DNA from: Trichoplax adhaerens
Taxonomy: Eukaryota; Animalia; Placozoa
Reading direction: 5' to 3'
Length of the DNA stretch: 64,000 bases
Assembly: GCF_000150275.1 (NCBI RefSeq)
Contig: NW_002060950.1
Coordinates: 2,966,596 to 3,030,595, forward strand
Made by a program: the position numbers and the translations under genes. Under the pieces are notes generated by a model. It was not told the origin of the DNA, did no database searches, and saw only the letters and a list, made by a program, of their open reading frames with translations. Within the stretch, counting starts at the first letter, position 1. Every line of letters begins with the position of its first letter. Shown here piece by piece: positions 1 through 64,000 of this stretch.

Positions 1-99
1 GCTGGTGAACAGTTTCATGTCGGATTTAGATTAGTGAGAAATTGACATTGTCTCATCTAATTGAAATTCTATTAATTAATAATTATAATTATGTTATAG

Positions 100-3000
100 A
101 TCGAGCTCTATCATTTGGCTAGTGAAGGAGGAATCGTTATATCTTTGGATATGGTGCAGGCCAATCAAGTGTAATAATATATGATTACTATTGCTTATCA
201 GTAAACTAACTTTATGAACTGTTGTTTTGAAACACTTCACGCAATATTGGATAGTTTTAGGAGTTTATAGGGAGCTTTTATATAATTATCGTTCTTTACA
301 AATTAGAAAATTAGCTATAATTATTGATGTTCTTTATAGTTTTTCTTCAATTTCTGCTAACTAGCATAGTTCTATAGTTAATATTAGCGGCGAAAATTCC
401 TAGCCAGTTGAACTAATATAGCTATATAAAAGTAAAGAGTCTGTTCAAAATAAGCTGAACCAATTTAATCCATCTATTTTTTCCCCCTCTTAGACAGGTA
501 TCATATCTCACAGAAAGTGATGCTATAATAGCATTTATATGTCTAGATCAATTTGAAATTTGTACTGGTCAGCCTATAATAGTTCAGTTTAAAAGTAAAT
601 GCAGTCAATATTTGAATAATGAGATGTTACGAATCCGAAGTCTTCTCGAGAAGCAAAATAATAATAGTAATAGATCGGTATTAGAACAGCAAACTCGTCC
701 TCGATTTCCACCAAAGCAAAAGAACTCTGCAAATGAAGATACACAATCATTTCCGCTCCAATCTTGTTTTAATTTAAGTAAGGCTTCGAGGCGACTTCAG
801 GCAAAGAATTTATTTCTTAATGATAGAATTAATCGCAACCAGAAAGTGGTTCAACAACATTGTACTAATGTTAACGATTCTACAAAATTTTCCGCATTGA
901 CAAAGACTATGATTGAGGAAGAGTACCCTTTCTCTAAGAAAGCTTACATCCTTATCGAAAAATTGAATCTGGAGCAAAGAATCCGTGATAAAGGTTGTGA
1001 AATTTCTTTCGCATTTAGAGAGGGTAAAGATGGAGGTTTATTGAGTGCAAGAATGATCGATGGCAATCAAAGTTCTATCTTGAAGGAATTAATGAATTTT
1101 TTCAACTGGGTCGATTCTAGAGAAGATTTATCTGATAGACTATGCAATTATCTTGCTATAAAAACAGATACGACTGAAACTCTTAATAAGGAATGGAGCG
1201 ATCAAAATATTGATGCCGTTATCGTCCCTACTGAAGAGAATACTTGCATATCTATCATTGCTAAGAATATGGCAGTATATAACAGAGTTAAAGCCTTGCT
1301 ATTGCAATTCTTCTGTACTAAAACAACAAAATTTACTGGTGAAAATCTCTCCTTTCCAAAAGACACCCGTTTACTCCTTTCTAGTATTGAAGAAGATGTT
1401 CCCGGATGCAGCAATATCCTACTAGAAGCTAATGTGGATAAAGATGCGAATAATTATATCATAACAGCAATGGGTCCTCGTAATATTGTTAAAGATGTTA
1501 TTCAAGCTATAGAAGCTAAAATAGAAGATTATAAATTAATCAAATTCGTTATTAGCGATATTTCAGTTTTGAAAACGGAATACTTACGAATGTATTTACA
1601 TGGTGATATCCGGTCTTTAGAAACGAAATACGACTGTCAAATTGAGATCGAAGAAAAATTAGGAAGTGATTCTTGGTGTGTGGACCTACGTAAAAATTTT
1701 TCTATCGAGTGTTGCCACATTCATAAAACTACTATTAGCAACAAAGTTCAAGCTCTGTTACAAAATATTACTACGGAAGAAGGAGGTCGGATTAGTAAAT
1801 ATTCGTATATTGGGCGATTGTTTAGTAATAGCAAACATAAAGCCAAATTAGAGCGCCTACAAGGAGAACTACAATGCTTGATTGCCATGACTGATGATAA
1901 TGACGAAAGGTACATATATTATTCAATTAATCGTTGAATTAAAGTAATAAAAATTATTTAGTCGTATTAGATTTACAACAGTTATAAATATAGAATGATG
2001 ATTGAAATAATATTAAAAGTGAATGAGTGAGAGAAAGGAAAGTCAATATGGCCTCGTTGTTTCCTCAGAGAGGAGGAAGATATAGTCAAAATGAAATGCC
2101 AATACGGAAATGGGTTACATTATTACCAGTAGAAGCAACTTGCGTAGGATAAAAATAAACATGGGAATTGCGAGCTTGCATTCATGTTACTACATGTAGA
2201 AGTAGATTGAGCATTCAATTTTTTGGATAAAAATCATTTTCCTCATTTAGGTTTTCTTGTTCTATGTTATAGTAATGAAAGTAAGTCTATGATTGAAAAG
2301 TCTATAATGATTGATCAGAAAGAGGTTCTGCAAACAGCTAAACAAGAGGAAGTAACCGCGACTAAAAGTGCTGCCGTTAGTGATGTAGCTGAATCGGTTT
2401 CGCAAACAAGTAGCGTTGAAAGGCAAATTAATAATGTTGTTATTAAATTGTTACAAGGAAGACTTGAACGAGAAGGTGCAGCTACTGTAAGTAGCAAAAT
2501 AGAATTCGTCTTAGGCTATGCTATCTCTAGTTTAATAATAAATAGAATAGAAACTATAATATCATGTAAAGAGAATATTTTTATTACTTTCAGGCTGATG
2601 TTATTGTCAGTTCCATGAGTTTGAATAATTTTTCAGAAGGTAGAATTGCCGGAGCATTATCAGCTGCTGGAGGAGCAGCGTATCAGAAAGAATGTGTTAG
2701 TCAGTTGCAATCGCTAACAATTAATGGTATTGGCTGTACAAGTGGGCAGTATTTTGGTTGCAAGAAGGTATATCACATTGCATTTTTAAGCTCCAATAAA
2801 GCAATATCGGTAAGTTGATACTCAATATAGAAGATGCTTTAACAAGGCAAATACATTATTGCTAGCCATGAATATATATAGTGTTAACTGCAATAACAGC
2901 AGATAATGATGTTAGTTTATTTGAAAAAAAATTACTAGTTCAGTTAACTTGACAAGGATATGTTATTTTTAATTGCCCGCTTTAGTGGCTTAGCCAACGT

Positions 3001-4977
3001 ATTAAAGATTGCTTAAAAAAAGCTGATAATGAATCCATGCAATCAATAGCCATACCTATCATCGGCACCGGAAGTATTAATTTAAATATCGATGAAGTTA
3101 CCAAGGAAATGATAAAAGTAGCAATAGACTTTGCTCATAAGCATACAGGAAGCCTACGAGAAATCTATTCTATCGTCTTTCCTACTGACTTAAACGTTTA
3201 TAGTGCTATGAAGCAATCGCTAGAATCGAGTAAAGTACTAGAAGTGCAACTTAAACAGCAAGCTGAACTCGTTAAGAAGTTAACAAAATCGACCGGAAAT
3301 ACCCCTACGCATGTAAATCTTAGTGGTACAAAGAAGCTATTATTTTCAGCTCGATGCGAAGTCACTGAAACACCTATTTGTATTAATATTTATGATGGCA
3401 ATATTCATGATGTAGCTGCAGATGCTATCGTTGATATAACATCTTTATGCCCTAAGCATTCGAAAATTGATTCTCATTTAGACTTTATTCACTATAACGA
3501 TGCTGAGCATACATCACAAACTTTGCGAAAACTCTCTTCTAAATCGTGTTCAAGTATATATCAAGTTTGTCCTTACGGTTGCTTATCTGGCTTTAGTACT
3601 ATATTAGCAATCATTAATGCCCGTGAAGAAAAATCGATCGCGATTCCGTTGTTAAGTCATGAAATGGATTTCACTCATGTTTATAGCTTAATAGATACTA
3701 TAGAGATATTTATAGCTAATAATCTAAGTGCGAGCAACGTATCTAAATTGTTTTAATTTTGTCATTGGATATAAAGATCGAAGTCGAGAATTCGCAAGCT
3801 GGATGCAAATTGTAATCGTCGATAAGCCTTTACAGTTTGGGTGGCAAATTACTCAACACGTAGCAGTTAAAGAACTTGGTTTTAATGTAACTTATGTCGC
3901 TAAAGATAAATCTATCATTACTAAGATGGAATCAGAAATGGAAGAACTTACAGATGCTTGGAAGTGTCATAAGTTGACAGAAGAAGATTATTTTGATTCA
4001 GTAGATGAAAGTAGTTGGTCTGAGCTTGCGTTACAATTTTGGTCAGAATATAACACAATGTTAGTAAGGCAAGATCAAGATAAACTTGTATGCATACATG
4101 GGTTCGAGAACGATATACTGAATGCTGTTTCAAGTATTCATAAGCTAAGTAAAACTTACTTTGAAGAGAAAGCTCAGAATGAAGTAGAGAAAGTTATAGC
4201 CGAAACAGCTAAATGGTATGTCGAAGTTGAAAAATCTAAGGTTTACTTTGAAGTAAAGCTAAATTACGAAATCGAAAAAAGCTATAAGATTTACTGTAGA
4301 GATAAGACGATGAAGATTTTTCAAGTCGATGCAGGAAATAGAACGATCGATTTTGGCCAAATGAAGGTCAGGGATACTGACGCAAAAGAGTATCCCATAG
4401 GGAAATTATCCGCAGAAGGTGTGCAAGAAAATGATATCTCGTCAGAGATCACATACGTACAATTATGAATTTTATAATTCTTAATTGCTTTACTAGATCG
4501 AATATAGGGTATAAATGGTTTTTCTTTGTTTTTTATTTAAAAATTCGAAACTGGTAGCATATCTATCAATTATAGTTTGATAAATATATTTATTAATTGT
4601 TTGAATTTTATAATAACTAAAGATCGAATACAGGGTATAGAAAAGTTTTGATCTAGTTCTATGTCGGATTTCGAAACTAGCAGCATATCTAATTTTTATA
4701 GCTTGATAATTACTTGATAACGAAAGCCTTCAGTTATTGTCCAAAGCGACCTTAGTTTAGTCTTACGATGGCATTATAATAATACTCATGGCTTGTTTTT
4801 GTTTATTAGCATTTGCTATACCTCCTAGCTGGGAATACGAAAATCAAGACGAAATTAAAGATGGTTACTTTCACATAGCCGATGTTAAAAATCAAGAGGA
4901 AATAAATGAGATATCTAGCGTTCCGGGATTGAGCGGATTGAATGTTAAAAGGCTACAAAGAATTCAGAATTGGAATT
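100..4977 (+). CDS. PARP14-like: Macro-PARP paralog 1 (PARP14-like), 5' end outside window, 1-bp frameshift at ~3733, runs into N gap within first ART exon
   Basis: Exons 100-170, 494-1909, 2273-2486, 2594-2809, 2986-4418, 4810->4977, all GT/AG and phase-compatible. Contains RRM2 (VQVSYLTESDAIIAFICLDQFEICTGQPIIVQF), macrodomain motifs ADVIVSS..GRIAGALSAAGG and SIAIPIIGTG, WWE-like KWYV..LNYEIEKSY..IDFGQM, and ART start IPPSW..RLQRIQNWN. Has an extra A at 3733 relative to paralog 2. Confidence 0.88.
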
Positions 4978-5027
4978 NNNNNNNNNNNNNNNNNNNNNNN
5001 NNNNNNNNNNNNNNNNNNNNNNNNNNN
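4978..5027. other. Assembly gap (50 N)
   Basis: Run of N inside the first ART exon of paralog 1; a round number, so probably a placeholder of unknown true size. Confidence 0.99.
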
Positions 5028-5619
5028 ATCATATAGCTGAATGATGTTGATTAATCATATTTTGGATATAATGAAGTGTACTATAATTTGAATACTGAAC
5101 CATGACTGAGTCGGTTAAATTGTCAAAAGTTATCGCATTTATTGGCTTTAAGCGAGTTATGATCAGCTCATTAATTCATAGGATATAATGCTATCACGAA
5201 CTAACGTAATCACGTAATCATTCTATCTAGTAATAACACTGCAAAAGGTTGCATGAAACTCATTATCTGGCCAAATCAGGACGATAATAATAGATTTGTC
5301 AATCAAATGAATTGATTGTACTAAAATCTAAACTGTTAGCGTGCCTTCAACATTATCATAACACCGCACAATTTAAAGATAAAAGCTGGAACATAATTCT
5401 TATCTCTAGCGATCTATCGCTGATAATAAATCCAGTTATTTGGATTTATAAAGCTGGATATTACATAAGTGTATTGCAATAAAATCTTATCTGTAAGCAT
5501 TTTAATAATAACTAGTCGAATCCCACTTACCCAGCTGTACACTATCAATGTGACTCAATAAGAAGAAAGCATCACATTATTTGGATACGTTTGTTTAATG
5601 TAATTTATGTCAATACTAG

Positions 5620-5956
5620 CAATATCTTGAAATCTAAAGATGGAAGCTTGATCTCTAAATTAATAATTGTATACATACGTCGAAACTGGATCATTAGAGC
5701 AAAATGATCGATATTAAGATATGCAATAGTTAATCACCAAATAATACTTGCTGCAATCATTGACATGTCATCTTTTAACCCGCTTTATCGAATCAAAAAA
5801 TTATTTTTGATTAAGAGTTGGAAGCAAACAAAGTAATGGAGTTTAAACAAAGTGGCGGATATAACACAGAGCTAAAAAAATAAGAATGGTTTGAAAATGT
5901 ACAAAGTATGCTAAGCAAACGCTGTTATTCCTTTATATTAAACGCTAGTACAAGAC
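5620..5956 (+). repeat. Duplicated downstream-intergenic segment (second copy ~7270-7626)
   Basis: Colinear similarity, e.g. cttgatctctaaattaat..gtatac..tcgaaactg, taagatatgcaatagt, attaagagttg.aagcaaacaaagta, ctgttattcctt..tacaaga in both copies. Confidence 0.85.
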
Positions 5957-6503
5957 GTCTATTTCATGGTACTGCTAGTAGTAAAATAGCTGGGATATGT
6001 AGGAATGGTTTTGATAGAGATTATTCAGGGACAGCTGCAGGTTTGTATGTATAAAACCATATGAATATTTTACACATTATATTAGTAAATGTAAAATAGT
6101 AAATTTTGTAAAGGTATACTTTCATACCTACCCGTTTCCCGTACATCACTGAATAATTTTGAAAATTAAAAAAGTCTTGTCTCGCTGAAATTAAGAAAAG
6201 GATCAAAATCGTTCAATGTATTTCTTTTCTTCCCATTTGCTAGGTTCTACATATGGTACAGGAACTTACTTTGCTGTCGACGTATCTTTTTCGCGGGGAT
6301 ATGGCGATTCATTATTACTAGTGCGTGTTCTAACGGGAATCTGTGGTTATTCAAGCGGCAGTGGTAAGCCAAATTTGTCAATCATTCCCGGAAGCCAAAA
6401 TGAACGTATACATTCCGTTGTGGATAATACAAGTAACCCTTCTATGTATATTGTATCGAATGATAATCCTGCTTATCAGGAATACATAATCTATTTATCG
6501 TGA
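5953..6503 (+). pseudogene. PARP catalytic-domain 3' fragment (half exon plus last exon); either an orphan partial duplicate or the disrupted end of paralog 1
   Basis: 5953-6040 encodes RRLFHGTASSKIAGICRNGFDRDYSGTAAG; intron 6041-6243; 6244-6503 encodes YGTGTYFA..VRVLTG..PSMYIVSNDNPAYQEYII*. It begins mid-exon directly after intergenic-type sequence, and has AYQEY instead of the conserved AYPEY. Confidence 0.75.
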
Positions 6504-8154
6504 ATTAATCAGTAATTATTTTAAACTACATGAATCATCTTGATCTGGGTGTAAAGCTAGTGGCTTGATTTGTAAATTAGTGGTGATTCAGCAAGTTCTA
6601 TCTTAATCGACCTTAATCTTTCTATTTAGAGATTTGAGGAACTTTGCTCTTTCAATACCAATTTCTTTAACGATGTGTAGCTTCTCTCTCACAAATATAT
6701 TCAACATAATTCTTAATATCAGTAATCTATTGCTGACAATAAAATCCAATTGACTGGATTTATAAAGTTGGATATAGCATAAGCGTATTGAAATAAAACC
6801 TTGTTTGTATAATTTTGTTGAGTAATGAATCATGTATTAGCACCTAGCCATCAATTAACTACTATTGAACGTCATAGAAAGTGTGTTTTGATTCTTGCTA
6901 TATTCATTATGTAGACTTGGCTATAAATTTATTATTGTTTTGCAACAACGAAGTTTATTAGGCTATATAAAAACCTCAAAGTTCTTAATTGAGAGAGTTG
7001 ATAAATTAGTGGATAACAAATGGTTAACGTTGTTAATAGTAGGTTGTAAGTTGTGAGTTCAATCGGTCATTTTAATAAATAGCTTTAAGAATAAAGTTTT
7101 AATTCTTATCCTAAGTATTCTATCGTCTAAGATTCGAATCTAAGTTTGATAGATTGAAGAGTGCTTAGAGTTAGTTGCTTAGATAGTTAAGGCTACTTTA
7201 GTGGAAAGAACCCCATTAATTTTTATGCTGCAAGCTCGGTTGTGACAGCATCTTATAATAATGTTAGCAACATCTTGCAATTTAAAGATAGGGGCAGGAA
7301 TAAGAATCTTGATCTCTAAATTAATGGCTGTATACAAGTATCGAAACTGCATGATTAAAACAAAATGATAAATGATAGATCTTAAGATATGCAATAGTAG
7401 ACCACTAACTAATACTTGCCACAAATATTGACACGTCATCTTTTAATGAATTCGGTTTATCAAATCAAAAATTAGTTTCAATTAAGAGTTGAAAGCAAAC
7501 AAAGTAGTAGACACTAAACAAATCGACGGATCCAACCCAAAATTAATAAAAACAAGAATAGTTAGGAAATGTACTCAGTACCGTAAGTGTACTGTTATTC
7601 CTTTTTTATAAACCGCAGTTACAAGATTAGCTTCATCTATCCAAACTTTAACAACTTAAACTATTACCATTCACGATTTGACTAATCAAAGATTTTAATA
7701 GTATAATTAAAATTTGTAGGAAAAATACTGAGTAGCTAAACAAGTGCCATTATTCCCTTTTTGAATAAACTGCAATGACAAGATTTCGATCGTAGCTTCA
7801 ACAGTTTTAATTATTTTCATTCCGTGCTAAACTACCCCAATTTTTCAAGAGTTAAACCTACATATAGGAGAGATTACTACTACATGAAAATGGATATGGC
7901 TACAACAAATTGATCACAAGAACTAATTTCATTTTTCAAAGCAGTAGTCATTGTAGAGTCAATGTTAGATCGCTTGCATCCTACTGTATCAGTAGAATGA
8001 AATAATTAACGCTGTAGCAGTAGAAGATAATTTGCTAATATTTGCTTGCAAATTTTAAATGCTTCCATATCGATGCTGTACGGGGCAATAAGCTGATTAT
8101 AAAAAAATGTTTACTATTGAACTGGAGAAAGTTCAATTGGCTGGCAAGTATCCA

Positions 8155-8905
8155 TAAATTTTACTCAATATCCACACACTTTTTCTTTTTGTCGACTCAA
8201 CAAAATGGAAATAGTAGAAGTTTACAGAGTTGGCAATAATAATTCTGGTGTCATAGAAGAATAAAAGCAGTGCTAAATGGCAGCAGAAAGCTGCTTACGC
8301 GGCAATTTTGTTGGTTAGCCCTTGATTAAAAGATTATATGACCACAAACTGCATACCGGAGCAATCGAAAGTTTTGAAGCCTCTATTAGAATGGCAATCC
8401 ATAAATAGTTATTTGAATTAATTAAATAAGAAATGATCAAGTTCACTGCTTTCTTATCCGTAGACTGATAGACTATGGTGATAAGGCTCTGTTTACTTTA
8501 TTTTCAAGTGGTTTTCTGATATTTCTATCCAGCTTAAGACAAATACAAAAATTGCTGGGCAGAGTCCAGTATTCCCACTATTGACTTCCTATATAAGTTA
8601 CAGGGTTACTTACTTGATAAACGCTCAGGAACTAGTTAAATTAACTGCATTTAGTGACGGGAAAAGCCGTCACTGGGATTTCGCGACTAAAAAAAAGTGT
8701 CGGTTATATCCGTCACTGGGACTACAGGAACCAAAAAAAGTGTCGGTAATACCCGTCACTGGGGTTACAGGAACCAAAAAAGTGTCGGTAATTACCGTCA
8801 TCTGGGATTAAAGGGTTGGATTTTTTCGCAACTTCATGTGTGAAATTATCTCAATCATTCATCACCTCCCTGATGCTATTTTCAGTGTTGGTTATTGTTC
8901 ACGGT
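8155..8905 (+). repeat. Diverged local duplication, paired with ~9960-10423
   Basis: Colinear blocks such as ttttctttttgtcga, cttgattaaaa, ctgatagactatggtgataa and atgtgtgaaattatc. The first copy carries an extra ~290 bp insertion. Confidence 0.85.
8524..8816. mobile_element. Small inserted element with ~43-bp tandem subrepeats (possible non-autonomous DNA transposon end)
   Basis: Absent from the paralogous site at ~10334. Contains 3+ copies of ccgtcactggg..aaaaaagtgtcggt (8667-8808) and a hairpin agtgacgg/ccgtcact (8653-8674), and ends in ttaaagggtt, resembling a piggyBac-like terminus. No clear TSD. Confidence 0.5.
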
Positions 8906-9050
8906 GGTTCTGAAAAGAGTTAACGCCACGCGTATTCACGATTGGTTTGCTAATTAAGAAAATTTTTCGATTTTCATGCAATGTATATTGTGTTTGTAAA
9001 CTAGTGGTCAAGTTGTAAAGGGAGAAGATTCATTAGTTACGTTACTTAAA

Positions 9051-9764
9051 GGTACTTGGATACCGGCTACAGCCATAAAGCCTCATAACACACCTCGGTC
9101 GTATATTCTGAAATCTATGCAAGGTAGAAGTTATAGACGAAATCGAAGGCACATAAGGAAGGTAGCTACAGCTAGTCATGGCTATACTTCTCTGGAAGAC
9201 GATATAGATACTGTACCAAACAACTCAACCGATGATAACCAGTCGATCAGAAGACACTCAGTACTAGAATAACAAAATCCAGCCATAGGAAAAGAACAGC
9301 GTAGTACGAGAACCGGGCGTATTGTCAAGATGCCCAAGAAACTAGATGATTATATAGTGCAGTAAAATGTAGAATGTAGATTCAGGATTATAAATAAATG
9401 TGCATGTTTTCATTGTAATGATAGTATAGCGTGTCACCAAAAAAAAACATGGAATATTTGCAATGATGATATCTATGGAGTAATTTATATCGCTTAATTT
9501 ATTTTGTTAAGTGAAGTGATGTTATGTTAGGGTTAGAATACAGTAAGCTGTTGTACTGCATCTAATGTGTTAGCATAAGATAAGGTAATGAATTACTAAG
9601 ATAACGGTATATAACATATATATAACATATATATAATACGTTATTATGGCTATATTATTTAAATGCAGTAAATCCTAAATAAAAGAGACTTTTAGTAAGC
9701 TTGCTAGGAGGAGTGTATCAAAGTCCCTCGTGCTAACGTTAACGACTAAGAGTGAAAACACAAC
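9051..9764 (+). mobile_element. 5'-truncated Ty3/Gypsy (Mag/K02A2.6-like) LTR retrotransposon relic: integrase C-terminus, PPT-like tract, 3' LTR
   Basis: 9051-9365 translates as GTWIPATAIKPHNTPRSYILKSMQGRSYRRNRRHIRK..(stop)..STRTGRIVKMPKKLDDYIVQ*, with the hallmark PRSY/YRRNRRH and TRxGRxVKxPxKLDDY motifs. Purine tract ttaagtgaagtga is followed by TGTTATG at 9520; AATAAA at ~9678; ends ..acacaac at 9764 where shared intergenic sequence resumes. Confidence 0.8.
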
Positions 9765-11485
9765 GAGCTGGACATAAAATAAGCGTATTACAATAAAATC
9801 TTATCTGTAAGCATTTTAATAATAATTAACCGAACTCTCCATACCCAGCTGTGCATTAATTATCAATATAACTCAATAATAAGGAAGCATCACATTATTT
9901 TTCTACTTCTTTTAACCTTATTTATTTCGACAAACTTCAATTGTCAGAATAGTATATATATAAATTTTATTCAATATCCTCCCTATTTTTTCTTTTTGTC
10001 GAATCAGCAAAATAGAGAGATAATAGAATTTTGCAGAATAGGCTATAAATAGTTCTAGTGTCGTACAAGAATAAAACAGTCTTACATGGCAGCAGGAAAG
10101 TATTTAAGAAACAATCTTATTGGTTAACACTTGATTAAAATAATCTTATGACCGCTGATTGCATACTGCAGCGATCGAAAGCTTTCAGATCTCCATTCAA
10201 GTGGCAATCTATGAATAGTTATTTGCATTAATAAAATATGAAATCTTCACGTCCACTGCTTTATTATCCATAGGCTGATAGACTATGGTGATAAAACTTA
10301 GTTTTGCTTTATTTTAAAGCCGTTTCCTGATATTAGTGGATTTTTAAGTAGCTAATGTGTGAAATTATCGAGATCTTTCATCGCCTCACTTATACTATTT
10401 CCAGTGTTGATTATTATTAAGGTAGGCAATCTTGTTTGATCGTATTGTTTACTAATTTGCCATGTATCTAAAATTCACCATGGAGTGAGGAGCCAGATGA
10501 TATAGCTTAAAAAGTTGAGTACGACGAATACGAATGTTAGACCAGATCGAAAGGCAGAAAAGTTTTTCAAGGATAATTCGAATCTGAATTATAACACATT
10601 ACGATATCCAGATCGTGAGATTAAAAATAATGCTGCCTTTAAACTACTAGTATTTCTACTTACAGTTAAAATTTGGATCATTGCTTTGGTTTATCAAATA
10701 TTTTCAGCTGTAATTGGCATTTATTGAACAGATACTATCGATAATTTTTGTCTGAATTACTTCATCACGCCAATAAAAATAATTTGATGGATGGACAAGA
10801 GCCACTTATTGATCCCCTTAAAGGAATAGAAGATTTAACTATAATAAAATGTCTTAGCAAGAACAGTGTGGCTTACATTTTTTGACATGCAGCTATAGCG
10901 TATTTTCGTTGTATCGGCTAATTAGCTTTTCACTGAATAGATCTCTTTGACAGTTTTTTCAAAATTGCTTGATCGTGCTTATATACAAAACTTGATCGAT
11001 GAACAAGAGCCACTTAGTGATCGCCTTAAAGTAATATGAGTACTAAGTATAAGTGTAATAAGATATCTTAGCAAAAAACGATGTAGTTTGCCGCGCGTTT
11101 CTAGCATAGGCTTCTTCGACTAGGGTGTGATTTTGTATGAAGATCATTGCAGTTCTACTAATATTAAAATATCAGAATGTAATATCGGCTTATTGATTAG
11201 AACTAGTTATAAATGATATGCTAATCAGATATTAATCAATATTCCTTGTTATTGTTTGATAGTCTTTAGGATAGGATTGATAGTGTTAGGTTTTAGATAG
11301 ATGTTTTGTTGTTGGAGAATGATTTCATTTACAATAGCTTATGTTGTATTGATGTTATAGTATTTAGTGTCGATGGAATGCCTTACATTGCCATTTATTT
11401 GCAAGACTTAGAGATAGTTCTTAATAAAATAGGCAATTGTGATAAAATCCGATTACGAATATTCCAAGGTGTAGAGAATTAAAAC

Positions 11486-12010
11486 TTTATTGGATCTACA
11501 GTAATAAAAAGACTAGCTATACACAGTTTTACTCTAGCCGAATACAACTACTGATAGACTTCTAGAAAGAACTAACTGAATAGTCTAAAGTTGCCAGCTT
11601 ATGTACATTTCGTAGCAGTCACAGCCATAATCAGCATAGCAACACTCTACCTTAATTTACATGTAGTCGAATTATTATTAGTAACACAATTTTACAGCGG
11701 ACCATCATTAATCCGATATGGAAACAACTACACTATTTCCGTAGATATTATATTATTCTTAGCAGTCAAAGTACAGTAAACTAAGTATATCCTAATGTAT
11801 GAATTACAGTTATATTTTGACCTCTAGCCTTACTAGTAACTCAACACCTTACTATATTATATATAGTCATCTATGCTGTAGCATACAATCTACTATTACA
11901 GTCCATCATCGCGAGCTATCAAATAAGCCTTAAGATAAATATAGAAAGTTGCGCTTTCGTACATCTTACTAAACATAGCTAAAAGTCTACTATCACAATA
12001 ATAAGTTTCT
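11486..12010 (-). repeat. Dispersed repeat family A (other copies ~33089-33520 and internally deleted ~62240-62470)
   Basis: Shared strings actctagccgaatac, agacttctagaa and tagtaactcaacaccttact. The two long copies begin with ctttatt (AATAAAG on the minus strand). Confidence 0.8.
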
Positions 12011-12730
12011 TTACAGTAGTGCTTAAGTTGTACTGTACTAGCTAACAAGAGAGAGAGAGAGAGAGCGAGAGTGGTCAAGGATGATTGCCGAATAGTTGAT
12101 TAGATTTAATCGTAGATGCGATCATCTTACTCTTTGGTAATTTGTCGGCTTTGATTTATTTTGTGTTCAGTGATCTGTTAGTAACCTTTTCATTTTTTCT
12201 AGCTCAGTAAATTGGGCATACTGACAGATCGGTAAGATTAATCAGCTGGACCGTAAATAATTATGAGTTGTATAGTTTATTTTCATCTAAAAGGGCATGA
12301 TATCATGATAGAAAGGTTATGATCTTGTGAGTTCTTTTTTATCTTCTTAGCTAAGTATAACTATCTTTAATATCAATTAATTGTGTCAATGCGTGAATTA
12401 GATAAAATGCTTGAACTAGAATGATGGCACATATTATGCCTTCCTTCTAATACAGTTTCTACCTGCTTCTTTAAATTTTACACCTCATGCATAGAATTCA
12501 GAAACTGATTTTTGCTACTACATACAACACTAGGAAAATCGATTTCGTTTGTAAGTTTTTCACTAGATCCAATTTAACAAGTTAATATACAAATAGAACT
12601 TGACAGTATGTCATACTGCTGTCTTTATAGATAGCAAATAAACACAATAACTACATTGATTAAATTTAAAAAATGGAAGTAACTTCAGAAATAAAAGGCT
12701 GATTTCCTTTTATAGATCCAGAATTAAAGT

Positions 12731-15700
12731 ATGGCTTCTTCAAGGTAAATTTACATATCATATAATCTATATTTGTATAGACTAATGCTAAATAAACCTG
12801 TCGAGATATGGCAAGAAATACGGAATTTTACATCGTAATTAATTTTTAAATATTTTAGTTTGGAATCCCATACAATATATGCTTGCGGAATTGAAAGTCG
12901 ATTTGTCAAGGTACTGTATTTTAATGTATTCATTCTGACATTAAATAAAGTGTAGTAAAATAATATTACGGCCTATTTCTGCTTGGCAATGTTTTGGGAA
13001 AAAATCGGCTTCTCTCATTAGTCATCATTGAGATTTTTGCTCGTATTTACAATAATCAACTTAGTTCGAATACATGTATGAGATTAAAAGCGTCTATTTT
13101 TAATTACAGCTTTACCAATAACGCGACTTAAAAAATTGGAATAGGATTGTTTAGTCAATTTGATACTGCTACTTACATTTTCATTAATGAAGTTGGATAA
13201 TTATTGTTTTGTTGAAATAATACTGAATTTCATGACCATACATACATATTAGTTATTTAAAGTGAAAGCAAATTGTTGTAGCTTTAGATAATCTGAAGGC
13301 AACGCGGCTTCAAAATTGAAAAGGAATTATTTAGTCTATTTGATGCTGTTTGTCAGCTTTTTTATTGATAGAGTTAGCATAATTATTATTTCGTTGTAAT
13401 GTTGCTGAATTTCATGTCTGTCTAAGTTAGTGATTTAAATTGAGAACAAATTAGCGTTGCTTTGAGTTAGACAATCTTAAGGCAAGCTATGTTCTTTAAC
13501 ATTAGTATCAGACAATTTTTTCTAAATTTTGTTACATTTACATATAATTATTCCAATAAGCAATACTGCACCTAACCTTACCTAAAATAGTAGTGGCAAA
13601 GTGAATTGAATATGCCATTTAGATGCTATTAGCTCACCCTACAATCTTAAATAGCTATGAATAAATGTAGGTTCATTAGATAAAATTAGTTGCTTCTCAT
13701 TCAATCTTGATGGTAACAATTTGTTTTAAAATAATACTAGATATTTTTATAATACTTTATTTATTTGCATTTGACTATTCTAACATGTAGTAACTTACCT
13801 AATGTTCCCTAAATTGATTGTGACTAAGTGAATTAAATATATCATTTAATCATGTAAGTGTTCTCACCGCAATTAATGTATAATATTTAACGATTGCGAC
13901 AGAGTATTACTATATCTGATGAAATTGGTTACTTCTCATTCAATCTTGATAGCAACAATTACTTTTAAAATAGTTTCAGAAATTTTATAATGCTTTATTT
14001 ATTTGTATCTAAATATTCTCATAAGTACTACCGTACCTAATCTGCCCTGAATTGATTGTAGAAAAGTGAATTAAATATGATATTTAGGTGCTATTAACTC
14101 ATTGTACAATATTTTAATAAACTACGACAGAATGTTGCTATATCGGATAGAATTGGTTGCTTCTCATTCAATTTTGATTCTTGATGATAACAATTATTTT
14201 CAAATAACATTTTAGATGATTTGAATAGTATGGTACTAAACACTGAGCAAGAATTTATCCAATGCATAGAATGAAAGCCATATTTTGGCCTAGTAGTCGT
14301 GAAATTAATCGTTTTCAACGCTATTTTGTTTTAACCTAAACGAAGATATCATTCTATCATGATAGTTAAATAGATTATAGACGCTAAATCGATCCATGAT
14401 ATATATAACTTTTAAACTATTGATCTCTTTAATTCACATAGGACTTTGAAGAGATAGTTATTCAATTGGCTCCAGACGTCCAAATTGGTAATTTTAACAC
14501 TTATATATGTTCAGCCAAGAAAAATTGGAACTTTGTGTAAGTCATCATGAATTTAAGTTTTCACATCGTTTTAAAATCGATGAAAGTTCGCTCCTTTTAG
14601 ATCTGTAATGTTAGTTTTAAGCGGCTTATATTCCTACCGAGTTTAAATTAAGTTGCTAGAAATCAGAATGGTTCAATTTCAAGGGAAAATCTTTATTTGA
14701 AATCAAATTTGACAGTTTCTGCATATTTTATCACGCAAGATAAGGTTTTATAGTACTTTGAATAACTAAGAAAATTAGTAATTGCTTACCATGCTTGTTA
14801 TTATCATTAGGGAATTATGCCTTTTTTCAGAAGGAGATTGCGTTACATTAATGGCAAAATTGAGAGGTTTAAAAATTAAGGAGAGCAAAATTCCTCTAAG
14901 ATTATTTTGGCCAGTAGAATTGGTTAACTACAAACGCAAGCAATTGACTAATGAGGTTTTTAAGCAAATGGCGCAATTAGGTCGTAAAGCCAAGGGCTGT
15001 TTCTTCGATATAAGAATCGAAGATAGGTAGGTTGAATTGAGTGCTATACCCTCTCCTTTGCCTTTATAAGTTAGTTCTTCTATACTTATTTCGTTGATGA
15101 TTAGAAATGTCCTAGTTCAATATTTGTAAACGGAATAGAAGAATGAATGATAAGTTTATAGAGTTCAGATGCGATATGCTAATGACATTTTATCGTCTGT
15201 CAATCCTTTAGAAAGATGCAAGCTGTCAAATTTTTGGATAAATTTCGATTTAAAACCACTAAAACGACAGTTAAAATATTCAATGTTCCTCTATGTATAA
15301 ATAAAGTCAGTTAAGTTTGATGATGAACACTTTTTGTCGGATTTAGATTAGAGAGAAATTGACGTTGTGATAATGTAATTGTAATTCCATTAATAATGAT
15401 AGATCGAGCTTTATCATTTGGCTGGGCAAGGTGGAATGGTTGCTTCTTTAGATATGGCGCAGACTGATCATGTGTAATATCATATGAATACTTTTTGTTC
15501 ATCAGTAAACTAATTTCATGAATTATTGTATTGATAGAATTCACACGATATTTGATAATTTTAGAAGCTGATAAAGAATCTTTGATGATATCATTATTTT
15601 CAAAATTAGAAAATCAGCTGTCATTTGGTGGCTGATGCTTTTTATTTTGATTTTTTAATTCCCGCTAAAATGTATTGCAGCTCTGTAGTTCATATTAGCG

Positions 15701-18700
15701 GCGAGAATTTCTGGCTAGATGAACTTATGTAGCTACTTAAAAGGATGTTCAATATTCGTAAGCTAAATGAATTAAATAAATTTATCTATTTTCTTCTCTT
15801 CACAGGCAAGTAACTTATTTCAGCGAAGCTGATGCTATAATAGCATTACTGTGCCTGGATGGATTTGAATTTTTGACTTGCCAACCAATAATAGTTCAGT
15901 TTGAAAGCCAAAATAGTGAAGCTTTGTATGATGAGGTCTTTCGAATTCGAAATCTTCTTGAGAATCGACAGGATAATAGTAATCGATCAGCATCGCATTA
16001 TCATGATGGTGCTCGATTTCCAGTTAAGCAAAAGAAAAAGTACACTTCAGGTGGAGAGAAACAACCATTTTCGCTCAATTCTTGTTTTGATCCAAGTTTG
16101 AGTTCGAAGCAATTACAGGTGAAGAATCCATTTGTTAATGATGGAATCAATCACCGTGACAAAGTGGCTCAAGACAGGAAAGAACAGAAAACAAGCAAAG
16201 GAGTAAACTTCAATAAGAGTCAAGGTACAAGAACGACACGAAGTAAACCAGTAACCGATGGAACAGGTGTTGAAAATTACGATAGTGCTAGAAAAGTACA
16301 AGGTAAAAGTATAAAAGCATATCTGAACGAAAATAAAGGTAGTCATCAAAGCATAGAACAAAATTCTGGTTTATCAAATAATGTACAGCCTACTCATGGA
16401 AAGCCTCTATCGATGAAACAACAGCGTGCGAATGGCAATGATTCTACTGAATTTTCCACATTAGCAAAAAATATGATTGAGGAAGAGTACCCTTTCTCCA
16501 AGAAAGCTTACATCCTTATCCAAAAATTGAATCTAGAGCAAAGAATCCGTGATAAAGGTTTTGAAATTTCGTTCACATTTAGAGAGGATGAAGATGGAGG
16601 ATTATTAAGTGCAAGAATGATTGATGGCGACCAAGGTTCTATCTTGAAGGAATTAATGAATTTTTTCAACTGGGTCGATTCTAAAGAGGATTTATCTGAT
16701 AGACTATGCAATTATCTTGCTATAAAGACTGATATGATGGATCTTCTAAATAAGAAATTTAATGATCATGATATTGATGGCGCAATCGTTCATACTGAGG
16801 AGAATACTTCCATATCTATTATTGCTAAGAATATGGCAGTATATTACAAAGTTAAAGCCTTGCTATTACAAGCCTTCAGTACTAAAACAACAATAATTTC
16901 TTATGAGAATCGCTTTTTTTCAAAAGACACTCATCTATTCCTTTCTAGTATTGAAGAAGATATTCCCGCATGTAGTAATGTCCTATTAGAAGCTAATTTG
17001 GATAAAGATACGAATACTTGTAGTATAGCAGTAACGGGTCCTAATAATATCGTTGAAAGTGTAATTCAAGCTATAGAAACTAAAATAGATAATTATAAAT
17101 TAATCAAATTTGTTATTAGTGATATTCCAGTTTTGAAAACGGAATATTTACGGATGCACTTACATGGTGATATCCTGTCCTCAGAAAAGAAATACGGCTG
17201 CCAAATTAAAATTGAAGAGAAACAAGGCAGTGATTCTTGGTGTATGGACGTACGTAAAAACATTTCTGTAGAATGTTGCAACATTCATGAAACTACTATT
17301 AGTAACGAAATTCAAGCTCTGTTACAAAATATTACCACGGAAGAAGGACATCGGATTAGTAAATATTCGTATATTGGACGATTGTTTAGTAACAGCAAAC
17401 ATAAAGCCAAATTAGAGCGCCTACAAGGACAACTACAATGCTTGATCACTATGACTTACGATAATGAAAGGTACCTATGGCATTATAATTGACCGTTAAA
17501 TGAAAGCAATGAAATTAATTAATCGTATTAGATTTACAGCAGTTATAAAATACAAAATGATGATTAAAATTGTATTAAACGTAAACAAGTTTAGAGAAAG
17601 GTAAGTCAGTGTGGCAACATTGTTACCTTAGCGAGGAGGAAGATGTAGTCAAAATGAAACGTTAATATGGAAATGGGATTACATTATTATCTATAGGGAA
17701 TCTAGTAGTTAAGAATAGGAATCAATATGGATGTTGCAATCTTGCATTCATATTGTTACCCGTAGAGGTAGAGTTAGCGTTCAATTTATTGGATATAAAT
17801 CGTTTTGCTCATTTACGTTTTCTTGTTTTATGTTTTAGTAATGAAAGTAAACCTATGGTTGAAAAATCTGTCACACTTGATCAGAAGGTGATTCTGCAAA
17901 CAGCTAAACAAGAGGAAGTAATCACAGCTAAAACCGCCGCTCCTAGTGACTCAACTCAACCGGTTTCGCTAACAAGTAGTAACGAGAGGCAAATTAATAA
18001 TGTTGCAATTAAATTGGTGCAAGGAAGACTGGAACAAGAAGGAGCAGCCTCTGTAAGTAGTAAAATAGAATTCGTCTTAGACTATGTTATTCCTAATTTA
18101 ATACTTGATAGAATAGAAACATCTACAGCACTAAATAAAGAGTCCATTTTGAATCTTTTTATTATTTCCAGGCTGATGTTATTATCAGTTCCATGAGCTT
18201 GAATAATTTTGCAGAAGGTAAAATTGCTAAAGCACTATCAGCCGCTGGTGGAGCAGCGTATCAGCAAGAATGTAGTAGTCTGTTACAATCTTTATCGATT
18301 AATAGCATAGGCTGTACAAATGGGCAGTATTTTGGTTGCAAGAAAGTATATCACATTGCATTTTTAAGCTCCGACAAATCAACATCGGTAGGTTGAGAGC
18401 CAATACCTGTTAGAAAACGCTAAATAAAGCAAATACATTATTAGAGGCTATGAAATCATATAGAGTGCTTAATGTAATAATTAATAGAAGATGATGATGC
18501 TAGGCTAAGTAGTTTACTTAGTAAATAGAAGCAGCTTAGTAAATCTGACAATAATAAATCATTTTAATTGCCTGTTTTAGTGGCTTAGCCAACGTATTGA
18601 AGATTGCTTAAAAAAAGCTGATAATGAATCCATGCAATCAATAGCCATACCTATCATCGGCACTGGAAGTATTAACCTAAATATCGATGAAATTACCAAG

Positions 18701-21199
18701 GAAATGATAAAAGTAGCAATGGACTTTGCTCATAAGCATACAGGAAGCCTACAAGAAATCTATTTTATCGTCTTTCCTACTGACTTAAACGTTTATAGTG
18801 CTATGAAGCAATCGCTAGAATCGAGTAAAGTACTAGAAGTGCAACTTAAACAGCAAGCTAAACTCGTTAAGAAGGTAATAAAATCGACCGGAAATACCCC
18901 TACGCATGTAAATCTTAGCGGTACACAGAAACTATTATTTTCAGCTCGATGCGAAATCACTGAAACACCTATTTGTATTAATATCTATGATGGCAATATT
19001 CATGATGTAGCTGCAGATGCTATCGTTGATATAACATCTTTATGCCCTAAGCATTCGAAAGTTGATTCTCATTTAGACTTTATTCACTATAACGATGCTG
19101 GGCATACATCACAAACTTTGCGAAAACTCTCTTCTAAATCGCGCTCAACTATATATCAAGTTTGTCCTTACGGTTGCTTATCTGGCTTTAGTACTATATT
19201 AGCAATCATTAATGCCCGTGAAGAAAAATCGATCGCGATTCCGTTGTTAAGTCATGAAATGGATTTCACTCATGTTTATAGCTTAATAGATACTATAGAG
19301 ATATTTATAGCTAATAATCTAAGTGCGGCAACGTGTATAAATTGTTTTAATTTTGTCATTGGATATAAAGATCGAAGTCGAGAATTCGCAAGCTGGATGC
19401 AAATGGTAATCGTCGATAAGCCTTTACAGTTTGGGTGGCAAATTACTCAACACGTAGCAGTTAAAGAACTTGGTTTTAATGTAACTTATGTCGCTAAAGA
19501 TAAATCTATCATTACTAAGATGGAATCAGAAATGGAAGAACTTACAGATGCTTGGACGAGTCATAAGATGACTGAAGAAGATTATTTTGATTCAGTAGAT
19601 CAAAATAGTTGGTCTGAGCTTGCGTTACAATTTTGGTCAGAATATAACACAATTCTAGTAAAGCAAGGTCAAGATAAAACTGTGTATATATACGGGTTCG
19701 AGAACGATATACTGAATGCTGTTTCAAGTATTCATAAGCTAAGTAAAACTTACTTTGAAGAGAAAGCTCAGAATGAAGTAGAGAAAGTTACAGCTGAAAC
19801 AGCTAAATGGTATGTAAAAGCTGAAGAATCTAAGGCTTACTTTGGAGTGAAGCTAAACTACGAAATTGAAAAAAACTACAAGATTTATACTAAAGATAAG
19901 ACCAAGAAGACTTTCGTAATCGATGCAGGAAATAAAACGATCGATTTCGGCGAAATGAATCTGAAGTTTGTTGATGGAACAGAGTATCCTATAGGAAAAT
20001 CGTCAATAACAGGTGTAGCAAAGTATTGATATCTCATCAGTAATTACATATATATATATATATATATATATGTATACACTTATAGAATTTTTATAATTAT
20101 TAGCTACTTTACTTGTATAATTAAAAATAGAATATATAATTTCGAAAGATTTCGATTAAGTCTATTTCCAGAGAGAAATTCGAAACTAGAAATATATCTA
20201 ATTTATCATAGTTTGATAGTTATCTTTATTTATTGCTTTACTTGTATAATTAATTAATTGAATTAAAGATCGAATATAAAGTATAGAAAGATTGTAGTCT
20301 AATCTTATGTATGAATTGGTAGCTAGTAGCTTATCAAATTTATTATAAGTTACTAATTTATGAAGGAGTTAGTTATTCCTTACAGCGATCGTGATTTAAT
20401 CTTATGATGGCATTATAATATATATGGCTTGCTGTTTATTAGAATTGGCTATACCTACTAACTGGGAATACCAAAATCAAGAAGAGATCAAAGATGGCTA
20501 CTTTCACATAGCCGATGTTACAAATCAGGAGGAAATAAATGAAATTTCTAGCATTCCAGAACTCGGTGGAATCAGAGTTAATAGGTTACAAAGAGTTGAA
20601 AATTGGAATTTATACAGAAGGTATCAGATCATGAAAGCTGACGTGACTGCAGCTGTTCAGAAATATAAACCAGGAACTCAAGTTGAAAGACGCCTCTTTC
20701 ATGGTACTGATAGTAGCAAAGTAGCTGGGATATGTAAGAACGGTTTTGATAGGGATTATTCAGGGACAGCTGCAGGTTTGTATATGTTCAAAACATATGT
20801 ATAAACATGTAATACTATTTTTATAAGTGAGTTTAAAATGATCAATTCCATACAGAATATTCGAAGACAAAATCTTGTCTGGCTGAAATTAATAGAGGGT
20901 GAAAATCGTTAAATAAATTTTTTCCCTTCCATTGGGTAGGCTCTGCATATGGTACAGGAACTTACTTTGCTGTCAAAGCTGAACTTTCGCGAAGATATGG
21001 CCATGCATTATTACTAGTTCGTGTACTAACAGGAATCTCTGGTGCATCAAGCGGCAGTAATCAACCTAATTTATCCAACATTCCCGGAAGCCAGGATGAA
21101 CGTATACATTCTGCTGTGGATAATATAAGCAACCCCTCTATGTATATTGTATCGAATGATAATTCTGCTTATCCAGAATACATTATCCATTTATCGTGA
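12731..21199 (+). CDS. PARP14-like: Macro-PARP paralog 2 (PARP14-like mono-ADP-ribosyltransferase), intact, ~1553 aa
   Basis: Exons 12731-12744, 12859-12910, 14442-14536, 14811-15026, 15212-15305, 15403-15473, 15806-17470, 17839-18052, 18172-18387, 18581-20012, 20443-20775, 20940-21199 (4662 nt, in frame). RRM x2, KH-like region, macro x2, WWE-like, ART with LFHGT / YGTGTYFA / PSMYIVSNDNSAYPEY. The last exon is not in the ORF track. Confidence 0.92.
13120..14215. repeat. Intronic tandem duplications (2 x ~180 bp, then 3 x ~235 bp) in intron 2 of paralog 2
   Basis: cgcg.ctt.aaaattg at ~13122 and ~13303; cttctcattcaat at ~13693, ~13932 and ~14160. Confidence 0.8.
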
Positions 21200-22734
21200 A
21201 TTGATCAGCAATTATTTTATCACATTGAGTATCATGATCAAGACGTAGAGCTAGTCGCTTGATAGATAAATTAGTCATTGATTAGTAAGTAATATCATTA
21301 TTAACCTCTAAATCTTTTTACTTAAAGGCTTAAAGAAGTCATTTGTGTCACGTAAAGTTGAATAGTACAGTACTAATATTTTTGGATTAAGCTGTTCGAA
21401 GCTGGATATAATTAATGAAATTAAAGTGATACTAGACTATACGCTTATGGTTTGTTTAAAATAAATAATCACTAGTAAATTAATTGGATGTAATCGATTT
21501 ATTACCGTATTTGAGAATTTTATTCAATATGTATCAAGATTTTAAGGTACGAGAGTTGTTGATAATCTCTCTATGACTATCTTGATAAGTTAATGAGTAA
21601 GTTTTGGTAAGCGCTTTACTTTGTGTGTACTTTCAAAGCCTGTGCTCATCGTCTATCAGATAATGATTTCATTGATTTCATACTGCATTAAAGATTTCCA
21701 TTCCTTATACGTATTTCAAGATTTTAACTTATAAGGGCTATCGATAATTCTCTCTAACGTTATTTTGAATTAGTATTTGAGTAGATTATAGCATTCCTTG
21801 AATATTGAGCCTTGCCAACAATAACTAATATATGACAGAGATTCGATTAACCAATGCCATCAATCTATCGTAAAGACATTAATACAAGAAATTACGTCTA
21901 TTTTATAGATTGATTTAAGTGATTTTGAGACTTAATTGCACACCCTTAAAGTTATTGCTTCGCATCTATGCAATCATTTCACCTTCCTTGAAGATCATAT
22001 ATTAAAGAAAGTACATAACATAAATTGAGATATGTATAACGGCCCTGCGAGTATATCAACAGCATTTAATTCAACAAATTATAATCCTATCCAAATATTT
22101 AAATATACGTTCTTCTTTACTGCAAGTGTTAATTTGTCGTTCACATTACTCAATATACTGCATGTTTGACTATTTTGCACAACGAAAGGCATTTCAAGCT
22201 GAAGGGTGTAACAAATTGATATTACTGGATATTATTAACTACTAGTACTACAAAGTAGTTATTTAGTTAAATTTCATTAAATTTCTATCTAGACGAATTG
22301 ATCTAGGAAATTCCATCTAAGTAAGAATACTATGCACTCAGTAAAGTTTGTAATAAAAGGGATGCCTTACAATAACTATCTTAGGCAAATAGTATTTCTA
22401 AAAGGCTATTATTACATGGTTTTGGAATAGTAGAAAGACGTGATAGTCATTTGATTAGCGAAATAGCGATTACTGTAATCTTTATAAAGTCCGGATTTTT
22501 TTCGGATTCGGATTCCGGAACCGCGGTCGGATTTATGTCCGATATAACTTTCCTGTTTTAATTTTATGTCTGATATAATTTTCCTGTTTTAATTTTTGAA
22601 TTTTTGTTCATGAAAAATATCCTAAGAGTTGATTTTTGAAATTTGAACTTTTTGTTATGAATTTGAAACTTTGGAATTTTATGACGTGACTTGAAGTCAC
22701 ATTAGGAAAATTTAGTGAGGATAATAGAAAATAA

Positions 22735-23430
22735 GATGGAAATTGGCAGAGGTTGGGTTGATTGTTAAGTAGTTAGAATGTTATTTTTATGACTAAATCT
22801 TGATGTTTAAAGGTTGATTTTTAGACTTTTATAGTGTATTAATGATAGAAATTATGTTAGAAGTGAAGTTTGATGTATTTTTATAGTTAGCTTGTTAGTT
22901 TTATAGTGCTTTGTAAGGGAATCATAGGGTAAATTGTGTCTGAACTTTGAATGATTTTTGTTTTCTTAAATGGTGCAAAGTAGTTTTCTAAAACGGATCT
23001 TGAGAGCGATTGGTTAGCAATTGTTTAGTTTTAAATACCTCTGACGGCTCTAAGAAGCCTATAAATGATAGTGCAATTAGAAAATTTAGAGAGAGGAGAA
23101 GAAGATTTTATTTGAAGAACTTGTTGAATTTAAAAGGCCTTCGGGGTCGAATTGTCGTAAGTTAAAACGTTCTTCTTTTTGAAAGGTTGTTTTGTCGTTG
23201 ACAGTTTTTAAGTCTGTCACTTATTTTATTAATACTTAAAGCTAAGTATTTGTAAGGTTATTCGGTTTATACTTCTGTCCATTTTGTTTTGAAATAAATT
23301 GTCGTTCGATTATTTCCCCAAATTTTATTTGGTGTCAAAGTTTCGCTAAGTCGACCGGAGTGCAACGAAAGTAGAATTAAAGTTTGTTAAAGTTTTGTAG
23401 CTTGATCTCTACACTTTTCATTTCATTACA
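22735..23430. repeat. Dispersed repeat family B, ~700 bp (second copy ~35336-36040), probable non-autonomous TE
   Basis: Long colinear identity, e.g. gttatttttatgactaaatcttgatgtttaaa, aagcctataaatgatagtgcaat, tttgaagaacttgttgaattt, ttttatttggtgtcaaagttt. Strong T/G skew, no ORF. Confidence 0.85.
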
Positions 23431-24658
23431 CTAGTCTAAAATCTAAAGTATTCCGAGTTCAAAGCGAAGTGAAGTCTCTTGTCTCCCGTAAGCTCATGTC
23501 TGCAGTTCTAATATACATTTCGTTAAATCCATTTATAACAACTTGATTAATCTACAATCAGACATGAGTCATCAAACAAAATACTTTTCTGAAATAGTAC
23601 ACCATTATCTTCTATAATTTAAATCATTCTACTTAAGATGTCACTACTCTTCTATTAACGTCTAGCCACTTTCTCCGAAGAGCATCTCAACAAATACGGT
23701 GTTTCTAGCGAAATAAATCTTGTACTATAAGTAGTCAACTGGCTAGTATTAATCATCACCGATTTCTAATATAGTAGTTAGCAATCATCTAATATTATTA
23801 GCTTCAAGATAATATCTATTCAGAGTAGCCTAGCTATATCAAATATAGCTATTCTTATAATCAAATATAAATGCAACACTACAAGTTTATTTATTGGTTA
23901 CGGTTATTCCGATAATGTTTACTTACTTCTTTAGTAAGATGTAATTATTAAGATATTATGACAGCAAGAAGACTATATAGCGATGACACTGGACATTTAC
24001 TTAACGTCTCATGCATTTTAACTATAAACCAGAGCGGAATGATGCAAAGAAAACTTAAAAAAACTTGAATAGAAAATAAATTAAAATAAGACAATAGGTG
24101 TCTATAGAGCTCAAAAGTTTTATTTCAATTCCTTAATCATTGTCTTTTACTTTCGTGAATTATAATAGGAGCTAGCAGGCTACTGATTCATTATTTTATT
24201 ATTATTTTAATTACTGGATTGCTATCATGCTAAATTCTAATGATGGAAAGATGAGGCGTGGCTAAGCCATACTCAGAATTATATTTCGTCATATACGGAG
24301 AAGTAGTAATTTTTAAAAATTTCTTTATTATTTCGCACTGGTTATTCTCGACCTAATAGAAAAAAAGAGTTAAGGTAGCTTACCTCTATTCAATGGTTCT
24401 TTCCATCGAATAGATAGATTCTTCGTTTCCTTCTAGAATATCCTATCTTTTAACTTATTTTAGTCAGTAAACAGGTGCGATAAAGTGCATTGTAAAACAG
24501 TGGAGTGGTTGCTTTAAGCCACCTTAAATATTAAATTGCATTGCATCAAAGTGTTTGTTGAGTAGATAGTGATTGACTTGGGTCATCAGCTATGTCATAA
24601 AATAAAAATTATAACATAGTAAATTTTAAATTTAACTTTTACAAATCCTCCATTCAAC

Positions 24659-27600
24659 ATGGTTTCATTTGGGTAAGGCTGTTATAAATTGCTATACCTA
24701 ATTACAAAGATAGAAATGATTAAAAATTTATTCACTATCTTAGCAAATATCTTGCTTTTAATTTAACTATACCTTGTAAGCTGCCATGTTTTGCTAGTTG
24801 TGAATCTGTTTCAGAATTAATTTGGAATTGTTATTATATCATACGCCTTTGTTTTTGTGAAGGGTTCGTAAATACTGTCGATATAAATTTTTATGATATA
24901 ACACGAAATAGTTCTACTGTGGATGATGTCATCAATAGATGATACTTACAACAAAATATCGTACGTCAGCAGCAAGGGAGACTGTGAAAGAGATTAATTG
25001 CTGTTTCCTGAAGTATTATCGAAATAGTTTACATTAACGACTAGAAGCATTTAAAGATTTGACGTACAAAATAATTTGCCTGGGCGAAAATGACTTGAAA
25101 TGGTATCCGATATAGAAGGATTCTAAATTAGAACTTTTATTTATATTTTAGTTCAGAAGAAACTACAATCTATGCTTGTGGAATAGAACAGCGAGTTACC
25201 AAGGTAAGTTGCCATACGCTTTTCGAAAACCATAACGTCCTTTGCTATCAAAATAACCTATGACAATTAAGTGATCTCTCCTATTCCGATACTTTATATC
25301 TTTGCTAGAAATAGGTCTCTTCGGAGCTTTCGTATTATTTACAGAAGATTCTTTTAATTTGAGCTGCCTATAATATGATTTGCCCTTAATATTATCAGCA
25401 GATGTTAGCTACTGCTACTGCTACGTTATCAACATGTATACCTTTTAATAGAAGTTTTACTCTATTGCATCATAGACTTATATTCGTTAATGCGATTTGA
25501 TTCCAAAACGGATTCAGCAGGATTTGAAAGTAGTTGCAAATTATGAAACTGACTAACTTTCAGTCACGTAGCCTTAAGTTTAGCAATTGCGAACCACTTA
25601 ACATTACTATTAATAATTTTCTTTTATAGTCCGGTAACTTTTGTAGTTCCTATAGCGGTAATGCGTAATAGTAGATCAAAGCAGGCTCGAGAAGGATTCG
25701 AAAATAATCTACTCGTATGTTGTTCTTTGCCAGTTTCATAACTTAAAATGGTTCCATCCACATCTTCAGCTCTAATATATATCTATAGTATCATATGTAC
25801 AATTTAACGTAGTATTAATATATTAATTAGATCCCAACACCTACTAACAAATGATTAAGGAGATTTATGGCAATAAGACTTAGCATCTAGAGCCATTAAT
25901 ACAGATTGTAACTTCAGAGTAAAATTTTTACACTACCTGCTATTGTTTTGAAATCGCAGATTTCGATCTTTAAACCAATTTTATGCTGATTCTATGCTAT
26001 AAATTAAATTAACTGGTCTATGTAAATACGTATCGTTATTATTTTTTACATATTGGATTTCTGTAGAAATTTAAGCAAAGGGTCCGTAATCTTTGCAATA
26101 ATGTTGGCATTACTATAACCAGATATACTTGTGATAAAAGAAAGAGTTGGAATCTTGCGTGAGTAATGTTGATAATTAATTTCTGTAGCAACATGGCCAT
26201 AATATTAAGCATGATTGCTTTCAATTACATCAGAATTTTATACTAAGAGAGCACTTAGACATTTAATCAAAGGGAATTTAATTTCATGTAGTTAAAACAT
26301 TTTAGTTTATTCAAGAATACGATTATAGATCGCTATTTTTATTTAGCTTATAGTATCTGGGTTTATTTCTAAAATCAACTTCGTGTTTACTCGAGTACTC
26401 GATTCTAAATGTCCTAAATAATACAGTACCGGTATATTAAACTATTGCAGAATGATAAAGAAATAAAAGTAAGCCTTAACGAATGGCATACTAATCGCCT
26501 ATATTCATTCTAAATATTTTTCATTACCTGATATTAGGGAATTGACTGTCGATTCGAAAGATGATGCCGTTATGTTGATGTGTCATCTGAAAAATGTAAA
26601 ATGTGGAAATAGTAGATTTGGATTAAGAATGTTTTGGCCAGCAGAAATGGGACAGAAAAAGCGTAAAAAATTGAATGCGATGGTTCGAAAGTTTATGACC
26701 GCTTTAAATAGGAACGAATATGGCTGCTTTTACCATAAAGACATTGAAGAAAAGTACGTTCCTAACTGATTATTATTTATAAATTTGCAAACTATTTCAA
26801 TTATCTTCTTACGGTAGCGAAATTGAATACGTGATAGCAGGAAACTTCAGCATTAGTCGGCAATTAAAGTTATACCCAATATTTAATTGATGCAATTACT
26901 TAAATTTGTACCATATCTTAGAAAGGTTATGATTAACAAGATGATAGACAATTCGCAGTTTTTAAAGGTTTCAGCTGAAGTCATTATATCTAATGTTCCC
27001 GAATCAATGCACCAGGTTTGTGGAATACTTTGTCAACAGTTTTCTGCGTCTATATAATTGGTATTCGATTAATAATTATATATCTATATTAAAATCCATA
27101 GTTTGCAAATATTAATAGGTATCATTTATGATTTAAATTCATCAATTCTATAGATGGAGCTCTTCCATTTAGCGAGTCAAGCTGGAATCGTGACTAGCTT
27201 GAAGATGATTGAGTCTGATAAAGCGTAAGAACCATTATTAACATGGAATACTAGGAATGCATTATTACTTGTATTTCGTTCTATAGATCTAAATGCCAAT
27301 TGGCTTTATCAGTATAATATAGAAAATTAAATTGCTATATTGCTATAGAAAGGCTACTCCAATTATAGTTGAGTAGCGTGATACTACTAACTTTAAAAAC
27401 AAATTATCTCAATTTCAAATATCGGAATAGTAAGGTTACTAATACTTTAAGTGAGAAGCGTGGAACTGTCGACTTCAAAAAAAAATTATCGCGTTTTTCA
27501 AGTATCAGAATAGTAGGACTGCTAACATTATAAGAGGGGAGCATGACGCTGTTGACTTTAAAAAACAAATTATCATATTTTTAAGCATCAGAATAGTAAG

Positions 27601-30600
27601 ATAACAGCTACTACTATTATAAATGGATATCATGATACTATTGACTATAAAACAAATTATCCTATTTTCAAGTATCGGAATGTTCATAATTTTAGATTTC
27701 CATGCATCATCTACGCGTATTTCGCGCTTGCGAAGCTATGGTTCAGCCCTAAATATATCTAATACTAAGATTGTTAAAGGAAAATCACTCTGTTACGAAT
27801 TGTATATGAATCGTTAATACTGATATATAATAATTTAAATAGTTTCAAGTTAATCTAAAGATAGACTGATTTGCAGCTAGATAGTCCTTGGTAGTTATAA
27901 GACGAACCGAATATATGCAACAAAGTGAACTTCCCCCCAAAATTATAGTTCTCATTTTATTTTAAGAAATATTTTATCACAAAGGCATAGTTCAATTCTT
28001 AATTTTCAATTAATCAAAAGGATTATGCAATCGAATGGAATTCGTTTAGTATAGAGCATAGAATTCGGAGCAGCTATGAGCCAAATAAAGCTACTAAACG
28101 TATTTTTACTTTCATTCTTTAGGCGTGTGGTCTATCCTAGACAATCAGACGCTGTTATTGCCTTATTATGCTTGGACAAATTTGAAATTTTAAGCAATCA
28201 GCCAATTCATCTAAAAATTCTTCATTCTGCCCAATTTGAATCATTGTATGATGAAGTTTTCCGACTTCGAAATATCTTGAAGAAGGAACGACGCAACAGC
28301 GATTTTATATCATTGCAGCAGGATGATATGTTAAGTCACGAGGAAACAGATCTTTCTAGCGATCAATTAAAGTTTGCTAATCAAAGAGGAAATGATCTAC
28401 TGGAATCTGAAATGGCAGAAAATCGAAGTAGTCATAAATTTGATAGAATGGCAGAAAATATCAAAGAGACCAATATATTTAATGGAATGAAGTATGGGGA
28501 TATCGTAGATGATGAAGGTGAAACTAATGAACATACAATCAATTTGAAGAACAATATCTCTCGAATTAGAGTACAAATTTCGTACTGATTAGTTAAAATT
28601 GGCCTATAAAAAATTGTGTTTAAATCTAGTTCATGAATGCACTAATTCTATAATTGTGCCTATATATCGAATATAGATATGATTAAAAAAGAAAATATTC
28701 TACCCCAGGAGGTTTGCTTTCTTATTCAACAAGTTAATCTAGAGCAAAAACTCAGGGATAAAGGTTACAAAGTTTCATTTAAGTTTACAAACTGTGATCG
28801 GGGAAGTAAATTAACCGTGTATATGATTAGAGGAACGCAATATTATATTCACTACACCTTGAGTAATTTCAGTAATGTTGTTGATGGAAGAGGTAGCTTA
28901 TCAGATCAACTATGTGACTATTTTGCACAGTATACTGAAATGAGAGAGTTTATGAATCAGAAATTGCGAGATGATGATATTTATGCTGGAGTATTCAAAA
29001 AGAGCGGTAGTACCTATGCGTCTATTGTTGCCTTAGATGTTGAGACCCATCAGAGAGCAAACGAGATTTTACAAGAAATCTTTTGTACTCGCTCTGTAAC
29101 TTTTGCTAGCGAGAACTTGCTCTTATTAGATGATAAAGATGAGTATCTTTCTAAAATTCGAGATGGCCTTGCCTTTCGTGATAAGGTTCACTTTAAAGTA
29201 AAAGCAGACAATTGCAGAGAAAATAGAGTTATAACGGTAACAGGTCCTCGCAAGATCACCCACGATGCATTATCAATCCTTTCCATGCTAGTAAAAGACT
29301 ACGGATTGGTAAATCTAAGTTTCAAAGTTACCCCTCCGTCGATATTGGAATATCTACAGATATATAGGAAAGAAAATATTCAGAAATTGGAAAATGAGTA
29401 TAAATGTCATATTGAAATGGCAAAGGCACTAGTGAATACTGTTAGTCGTAGTAAAATTACAAAGAATATCACCATTCAGTGTGCTGAGTGCTATAAAACT
29501 GTAATTCGTCAAAAATTAAATTCTATGATCGGAGGATTTGTCACGGAGAGAGAAGATTGGATCAGTCAATACTCAAAAATTGGAAGATTTATAACTTCTA
29601 GTCAAAACATCATCGAGTTGGATGGGTTACGAACAGAAATGCCATGTGTTCTTATAATTACCAGAAATGGATCTTACAGGTGAGCGATATATGGTTAGAA
29701 TAGGATCTAACTGGGAGATTCCTTTGATGCTTACTATTTAATAGTAATTATGCTGAGCAAATGTCACTAAATGAAATGAAAGCATAAAAAATTATTTGAC
29801 GCTTAGAAGCGGATAAAATCATAATTTAATGAGGATACATTTTGCATCAATCATGCCTTATTATTAACACCAATGGTACATGATATCTTAGGCATAACTA
29901 CATAAATAAATTACTTGAGCGCTATTTTCTGTAATATTGATTACGATGCTGTTTCACAAATATCCATAATACAGTGTTTATTCAGTGAATGAAGGCAAAC
30001 TGAAGCTTAATTATCAAAAGAAAGAGAAATCCGAAAATGTTCCTAATAAACCCATTCAGTTAGAGACCGAGAGCGTAAATCTGCCAGAAGCTACAAAATC
30101 GCCTACTATGCCTGCCATACAAAATAACGACTATGAACTGAAAGTCAATAATGTTACTATTAGAATATTAAAAGGGGAACTTGAGAAAATAGGAAAAAGT
30201 GTACGTATGCATAGTATTAAAGAATAAGTGTTCTAGGTGCTATATAAATTAATCATGATTCACTTCTTGCTTTCCTGTGCTAGGTTGATGCAATTGTTAA
30301 TTCAGTAGATCATGATAGCTTTGATCATGGAAAAATTGCAAGCTCATTAAGTAATATTGGAGGAAATTCCTACCTAAAAGAATGCCGTAATCAATTAGGA
30401 GATCTCGGAATTGACAGTATCGGTTGCACAAGTGGCCATTACTTTGGTTGTAAATCAGTATATCACATTCTGTTCTTAAGCTCTGACAGGTCATTATTAG
30501 TAAGTATAGCATTGAATTGATATCGAATGTATTTCATAAAGTATTACATAGCTAAAATTAAATTAAATTTAATAATTGCTTACTTCAATGCTACAATTAT

Positions 30601-33047
30601 AGCCATGTAATGACGTCTATATTTCGTAACTATTAACATTTTAGTGGCTTAGTAATCGTCTTAGAGATTGTCTAATGGAAATAAACAATGATTCTCTGGA
30701 ATCTATAGCCATACCAGCCATTGGAACAGGCCAAGCTGGCTTGAACGCTAACAAGGTTGCACAGGAAATGATGAGAGTATCTATTGAATTTGCCGTACAT
30801 AATACAGGAAGTTTACGAAAAATCAATTTTGTTATTTATCCAACCGATGTTGAAATTCATAAAGCTTTCAAAAATGCGCTAAAGTCTAGTGTGCCATTAG
30901 CGACTGAATTGCTATATCAAAATGAACAAATCGAGGAGATAATAAAACCGATAGGAATCAAAAAAACAGATTTTGAGGATAAGAATCGACTGCTGTTCTC
31001 TGCTCAATGCCTTATTGATGAGAAACCTATCTGTATAAATGTTTATCATGGCAATTTAAATGGTTTGAAAGCGGATGCTATCATGGATATGACGGCTTTG
31101 TGCTCTAAGCACAGTAAGGTGGATTCTCTTTCTGATACCTTACGAATTACTGATACAGAACATACATCGGAAACTTTACAAATTCTACCTATTTCTGGAT
31201 CGGATTGTAAAACCTATCAAGTTTGCCTTTACGGTTGTTTAGCTGGATTTAGTAGTATATTAACTCATATGAATGCTAATGGCGAAAAATCTGTCAATAT
31301 TCCGCTCTTGAATATTGAAATGAATTCTGGTCATATTAAAAACCTTATAGATTTCATCGAAACATTCATAGCCGAACATCAAAGTTTAGATATGAGTATA
31401 AACTGCATTAATTTTGTCATCGGATATGATGATCGAGCTGAAGAAATTGCAAGTTGGATGCAACGGAAACTAAAAAGCAAGGCTGTACAGTTTAACTGGC
31501 AAACCTCTTGTGATTCATCGATAAGAGCATTGGGTATAAATATATTTTATATTGCCCAAAGTAAAGAGGCAATTACGAGAGTCAAATCAAAAATTGAAGA
31601 GTCTAGTCATACTTGGACATGTCGTAAGCTGACTAGTAAAGAATTTTTTAGTCATATTGATGAAAATCGTTGGCAGCAACTTGTTTTACAATACTGGTCA
31701 GAGTACAACACTATTCTTGTAAATGAAAATCAAGGAAAAGTTGTAAGCATATATGGATTTGAGAAAGATATCGCTGATACCATTTCGGCTATTCACGAAC
31801 AAAGCAAAATATACTTTCAAGAAAAAGCTCTAGAGGAAGTCAAAGTATTTACTGCAGATAGCGCTAGATGGAGTGTAAAAGTCGGTCGATTTAGACGTCT
31901 ATTTGAGCCAAAATTGAGCTATGAGATAGAAAAAAATTATAAGAATTACGTAAAAGATAATAGTAAAATCATTTTTCGAATCGACTCTGAGACCAAAACG
32001 ATAAATTTGGATAGCATGAAGGTTACTCATATTAATGGAGTGGAATATCCGATTAAGAAATTATCTATTAAAGGTATTACAGAGCATAATTTAGAAATCG
32101 ATATACTTGATATTAATTATTGCGCTTACCGGTGTATATTGTTAGTAATTAAACGTATAGTCAATTGATACTCGATAGAACGTTAATTAGCAATGTATAG
32201 ATAAAAGCGTCATTTAATAATTAATAGTTCAGCTATTGCAAATGAGTAATGTAGCCTTTGTAAACGAAATTTATTTCTAAACATGTAGAAAGCAAGTTAA
32301 GACATGATATCCCGATACCCAGAAACTGGGAATACCAAAATAAGCATGAAATCAAAGACGGATACTTTCAAATAGTGAATGTCACAAATCAACGAGAAAT
32401 AGATGAAATATCTAAGCTTCTAGGACTTAGAGGGTTTACTGTTCGTAATTTGCGAAGAATCCAAAATTGGAATTTATACAGAAAATATCAAACAAGGAAA
32501 GCCGAGGTCACCGCGGCAGTTAAGAGATACAAACCAGGTGCTGACGTTGAAAAACGTCTATTTCATGGTACTGCCGCAAGTAAAGTAGATGTAATATGTA
32601 AGAATGGCTTCGATAGGGACTATTCCGGGACTTCTTGTGGTATATTAATATTTTACTGTTAGCGTTATGCATGCATGCCATAACATCCTAGTATAGTATT
32701 GAAATCTTTAGAATTAGGGAGAAGTCAAATTAGTTATCATACATAACAACTATTTTATTGAAATTTTGATAGGTTCCAAGCATGGAACAGGAAGTTATTT
32801 TGGTGTGAAGGCCGAATATTCAAAGCTATTTGGCAAAGTACTTTTGTTAGTACGAGTTCTAACTGGAATTTATGTCAAATCAAGCGTTACTGACAAGCCG
32901 AATTTGTCTATGATTCCTGGAAGCAAAGGAGAACGTGCTCATTCTGTAGTAGATCATGAAAGTAATCCCTCTTTGTATGTTATTTCTAATGATAACTCTG
33001 CATATCCGGAGTATATAATATATGTACAATCAAATACCTACTTGTGA
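24659..33047 (+). CDS. PARP14-like: Macro-PARP paralog 3 (PARP14-like mono-ADP-ribosyltransferase), intact, ~1477 aa
   Basis: Exons 24659-24672, 25152-25203, 26067-26158, 26538-26753, 26922-27015, 27154-27224, 28123-28517, 28677-29679, 29975-30200, 30284-30499, 30645-32073, 32289-32639, 32773-33047 (4434 nt, in frame). VDAIVNS..SIAIPAIGTG macro; ART LFHGT / HGTGSYFG / PSLYVISNDNSAYPEY (H-Y-L). Confidence 0.92.
27390..27680. repeat. Intronic minisatellite, ~4 x 80-90 bp
   Basis: Recurring act.taaaa.caaattatc...ttt.aagtatc.gaatagta units in intron 6 of paralog 3. Confidence 0.8.
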
Positions 33048-33088
33048 TGTATATCGATCACGAAATTCCAAATTTTAGAAGAATAAGA

Positions 33089-33520
33089 GCTTTATTGAAT
33101 CTTACGAAAAGATTAACTATACGCAGCTCTACTCTAGCCGAATACTACTACTAAAGACTTCTAGAACGAACTAACAGAATAATTTAAAGTTGCATGCTTT
33201 TATACTTTTCGTAGCATTCGCAGCTACAATCCGCATGGCAACCTTTTACCATATATTACACATAGTTAAATTATTCTTATAAACACTGTTCGGCTAAAGT
33301 ACAATAAATTAACCAAATCCTAATATATGATTTACAGTTCTATTTTTACCTATAACCTTATTAGTAACTCAACACCTTACTGTATATAGTCATCTGTACT
33401 CTAGCATAGAGTCTATACCACTACAGTCTATAGTTATGGCTACCAAATATCTCTTAAGGATAAATATCCACCGTACGTTATACTAAACATGGCTAACGGT
33501 CTACAATCACAATACTAGTT
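33089..33520 (-). repeat. Repeat family A copy just downstream of the paralog 3 stop codon
   Basis: Matches 11486-12010. Confidence 0.8.
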
Positions 33521-35335
33521 ATATTGAGCAAACTACCGGTATTGTATAATAAGTATCACGACCTAGGCTTTATATCTCATTACTGTAATATAGTATCGAT
33601 TAGAAAGGTACTTTCTTATGTTAACGTATAAATAATATTTCCAGAAACGTAAAATGATATCCTAGATCGCGTATAATTTAACTACCTCTATGCATTTAAG
33701 TTACTTTATTCATATTCCAATAAGTTCCCAAATAAAGTTACTATACATATCATGTCTTAGATGCCAGTATTGTTCTTGAAATTTCTATGTTATGAATGTA
33801 TCTATATGAATGTATCCAGGTACAACCAGTGCTTACATACAAGTTCCTTTTTTGTTTATATAGTAGTATAGAATCTTACTTGCTGGTCCTCGAGTACAAA
33901 TGGGAAAGATATCTGTAATATGTAATTATTTTACTTTACACAAGCATTTCTAAGTTTTCGTATTACAAAGTATTTTGTCATCAAATGTTGATATGAGATA
34001 TTTCTTTTACTGCAATACTCCATTAATAGCATAAAAACTATCTTGCAAATTACGATTACAGAAAAAAGCGAGTATTCAGATAATTTTCCGCCGTATATCT
34101 TCGCTGTATGACTAAGATCTGCAGACAATACTAAACTGAAGTCATTTTTATATTGCAAGGCCTAAAATTACGTTAAATTTATGGATTTTGTTTTGCTTAC
34201 TACTAGCCGTTGCCGTAATTATCTTCTTCTCCTTGTCAGTTTATTTGATCGAGGGAATTTAAAGAATAATCTCTGAACGCATTTGCATGATGCTGAAGCT
34301 ATTACTTATTAAAAGAGATACAAGTTATGAAGAATACTAGTGATTCTTTATTTCAATTGATTCGAATTAAAGTTATAATATCTCGTTTTTAAACATCTTT
34401 ATAAAAGGGTTGGTTCATGTACCGTTAAGAATTACCCAGATTTAGTTCTGAAGAAAATGAGAGAGCTTTGCTTCAATTTATTCGAACTGAGCTATAAAAT
34501 CTAGTGTTATAACATGTTTATAAAAGATTGGTTAAGTGCGTTATCAAGAGTTATTCAGATTTGAAGTATTAGGAAATTAAAGAAAATGTTTTCTTATCAA
34601 CATCATTACAATCTATGCCAGACACTTTTAAGAATCGAGATCCTCTGTTAGGTTAATTAAAATTGCACGATTACTTGCATGGATAGAAAGGAATTTAATA
34701 ATGTGTATAAATGAATAATAAAGAACAAAAACAAGCATCTAAATTAGCGATACTTGTACAGCACTCGATTCACGGTATAACTAGCGTATCTTGTATAAAA
34801 GCTTATTACATATGGTTATTTATTCTTTTCTACAAGGAAATACTATGCCTAGAAAAGTTGTGTCCTACTTTGAGGATCACAAATAATTTTACGTATAGCG
34901 TTGAATGACTGGACATATGCATACAGTAAAGGACAAAAAGCAGAGTTCTTTATAGCTTTAAGTATGTAACTATTATTATTTTACTATAAAAAATACCTAG
35001 AAAGTCATAGTATCTTTTAGTTATACCCTGCCAAATCTTAATGCTGCCATCGTTTCTTCTTCACTATTTTACAAGGTATTATATAGATTACTATAGGAAT
35101 AACTTAATAGCAATCCCCTAATCTAAAGAAAGGAAGTTTCATAGTCTATTAAGATTATAAATGAATTTAACTTAGTAACAAAACCCTATCCATATAGAAA
35201 GGGGATTTATAACAGGACAAAAAAGTACTGTAATGTCGGCTATAATCGTATAGTTACCGTACAACTTCATGCTAAAATATCAACTGTCTATACTAATGTC
35301 AGAAAAGTAGTCATAATGGTCATATAAAATTTTTG

Positions 35336-36040
35336 GATGGCAAATGGCGGAGGTTGTGTTGATTGGCGATTGTTAAGCAGTTAGATTGTTATTTTTATGA
35401 CTAAATCTTGATGTTTAAAAGTTAATTTTTAGACTTTTGTGATGTATAAAGATTAGGAATTATGTTAAAAGTGCAACTTAATGTATTTTATAGTATGTTT
35501 GGTTTTATAGCGTTTTGTAAGGGAATCGTAGGGTAAATCGTGTCTAAACTTTGAGTAATTTTTGATTTCTTAAGTGGTGGAAAGTAGTTTTCTAAAATGG
35601 ATCTTAAGAGTGATTGGTTAGAAAATATTAAGTTTTAAATACCACTGAAAGCTCAGCAAAGCCTATAAATGATAGTGCAATCAGAAAATTTAGAGTAGAG
35701 AGTAAAAGAAAATTGTTTTGAAGAACTTGTTGAATTTTAAAGGCCTTAGGGGTCGAACTATTGTAAGTTAAAACGTTCTTTTTTTGTTATGTTGTTTGGT
35801 TGTTGACAGTTTTAGTTCTGCCGTTTTTTTTTATTTGTTTACTTATAATACTTGGAGTTAAGTATTTGGAAGGCTGCTTGATCAGACTCTCTCACGTTTT
35901 CTTAATAAATGTTGATCGGTTTTTCCCCAATTTTATTTGGTGTCAAAGTTTTGCTTAGTCGAACAGAGTGCAAAGAAAGTAGAATCATAGGTAGTTAAAA
36001 GTTTTGTAACCTGATTTCTATACAGTTCATTTTATGACGC
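35336..36040. repeat. Repeat family B copy
   Basis: Matches 22735-23430. Confidence 0.85.
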
Positions 36041-37737
36041 TTATAAGAGTCAATCCTACAAGCAGTGCTGAAAATTGATAATTCTTTTAGCGTAGTTAGA
36101 TTGAAAGAATAGAAAGCATATAAACAAGTGCATTAAGCACCGAGAATAATGAATATCTATGGAAAAGAATTGAATTCAATTCAGACAATTAAGAGGAGGA
36201 TCTTGGTCAGCTTTTGTTTGAATAAGGAAGTGTTCCCTGCTTGATGGAGCTAACAGTATGTTTTGCATATTTATAGCATAAAAAGCATTTATTACTCTTA
36301 ATTATATTGTATTGTGGAATAAATTATTATCATTGATTAATGAGCGCCATGAATACTGTGTAATACTATTGTTAAGAAATACAGTAGCCTTTTAGAAATT
36401 AAAGAATAACAAGTATGCGGAAGTGTCGATAAGACGATTTATGTACATGGAGTGCTCCGATTGCCTTTAATGAGTAAAATGTCAAGCCTCCATTACGATA
36501 ATCATCGACGCTATCTATTTAAATTCTACCATCATGAATTCGCGTCTATAGCTATATTCTCTTATGTTCAGGCAGAGAGGCTGGCTAGCGCATAGTAAAG
36601 ATAATGACGATAATCAACATTATCAATCGGAATTTTACAATTATAATTTCTCATCTACGTCAATTAACTTTTATGTCTGAGCAATAGATTGATTAATTTG
36701 TAGAAAAATACACTTGTATATCGTGCAGTATGTTCTTGAACCATTGCAGCAACATACTAATGATGTTGTATAAGATTAAGAAAACGAATAGAAAGCAAAT
36801 GATATATACAGACATAGGAGATACTTGATTGTTAATACGTCGATCTTAGTAATCTAGAGCCGAATAGTAAAGAGGCATAATGAACATGTATAAAATAAAT
36901 AAGAACGAGATTTTCGGACAGCTTATTATACAGTGTTTTAGTCTAAACAAGGAACGTCTGAAAGCGGTGCATAGCCTCGTGATCGAATTATTATTATACT
37001 CTACTCATTTCGTCAATAGTCCACAGCGTAAACGTGATATCCTAAAAGTAAGACAGAAGGAATGCATATTGCTACTAATGTCTTAGCCGTAGAAAGGTTT
37101 CTAAACCTGTGATAACGTATTTTATTTTTATTCTTGGTAGAGGATTCATCCTACTTCAGCTTTTATGTTGTTACTGTAATGGACAGAAAGATAGACATGG
37201 AATCTAGCTATTCTGCTGTGATCTAAAGTAAAGGTCATTCATTATCTTGGTGATAGAATTCTTTTGAAAAAGAACTGTATTGTAATATACTAGTGTTAAA
37301 TTTTACATATAATGCAATTCAATTATACTATTGGAGATTGTCTACAAATAACGATTAGATTCTTAGTTGCTGACTAATATTAGTAAGATTAGAATATCGT
37401 TGCATAGTCTGATGAAGTTGTGTCTGTAAGGGCATCAATTCAATTTAGAATACCGCCATTCTTAATTTAATATTGCATAAACCCGAATTGTTATTGGTAA
37501 AGAACTAAAGGATAGTCCGGTTGGTGTACGATGGGGAAACTCTGGATTGAAAGATCGATTGTGTTAAAATTTTTCTTCAATAGCAGTCTTTCAAGGCCAT
37601 CCGTGCTCCAATTTGCTGAATAATTACGTCCTCTTACTGCAAGATTGGTGTTCTTAAATTGATACCGGTCTAGCCTAGATTAGCTTAAAAATTTGCTGTT
37701 GTTACAATTTGAGAGAAAAGTTATTTCAGTCATAAAA

Positions 37738-40700
37738 ATGGGTAATGTACTTTGCTGCTTACCCTGTATTGGAAAGAAGACATTCTCAAGATTTCCTCTT
37801 TTGGCTGGGCGTAGAGACCCACAATACTATGGAGGAAATAACTTTGACGGTTATCTACCGATAGCAACCAATGTGATTGAAGATATAGTCGATACGACAA
37901 GATCAAATGAAGTATGGAATAGTGACAAAAATAATGTACAACAGGAATCCATACCCTACCGATATGACCATGAATATCTGTCCTCTTCTGAAGTTCGAAT
38001 TCAATCGCAAGAGCAAGGAACGCAGGTAAAAAACAGTTTAAAAATGGTCTATAATAGGAACTTTAAGCATAATAACGACTGCAAGTTCGTAGATCATGAA
38101 AGAGTAGGCTGTATTGCTGAAAAACGAAACCTTACGCCGAACGAATAATAATTTAGCTAAACCCTTCAAACTACCGACTATCCAATTTTTCTCAAATTAC
38201 TTCAGCTAAATTGAGCGAAGACTGCTTTAAGGGGGGGGGGGAAGTGGAAGATATCCCGATGCCTTCATGGAATTCTTTATAGTAGGTCGCAATGATATCG
38301 TACAGGAGACGATGCAGTAAGTCCAGGTACAGTTGTAGGCTACAGTACAGCACACGAAGGCCGATTACAAGTGTATAGTACAGAATACAGGCTACATTAC
38401 TAGAAAGTATAGTTTTAGATTTACGGTACGCCGACTACCGGAGATATCCTTCTACGGGTATATAACATATATATATATATATAAATACTACTATACAAGA
38501 TTTTCAACGGAATACAATTTTGATTTTTGAACGAAGGGGAGACATCGAAAATAATCAGATTGTACAATGATTCTGCAATTACAGTTTATAGTACTATAGC
38601 CTCCACTTCACCTTGTTAAAACAGTCTAGGCTAGATATTAAACAAAGTTTCAACATTTTCAGAACAATTATTATTATATATTATGGAATAATTTAAAACA
38701 AAGTTTCAACATTTTCGTGATAATTATTATTATAATGATATAATATTATTATAAATTATCATTAAACATCCAAAAAAAAATCACTGCCGATATAATATTA
38801 TTATAAATTATCTTTGAACATCCAAAAACAATCATTGTCGGTAGTTTGAAGAGTTGAGCTACAGAATTAGTAGCTCAACGTAAAGTTTTGTATTTCACCA
38901 ACATACCCTAAATTGAAGAAGATGACATTTTAAAACAGCTGCAAAATACTTCAGCTTTTGTGCTTTTTGATCTATTTTAGAGAAATTATGTTCAAGCAGT
39001 GCCGGTAGCCATTGAACAACAAAATAGTCACAATGCTCAATCTACGTCCTCGTATTCTAAAGATGAAATTCAATCTGAAGGCCATAAAATTAATGGAAGA
39101 CCAGATTCCAAATTGCAATCATCAATTCGGTCGGAAAAATTAGTAGATAGGGCTATTTCAGTATCTAAAAGTCTGGATGATGATAGCAATACGACAACTC
39201 AAGAATCGAATAATATCACTCAAGTTTCACAGCTTGGCTCCTCGTCAGAGATTGTCCAGACGATGGGAGAGAGTGAAAAAGATCTACTTAAAAGCTCAAA
39301 TGAAGTTACTTATTTGCATCCTCCTGCTCCCAAAGCCTTTATTGAAGGAGAATTTACAGAAAAAGGCGACGATTGCGATACGAAGCCGTCAATATCACTC
39401 ACTTTTACCTTAGACGACTTTGGCAAAGGTTTGAAATCAAAATCAAATGGGGTTCATGAAAATGTTATCCAAGATTTAGGATTATCAACGATTAGCTTGG
39501 ATAATACCATCAAGGATCAGAAACCAAATTCCGATAGACTTTCTAATTTAGATAGGCCTGTCTCTGAAACTGAAATTACATCGAATTTACCAGATCATGG
39601 TAGTAGAAGAGATATCATAAAATTGAGATCATCATTTTTTGACGTTGAAGATACTGTCAGAGATCCAAAACTCATAACCAAAGAAGATATTAAAAGTACT
39701 AAACTCAAATTGGCAGCTACGTTGTCAAGAGAAAGCTTAAAGCGTGAAATAGAAAATAGAGACGACATAAAATTAGGATCGTCATCATCTACTGGTCTAG
39801 ACGACACTATCAGAGATCCGAAATTGATCGCCAATGAAGATTCTGAAGGCAACAAACTCAAATTGGTAGCTCCTTTATCAAAAAAAACCTTGAAGCATGA
39901 AGTAGTAAATCAGGATACAGCTGAAGAACGGAATGACTTGACGTATATTTCCCAGCCGGCAAATAAAAAGCAGAAAGGAAAGACCGATGATAATAAACCA
40001 TCATTTTCTGACAAAGAAAGTTTAACATATTGTTCCAAGGAAAATATTCAGACAACGAACAGCAAACAAGAAATGGCACCAAAAAGAAAGCCTAATGACA
40101 TTCATAAACTGCAACCAATATCTCCAGTCTCTAGCCAGGATATCATGGATTTGAAAGGTTTATACCCTCTGAAAAGCCATAATTTCCAAAATGTAGAGGC
40201 CGAAGTGAATGATTCTCTCTCACCAATAGATTTCTCAGTGACCAAATTGAAAAGTAGACCTGTTAAAAGCGATGAGGATGTTAGAATGGAGTTATTATTC
40301 AAAGACTCATTGCATAAAACCACCAGAGCATTTGAAGAAGAATTATTACAGAAAATTTACAACGAAATGTCTGATGAAAGCCAAATATACAATGATCAAA
40401 ATCTTCAAGATTGTGGTCAGATCATTGAAAATGACCATCTATCGACCCAGAAACAGCCCCAAAGTAAATGTAATACTGACAATACTCTTGAAGACCAAAA
40501 AACTATTCCAACTCCAGCTAGGATATTACTCATTAAACAGCTTAATTCGGAAGAGAACGTAGCCAAGATTATCAATAATCCCCAAATGGATATTAGCGAC
40601 TTTGAGCGTACACTCGTTTCATGCATAAGCTGGACACGAGGCCGTCAAAAAGTTACTGTAAATATTCAATACAACCAAGATGGCATCTCGCTCTCATTAT

Positions 40701-43700
40701 CCAGTTTTCTTCGCCTATACCCACAGATTGTTCAGGACACGAATACTAAATTAAGAAATAAAAAAGTTATGGCAGGTGTACATCGTGATAGGGAGAAGAT
40801 CTCGGTTATTGCTGTCAATAAGGAAGAATATGACAAAGTCATCGACATTCTTAATACTGACATCCAAATTGACATTTATCAAATATCTTATAGCCAAGAT
40901 TTACTGAAAAATTGGATCTCGTTTTGCAACATATTAACCAATGAATTAGCTTCTCAACTTGAGGTTTTTATTCAATGTTGGTTAAATACACTAGAGAAAA
41001 CAGCTACTGCTAAAATTGTTGGCAGCAGTGAGGCATTCGAATATGTCATGCTCAAAGTCAAGAAACATCTTGACAAGTATAAAACCAATGTTTCAAATTC
41101 ATTCGATGGCGAAAATTATAATGAATTTTTAATCCAAAAATTACCTTCCGCAAAAGTTCATTACTTGAAGGAACATTGTAAAAAAGAATTTTTATCGCTT
41201 GAGGAGCAGTATCATTGTCAGTTGCTGTATCGGCCGATGGAGACAAATGGGAATAAAGATGATCATCAATTAATCCTGAAATACCCTAATGAGCATATAA
41301 CTACTGAGATTAAGGAAATTAGTGAGACAATCTCTTCCATTCCAATAATTACCGAAACACTTTCTAGCGATAGTAGTCAATTATCACGAATAACGCGGTA
41401 TATTAGCCAAAACCAAGGAAAACTAAAGAAAGTGATAGGAAATTTGCGGTATTCTCTGATTGTTTCAGATGCTAAAAGGGATCTTGTGAGGTAGTTATAC
41501 CTACGTTATTAAAAGTTTTCAGAAAATTGAAAACGAGAATGAAGTTGTCATTAATACTGACCAATTCAATATTCATTTCTTTTCAAGATTCACAAGAGAG
41601 AAAACTATCAATGTGCCAGTTAGAAATTCAAAGAATAAAAAAAGAAAATGTAAAAAATCTCAATCAATAAGTGAAGAATCGGATATAATTTATATCAACC
41701 AGGCTGGCTTATGTATAAAACTTATAAGAGGAAAGATTGAAAAGGAAGGTAGACAGGTAAGTTAAGAATAATGTTCGGATATCATAAATTACCCTCTAGG
41801 ATTGTAAATGATGGGTAAAACTGGCGATTTATTGAAAATTATCTTGCATTTATTCTTCTTAGACTGATGCCATTATTAACTTTGTTGATGTGAAAAATCC
41901 TCAAGCTGGAGCAATCGCACAGGCAATATTCAATGCTGATGGCCCAGAATACCAGTTAGAGTGTAGCAATTTTCTTAAAGATCTATCGAAAGATTCATTT
42001 CGCCGTACTGAGGGATATCGTTTTGGATGTAAAAATATCTATCATATTCCGTTTTTAAGTTCCTCTAGAACATTAACGGTAAACTAGTTAATGAATTACT
42101 TCTCTTATCAGGAAACTTCGTTCAATCGCACTAATTTATACCCTAGTTTTTATTGGACTTTTATTTTATTTAGTGGCTAGGAAATATGATCTACCAATGC
42201 CTAGAAGATGCAAATAAGGAATCGTTAAAAGCCATTTCTATACCTAGCTTGGGAGCTGGTGGTGTGGGATGGTCTGCAGATACAGTGGCTAAGGAAATGA
42301 TCGATAGCGCAATTCAATTTGCCAAAAATAATAATGGCAGACACTTAAATGTAGTTCGTTTTATTATATTTGAAGAGGATACGCCGACCTATTATAGTTA
42401 CAATAGAATATTTAAAAGGATCGCTAAAAATTTAGAAATTGGATTAAGTTTGCCTGCCTTAACTAGTGGTGATGATATAGGATTGGTAGAGCGGCTAACG
42501 AAAGTAACCACTCCTGTTAAAAAAGCGAAACAAGATCAGCTCAAAGTTCTCTTTTCTGTCATTTCTACAAATATCCATCATTTTCTATTAAATTTCTGTC
42601 ATGGCAGTATTAATGATGCTCAAACATCTGCTATTCTAAATCCAACAGCAGTTTGTTCTTGCCATTTACAGCAAGGAAAGTTAGCAGAGCGATTAGATTC
42701 ATATCCTCGATGCTACTCGGAATCGACTTTAAATACAAACAAAAAAATGGCAGCAAGTGGCAAGACTATTTATACTTTTTGCCCATATGGTATGATAGAC
42801 GATTTTCGATCATTGCTTGATTCTATCCACCAAAACGACGATCGTTCCCTCACCTATCCATTAGCAAGTACAGAAAGTAGCGAAAAGGATATTTATAAAT
42901 TATTAACTGCTATTACTGGCTTTCTTAATGATCACTCAACGGCCAAAATTTCACTGACACGTCTTGATTTTATAACGGGTAATGAAGAACTGGCGCATGA
43001 AATTGCTTGCTGGGCACAAAGACTGATTGCGCAAAAATCTGATCATGATACTTCATTGTTAACTCAATGGAAGATTACGCAATTCAATCTTTATGATGAA
43101 TATGGTAAGAAAATTACGATTATTGCTGACAGTGACGATACGATAGTGCAAGTTAAAAAAAAGTTAGTGGATAATGCATCATATTGGACATGCGAAGAAA
43201 TCACTGAACAAGATGTTGTTACAGCTACTCAAGATCCAGCATGGTTGACATTAATGAATGAATTATGGTGTCAGTTTGGTACAATAATAGTTGACAACAG
43301 TGATGATGGGAAAATTATGATTTATGGCAATAAAGATGATGTATTTCAAGTTAAGGATAGAATTCATCAGTTCGCACAAGAGAAGGATTGCCAATCTATC
43401 GTGGAAGATATGATAAATGAAATGCTAAAAAAAACTCAATGGAATGTTGCAGTGGATAAAGCAAAGCACGATTTCTCACCTGAGATGAACCGTGAAATCG
43501 AAAGAGGTTATAAAACTTATGTCAAAAATAGTAGCAAATCATCCTGTGAAATTGATGGTAAGATCATCGAATATTCCAGCATGTTAATCCAACTGGATAA
43601 ATTATTGTTTACAATAGCCCGAAAATCATTCAGTGAAGGTAAAGTATACTATGTATATATATATAACATATACTAATCTCTGTTTCAACCTTAATATAAA

Positions 43701-45616
43701 TTTAGGTGCGATCTTAGTTCTGCTACGAAATTTTTACAAATTCGAATATTATGCTTAATCTATGGTCGATAAGAGTTGAGAAATAGAATAGTAGGATTAT
43801 TATCTTAATTATTTTTTTATAAATTGATCTGCTAAAGAAGGCACTACTTATCATATACTACTGCGTAATGCATCTATTTTTGTCGAATTTGTAGATGACT
43901 TTTCATGCCTAATTAAAAATATGTCACCTATCACATTCTATTACACACTTTTGAGTAATGTATTTATTTTTGTCTAATTTGTAGATAACTTATCGTACCA
44001 GTTAAAAATATATCGCCAATCACATTCGATTGGGTTATGATATATTAGCTACCATGCTCTGTCGTATTACACTAAGTTTTGCATACGGTACATTTCTGTA
44101 TAATTTGTGGACAAATTACGTAGTTAAGATACATCGCATAAAATATCGAATTATATTGAGTAATGCATTTATTTCCGGCTAATTGGTATACAGTTTACTA
44201 AGTTAGAAATGCATCGCCTATCTTATAACATCAAGTAATTTCTATAATACATTTCTGTCTAACTCGTGAATAGCTGACCTAGTTAAAATACATCGAGTAC
44301 GTTATCAAGTTGCAAAAAAATGGTTACATTCATTCTTTATCTAGTTTGTAGACAACTTACCTAGTTAAAATGCATCGCATACTATATCATATTACATTGA
44401 GTAATACATATACATTTCTTTCTAATATTTTGTAGACAGCTTGCCGTAACTTGTTAAAAAAATTGCGTATCATGTTATATTGTATAGGGTTTATAATATT
44501 ACATTTAGTATTGCTCGTATTTCTGTCTAATTTGTAGATAATGTACTTACTCAAATATATCGTCTACATTGTAATATCACATTGAGTAATATGCACATTT
44601 CCATCTAATTTGTGGATAACTTAGCTAATTAAAATGCAACACCGGCGGTATCATTATATTGAGTAAGGCATACGTTTACGTTTAATTTGTGGATAACTTA
44701 CCGTACCTAGTTAAAAATGCACTACCTACGTCAACATGTTATATTGAACCATGTATAGATTTCTGTCTGATTTGTAGTCAGTTTACTTAATTAATTTAAA
44801 ATTTATCTTCCATGCTACTTTATTAAGTAATATACATATGTTTCCCTTTAATTTGTAGACCATTTACCCAGTAAGCAATATTGGACACTTTCCGAAAAAG
44901 AGGTTCAAGATTCAAGTCAATATCTCCTTGTTGATGTTTGGAAAGGGGGCAGAATATAATGAAATTGTGGAACTTGTACGATCGCAAGGTGCGCGTCTGC
45001 GAAGGTTGCAAAGAATTCAAAATATGAACCTCTATCAACGCTATCTATTGCGCAAAACAGAAGTGGCTGAATTAGTGCAACGGTTTAGTCCAAATAGCCC
45101 AGTTGAGAGAAGACTATATCATCGAATTGATCAATCAAGTATATCTCGTATTTGCAAGTCAGGATTTGACAGAGATTACGCTACAGCAACTGCAGGTAAG
45201 ATATCGTAGTTATCATTTATTCTGAATAAACTTAATTTATTGCTAGATACTTCTATCCAATTTTAAGCTAGATATTTTAAGCTTGATAGTGATTCATTAA
45301 ATTCAAATTTCTAACTTTCATTTTAAATATGCATGCACTAGAAACGAATTACGGTAAAGGAACTCCTTTTGAAACCAGCCTTCTTACTGCCAGCAAAGGT
45401 TGTAATATCGTGTTTATGGTTGGAGTATTAACGGGCATATATACGCTAAATCCGGGGAAAGGAGGGGCTATTTTGGAATTTATACCCGGCAGCTCTAACG
45501 AAAGATTCCATTCTACTGTTAATGATTTAAAAAATCCTACAACTTTTGTTACTTTTAATGATAATGCTGCTTATCCAGAATACATTTTACATTTAGAACC
45601 AACAAATTCTACTTAA
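37738..45616 (+). CDS. Macro-PARP paralog 4: RRM-less, N-terminal acylation motif, predicted catalytically inactive ART domain; +1 frameshift or alternative acceptor at the first ART exon
   Basis: Exons 37738-38025 (aaaaATGG, MGNVLCCLPC), 38981-41490, 41588-41756, 41863-42078, 42174-43638, 44859 (or 44872)-45195, 45342-45616. Same 216-nt macro exon and downstream intron positions as the other copies. ART motifs read ERRLYHRID, YGKGTPFE and PTTFVTFNDNAAYPEY. Confidence 0.85.
39609..39915 (+). repeat. Coding tandem repeat, 2 x 150 bp (50 aa), plus a weaker earlier partial copy
   Basis: DIIKLRSS..DTVRDPKLITKED..KLKLAATLS / DDIKLGSS..DTIRDPKLIANED..KLKLVAPLS. Confidence 0.85.
43860..44880 (+). 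repeat. Intronic minisatellite (~12 degenerate units of ~70-100 bp) ending at the ART exon acceptor of paralog 4
   Basis: Unit consensus approx gagtaat..catttctgtctaatttgtagacaacttacctagttaaaat; the last unit overlaps the real acceptor aatttgtag|accatttacccagt. Confidence 0.85.
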
Positions 45617-48600
45617 ATCGTCGATACAATGATAAATTCTGAATAAAATATTTTTATTTAGCCTACTAGATCTGTATTATAGAAGGGAGTATCATGATTT
45701 GTTGAATGTCATATGGTACTCCATAATCCTTTATGCTTTATTGTACTGTAAGCATAATTTACTGAAACAGTAGTAGATAGACTTATTCATTTTGTTCCGA
45801 ATCAACTTAATTTATGAATAATGTCAGAAAGTTATTCTTGTAAAGCAAACTCATTCCTGATTTAAAGTTTAGAATAGAAGGATGTTGTACAGACTTTCTC
45901 CTTACGATAGTTTTGAGGAGGATAAATTTATAGTAAATGCCATTAATCTGTTAAATAAAGCTTTCTATTAATGTTAGATATGTTGTTTTTGTAAAGCTTA
46001 GAAAGCATTTATGATAATAAAGGAATTTATTAAAACTTCTAATTGCACCAATGCGAAATGCTAATTTATGTACTTTTATTCGTCTCCATCATATATAAGT
46101 ACAGTTTGGCATACCTTTGTGAAGGAAATTCTGTAATAAATCATAAACTAGAAAGTTGTAAGGCTTAAGATATGAACAATATGCATAATTCTTGATAAAA
46201 TGAACAAATTTGTAAAGTTACACTGAAATATCAATATTTGAATCTGTAAAAGAGAAGATTTGCATAAATTAATCGGTTTATGTAAGGACGTGCAAGAGAG
46301 AATAACCAAATAAAATTGCTACTTCTGCGAGTTATAACAGCAGCCAGCATACAGCTTACTGTCAAGAGGTTAAGTATTATGTTAAAGAAATTTAGAAAAA
46401 CTGCTTTACGACTGATGTTGTTTCTTGTCTATATATTTTCTTTTATAGGATAAAATCAAATTTAAGTCATATTTTATTCATCTTAAGTTTCTAAGACAAG
46501 AATACGTTGTTTGATGCATGAAACGTTTGAGTTTCAAATACGTTTTAAAGCAGATGTTATGAACTATTGCTATACTTTCAGTTTTGACTAATTTTACTGA
46601 ACAAGAGGATTCTTGTGATACTAGTATGACATAAGATTGGTAAAGTGCTTATCTTAATTTCTGCTATGAGATACCTTAGTTATTGATTACATACGGTGTG
46701 TTTACTAGTTTTCAAACATTTAAATGGCAAAGTATATGGTAATTATTGCTACGTGCTTTGATTGCTCTTACACGGACAATTGTAGCTATATGTTGGTATG
46801 AAGAATCGTATTTTTAGGTTAGTTTTAAGCCATAATTTCCCCCTTTTTCTACATTTGAAAACAAAATAAAGATTCTTCACATCTATTGGTTCTGATAGAA
46901 ATTAATTTATAGTAATGGCTTTGAATTATAAAAAACAGAAAGGTCTGAGAGCTAGATCAATCATTTCCTAATGCTTGAACCTCTTTCTGATATACGACAA
47001 CGTCATCAAAAACGATAGTGGCCACCCTATTTCCTAGAGCAAATTTATTGGCTATCATATTAACATAAAAACCTCAAAAACAGATACACTTTTTGAGTTA
47101 TTATTCCATCAATACTATTCAGGCGCTAATGGGTTAATGTTACCGATAATATATGTCCATGCATTGATATATGCTTATTACAGGCTGTATAATATTACAT
47201 TGTTTTATTGTAGGTAGAGTTTTTCTGGATTAACTAGGTCAATATGTAAAAGTTCTGTTCGCTTGACCTGTCTGACATCTATAATAATGTTCCACTAATG
47301 TTCGGTTGCAGCTTGATCAGCTAACTGATCGTTCAAATATTTTTCTAAATATTGCAGTCGACTTTCTTATTTTTATGACAATTCAAGTGCTTAACATGTT
47401 GCAATATTGCTCCAATAGATTAGAGGTAATTTTATTCCTCTTGATAGCTGCTGTAGACAGTGAATAACAGTCGATAATTAAAATAGTTTGCTTTGTCCGA
47501 TCATGATATTAAAATAACTTAGTTAAGATTTGATATTTAATAGTATTATGCTGTCTCAGTAAAATAGCTGATCGACGCGATCGAATCTAGTTTAAAAGTA
47601 AATAGTTCAGCATTACCCCGCATGATTTTACTGTGCTTTAGTTACGACAGCAAAGTTCGTTATTTAGTAGTTGCTTTACACTGTTTTGTATATTCAATTA
47701 TCGGAACGATCAAATTAATACATTTAAATTCAACGATTACTTGTATCCATAAGCGAGGATGAGATGCAATATTTAGGTAGGAATAGTAGCAATTAAGCTT
47801 GCTCCTTGACTGCTGAAAAAATATTGTAAAATATACTCGTTTATTACTCATTTGCGAAATAATATGTCGTAAGGATAAAGTTTAATAATAGGAAAATTAT
47901 TCATATATGACATCAGCAGCATATTCTTCAATCTCTGCTTTCAATCATAAAGCAGTTCAAAGTGAGGCAAAAGTTACTCAAAGGGGATAAAACAAATATA
48001 ATAATAAGCGGTTATTGACTCAAAATTCCTTCTTAACTGTTTGATGATTACTTTCGTAAATTATAATGAGAGTATAGAATACTACAATTGATAATTTTAT
48101 TGTTATTATAATTAATAAAATATTATTGTTGGTGAATTAGATGACTGAGAGTGAAGGAGTAGCTTATTAATTCTATTTTACCATCTCTAGAGAAATGAAA
48201 TTATTTAGACGGCTATTTTGAAGTGAACCTTTTCGCAAGGATTACTATTCTAATTTAATGACTAGGTCAAATTTTTGGCTGAAAACTCATCGTTGCAGCA
48301 ACTGAGCATAACGTCATTCGTATTTCCATTTAGAACTTTAGTAATTCAATTTCAAGTCTTCTATACATATCTATTTTCTGTATTTTATACTTTACTTTGT
48401 ATTTTTGATGTAAAATTTTACGTAAAGATAGTAATTCCAAGGTAATGACTAGTCTAATTTGGGATACAATTTCCTAGAATTTTAGGGTTTATGCTATTTT
48501 TCAGATATTATTATACCTGAATATTGCTGTACGGTTTACTTAAAATAGGCATTGAAGTTTCGTGAATGCTAAAGTCTGGATTGAGTAAACGGGAATATAT

Positions 48601-48687
48601 TTTACATGATTTAATTTATTATGTTCAAGCTTGAATAAAGGGGGTTCAAAAATTTGTAAGTGCAGTTCTGAGTTCTCACTTCAAAGC

Positions 48688-51600
48688 ATGGCTTCAGCAA
48701 GGTAAGCTGGCAATAAAATTGTTATGGCTGATTGTAAGTAAGAAATGATAATGGCTATAGAATTATTTGAGTAAAATATCCAATTTTTAAAATGCAGCTT
48801 TCATTTTATCAAAAGTTTTGAAGTAGAACTAAAATGCTATACTAGCAAACTTTTATTTAAAGTTGTAGTGCATTTAGAATATACTGTTACTATATTCTTA
48901 TATTTAGACATATATCTACAGTCTGTTCGCTCTACATTCAAATATGACTTACTACATTTAGTTATTACAGTCCTCGCTATTTTCTACAATCATCTGCTAT
49001 TCTATAACCTGTTATGGTATATGTTGTATCTAATCCATAATCATATTCTCTGTATATGTTCTAATGCCATAGCTATAAATACTGCCGTTTTCTACCTTAG
49101 ATTTGTCAAGTTGTATTATTAGTCACAGTTAGTATTCACACTTTACTCACGACAACTACCACAATGACCTACCACAATTATCACACTGTACCTAACTTCT
49201 ATCTACAATAAAGTATCCTCTTTTCTTAAGCTCCTTGTGCAATTCTCTGCATGGCAACTAAAACCACATTATCTGACTCTTCGAACCCTCCATCACAACA
49301 GTAATATTATTATTTTCAACTACTACAGTTGTCATGGTCGTTTTGCCTGCTATGCATATCGAATTGTGCTGTCTTGTATATAATACAATGATTACTGTAT
49401 CTTAATTTACCTTCCACACAACAAGCAATAATAAAGTTGAGCTAAAAGTCTGCCCATTCCAGAGGATTTTTAGCAATGTAATTGTATCCTTATGTACGAG
49501 CCACTAGATCCTAAGTAAAGTATCTAGTCATCCATGGCTTATGCCATTCAGTGACTGGAAACAATTATTCTTTAGACATAAATTCACGAAGGACATAGAA
49601 AATTTCTCCATCTTTTACATTATTAATGCTACAATATAAATTGAAAAAAAGTTTGAAGTAAACGTTTTAAGTTACCAATAAATATTTGGAATAGCAGAAA
49701 TAAATTAAAATTTGTTAATTGGCTAAACTTAACAATTTCGGATCAAGTATCTAAGTACTGGCGTGCTTCAAAGATTTGAATTTTAAATTAAAGATAATAT
49801 GGAAAAAATAATTGCAAATGATATCTGACGTCGAAGACATTTAAACTGAATTTTTATTAATTATAATTTAGATCAGAATGGAATGTTATTTATGCCTGCG
49901 GAATACATAAACGAGCTATACGGGTAATATAGGAAGGAAATCCAGTTTGTAATCAAATATTATTGATTAGCAAATTAATCATAAGTTATTATTCTTCTTC
50001 TTGTACTTTAAAATGTTACTTACATAGACTTCTTCCAGACTTTAATATCTTTCAATGGAAAACTGTTATTTATGGTTAAGCATAATCTGAATTTCCCTTA
50101 ATACTGATGTCTTATCTTATTTAGCGAAAATAATGAGAAGTGCTAAACTGTAACAAATGATTTTACACTATTTTACTCATTTCATTACTTGAAATGATCT
50201 AGTAGATTGGTAGATATAGAATTTGACTGTTAGGATAAAATTGAATATAGCTTTCTTGATCCCTCCAATTAGGTATTAGAAGCCTTCATTTTAGCAATTA
50301 GAAACAATTTCCGTATTTTCAGTTATTAATTTTATTATCAAAGTAGCACTAAAATAGCACTGCTGATTTAGGCCGGTCATTTTGCCAAATAGCAGACAAG
50401 ACATATACTAGAGAAGAGTTGGTGTATGTAGACAAGTGTATTTTCCCATAATTCCATAAAATTCGTATGTTTAGACTCATCAGTTACAGTTTATTTCTAC
50501 GAATATCTACAGTAAGTGTTAATTACTTGAGTGGCTTTCGCATTGGCAAAGCTCTGAATAGCTCATACTCTTATATGACGGAAGGTGTTTACCGGAATAA
50601 CGTACTCATGTAATACTGATAGCTATTATAAACTGATCATCACTACTTGACAATAGTAATTTCTGATGACCCTATTGGATAATGTTGTTATATAATTAGA
50701 AAGCTCTCAATCTTCAGAGAATTATTTGTACCTTACTAACTACAAATTTTTTGAACGATACATATCAGCACCTTCATAGGAGCGATATAAACAATGGCTG
50801 ATTTGCTAACAAATTTTAATTTACTCTTGCAGCAATTCGTTCGGACGGTTAATGAAATTAGCCCTGATACAGAAATTTGCATGATTAAATGTACGTGTGA
50901 TAAGAAGCTGTCTTGGCTAATTTCGTAAGTAAAATAATAAGAAATTTCTAAATGTTATGCCACAATATTGAACTTTACTATCTTGTATACGTTTAAACTC
51001 AGTCACAAATATAAAAATATTGGCTAAATAAATATCACCTTTCTTATAATGAAAATATATTGCGATATTTGATCAAATAGTAAGGCATTAGTCGTGTTTT
51101 ATAAAAATGAACTGCTGTATTTATTGCATCTATAGATTTTAGAACATTGTTAGCGCTACGTAACATTTGAATTTTATTTTAATTCCTTTAAATTTCCTAT
51201 TAAATTTAAATGAATCGATAATTGAAAACGTAAAATCCAAATAAATTATATATGCCTGTATGGATCATTGATATTCCATTCATTTGTTATTCGTAACATT
51301 GATTTAGGGAATTGATTGCTTACTCAAAAACAGAGGCTGAAATATTGATGAGTAGGTTAAGAGGTTTAAGAATTGGCAGAATGAGATTAAGAGTATTTTG
51401 GCCTGCTGAAATGGGATATTATAAACGTCGACAATTAAATGCAAAGGTCGATGGTTATATGAATAAATTGAATAGTAGTGAAATAGGCTGTTTTTACATT
51501 AAAGAAATTGAAGATAAGTAAGTTGAATTTAGTCAGTTCTAGTTGAAAAATACGAGCTGCTTTTATTGTTATGCTATTTTGGGTATGGTTTGATTTCATA

Positions 51601-54600
51601 ATAATGCAAATTTCCAGATCAGTAATCATTTCAGCTATGACTATTAATCATAAGCTAAATTATAAATATTTTGTAACTTTAGAAAGCTTAAAGTTACCGA
51701 AAATATGAATTCATCACGATTGGCCAATACTTCGGCTGCTGTCACAATATCTAATGTTCCTGAATCAATGCATGAGGTGAATAAAGTACTTCGTAAATAA
51801 ATGCTCGGATTTATGTTATCTATGAGCAAAAAAGTTTATTCATCACAACCGAAGCTGTAACACAAGGAGATAATATAAGCGTCGTTATCCGTTATTGATC
51901 CGGAAATCTCCTTTGTAACTTGATATTGAGTAGAATTGCTCTTCCAATAGCTTTTTATTGATGTTATTGGTATAAGGCTACCTTATACCCTGCTGACAAT
52001 TTTTTTGATCAACGTGTATAATCTATCTGACTATTAGCCATTTTAGCTCAATTCAGTACTATTCAATCAATTTTTGTTAATAAATAATATCTTATATAGA
52101 GATTACTATCATTCTTTTAATAGATGAATTAATCGATTAATGAATATTTTAAAAACAACAACTTGGTAAAACCTCTGAAAATTTGTTAACCAAAGCAATG
52201 ATTTTCTATTATTATTCTACAGCCATAATTACCATTCTATATATACAAGAAATCTACTAGTATAATTTAAGTTTTACGCTTGGAGTTTGATAACGTCACT
52301 ATATATCATGGTATTTTTATCGATAACATCATTTGATCCAATTTCATCTTTATTATAATTATAGATGGAGCTCTTTCATTTGGCGAGTCAAGCTGGAATA
52401 GTATCGTGCTTGAAAATGATAAAATCTGATAAAGCGTAATAAGACTTCTCGCCTATAATGATTATTTTACTGCTTGTCTTTCATTCTGACAATTGAGCTA
52501 TTCATCTTATTATTATTATATTATGAAGATTACAAATTATATTATTCTACAATTTCTGACAATTTAAACCGTATATTATGTTGTAGTTTAAACTTCAGTA
52601 GTGTTACGCCTTATGATCAGTAGCATTAAAATTAAAGTTACTAACATTAATATTCTTTTTTTAGACATGTATTATATAACGGACAAGCCGGTGCTCTTAC
52701 TGCTGTACTATGTTTGGATGAGTTCGAGGTTTTAATTGAAGAACCCATTACTGTGAAATTTACTAAGAATGTTAAGTCTAAATTTCTTAAGCAAGAGGCT
52801 TCCCGACTTCAAAATCTCTTGAAAAGCGAACTTAACCATCTGCTGCCATCGACAATTTTGCCCAAAAATCTATCTGTGACCGAGGAAACAAATACTGTCG
52901 ACCAACCTGAAATTGATAATCAGAATGGAATTGAGCAATTAAAGCATGAATTAATGGAAAGTCAAAACACTCATAAATCTCACGAAGGTGTAGAAGGTGT
53001 AAGAGAAGCTATTGCACCTAGTAAAATAGAACACGAAGAGATAACCAACAGCGAAATGGATCATCAAGATATTGTTGATAGCAAAACGGATCATGAAAAT
53101 TTAGCCGATAGTGTTGCAGATCATAAAGATATGACTAATAGCATAACAGACCACGGAAATTTAGCAGATGGTAGGATAGATCATAAAGATACAGCAGATA
53201 GCGAAACAGATCATGAAAATTTAGCAGAAGATGGGGTACATCATGAAGATACGGTAGATAGCGAAACAGATCATGGAAATTTAGCAGATGATGGGGTAGA
53301 TCATGAAGATACGGCAGATAGTAAGTATCCGATAATTGAAGGTAGAATAGAGCTGAGTTATTGCATGCATCGAATTTGATTGCAATTCTGCTATTAATAG
53401 GTCTAAAGAAGTAACATCTGTTCAGGATAGAATTGAAATCTTCTTACGATTAAATTTACTAACACTACAATTTCTCCGGTATCTGATATAGATATGGTTC
53501 GGGAAGAATATGATGTACCCGAGAAAGTTTGCTTTCTTCTGCAACAAGTTAATCTAGAACAGAAGATCAGGGATGAAGGTTATAAAGCTTCATTTGAATT
53601 TGCAAATGGCAATAATGGAAGCAAATTAATAGCCTATATGATCGGTGGAACACATATTTATCTTACGGAAAAATTGTTTGCATTCTTTCGTGTAATCGAT
53701 GGAATAGACAATTTACCCACTCGAATAGGCAATTATCTCGCGCAACAGTCTGAAATGAGAGAACTTATTAATAAGAAATTCCAAGACGATAATATTAGCG
53801 CTGGTGTCTTCAAGATGAAGGATAGCACTTCTATTTCCATAGTTGCATTGGATTCTGAAGTCCATGAAAAGGCGACGAAAATTTTGAAAGAAATCTTCTG
53901 CGTAAAGTCTAAAAAATTCAACATTACTAATGTACCTATATCAGGGGATCAAAATCAATTTCTTACTCAACTTCAAGAAAGTATTCCCTTGTGCTGCAAG
54001 GTTCAATTGGAAGCTGAAATATCAGATAATAGGACTAAAACTTGCAATATAACTGCAACTGGCCCTCTAGTTATTGTTGATAAAGTAATTCAAGCTATTG
54101 CAGATAAAATAGAAAATGATAGGCTGATGAAGTTCGGCCTTAATATTAACCCTCCATTGATCATTGAATATCTACGGATGTATTTTCAAGATGATATTCG
54201 GAGATTGGAAAAGGAATTTAAATGTCAAATTGAAATGGTAGAAGTACTGGAAGATGATCCTGATATCAATGTAACGACTGCAAATATTCTTATCACACAA
54301 CGTCAAGGTTATAAAACAGCTATACATGATAAAATTCAAAGTATGGTAGCTGAAATTGTGGTGGAAAGAGAAGGTCCGTTCAGTAAGTATTCTAGACTTG
54401 GGAAATTTTTTACCGGTTGTCTAAGTATGGATGAGTTGGATAGATTAAAAGATACAAAGCCGTGCATTATAGCCATCGCTAGTAATGAAAATTATCGGTA
54501 AGCTATGAAGAACCATTTGTGCAATTGTAATGATATGGAAATTCGATTTAGCAGACGTCCAAAATCAGATAGGATCACAATTTGCAGCGTGTAGGATATT

Positions 54601-57600
54601 TATTGTATATTTATGAGAATCTTTAGCAGTAGAATTAGAGCTAAATATCTCATAATATACCGTGTATAATATTGTTAGCTTAAGCGATAGTCATCATACA
54701 CGCATTCGCCCTTTAGTAATATAATTAGTGCTAAATATTACTTAATATTCTATGTATACTATTAAAATGATATATGATATCTACGATACGTTCTTGTCAA
54801 TTTTTAGCTATATAAGTAGAGTTGAGTGTTACATAATATTCCTTGCATACTGTTTGCAGCGTTTATGGTATCCACTGCATATTCATGTCGATCTTTAGTA
54901 GTAAGCGTAGATTTGAGTATTTCATAATATTCTGTAAATACTAGCATTAGCAATTATTCCTATGCAAGTCTCTGTAATAAGCGTTTCTTTTTTCATTCCA
55001 TTCCAATCTTAGTGTGCTGTCACAGAGAAAAGGTAAATTTAATCTAAACTTACAAAAAGATAGACAAAAATCTGGTGTCTATCAATCTTCTGTGCTAAAC
55101 GCTAGAACCGCTCTTTCGTCAAAAACTACCACCAAAACTTGTTCTTCTATTTTACAAAATGAAAAAGATAAAGTGGAAGTCAATAATGTTACTATTAGAT
55201 TGGTAAAAGGGAGAATTGAAAAAGAAGGAGCTCAGGTAAATCAAAATGCCACAAATAGATCTATGTTAAAAGATTCTAACGCAAGGATAGGCATTTTGGT
55301 TACCGTACCATACTTGAGTTATGATATGTATTATGATAAAATTAACTGCATTTCAATTTTTCGTTTATGCTAGTGTGATACTATCGTTAATTCCATTGAC
55401 CTCAATGATTATGACCATGGTAACATTGCTAAAGCTCTAAATAGAGCTGGTGGAAGTTCCTATCTTACAGAATGTCGTTCTCAACTAAGATCTCTTGCAG
55501 TGGACAGTATTGGTTATACAAGTGGGTTCTATTTTGGTTGTAAAGCAGTATATCACATTCCATTCTTGAGCTCTGACCGATCATTACTGGTACGTGGAGT
55601 ATGCAATTGAGATTGAATTTATTGTATGAGATTATGATAGTGATAAAATTAAAATTATATATTCAGTTGCTGCACCGATGCACGCTTAATTCAATACTGA
55701 TCGATATACGTGTATTTCTCCATGATAATATTTTAGTGGCTTAGCAATCGTGTCCAAAACTGTCTAGTAAAAGGAGCTGATGAACATAAGCAATCCATTG
55801 CCATACCTGCTATTGGAACAGGTGAAGCCGGCATCAATATTGATGAGCTTGCGAAGGAAATGATAAGAATATCAGTTGAATTTGCTCTTGACAGACCAAA
55901 ATATCTACAAAATATCAGTTTTATCATCTATCCAACCGATGTTAAAACTCTTGATGCCTTCGAGAAAGCGCTAACATCTGCTATCCCATTAGCAAACCAA
56001 TTACTGCATCAAAAAGAGCTAGTCCATAAGGTTACAAGTTCGCAAAGAAGTATAAAATTAGAGAATGAAAGTAAATCGCTATTCTCTGCTCAGTATGAAG
56101 CTAATAATAGAAAAGTATTTGTGGAGGTCTATCAATGCAACGCTGATGATTTGAAAGCAGACGCTGTCATGGATGTAACAGCTCTATGCTCTGAGCATAG
56201 TTATTCAGATTCCCTTTCAGAAACTATACAAATTGCGAATGATGGAACGCATACATCACAAACTTTACAAATCATACATATATTAGGTTGTAATCTCTAT
56301 CGGGTTTGCATTTACGATTGTTTGGTTGGTGTTAAGACTGTATTAGCTTGTATGAATGCAAACGATGAAAAATCCGTGACAATTCCTTTGTTAAGTATTA
56401 ACATGGATGCTAGCCATATTGATAGCCTAGTAGACAGTATTAAGGAATTTATAGTCGATCATTGTGAATCTGAAATTAGTATAAGGCGTATTAATTTTGC
56501 TATTGGGTATGATGATCGAGCTCGAGAAATAGCAACGTGGATGCAACAGAAAATCAAGAAAGAGGCTTTCCCGTCTGGATGGAAGATTACGAACAGCGTG
56601 CCAGTTCTAGCATCGGGTGTGAGTATACTTTATGTTGCTTCAGATAAAGCTGTATTAAAGCGTTTAAAATCAAAAATGAATGAATCCATGGATACTTGGT
56701 CGCATCGCAGGATTTCTAATGAAGATTATTTCCAAGTCATTGATACAAATTGTTGGTATCGACTCGTATTACGATGCTGGTCGGAGTTTAATACTATTCT
56801 AAGCAGTCAAAAAATGAGAAAAATTGTAGACATACAGGGATTGGAAAAAGATATAGTCAACACTATGGCTATTATCCATAAACTAAGTAAGCAATATTTC
56901 CTAGGGGAAATATTGAACAGTGAGCAAAAATTTGGATTGGATATTTCCAAGTGGTACGCAAAAATTGGTCAAACTAAATGGAAATTCGATTCCAACTTAA
57001 ACTATGAAATCGAAAGAAATTTTAAGATTTACGAGAAAAATAAAGCAAAAAAGAATTTTTACGTTGATTCAGAAACTAAAGTGATCGATTTTGAGAATAT
57101 GCACATTAAACTCGATGATAATGAAGAATTTCCAATAGGAAAATTTTCTGCAGCAGGTATTTCACAACTCTTGAAACAAATTGCACTTAAGAAGTATTAT
57201 AGCGAGTTTTAGTATCTTTTGTTTAGCAGCGAATACAGATATACAGATAGGAGTTAATGGTCAGAATATTTTTTTCATCAGTTCGAGACCTAATATTAGT
57301 CCTTGAAATCTTTGCATTTTCATTTTCAAACTTATTATTTAACAAAGTATACTTTAACTGTCTACCATAACTGTAAAATTAGGTATTGCAATTCCTATAC
57401 CCAATAATTGGGAAAATGTGTCAGAAAATCAAATCGAAGATGGGTATTTTAGCACAGTTTATGTCACAGACAGACAGGAAATAAATAAAGTCGCTGCTAT
57501 GATAAAGGCAAGTGCTCCCAAATATTGCGTTAGTAGATTAAGAAGGGTTCAAAATTGGAATTTGTACCAAAAATATCAAGCCATGAAGGCTGATGTGACC

Positions 57601-58165
57601 AAAGCAATACAAAAATACAAGCCTGGAACTCAAGCTGAAAGATATTTATTTCACTGTACTAAAACAGAATACGTGGATAAGATATGTCAAGGTGGTTTCA
57701 ATAGGGATTACTCAGGAAAATCAATTGGTTAGTTAAATGATAACTACTGCTATAAACGCACAAGAAGATAATCATAACTAGTGTGGTAAATAGGCGTAAA
57801 GTGGATATTACACGGTAGTACTTCTTAGCTACTTAGAAATTAATGGTATACAACTATACATGCTTTTTTTATTGAATTGTATAGGCTCAGTATATGGTAC
57901 CGGAACATATTTTGCAGTACAAGCTCAATTATCATTGAGTTATGGCGGTGGTTTAGGAAATCATAGATTGCTACTGGTTCGGGTTTTAACAGGGATCTAT
58001 GATGATTCAGTAGATCGAAATAAACCTACTTTGTCAATAATCCCTGGGAGTTCAGGGGAACGCGTCCATTCAGCTGTAGATCACAAGAATAAGCCTCGTA
58101 TGTTTATTGTCTTTAATGATAATTCTGCGTATCCCGAGTATATTATTGAAGGTAGAGTCGAATAA
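48688..58165 (+). CDS. PARP14-like: Macro-PARP paralog 5 (PARP14-like), intact, ~1559 aa, with His/Asp decapeptide repeats and an FHCT variant motif
   Basis: Exons 48688-48701, 49872-49923, 50833-50924, 51308-51517, 51683-51776, 52365-52435, 52665-53320, 53492-54497, 55013-55235, 55374-55589, 55737-57156, 57383-57727, 57885-58165 (4680 nt, in frame). ART LFHCT / YGTGTYFA / PRMFIVFNDNSAYPEY. Confidence 0.92.
53029..53320 (+). repeat. Coding minisatellite, ~10 x 30 bp (DHxD/NxxDxxx) with 60-bp higher-order period
   Basis: DHQDIVDSKT DHENLADSVA DHKDMTNSIT DHGNLADGRI DHKDTADSET DHENLAEDGV HHEDTVDSET DHGNLADDGV DHEDTAD. Confidence 0.95.
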
Positions 58166-61100
58166 ATTTGATCGTATGATGGTGTATCCGTATTAAATAT
58201 CCGCATATCAGATGTTAAACTAGCATATACAAAAAAACCAGTTTGCTCTTAATGTGCTCGCGTAAATATCTAATAAGACAACGAAGGAGTAATTTTGGTT
58301 ATGGTTGTGTAAATATCAGAAGTTTGGATGTCAAGTACCATATAATTACTTTTCGGTAGTAATAGAAAGCAAGTTTATAAAGGAATGCATGATAGACGCA
58401 AATCGCTTGATTGCGTTTGATGTATTAGCATTATTGTTTAACAACATTAGATTTCAGAGTAATGAATTTAATTTGCAAGTAATTTTACCATTTAAATATT
58501 GGATTTCCTTGACTCATTACTCAAATACACTAATAGTTATGTCGTGGATGTACTATGTATGCGTATATAAATTATAAAATTATTTTGATGCTATTCAATC
58601 TATAAATAAAATTGCTGAATTGAAGTGAATGGAGATTAATTGATATATAGCTCGAAAAAGTGACCATTGGCCTACCGAAACCTAAAAAAAATGATATAAG
58701 CTCTAACGTATTATACATTATATGATATTTTTAAAGCGAAAAAATTAACATCAAGCTGTTACGATAGTTACTCGTTTCTAAATTCTGGTACTGCATTCAT
58801 CTTTCACGATTATACGTCAATTAATGGAAACTTGTCGAATTTTATGTTCTTCTGGAAAGGATTTCTTGATTTAACAATTTACAAAATTTGTTTATTTCTT
58901 AACTAAAATTGAAAGTGTTATAAAATATACAAAAGATTTTTGGCTTGATCTTATAGCATTTCTTACCATTTAATGAAAGTATGAACGAGAAGCTTATTCT
59001 ATTCTTGCATAATTTTAATTATAGAAAATCAAAATATAGCGAATAAGTAGAACCTTGAACCTCTTACAAGTCCAAAAGTAATTACATTAAAGAATTTTAT
59101 TGGTGATTGTTTCACTATCATTCGGATTTCGAGCATATTGCATGAGTCTATAGCAATTAAATATTTAATCATTGATATCTGTAACGAGATCAAGAATCTG
59201 AGACTTTGAGCTTTCCTTTAGTCTCCTTTATTGGGAGCACATGCCAAGCGCGATATCATACACACGTTAACGAGACGTAAGAACTGCGACAACAGATCAG
59301 CTCTAGTACGAACATAACTTTAATACCATATCCTAATGCACGTGAACATTTGTAGCATGTGATCTTAATCTAGTACAGTAAATAAGATGTAAATAAGCCG
59401 TAAATAGTATTGTACGATATCTAGGATTCCCCACATTCTATGGTGGGTACACTACAAGGTAACAAGCAGTAGTTTACAGGACAGGTGATGTTACGATAAT
59501 ATCAAGAATGAAGCTTTACTGCTGAAATTCATTTTTCTGATTGTTTGCTTCTGCCAATCTTGGCAATTGATTTACACTTTACAGTTTACCAAAAGAGCTA
59601 ATTCCGTCCTTGGCATGATTTTAATTGGGAATTAATTAAAAAATAGAGTACTGTAATACGTACCGTAAACATCTTCCTAAATCACACACTTATGTAATCT
59701 TACAATCTAGCGTACAATTTATTAATTTTCGTGCAATGCCATAATCTTAGTTTCGTACTTATTTGGAGCTGCACTACAACATCATTTTTTATATTATACT
59801 ATACATGAATCAGAAATCCTCGGTTCTCCATCCTACACAATAGGCATAGGTGGAAGAAATTATAGAATAGAATCTTAATCTTCTTAAAAGTCCAAAAATG
59901 TATATTTTGTAACCTAGAAATGTAAATGTGATTGCTTTCGAGAACATAATAGTCGACTGTTTCACCGTTATTCTTATTTTGTGCATATGGCATAGTATCA
60001 AATGATAACCATTGATACATGCTTATCTACTACACACCACGTATACAGTATGCCTTTGCATGAATTCACTATAATTAATTAAATAATTATTGGTGTTAAA
60101 AATTCTTTAACGGTTGAAATTCATTTTCTTAGTTATTACTTAGCAAATCACTTGCAGTTCTATTGTATGTTTTGTAGACAGTTCATGTTGATTTTGCACA
60201 ACTGATGTACATACGCGAACCCATGTAGACGAGTAAAAATTTTGATATGCATCACAACGAGCTAATGTATCATGTTAGCTTACTATTATTGATTATATGT
60301 GGATTATAAATGATTACTGGTTCAAATACAAGTCAATGCCATATCTGATTTTAAATGATGGTTGATTACGAAGCTTGGTAGCTAGATAGGCAGCTTTCGA
60401 GTCTGCGTTCTATCCAATTTTCTGCAACGTCAGCGAATATGATAAAAGCACAGTTTGTCCAATTGCATGGCACAATCCTATTGGCTAATATTTCAACATG
60501 GTAGTTTCTCTACATCACTTATTCATTATTCGCAAAAATTTTATTCAAATTTTACTAGCTCGGCGCAACAATAATACTTTCTCTGTAGTCTATATTGCTC
60601 AGCACTTATTATTTTACTGCACATTACGTTGTTCTGTAGAATCAAATTTTAATTCGTGCAGTCAGCGTCTCAATAAAATGCTAGTAGCCATCGTTAATTA
60701 AATTTTGAATAGCGACATTTTTTAATTTTGATGTTCTCAGGCACTTGGTGTAGCACTGCAATAAGCACCCCAACTTTAATACTCCGATCAATAACTAGCA
60801 TCGAAGCAGTAGCTAACTTAACATAGATTGGACTCAAGTTATTACCAATGGCTATGACCATATGTACTTAATAGATATTAACAAATTACTTTGTCTTATT
60901 AATAAAAATTATTCACTAGTAAAAACAATAATCTACACATATCTAGAGGTAAATTGCGATCAAATAGGGCGCGGTAGAAGTAAGAAATGATTAATAAGTA
61001 ACTAAAATCGGCACAATAAACGCCAGTGAAACTTTTAATTTTTCACAATAAAAAAGTGACCATTATTCGTCGTTTTCTAAGTACTAGAATGCTTATAATT

Positions 61101-61559
61101 AAAGAATTTATTAACTGTTGAAGTTAATAGCATAATTCTGATTCCAAAAAGGTAAGGCGTGGTCTGTAAATTTCTTTCTTCTCTCATCGGTGTAAGTCAA
61201 TAAATCCAGTTTTTGTTGTTTTAACTATGCACAGTTTTGGATTATTACGGAAAGTTAAAAGTGTACCAGTTGTATTTGTTGCATCACGTTTCGAATGTAT
61301 GTTTCTTTCTATCTGTTAGACTTAAACAAGATTTTACTCCGAAATTGTTAGTAATAGTTCTACAATATACAGTAATTATTGTTACTTCGGCAAGCGAACA
61401 TTTTTCAGAGATTGATCATTGACAGAGTTTATTAACTCTAGAAGTTCGATTTGTCAAACTTAATGGTGCTTTTCACTAGCATGTATAATTTGTAAAACTT
61501 AAATTGAAATTTTTAGGAATTACATTTTTAAATTTTAGCTCCACTGTTTACTACGAAAT

Positions 61560-64000
61560 ATGTCTTCGTCCAGGTAAGGTTACTATAGTACCTACTTGAT
61601 TGCAAATATCGGACCAAATTAGGCTACTTAACGACTTATTGCATTGCAGGTCTTAAATTTAGTTATTAATATTTTACAAATTTTATCCATTTTCATGCAT
61701 CAAATAGTTTGATAGCTTAGGTTTTCAATTATTTATATATTTATGAATCAGAAACGTAATAGCTGAATGATTTTATTTTTAAGATAAATTTCTAAGCAGT
61801 TTTCTTTCACCTATACGTCATTTTATCCTCATATTACAATCACCTTCCTGATAAGGTTTATTTGTATTAATATAATTAATATCCAGTGTTATAGCTAATA
61901 GAAGAGAAAATAGCGTATCAACTCCGTCGGCGTGATTACTACAAGTTACAACTAGCTATAGTTAGTAATGCTTACAGATATAAAGAAATTGTCACTACCA
62001 CAGTAAATCTGTAGAAGACAAAATTATATTTTAAAATAAACTTTTTTGCACGCTATCTTTTCAAGACTTTACAATTGAATTGTAAAGTAGATTAAACAAT
62101 TTTACATCTTTAAGCAAATGTATGATTTTTGTATACCTTAGTCCAAATTCGTATGTTTTATACGCCTATGGAATAGAAGACCATGTCAGAGAGGTATTAT
62201 ATTATGCTTTAATACATAGCAGAATATATTGAACTGATTGAATGCAACTACTGAAAGACTTTTAGAACGAACAACCAGATAATCTAATGCCGCTTGCTTT
62301 TATACTCTCCGCAGCCTTCGCAGCTGCATACTCTAGCATAGAGTCAACAATTAAAATCTGTTATTATGGGCTACTAAATATGTCGCAAGATAAATATAGA
62401 AACGATACTACCGCACATCGTATTAAACATGACTAATAGCCTACACTTACAATACATAGTTACTTTACAATTACATATTCTGTATGGTGTATTTTAAAAG
62501 TTCTAGTTAGGCCTATAATATAGTAAGTGCTGATAATAATTTTCTGATTTTCGTTAATAAGCACTGCTCATTATGTTTCTTAGGCGTTTCTAAAGAAAGT
62601 TCGTGAAGTAAATAGTAATGCTTCCGTTAGCCTGACCAGATATACATGTAGCAGAATGAGCAACTGGAATTTTGCGTACGTAAGAAAAATGGAAATTCGC
62701 TACGACATTGCTAAAAAATGACATTCAAAGCATTTAAGCTATATCTATCTCGTAGCTTATACAAAGAAATATTGCGTACATATGAAGACGTAGTTTCATT
62801 TCCTCAATATTAAAATCTAACTAAATCCAAAACCATTTTAAATCCTATAATATCAAATATTATAGCTGTATCTGTTTAATGATGTAAGGGATTTCTATAT
62901 TAACCGGTAACATGAGTTATTGACTATTCATTTGTTCGTAATCGACATTTAGGGAATTGAGTATACCAACGCAAGCGGCCGCTGTTAACTTGATGGCTGC
63001 TTTTAAAAGTTTAGGACCTGGAAATAATGGCCTAGGATTAAGATTATTTTGGCCTGAAGAAATAGAAAAACAAAGGTTGCAAAAATTAAATAATAGCCAG
63101 CTAAACCTTTTATCTTCATCATATAAAGGTGGTTGCCCCTGCTTTTACAACGCCATAGTCGAAGTTCGGTTAGGGCAATTTCCTGATTTATATCATGTTA
63201 AACGTCTTCTTTATAGGAAATTTACCACTAAAGTTGTAATTTTACTGATTTACTATTTAGAAAGATACAGGCTATGAAGAATATAAACAGTGTTTCATTG
63301 AAACCCATTAAAACTGCTATCATAATATCTGATCTTCCTGCACCATTGCATAAGGTTGATAAAGTCCATCGTAGTGATCTATCTCAAATCATATTATTAG
63401 TTAATAAAGTATTACAAAATTTGAAATATTTTTTTTGTTGATATCGTCTTGATCTCTATCCAACTCATCCGCAGATTGAGCTCTTCCACTTGGTCAATCA
63501 AAGTGGCTTAGTTACTTGCATGGAGATGATGGAATCCAAGAAAGCGTAATAAATGAGTCTATTTAAATGGACTAGTAATATACGTATTTATAAGTCGCTC
63601 TTATAACTACCAAAATAATTTCTATTGTTTGGAAATAAACTAATTATGATTTTAGTTGGAGATAGCATCTTACCGTAGTCATTATAAAGTATTAAGACAA
63701 GTTAATTAGTATGCTTTTAAGTACTTTGGGATTTTTTATAGTTAGTCTGATGAAACCTTGATGTCTTAATTTTTTGACCTTATTAATCATTTGATTTCTA
63801 GATTTGCATCTTTAATTGAATTGCTTATAAATCATTTAGTCTCTAGTTCACGATAATTTCTATATACCATAATATATCATTTTTGAGCAATGGCATGTTT
63901 ATAATTATGATGAAATAAACATATATTATTTCAAGCAAGATATATTATGCTATACATACTTAGTGTTTCTACTTTTCTATTAGGCGCGTAACCTATCTTG
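61560..64000 (+). CDS. PARP14-like: Macro-PARP paralog 6, 5' RRM exons only (continues beyond the window)
   Basis: Exons 61560-61573, 62142-62193, 62584-62675, 62953-63168, 63261-63354, 63475-63545, 63984->64000. Sizes 14/52/92/216/94/71 are identical to paralog 3, with VLYAYGI, LRLFWP and IELFHL motifs. Downstream domains are not visible. Confidence 0.85.
62240..62470 (-). repeat. Internally deleted repeat family A copy in intron 2 of paralog 6
   Basis: caactactgaaagacttttagaacgaac joined directly to actctagcatagagtc..taaacatg.ctaa. Confidence 0.7.

Follow-up and report, generated by a model that had tools for sequence, protein, structure and literature searches.

A Probably Placozoan-Specific Tandem Array of PARP14-Like ADP-Ribosyltransferase Genes in Trichoplax adhaerens

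INTRODUCTION

A 64,000-nucleotide stretch of the Trichoplax adhaerens genome (scaffold C1407:2966596-3030595, referred to below as the window) carries a row of long, related, co-oriented genes. The locus raises the question of what these genes encode, how they came to be repeated, and whether they could serve as a diversified defence repertoire, as was originally predicted. Our analysis indicates that these genes very probably belong to a tandem array that is specific to placozoans and consists of PARP14-like ADP-ribosyltransferase genes (clade 3, macrodomain-bearing). The array does not represent a novel type of system. Its genes have public annotation (models TRIADDRAFT_58761, 64129, and 58766; "PARP14" is the name used in Trichoplax sp. 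H2), and duplications of PARP14-like genes in a placozoan have been reported (Perina et al. 2014; PMC4245714, PMC2964712). Tandem duplication is a tendency of PARP14-like genes in general (PMC4245714, PMC13224862).

RESULTS AND DISCUSSION

Copy number and exon structure of the array

Homologous exon series on the + strand were identified by an exon-level all-against-all comparison of the window and by tblastn over 250 kb. In total, the window contains five gene bodies plus the 5′ part of one more (copies A to F; Table 1), all of them PARP14-like ADP-ribosyltransferase paralogs on the same strand. The starts of copies B to F are 10.9 to 13.1 kb apart, which confirms the original prediction of six co-oriented paralogs at approximately 12-kb spacing, the sixth being cut by the window end; copy F runs on to approximately 3036108 on the scaffold. 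The array extends past the window and comprises at least 14 copies on one scaffold, spanning approximately 210 kb. At least three further copies are located elsewhere in the 105.6-Mb genome, for a total of at least 17 placozoan macro-PARPs. The interspersed repeat of approximately 700 nt in the spacer between copies B and C has a second copy, 80% identical, at 35336-36041.

Table 1. Features located in the window (positions count from the first nucleotide of the window)
Feature	Position	Strand	Evidence
Copy A gene body (TRIADDRAFT_58761; H2 ortholog RDD42384.1)	109..6503	+	Public-model mapping; exon homology
Frameshift in copy A central exon	3727..3737	+	Open segments 2986-3753 and 3728-4465 in different frames
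Assembly N gap inside copy A first ART exon	4978..5027	n/a	Flanks not continuous
Low-copy repeat, 924 nt, between halves of copy A first ART exon	5028..5951	+	Sequence matches
Copy B, all recognised exons open	12731..21199	+	Exon homology, alignment, splice borders
Interspersed repeat, ~700 nt, B-C spacer	22735..23432	+	295 genome candidates; among 40 scored, mostly ~95% identical
Copy C, all recognised exons open	24659..33047	+	Exon homology, alignment, splice borders
Copy C large exon: four tandem KH type I units and a beta-alpha-alpha stub	28646..29680	+	AF2, fold matches, hhalign
Copy C 216-nt macro exon: N-terminal half of macro domain 1	30284..30499	+	Pfam Macro; AG/GT
Copy C central exon: macro 1 C-terminal half, macro 2, KH, WWE	30645..32075	+	AF2; Foldseek and VIA-align; hhalign
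Copy C ART domain, two exons, approximate borders	32289..33047	+	Alignment; Pfam PARP and PDB matches of homologous exons
Copy D (TRIADDRAFT_64129; H2 RDD38023.1)	37738..45616	+	tblastn, public model, Pfam, alignment
Copy E (TRIADDRAFT_58766; H2 RDD38024.1), 13 exons	48688..58165	+	Public model, Pfam
Coding tandem repeat, 60-nt unit x 4.4, copy E linker exon	53059..53321	+	
Copy F, 5′ exons only (14 nt at 61560, 52, ~93, and 210-216 nt)	61560..64000	+	Exon homology, tblastn

The exon structure is best seen in copy E, whose public model opens with exons of 14 nt (48688-48701) and 52 nt (49872-49923), continues with exons of approximately 93, 210, approximately 93, and approximately 72 nt, and ends with exons of 654, 1005, 222, 216, 1425, 342, and 276 nt. 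Copies B, C, and F share the 14-nt ATG exon, with GTAAG or GTAAA directly after it, and the 52-nt exon with its AG/GT borders. The 216-nt macro exon of copy C has equivalents in copies A (2594-2809), B (18172-18387), D (41863-42078), and E (55374-55589), with AG/GT borders in 5/5 copies. The micro-exon sizes and the 216-nt macro exon noticed originally are real and match the public model of copy E. Copy D has a distinct 5′ end, where no RRM-like exons were found, and a 2511-nt exon in which a long low-complexity stretch lies ahead of the KH units.

Intact and broken members

Intact, frameshifted, partial, and pseudo-enzyme members had been predicted to coexist in the array, and this description holds: copies B, C, and E are open, copy A is frameshifted, copy F is partial within the window, and copy D is a candidate pseudo-enzyme. 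The 5′ exons of copy A lie approximately 29 kb upstream, outside the window and beyond a 27.6-kb run of Ns. As assembled, copy A carries both a frameshift and a broken ART exon. The left flank of the N gap ends within the first ART exon, which resumes at approximately 5952, and approximately 76 nt of this exon, equivalent to 20611-20686 of copy B, are absent at the gap. The repeat between the two halves is 94% identical to sequence 3′ of another array member, copy Y, and 77% identical to contig C841, and it partially matches sequence 3′ of copy A. In Trichoplax sp. H2, the ortholog of copy A reads through both the frameshift and the gap, so the lesions may represent either real damage or an assembly fault.

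The same concern can be raised for the array as a whole, which might reflect collapsed or expanded haplotypes or misplaced contigs. The gap in copy A, the long N runs that flank the array on both sides, and a partial copy (L) that lies between gaps and is 97% identical to copy B (dS 0.006) would fit such an artefact, but the window copies are 50 to 70% different at the protein level and differ in exon layout, and the independent Trichoplax sp. H2 assembly holds separate orthologs of copies A, D, E, G, and Z. An assembly artefact is therefore a hardly credible account of the array, and for the window copies haplotype duplication and mis-assembly are rejected in view of the divergence and the separate H2 orthologs.

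Domain architecture

For the Pfam and fold searches the exons were taken singly, and statements on whole proteins rest on the public models. The only domains that Pfam detects are a single Macro domain and the catalytic domain of PARPs. The latter (PF00644; cut-off, 26.7 bits) scored 54.3 bits on the copy E model, 24 to 30 bits on single exons of copies B and E, and only 19.8 bits on copy D, while the former (PF01661) scored 38 to 48 bits on the public models of copies A, D, E, and G (44.5 bits for copy E). Among the PDB matches, the nearest solved ART domains are those of PARP14 and PARP15, with PARP12 and PARP10 also among the best hits. RRM, KH, and WWE domains had no Pfam match in single exons (E values up to 5) or in the public models. 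Genome-wide Macro and WWE profile scans likewise returned zero matches inside the window, where these domains are either split or diverged too far.

Structure prediction added the KH domains, a second macro domain, and the WWE domain. The AF2 model of the large exon of copy C (pLDDT 78) comprises four beta-alpha-alpha-beta-beta-alpha units, which match KH type I folds at Z 7 to 8.2, the range of 7 to 8 being rated as middling by the tool; hhalign aligned this array to the KH array of non-placozoan PARP14-like proteins at 98.9% probability (E 1.8e-17, 303 columns). In the model of the central exon (pLDDT 80), residues 1 to 100 form the C-terminal half of macro domain 1, residues 112 to 285 form macro domain 2 (Z 12.6 to 14 to the macro domains of PARP9, PARP14, and macroH2A), residues 322 to 400 form a KH domain with a long last helix (373 to 406; Z 8 to 9.5), and residues 402 to 477 form a WWE domain (Z 8 to 9.1, root mean square deviation of 1.4 to 2.5 Å over 64 to 70 residues relative to TRIP12, DTX1, HUWE1, and RNF146). 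The exon also aligned to a non-placozoan PARP14-like KH-WWE unit at 98.9% probability (E 3.9e-17). Two macro folds, not three, separate the KH array from the last KH domain. With the exons of copy C modelled separately, a beta-alpha-alpha stub ends the KH exon, and a strand and helix follow macro domain 2 (285 to 320); these two elements may correspond to the split KH domain that encloses the macro domains in human PARP14.

The region N-terminal of the KH array yielded weak leads only toward an RRM-like fold. A PDB search with a profile of the aligned N-terminal exons returned nothing relevant, and hhalign against the RRM region of PARP14-like proteins gave probabilities of 0.2 to 4%, which are not significant, with the best weak alignment on RRM_PARP14_3. 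The same domain was returned at 0.85, as a lead only, by an ESM Atlas feature search. Each full copy encodes a KH type I array, followed by two macro domains, a long-helix KH domain, a WWE domain, and a C-terminal ART domain. The RRM-KH-macro-WWE-ART layout proposed originally stands for its KH, macro, WWE, and ART components, with the RRM no more than possible.

Catalytic triads and predicted activities

The catalytic triad reads H-Y-M in copies A, B, and E (with HCT replacing HGT in copy E), H-Y-L in copy C, as in human PARP14, H-Y-V in copy F, and H-P-T in copy D. A proline two residues before the third triad position is present in copies A, B, C, E, and F. To our knowledge, methionine at the third position has no characterised precedent. 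Judged from its sequence, copy D, in which HRI replaces HGT, is a likely candidate for a pseudo-enzyme; copy G, outside the window, has a similarly degenerate Y-Y-T triad.

If the domains act as in their relatives, the H-Y-(L/M/V/I) members would transfer single ADP-ribose units from NAD+, as extrapolated from PARP14, PARP10, and PARP15, and the H-P-T and Y-Y-T members would serve as noncatalytic partners, as PARP9 does. The KH array would direct members to partner proteins or to single-stranded nucleic acid (RNA or DNA), and the macro and WWE domains would read or remove ADP-ribose. Both the architecture of human PARP14 and RNA binding by its KH fragments have been described (PMC10450202).

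Origin and divergence of the copies

Amino acid identity between the central exons of the copies is 27 to 49%, excepting the recent A/B pair, in which they are 94% identical over 247 codons. Among the domains, conservation is highest in the ART domain (approximately 50% identity) and lowest in the KH array (27 to 32%). In a tree of ART domains the placozoan copies form one clade (SH-aLRT 100) with a stem length of 1.87, and central-exon profile scores fall sharply outside placozoan-like sequences. The strong protein-level divergence and the lineage-specific expansion that had been proposed are both upheld by these data: the duplications that produced the copies took place in the placozoan lineage, and on this tree one-to-one orthology with genes of distant animals is rejected. 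Synonymous divergence between copies A and B is uneven (dS of 0.045 versus 0.45 to 0.54), a pattern that marks at least one patch of gene conversion between the two.

Pairwise dN/dS values are 0.2 to 0.5 and reveal no positive selection, although pairwise values are blind to site-specific selection. Pervasive positive selection is not supported, and the copies have diverged under relaxed purifying selection. Under neutral birth and death, the array would consist mostly of decaying duplicates, with one or a few functional copies. The lesions of copy A, the degenerate triads of copies D and G, and the state of copies H and I downstream, for which tblastn recovered no recognisable central-exon remainder or ART domain, are in keeping with such decay. 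However, long open exons (the longest of 2511 nt) and conserved splice sites persist in copies B, C, D, and E, dN/dS stays well under 1, and the open frame of copy D is kept in Trichoplax sp. H2 at 96 to 100% identity; we consider neutral decay improbable as an account of the array as a whole.

Defence or RNA metabolism

The diversified defence repertoire that was originally predicted, which would act against viruses or intracellular bacteria, is plausible by analogy, although we put it a little short of an even chance. More specifically, the 17 or more macro-PARPs might constitute a nucleic-acid-sensing repertoire in which the fast-diverging KH arrays give paralogs different RNA or DNA targets and copies D and G are PARP9-like regulators, a scheme that we regard as rather speculative. 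The pairwise dN/dS values, being below 1, give no sign of an arms race. They are in line with a family engaged in ordinary RNA metabolism or stress signalling (e.g., mRNA stability or stress granules), its paralogs subfunctionalised by cell type and not driven by pathogens. The lack of an excess of replacement changes, the near-identical Trichoplax sp. H2 ortholog of every sampled copy, and the known nonimmune roles of PARP14 (PMC13224862) favour this alternative, against which stand the fastest divergence falling in the targeting KH array, the interferon induction of the vertebrate relatives (PMC13224862), and the fact that a large tandem array containing pseudo-enzymes and broken copies is typical of conflict genes. 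On balance, we consider this alternative possible but somewhat unlikely. If the defence reading is correct, ADP-ribosylation-based innate immunity would have expanded independently in a very simple animal, possibly tuned to intracellular bacterial symbionts or viruses.

The array provides a candidate immune or RNA-regulatory gene set for placozoan biology, and its natural triad variants (L, M, V, I, and T) are material for biochemical comparison. It also illustrates the strong tendency of PARP14-like genes toward tandem duplication, which shows even in the small genome of an early-branching animal. The complete KH-macro-KH-WWE-ART layout was not recognised in human PARP14 until 2023, and placozoans have it as well; its presence there suggests an old layout if the placozoan branch lies near the base of the animal tree.

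Comparison with known PARP14-like genes

The closest characterised relative is human PARP14 (ARTD8/BAL2), which the array copies resemble in the ART domain (best solved matches, PARP14 and PARP15), in the H-Y-L triad of copy C, in the WWE domain directly before the ART domain and the long-helix KH domain before the WWE domain, and in an upstream KH type I array with macro domains between it and the last KH domain (PMC10450202). However, human PARP14 has three macro domains and six KH domains plus a split one, whereas the array copies have two macro domains and four clear KH domains plus stubs. RRMs are not demonstrable in the array copies, in most of which the third triad position is methionine or valine instead of leucine, and the sequences are so diverged that neither the WWE model of Pfam nor its PARP14-specific models for RRM and KH domains give a match.

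Human PARP9 (BAL1) and PARP15 (BAL3), which originated in vertebrates and mammals by partial duplication of PARP14 (PMC4245714, PMC13224862), likewise have two macro domains N-terminal of the ART domain. PARP9 is catalytically degenerate (Q-Y-T) and partners PARP14, and copies D and G are comparable candidates (PMC2964712). Unlike PARP9 and PARP15, the Trichoplax copies form their own clade and retain the long KH array and the WWE domain. Repeated, often tandem, duplication is also seen in the PARP14-like genes of Branchiostoma floridae (four, clustered) and Amphimedon queenslandica (six), and frequent placozoan duplications of macrodomain PARPs have been stated previously (PMC4245714). The Trichoplax array, with at least 14 copies on one scaffold and at least three elsewhere, is larger than those of both species.

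Organization of the PARP14-like array

The window had been read as a tandem of at least six PARP14-like macro-PARP genes, and the tandem duplication is evident in the assembly of Trichoplax adhaerens (105.6 Mb, 1414 contigs), where the window occupies C1407:2966596-3030595: an all-against-all comparison of stop-free segments and tblastn over 250 kb around the window recovered an ordered exon series five times, followed by the beginning of a sixth (copies A to F). G+C content is 29-35%, all open frames of at least 90 aa lie on the plus strand, and 10.9-13.1 kb separate one start from the next between B and F. Copy E has a public model that maps exactly to the window, with exons of 14, 52, ~93, 210, ~93, ~72, 654, 1005, 222, 216, 1425, 342, and 276 nt. 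Proper splice signals flank a 14-nt ATG exon and a 52-nt exon in B, C, and F too, and all five copies from A to E have AG/GT at the borders of the 216-nt macro exon; the exon sizes listed in the original prediction are therefore right. The copies are diverged, with identities of 27-49% in the central exon (the 1.4-kb exon bearing the C-terminal half of macro 1, macro 2, the last KH, and WWE), the A/B pair excepted. A word search matched TRIADDRAFT_58777 to one large window exon at 91% identity. Copy D lacks the RRM-like 5′ exons, and its 2511-nt exon holds a long low-complexity stretch.

Coding tandem repeats are present in linker or low-complexity exons of D and E, where repeat slippage expands the linkers between domains. 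The spacers between array members contain two copies of an interspersed repeat of ~700 nt with 295 candidates in the genome; most of the 40 that were scored are ~95% identical, so it probably represents a young mobile element of the non-autonomous kind.

Features of the array and its surroundings, in window coordinates unless a contig or copy C central-exon residues are named; triads are the three catalytic positions of the ART domain
Feature	Position	Strand	Basis or description	Triad
Copy A	109-6503	+	exon homology	H-Y-M
Copy B	12731-21199	+	exon homology	H-Y-M
Copy C	24659-33047	+	exon homology	H-Y-L (= human PARP14)
Copy D	37738-45616	+	exon homology	H-P-T; HRI replaces HGT
Copy E	48688-58165	+	exon homology; public model TRIADDRAFT_58766	H-Y-M; HCT replaces HGT
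Copy F	from 61560, beyond window end	+	exon homology	H-Y-V
Copy G				Y-Y-T
Copy H	C1407:3057194-3062005
Copy I	C1407:3067645-3071161
Copy J				H-Y-V; HRT replaces HGT
Copy K				H-Y-I
Copy L (partial)	C1407:3119445-3121339		TRIADDRAFT_58777
Copy Y				H-Y-M
Copy Z		opposite to rest		H-Y-V
Copy A 5′ exons	C1407:2936934-2937818
N run	C1407:2939016-2966595		27.6 kb; abuts window start
Frameshift in A	near 3727-3737
Gap in A	4978-5027
Repeat in A	5028-5951		low copy, 924 nt
Spacer repeat	22735-23432; 35336-36041		~700 nt
Duplication in D	39608-39910		coding, ~150 nt
Tandem repeat in E	53059-53321		coding, 60-nt unit, 4.4 copies
Other PARP clusters	C1389:557967-626092; C1414:11666197-11869596		catalytic-domain exon hits
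Macro 1 C-half	residues 1-100		AlphaFold model
Second full macro	residues 112-285		Z 12.6-14; top Foldseek match PARP14 macro 1-2
KH type I, long last helix	residues 322-400		Z 8-9.5
WWE	residues 402-477		Z 8-9.1, rmsd 1.4-2.5 Å

Extent of the array and state of copy A

By tblastn, the array spans ~2,910,358 to 3,121,339 of scaffold C1407 and comprises at least 14 copies, and the same central exon occurs at three further loci on contigs C1410 and C1394. Copies H and I contain the KH and macro exons plus central-exon residues 1-81, with neither a recognizable rest of the central exon nor an ART domain; they may represent truncated pseudogenes or else macro-only derivatives. Copy L, flanked by N runs, lies 134 kb from B, to which it is 97% identical (dS 0.006); it stems either from a very recent duplication or from misplacement of a contig. 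The clusters on C1389 and C1414 are without this family's central exon and are possibly other expanded PARP subfamilies of the same genome.

Copy A is interrupted by a shift of the reading frame and by an assembly gap, whose left flank stops within the first ART exon. The exon, which picks up again at ~5952, is missing about 76 nt (corresponding to 20611-20686 of B). Sequence 3′ of copy Y, which lies upstream, shares 94% identity with the intervening repeat, and further occurrences are 3′ of copy A and on contig C841. The ortholog from Trichoplax sp. H2, an independent assembly, is continuous across both the frameshift and the gap sites (RDD42384.1). The two sites reflect either damage to copy A in this strain or faults in the older assembly. 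The 5′ exons of copy A lie ~29 kb upstream, parted from its body by the N run, which is either a true break in the scaffold or withheld sequence and could hide further copies.

Relatives, phylogeny, and selection

Searching 1.84 billion proteins with a central-exon profile yielded 21 full-length matches at E ≤1e-80: of these, 11 either correspond to public Trichoplax models or map to scaffold C1407 at ~90-100%, and 10 are metagenome or run-assembly proteins. The next matches (≥1e-58) are partial, mostly macro-domain hits to PARP14-like/PARP15-like proteins of other animals. Two eukaryotic metagenome contigs of 4.4-4.8 kb (ENA ERZ27263980 and ERZ23499115) carry the central exon followed by PARP exons, as in Trichoplax; because they are ≤47% identical to any Trichoplax copy, their source is probably an unsampled placozoan-like animal in the environmental samples. 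In an unrooted quick-search tree of 101 ART proteins, proposed originally as a check, the 11 models from placozoans, which represent six loci (five of these by H1/H2 pairs), come out as a single group with SH-aLRT 100, and its stem measures 1.87 changes per site.

Pairwise dN/dS among the copies is 0.2-0.5, with dS of ~1 or more in old pairs. Conservation is highest in the ART domain (~50% identity) and lowest in the KH array (27-32%). For the A/B pair, dS is as low as 0.045 over the first 247 central-exon codons and 0.35-0.54 in other parts, a pattern indicative of gene conversion.

Domain architecture and catalytic motifs

Pfam whole-protein scores were taken on public models, and searches and folds were run on single exons. 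Pfam detects one Macro domain, divided between the 216-nt exon and the beginning of the central exon (38-48 bits), and a PARP catalytic domain divided over the last two exons, scoring 54 bits in copy E and only 19.8 bits in copy D; the nearest solved structures of the ART domain are PARP14, PARP15, PARP12, and PARP10. The remaining central-exon domains were resolved in an AlphaFold model of copy C (19-row alignment, mean pLDDT 80). The large upstream exon of copy C (pLDDT 78) was modeled as four successive beta-alpha-alpha-beta-beta-alpha units, matching mainly KH type I domains (Z 7-8.2), including the tandem KH3-KH4 of FBP. Since these Z values are middling on their own, profiles were compared: the Trichoplax KH array matched that of non-placozoan PARP14-like proteins with 98.9% probability (E 1.8e-17, 303 columns), and the KH-WWE unit matched its PARP14-like counterpart equally (98.9%, E 3.9e-17, 173 columns). 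At the sequence level, this argues for homology to PARP14-like proteins beyond likeness of fold.

The N-terminal exons are RRM-like by eye. Their region scored 0.85 against RRM_PARP14_3 clusters by ESM Atlas features and aligned weakly (E 0.01) with that same region; no significant RRM was found by a PDB profile search or by profile-profile alignment with the PARP14-like RRM region. The predicted PARP14-like layout holds for KH, macro, WWE, and ART, and an N-terminal RRM is a weak candidate.

Triads were read after aligning the ART exons with PARP14 and PARP15 structures. Those of D, with its altered HGT motif, and of G mark these two copies as pseudo-enzyme candidates.

Proposed function and comparison with known PARPs

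Judging from the biochemistry of PARP14, PARP10, and PARP15 (PMC10450202, PMC13224862, PMC2964712), members with an H-Y-aliphatic triad would perform mono-ADP-ribosylation, KH binding to nucleic acids or proteins would provide targeting, and the macro domains would read or remove ADP-ribose; D and G may have non-catalytic roles. A defense role of the array, drawn by analogy, is a tentative reading that we find somewhat doubtful.

Public annotation already holds TRIADDRAFT_58758, 58761, 64129, 58766, and 58777, and the Trichoplax sp. H2 genes carry the name "Poly [ADP-ribose] polymerase 14", "9" or "11". Trichoplax macro-PARPs were assigned to clade 3B (Citarelli et al. 2010, PMC2964712), and PARP14-like genes were reported to be duplicated frequently in placozoan and sponge, often as chromosomal neighbors (Perina et al. 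2014, PMC4245714). PARP14 paralogs of lower metazoans, sponges among them, are also cited in a 2026 review, where viruses are seen as what the duplications respond to (PMC13224862). As to what was seen in the sequence, the original prediction is correct and well read; it is not a new kind of finding. The genes and their duplication were known already, and what we add is detail: the size of the array; the second macro, KH, and WWE domains missed by Pfam; the triad variants; the A/B conversion tract; and the state of copy A.

In human PARP14, a KH array is followed by macro domains, a last KH whose helix is elongated, WWE, and finally ART (PMC10450202). The Trichoplax copies have the same order, with two macro domains where human PARP14 has three.

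What the first reader, a model, noticed from the sequence alone, without database searches (positions are those of the whole stretch)
37738..45616. Membrane-anchored pseudo-PARP: N-terminal dual-acylation motif replaces the RRMs and the ART site is dead
Seen: copy 4 has none of the six RRM micro-exons. Its first exon starts aaaaATGG and encodes MGNVLCCLPCIGKKTFSR (Gly2, Cys6/7/10, basic patch), splicing in phase 0 into a long low-complexity exon. Its ART domain keeps the structural motifs (RLQRIQNxNLYQRY, ICxxGFDRDY, VLTG, AYPEYI) but changes the NAD+-binding ones: FHGT to YHRID, GTYFA to GTPFE, third triad residue Thr. Established: MG-x-x-x-C/S with nearby Cys is an N-myristoylation plus S-palmitoylation signal; PARP13/ZAP-L is an inactive PARP targeted to membranes by C-terminal prenylation, and PARP9 is an inactive partner clustered with PARP14. 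Inference: an independently evolved lipid-anchored pseudo-enzyme acting as sensor, decoy or adaptor for its active neighbours. I am not aware of an N-myristoylated macro-PARP.
Basis: partly seen in the sequence, partly recalled or inferred. Interest (0 to 1): 0.9.

Follow-up and report, generated by a model that had tools for sequence, protein, structure and literature searches.

The report
Lipid-motif macro-PARP with dead catalytic pocket
One gene in a Trichoplax cluster of PARP14-like immune-type enzymes is intact, transcribed and under selection. Its protein starts with a fatty-acid attachment signal instead of RNA-binding domains, and its enzyme pocket has lost almost all NAD+-holding residues, so it is most likely a membrane-tethered, non-catalytic relative of its neighbours.

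Summary
The window is Trichoplax adhaerens. Copy 4 is the annotated gene TRIADDRAFT_64129 (RDD38023.1 "PARP14" in Trichoplax sp. H2).

- **Gene structure.** RNA contigs from two organism labels carry the last 32 nt of exon 1 joined at the exon-2 acceptor (38025|38981). They also carry every junction from exon 2 to exon 6.
- **A false alarm.** I found a 1-nt frameshift in a G-run (44945-49) inside the first ART exon. All four read sets, DNA and RNA, lack that G, so it is a reference error. The real CDS is 1752 codons and open. Both public gene models are wrong at exon 5/6.
- **A second member.** A paralog 34 kb downstream ("copy 7", about 50% identical) also starts with the motif: MGQLFCLAC versus MGNVLCCLPC. 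It also lacks RRM exons and has a non-canonical triad (Y-Y-T versus H-P-T). The two are sisters in a clade separate from the RRM-bearing copies.
- **Selection.** ART exons give dN/dS of about 0.3-0.4, the same as the macro exons, so they are not decaying.
- **Novelty.** I found no paper describing an N-myristoylated macro-PARP.

Lipidation, membrane targeting, loss of activity and any partner role remain untested. The scan had noted the array, the intron minisatellite and the macrodomains on this same window.

The parts
37681..37683 (+). In-frame TAG, 18 codons upstream of the start codon
   Evidence: Translation of the upstream frame. It blocks an N-terminal extension if the 5'UTR is contiguous here.
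37738..38025 (+). Exon 1 (coding part). ATG in an A(-3)/G(+4) context, encoding MGNVLCCLPCIGKK... (Gly2; Cys6, 7 and 10; Lys13 and 14), 96 codons, ends in phase 0.
   Evidence: Its last 32 nt are joined to exon 2 in RNA contigs X14 and X19. It is unique in the genome. Both public models start here.
38026..38980 (+). Intron 1 (955 nt, GT..AG, TA-rich repeats)
   Evidence: loose end at the acceptor.
38981..41490 (+). Exon 2. About 510 codons of Ser/Asp/Lys/Glu-rich low-complexity linker (to about 40516), then a module of about 320 aa resembling tandem KH domains.
   Evidence: ORF. RNA contig X14 covers 38979-41488 without a difference. AlphaFold model pLDDT 76; best Foldseek hits are KH1-KH2 tandems, prob 0.94-0.99 but E 1e-3 to 1e-2.
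41588..41756 (+). Exon 3 (basic linker and start of macro 1)
   Evidence: RNA joints 41490|41588 and 41756|41863 in X14 and X19.
41863..42078 (+). Exon 4 (macro 1, N-terminal half). Loop 1 reads NFVDVKNPQAGAIA.
   Evidence: Pfam Macro, 38.6 bits on the whole protein. RNA joints. Paralog alignment.
42174..43638 (+). Exon 5 (end of macro 1, a second macro fold, then a beta/alpha module of unassigned fold before the ART; paralog consensus IDF..M)
   Evidence: RNA joints 42078|42174 and 43638|44859. Foldseek to the PARP14 macro 1-2 tandem, E 1.8e-8.
43639..44858 (+). Intron 5 (1220 nt), which holds the minisatellite. It is removed as one piece.
   Evidence: Joint 'skips 1220, GT..AG' in X14 and X19. 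One lower-depth X14 contig runs unspliced over 43609-44760.
44859..45195 (+). Exon 6, the N-terminal half of the ART domain (DHLPSKQYW...RLQRIQN...ERRLYHRID...GFDRDY). His is at 45120-22. The Gly-to-Arg change is at 45123-25.
   Evidence: Acceptor 44859 confirmed by RNA. The 3' end at 45195 rests on the public models and paralog homology, not on reads.
44945..44949 (+). G5 run in the reference. The true run is G4. The extra G causes a false frameshift.
   Evidence: 'Left out 1' at 44945 in all four runs, two DNA and two RNA. The H2 assembly also has G4.
45342..45616 (+). Exon 7, the C-terminal half of the ART domain. GTPFE (Tyr to Pro at 45365-67), VLTG, third triad residue Thr at 45542-44, AYPEYI, stop at 45614-16.
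45642..45647 (+). AATAAA, 26 nt after the stop

Best explanation
Copy 4 is a functional, transcribed gene for a 1752-aa macro-PARP. Its domain order is: N-terminal SH4-type dual-acylation motif, about 600 aa of disordered linker, a tandem KH-like module, two macro folds, a linker module, and an ART fold with a rewritten nicotinamide pocket.

Proposed mechanism (all steps inferred):
1. After the initiator Met is removed, N-myristoyltransferase acylates Gly2.
2. DHHC enzymes palmitoylate Cys6, 7 and 10. The adjacent Lys-Lys helps, and the protein becomes stably tethered to a membrane.
3. The long linker lets the KH-like, macro and pseudo-ART modules reach out from the membrane. There they bind ligands or partners (nucleic acid, ADP-ribosylated proteins, other PARPs or E3 ligases) without transferring ADP-ribose themselves.

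Shown: gene structure, expression, an intact frame, the motif, conservation of the motif and of the domain fold in a sister paralog, and purifying selection.

Inferred: lipidation, membrane location, catalytic deadness, and a scaffold or reader role.
For: - **Transcription and splicing.** RNA contigs of two organism labels join exon 1 to exon 2, and show the four junctions 41490|41588, 41756|41863, 42078|42174 and 43638|44859 (checked).
- **Open frame.** With the read-supported G4 run, the CDS is 5259 nt with no internal stop.
- **Motif.** G-N-V-L-C-C fits the PROSITE N-myristoylation pattern G-{EDRKHPFYW}-x(2)-[STAGCN]-{P}. Three of the seven Cys in the first 608 residues lie in the first 10. 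There is no TM-like segment.
- **Sister paralog.** Copy 7 (G000:C1407:3039200-3044881) starts MGQLFCLAC. An in-frame TAA lies two codons upstream, and the start is contiguous with the long exon.
- **Phylogeny.** Copy 4 and copy 7 are sisters (SH-aLRT 99). With a third relative they form a clade (100) apart from the RRM-bearing copies.
- **Selection.** dN/dS between copy 4 and copy 7 is 0.29 and 0.39 for ART exons 6 and 7, against 0.29-0.38 for the KH-like and macro exons.
- **Pocket.** Aligned to the PARP15 catalytic domain (E 1.7e-15), His is kept, Gly becomes Arg, the triad Tyr becomes Pro, and the third residue is Thr. Against neighbours with H-Y-M/L/V, the S-x-x-Y helix is also lost.
- **Pfam.** PARP scores 20 bits, below the 26.7 cut-off. 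Macro passes at 38.6.
Against: - No experiment or predictor of lipidation was available.
The X14 contig carries about 389 nt upstream of the ATG, of unknown structure. An acceptor-like gttatttcag|tc at 37720-29 could in principle bring in an upstream coding exon.
- If the UTR is contiguous, it holds upstream ATGs at 37412 and 37531.
- No ortholog outside Trichoplax H1/H2 was found, so motif conservation rests on one paralog pair.
- Polymorphism within copy 4 is 12 non-synonymous to 7 synonymous events (pN/pS about 0.5), which is only mild constraint.
- dS is about 1, near saturation for the simple Nei-Gojobori estimate.
- The H2 assembly carries a 4-nt duplication in exon 5. If real in some allele, it truncates the protein.
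- His of the triad is retained, so some nucleotide binding cannot be excluded.
Confidence: 0.55

Rival explanations
1. The protein is made but is not lipid-anchored. The MG-Cys start is not used by NMT or DHHC enzymes, or translation starts elsewhere, and the protein is a soluble non-catalytic macro-PARP.
For: No direct test of acylation was possible. Cys rather than Ser/Thr at position 6 is a tolerated but not optimal NMT residue (my own knowledge). The 5'UTR structure is unresolved, and upstream ATGs are possible.
Against: Both sister paralogs keep M-G-[NQ]-[VL]-[LF]-C plus a further Cys. The rest of the first ~100 residues aligns at only 24%, and the low-complexity region after them at 29%. 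Copy 7's start is fixed by a stop two codons upstream. There are three in-frame stops within 150 nt upstream of copy 4's ATG. Both public models start at this ATG.
Confidence: 0.22
2. The ART domain still binds NAD+ or transfers ADP-ribose in a non-canonical way, so the protein is a membrane-bound enzyme and not a pseudo-enzyme.
For: The triad His is kept. The fold is conserved and under selection. The third relative also has H-R but keeps Tyr, so Gly to Arg alone may be tolerated.
Against: Four pocket positions are changed at once: Gly to Arg, triad Tyr to Pro, Ser to Ala and Tyr to Gly in the nicotinamide helix. The third position is also Thr, as in inactive PARP9, which is Q-Y-T (PARP9 inactivity as cited in PMC2964712). 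The sister copy lost a different triad residue (His to Tyr), as expected once catalysis no longer matters.
Confidence: 0.12
3. Copy 4 is a decaying pseudogene whose ART end is breaking up.
For: The reference has a frameshift in exon 6, and the H2 assembly has a different one (+4 nt) in exon 5. Both public models dodge these with an invented micro-exon. The four coding differences between the two assemblies are all non-synonymous.
Against: The extra G is absent from two DNA and two RNA read sets. The +4 is absent from the DNA and RNA contigs of the second organism label. The read-supported CDS has 1752 open codons in a 31-35% GC genome. The mRNA is correctly spliced in two labels. dN/dS is 0.3-0.4 over a dS of about 1. 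The wider variant set includes 7 synonymous changes.
Confidence: 0.04

Closest known systems
ZAP-L / PARP13.1 (human)
   Same: It is a catalytically inactive PARP-fold protein whose function depends on a lipid anchor that puts it on membranes. S-farnesylation is essential for its antiviral activity (PMC8568172). The ART domain of copy 4 also hits ZAP's in the PDB (E 9e-7).
   Different: ZAP-L's anchor is a C-terminal CaaX prenyl group, whereas here it is an N-terminal Met-Gly-x3-Cys motif. ZAP has CCCH zinc fingers and WWE domains and no macro domains. The lipidation here is only predicted.
PARP9 / BAL1 (human)
   Same: It is a macro-PARP with two macro domains and an inactive ART with Thr at the third triad position (Q-Y-T). 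It is encoded next to the active PARP14. The best PDB macro hits of copy 4 are PARP9 macro domains (E 8.6e-15).
   Different: PARP9 has no lipid motif and no long disordered N-terminal region. It lost His, whereas copy 4 lost Tyr. By the tree the Trichoplax clade arose within the placozoan array, so the loss is independent.
PARP14 / PARP15 (human), and the RRM-bearing Trichoplax neighbours
   Same: The order of KH-like, macro, macro, linker and ART domains is the same. The best ART hits are PARP15 and PARP14 (E 1e-15 to 1e-13). The H2 database name is 'PARP14'.
   Different: Copy 4 has no RRM exons. Its triad is H-P-T instead of H-Y-L, M or V. Pfam PARP falls below threshold.
SH4-type dually acylated proteins (Src-family kinases such as Fyn, G-alpha-i/o, AKAP18-alpha)
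   Same: They start Met-Gly, have a small residue at position 6, and have Cys within the first 10 residues, followed by basic residues. From memory, AKAP18-alpha begins MGQLCC, close to copy 7's MGQLFC.
   Different: This is a resemblance of motif only. There is no homology, and acylation was not tested here. The comparison sequences are recalled and were not retrieved with a tool.
PARP16 (human)
   Same: It is a membrane-bound PARP family member.
   Different: PARP16 is tail-anchored by a C-terminal transmembrane helix and is catalytically active. Copy 4 has no TM-like segment in its first ~930 residues, the part scanned.

Membership tests
Macro-PARP (PARP9/14/15-like, clade 3 of Citarelli 2010) | [quoted passage not shown] | tested here: met
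   Pfam Macro 38.6 bits against a cut-off of 22. PDB PARP9/PARP14 macro hits at E 1e-14. A second macro fold by Foldseek at E 1.8e-8.
Macro-PARP (PARP9/14/15-like, clade 3 of Citarelli 2010) | C-terminal PARP/ART catalytic fold | tested here: met
   phmmer to the PARP15 catalytic domain at E 1.7e-15 over residues 1563-1735 of the H2 protein. Pfam PARP scores only 20 bits, below 26.7.
PARP14 proper | N-terminal RRM domains | tested here: not met
   No RRM-exon match between copy 3 and exon 2. The mRNA starts with the MG-Cys exon.
PARP14 proper | H-Y-L type triad and mono-ART activity | tested here: not met
   The triad reads H-P-T, and the Gly after His is Arg. Activity itself is not testable with these tools.
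Inactive PARP pseudo-enzymes (PARP9 and PARP13 type) | Loss of NAD+-contacting residues with the fold retained | tested here: met
   Gly to Arg, Tyr to Pro, Ser to Ala, Tyr to Gly, and Thr at position 3. The structural motifs are kept, and dN/dS is 0.29-0.39.
Inactive PARP pseudo-enzymes (PARP9 and PARP13 type) | No NAD+ binding or ADP-ribosyl transfer | not testable with these tools
   This needs the recombinant domain and NAD+ binding and auto-modification assays.
N-myristoylated plus S-palmitoylated (SH4-type) proteins | Initiator Met followed by Gly2 at the true N-terminus | tested here: met
   The first coding exon is confirmed by the RNA junction. In-frame stops lie at 37681-83 and further upstream.
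N-myristoylated plus S-palmitoylated (SH4-type) proteins | G-{EDRKHPFYW}-x(2)-[STAGCN]-{P}, plus Cys within about 10 residues | tested here: met
   GNVLCC with Cys6, 7 and 10 in copy 4. GQLFCL with Cys6 and 9 in copy 7.
N-myristoylated plus S-palmitoylated (SH4-type) proteins | Covalent myristate and palmitate, and membrane association | not testable with these tools
   No predictor or experiment was available.
Pseudogene | Frameshift or stop, neutral evolution, no proper mRNA | tested here: not met
   The reference frameshift is absent from all reads. The mRNA is spliced. dN/dS is well below 1.

The most novel reading that the evidence does not exclude
Placozoans evolved a small clade of macro-PARPs (copy 4 and copy 7). 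In this clade the RNA-binding RRM head was exchanged for an SH4-type myristoyl/palmitoyl anchor on a ~600-aa flexible tether, and the transferase pocket was disabled. The result would be membrane-resident readers or scaffolds of ADP-ribose signalling that work with the active array members. This would be a convergent, N-terminal counterpart of farnesylated ZAP-L, in an early-branching animal.
Probability: 0.4. Interest if true: 0.65.

Novelty: new variant of a known kind. Interest (0 to 1): 0.55.

Why it matters
Inactive PARPs that act through location rather than catalysis are known from vertebrates: ZAP-L on endomembranes, and PARP9 as a partner of PARP14 and DTX3L. A lipid-motif macro-PARP clade in Trichoplax would show that membrane-tethered pseudo-PARPs arose independently in an early-branching animal with no interferon system. 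It would also give a simple, testable model, because 20 residues decide localisation.

In practice, the work also shows three database problems. The Trichoplax reference has a 1-nt error here. The H2 assembly has a 4-nt duplication that the laid contigs of the second organism label lack. Both database proteins for this gene contain an invented micro-exon and, in H1, 26 out-of-frame residues at the start of the ART domain.

Tried and rejected
1. **Pseudogene reading.** I found the exon-6 frameshift and a second one, specific to the H2 assembly, in exon 5, and for a while I favoured decay. Read laying rejected it.
2. **Independent DNA through exact ORF look-ups.** I looked up the exon-7 and exon-5 ORFs in public assemblies. 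Nothing was on record.
3. **Orthologs outside Trichoplax H1/H2.** The full-library HMMER search with exon 1 found only the gene's own cluster. The word-based search with residues 600-1743 found only itself, the sister paralog and one fish protein. This says little, because other placozoan proteomes may not be in the libraries.
4. **MG-Cys start for the third clade member** (extended coordinates 107338-114104). None was found upstream, and its first exon remains unidentified.
5. **RRM remnants.** I searched for RRM remnants upstream of copy 4 and copy 7. There are none.
6. **Exon 4 alone against PDB sequences.** No hit.
7. **Foldseek on the exon-2 C-terminal module.** No match at E<=0.001, only weak tandem-KH resemblance.
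8. **Literature.** No paper links myristoylation to PARP14 or macro-PARPs, and none names TRIADDRAFT_64129.
9. **Not done.**
   - The ART domain was not folded.
Full report
**What the window is**

The window is 31-35% GC, intron-bearing DNA. It lies at G000:C1407:2966596-3030595 of a 105.6-Mb, 1414-contig genome. Earlier notes of the scan call this genome Trichoplax. I confirmed that: the protein that contains exon 1 is RDD38023.1 "PARP14" of Trichoplax sp. H2 (P0001, 1743 aa). Its cluster mate is XP_002114685.1 / TRIADDRAFT_64129 / B3S3L4 of T. adhaerens (P0002, 1760 aa). So the gene itself is already in the databases. The reading put on it is what is at stake.

The window holds five full copies, and the RRM exons of a sixth, of a PARP14-like gene, all on the + strand. 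More copies lie on either side.

**Checking the observation**

- The start codon at 37738 (cataaaaATGG) opens MGNVLCCLPCIGKKTFSR. The exon ends CAG|GTAAAA at 38025. The next exon starts after TTTTAG at 38981, in phase 0.
- All-against-all blastp of + strand reading-frame pieces finds the RRM micro-exons upstream of copies 2, 3, 5 and 6, but none between copy 3 and exon 2 of copy 4.
- A tblastn run up to E=10 gave no hit with E<=1 upstream of copy 4.

In the reference, the first ART exon is broken. The frame that matches the paralogs (DHLPSKQYW...LLVDVWKG) runs into a stop. The rest of the exon (AEYNEIVELV...RLQRIQN) is in another frame. The switch lies in a G5 run at 44945-49.

I fetched the H2 locus (L002) and aligned it.
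- H2 has G4 there, so it is in frame.
- H2 carries its own 4-nt ATTC duplication at 43572 in exon 5, which would also truncate the protein.
- Both public models avoid these breaks with a micro-exon (ADLVKIHR) taken from the intron minisatellite. The H1 model then reads 26 residues out of frame.

Two different frameshifts in two near-identical genomes looked like decay, and for a time I favoured a pseudogene.

**Reads settle it**

I laid Logan contigs of four runs on window 38970-44969:
- X14, judged RNA of the window's organism label because it holds 0.78 of the words, about the exon fraction;
- X19, declared RNA of the second label;
- X7, DNA of the first label;
- X11, DNA of the second label.

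The stretch was chosen to reach both breaks and the exon-2 acceptor within the 6000-letter limit. Results:

1. All four runs leave out one G at 44945. The reference G5 is therefore an assembly error or a private variant.
2. Neither X11 (one contig over 42617-44969, whose only gap is at 44945) nor X19 (a contig over 43063-43636, no gap) has the ATTC duplication.
3. Both RNA runs show GT..AG joints at 41490|41588, 41756|41863, 42078|42174 and 43638|44859. The whole 1220-nt minisatellite intron is removed in one step. The micro-exon of the public models is not in the mRNA.
4. Both RNA runs have a loose end in front of 38979. Its 30 letters are exactly window 37994-38023, followed by the shared AG. 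The 30-mer occurs once in the window. This confirms the 38025|38981 junction.

With one G fewer, the exons sum to 5259 nt, which is 1752 codons with no internal stop. I joined the exons only inside that script, to keep track of frame and classify variants. Whole-protein searches used the public H2 protein.

**The 5' end is the weak spot**

- The X14 contig has 675 nt ahead of the exon-2 acceptor. That is about 389 nt ahead of the ATG, and I could not see its structure.
- If the 5'UTR is contiguous, in-frame stops at 37681-83 and further up fix the ATG at 37738 as the start. Upstream ATGs at 37412 and 37531 would then be short uORFs.
- An acceptor-like gttatttcag|tc at 37720-29 means I cannot formally exclude an upstream coding exon.

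**A sister gene with the same start**

The word-based search with residues 600-1743 of P0001 found P0003, named "PARP9" in Trichoplax sp. H2 (1600 aa, 48% identical). It begins MGQLFCLACFQAPK.

Its T. adhaerens counterpart lies at G000:C1407:3039200-3044881, about 8.6 kb beyond the window end. There:
- the ATG has an in-frame TAA two codons upstream;
- the MG-Cys start is contiguous with the long low-complexity exon, so no splice has to be assumed;
- there are no RRM exons upstream.

The rest of the first ~100 residues aligns at only 24%, and the low-complexity region after them at 29%. Exon 1 did not find this protein by HMMER. Yet M1, G2 and C6 are identical and positions 3-5 are conservative. 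Both sequences fit the PROSITE myristoylation pattern, and both have further Cys by residue 10.

On a tree of the exon-5 proteins:
- copy 4 and copy 7 are sisters (SH-aLRT 99);
- a third relative joins them (100);
- the RRM-bearing copies form the other clade.

I could not find the first exon of the third relative.

**The ART domain**

phmmer against PDB sequences aligns the domain to PARP15, PARP14, PARP10, PARP12 and ZAP (E 1.7e-15 to 9e-7). In the PARP15 alignment:
- FHGTD becomes YHRID (His kept, Gly to Arg);
- GTYFA becomes GTPFE (triad Tyr to Pro);
- the Leu of PKLFVVF becomes Thr.

Triads across the array:

| Gene | His motif | Triad |
|---|---|---|
| Copy 2 | FHGT | H-Y-M |
| Copy 3 | FHGT | H-Y-L |
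| Copy 5 | FHCT | H-Y-M |
| Copy 6 | FHGT | H-Y-V |
| Copy 4 | YHRI | H-P-T |
| Copy 7 | FYGT | Y-Y-T |
| Third relative | FHRT | H-Y-V |

Copies 2, 5 and 6 also have an S-x-x-Y helix (S-x-x-F in copy 3). Copy 4 has Ala and Gly at those two positions.

So five pocket positions differ in copy 4, and the sister lost a different triad residue. This is the pattern expected once catalysis has stopped mattering. Yet the fold is kept. Nei-Gojobori dN/dS between copy 4 and copy 7 (dS about 1, so these are rough) is:
- 0.29 for ART exon 6 and 0.39 for ART exon 7;
- 0.36-0.38 for the macro exons;
- 0.29 for the KH-like module.

Variants seen across the assemblies and read sets in copy 4 are 7 synonymous and 12 non-synonymous events. 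That is mild constraint, not neutrality.

**The rest of the protein**

- The first ~608 residues are rich in Ser, Asp, Lys and Glu. The first ~930 residues hold no TM-like stretch. Three of the seven Cys among the first 608 are in the first ten.
- The next ~320 residues fold (pLDDT 76, shallow alignment) into repeated beta-alpha-alpha-beta-beta-alpha units. Their best Foldseek hits are KH1-KH2 tandems (prob 0.94-0.99, but E only 1e-3 to 1e-2).
- Pfam finds one macro domain.
- The exon-5 model adds a second macro fold (PARP14 macro 1-2 tandem, E 1.8e-8).
- Loop 1 of macro 1 reads NFVDVKNPQAG rather than a Gly-rich loop, so ADP-ribose binding is open.

**Comparison with what is known**

The protein works like a cross between two known cases. 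ZAP-L is an inactive PARP whose lipid anchor is essential (PMC8568172). PARP9 is an inactive macro-PARP encoded beside active PARP14, with Thr at the third triad position (inactivity as cited in PMC2964712).

It is a member of the macro-PARP family by domain content. It fails two defining features of PARP14 proper, the RRMs and the H-Y-L triad. The anchor type (N-terminal Met-Gly plus Cys) is that of Src-family kinases and G-alpha subunits, which I state from my own knowledge.

Searches of 8.4 million papers found nothing that links myristoylation with PARP14 or macro-PARPs, and nothing on this locus tag.

**Verdict**

- It is supported as far as sequence, reads and paralog comparison can go.
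- It is untested for lipidation, localisation, loss of activity and partner function.
- I class it as a new variant of a known kind, of moderate interest.

Noticed in passing
window 44945-44949: The T. adhaerens reference has G5 where two DNA and two RNA read sets and the H2 assembly have G4. Because of this, the RefSeq protein XP_002114685.1 reads 26 residues out of frame at the start of the ART domain.
   Followed up: yes
L002:11799-11873 (H2 assembly), equivalent to window 43572: The H2 assembly has an ATTC tandem duplication in exon 5 that would truncate the protein. The DNA (X11) and RNA (X19) contigs of the second organism label lack it. It is either an allele or an assembly error.
   Followed up: partly
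window 44272-44296: Both public gene models insert a micro-exon (ADLVKIHR) from one minisatellite unit of intron 5. The RNA contigs splice 43638 directly to 44859, so the micro-exon is an artefact of the gene predictor.
   Followed up: yes
window 41702 and 42722: Both RNA runs (two organism labels) read G>A at 41702 and A>G at 42722. Both changes are synonymous. Two DNA runs and both assemblies keep the reference letter. An expressed allele that the DNA contigs dropped is more likely than editing, but this was not resolved.
   Followed up: partly
window 38970-42627: The DNA contig of the second organism label (X11) differs at 17 places from the reference. The H2 assembly shares only two of them, and the RNA contig X19 carries yet another combination. 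At least four haplotypes of this gene circulate between the two labels.
   Followed up: partly
window 3728-3756: Copy 1's large exon is split over two overlapping reading frames (ORFs 3037-3756 and 3728-4468). Copies 2, 3 and 5 have a single ORF there. This may be another reference indel or a truly broken copy.
   Followed up: no
G000:C1407:3073933-3080699 (extended coordinates 107338-114104): A third member of the copy 4 / copy 7 clade has FHRTN, GTYFA and Val (H-Y-V, with Gly to Arg as in copy 4). Its long exon begins at an acceptor. I could not find its first exon, and there is no MG-Cys start nearby.
   Followed up: partly
window 39600-39900: Two tandem units of about 57 aa lie in the low-complexity linker. 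Each unit reads, approximately, RDDI-KL-SS...D-T-RDPKLI..ED....KLKL...LS...LK-E.
   Followed up: no
window 37412 and 37531: If the 5'UTR is contiguous, it holds two upstream ATGs. One opens a 30-codon uORF (MGKLWIERS...) in the same frame as the main ORF, closed by TAA.
   Followed up: no
window 43609-44760: One X14 RNA contig of lower word depth (7.7 against 38-45) runs unspliced through most of intron 5. This is likely pre-mRNA or intron retention across the minisatellite.
   Followed up: no
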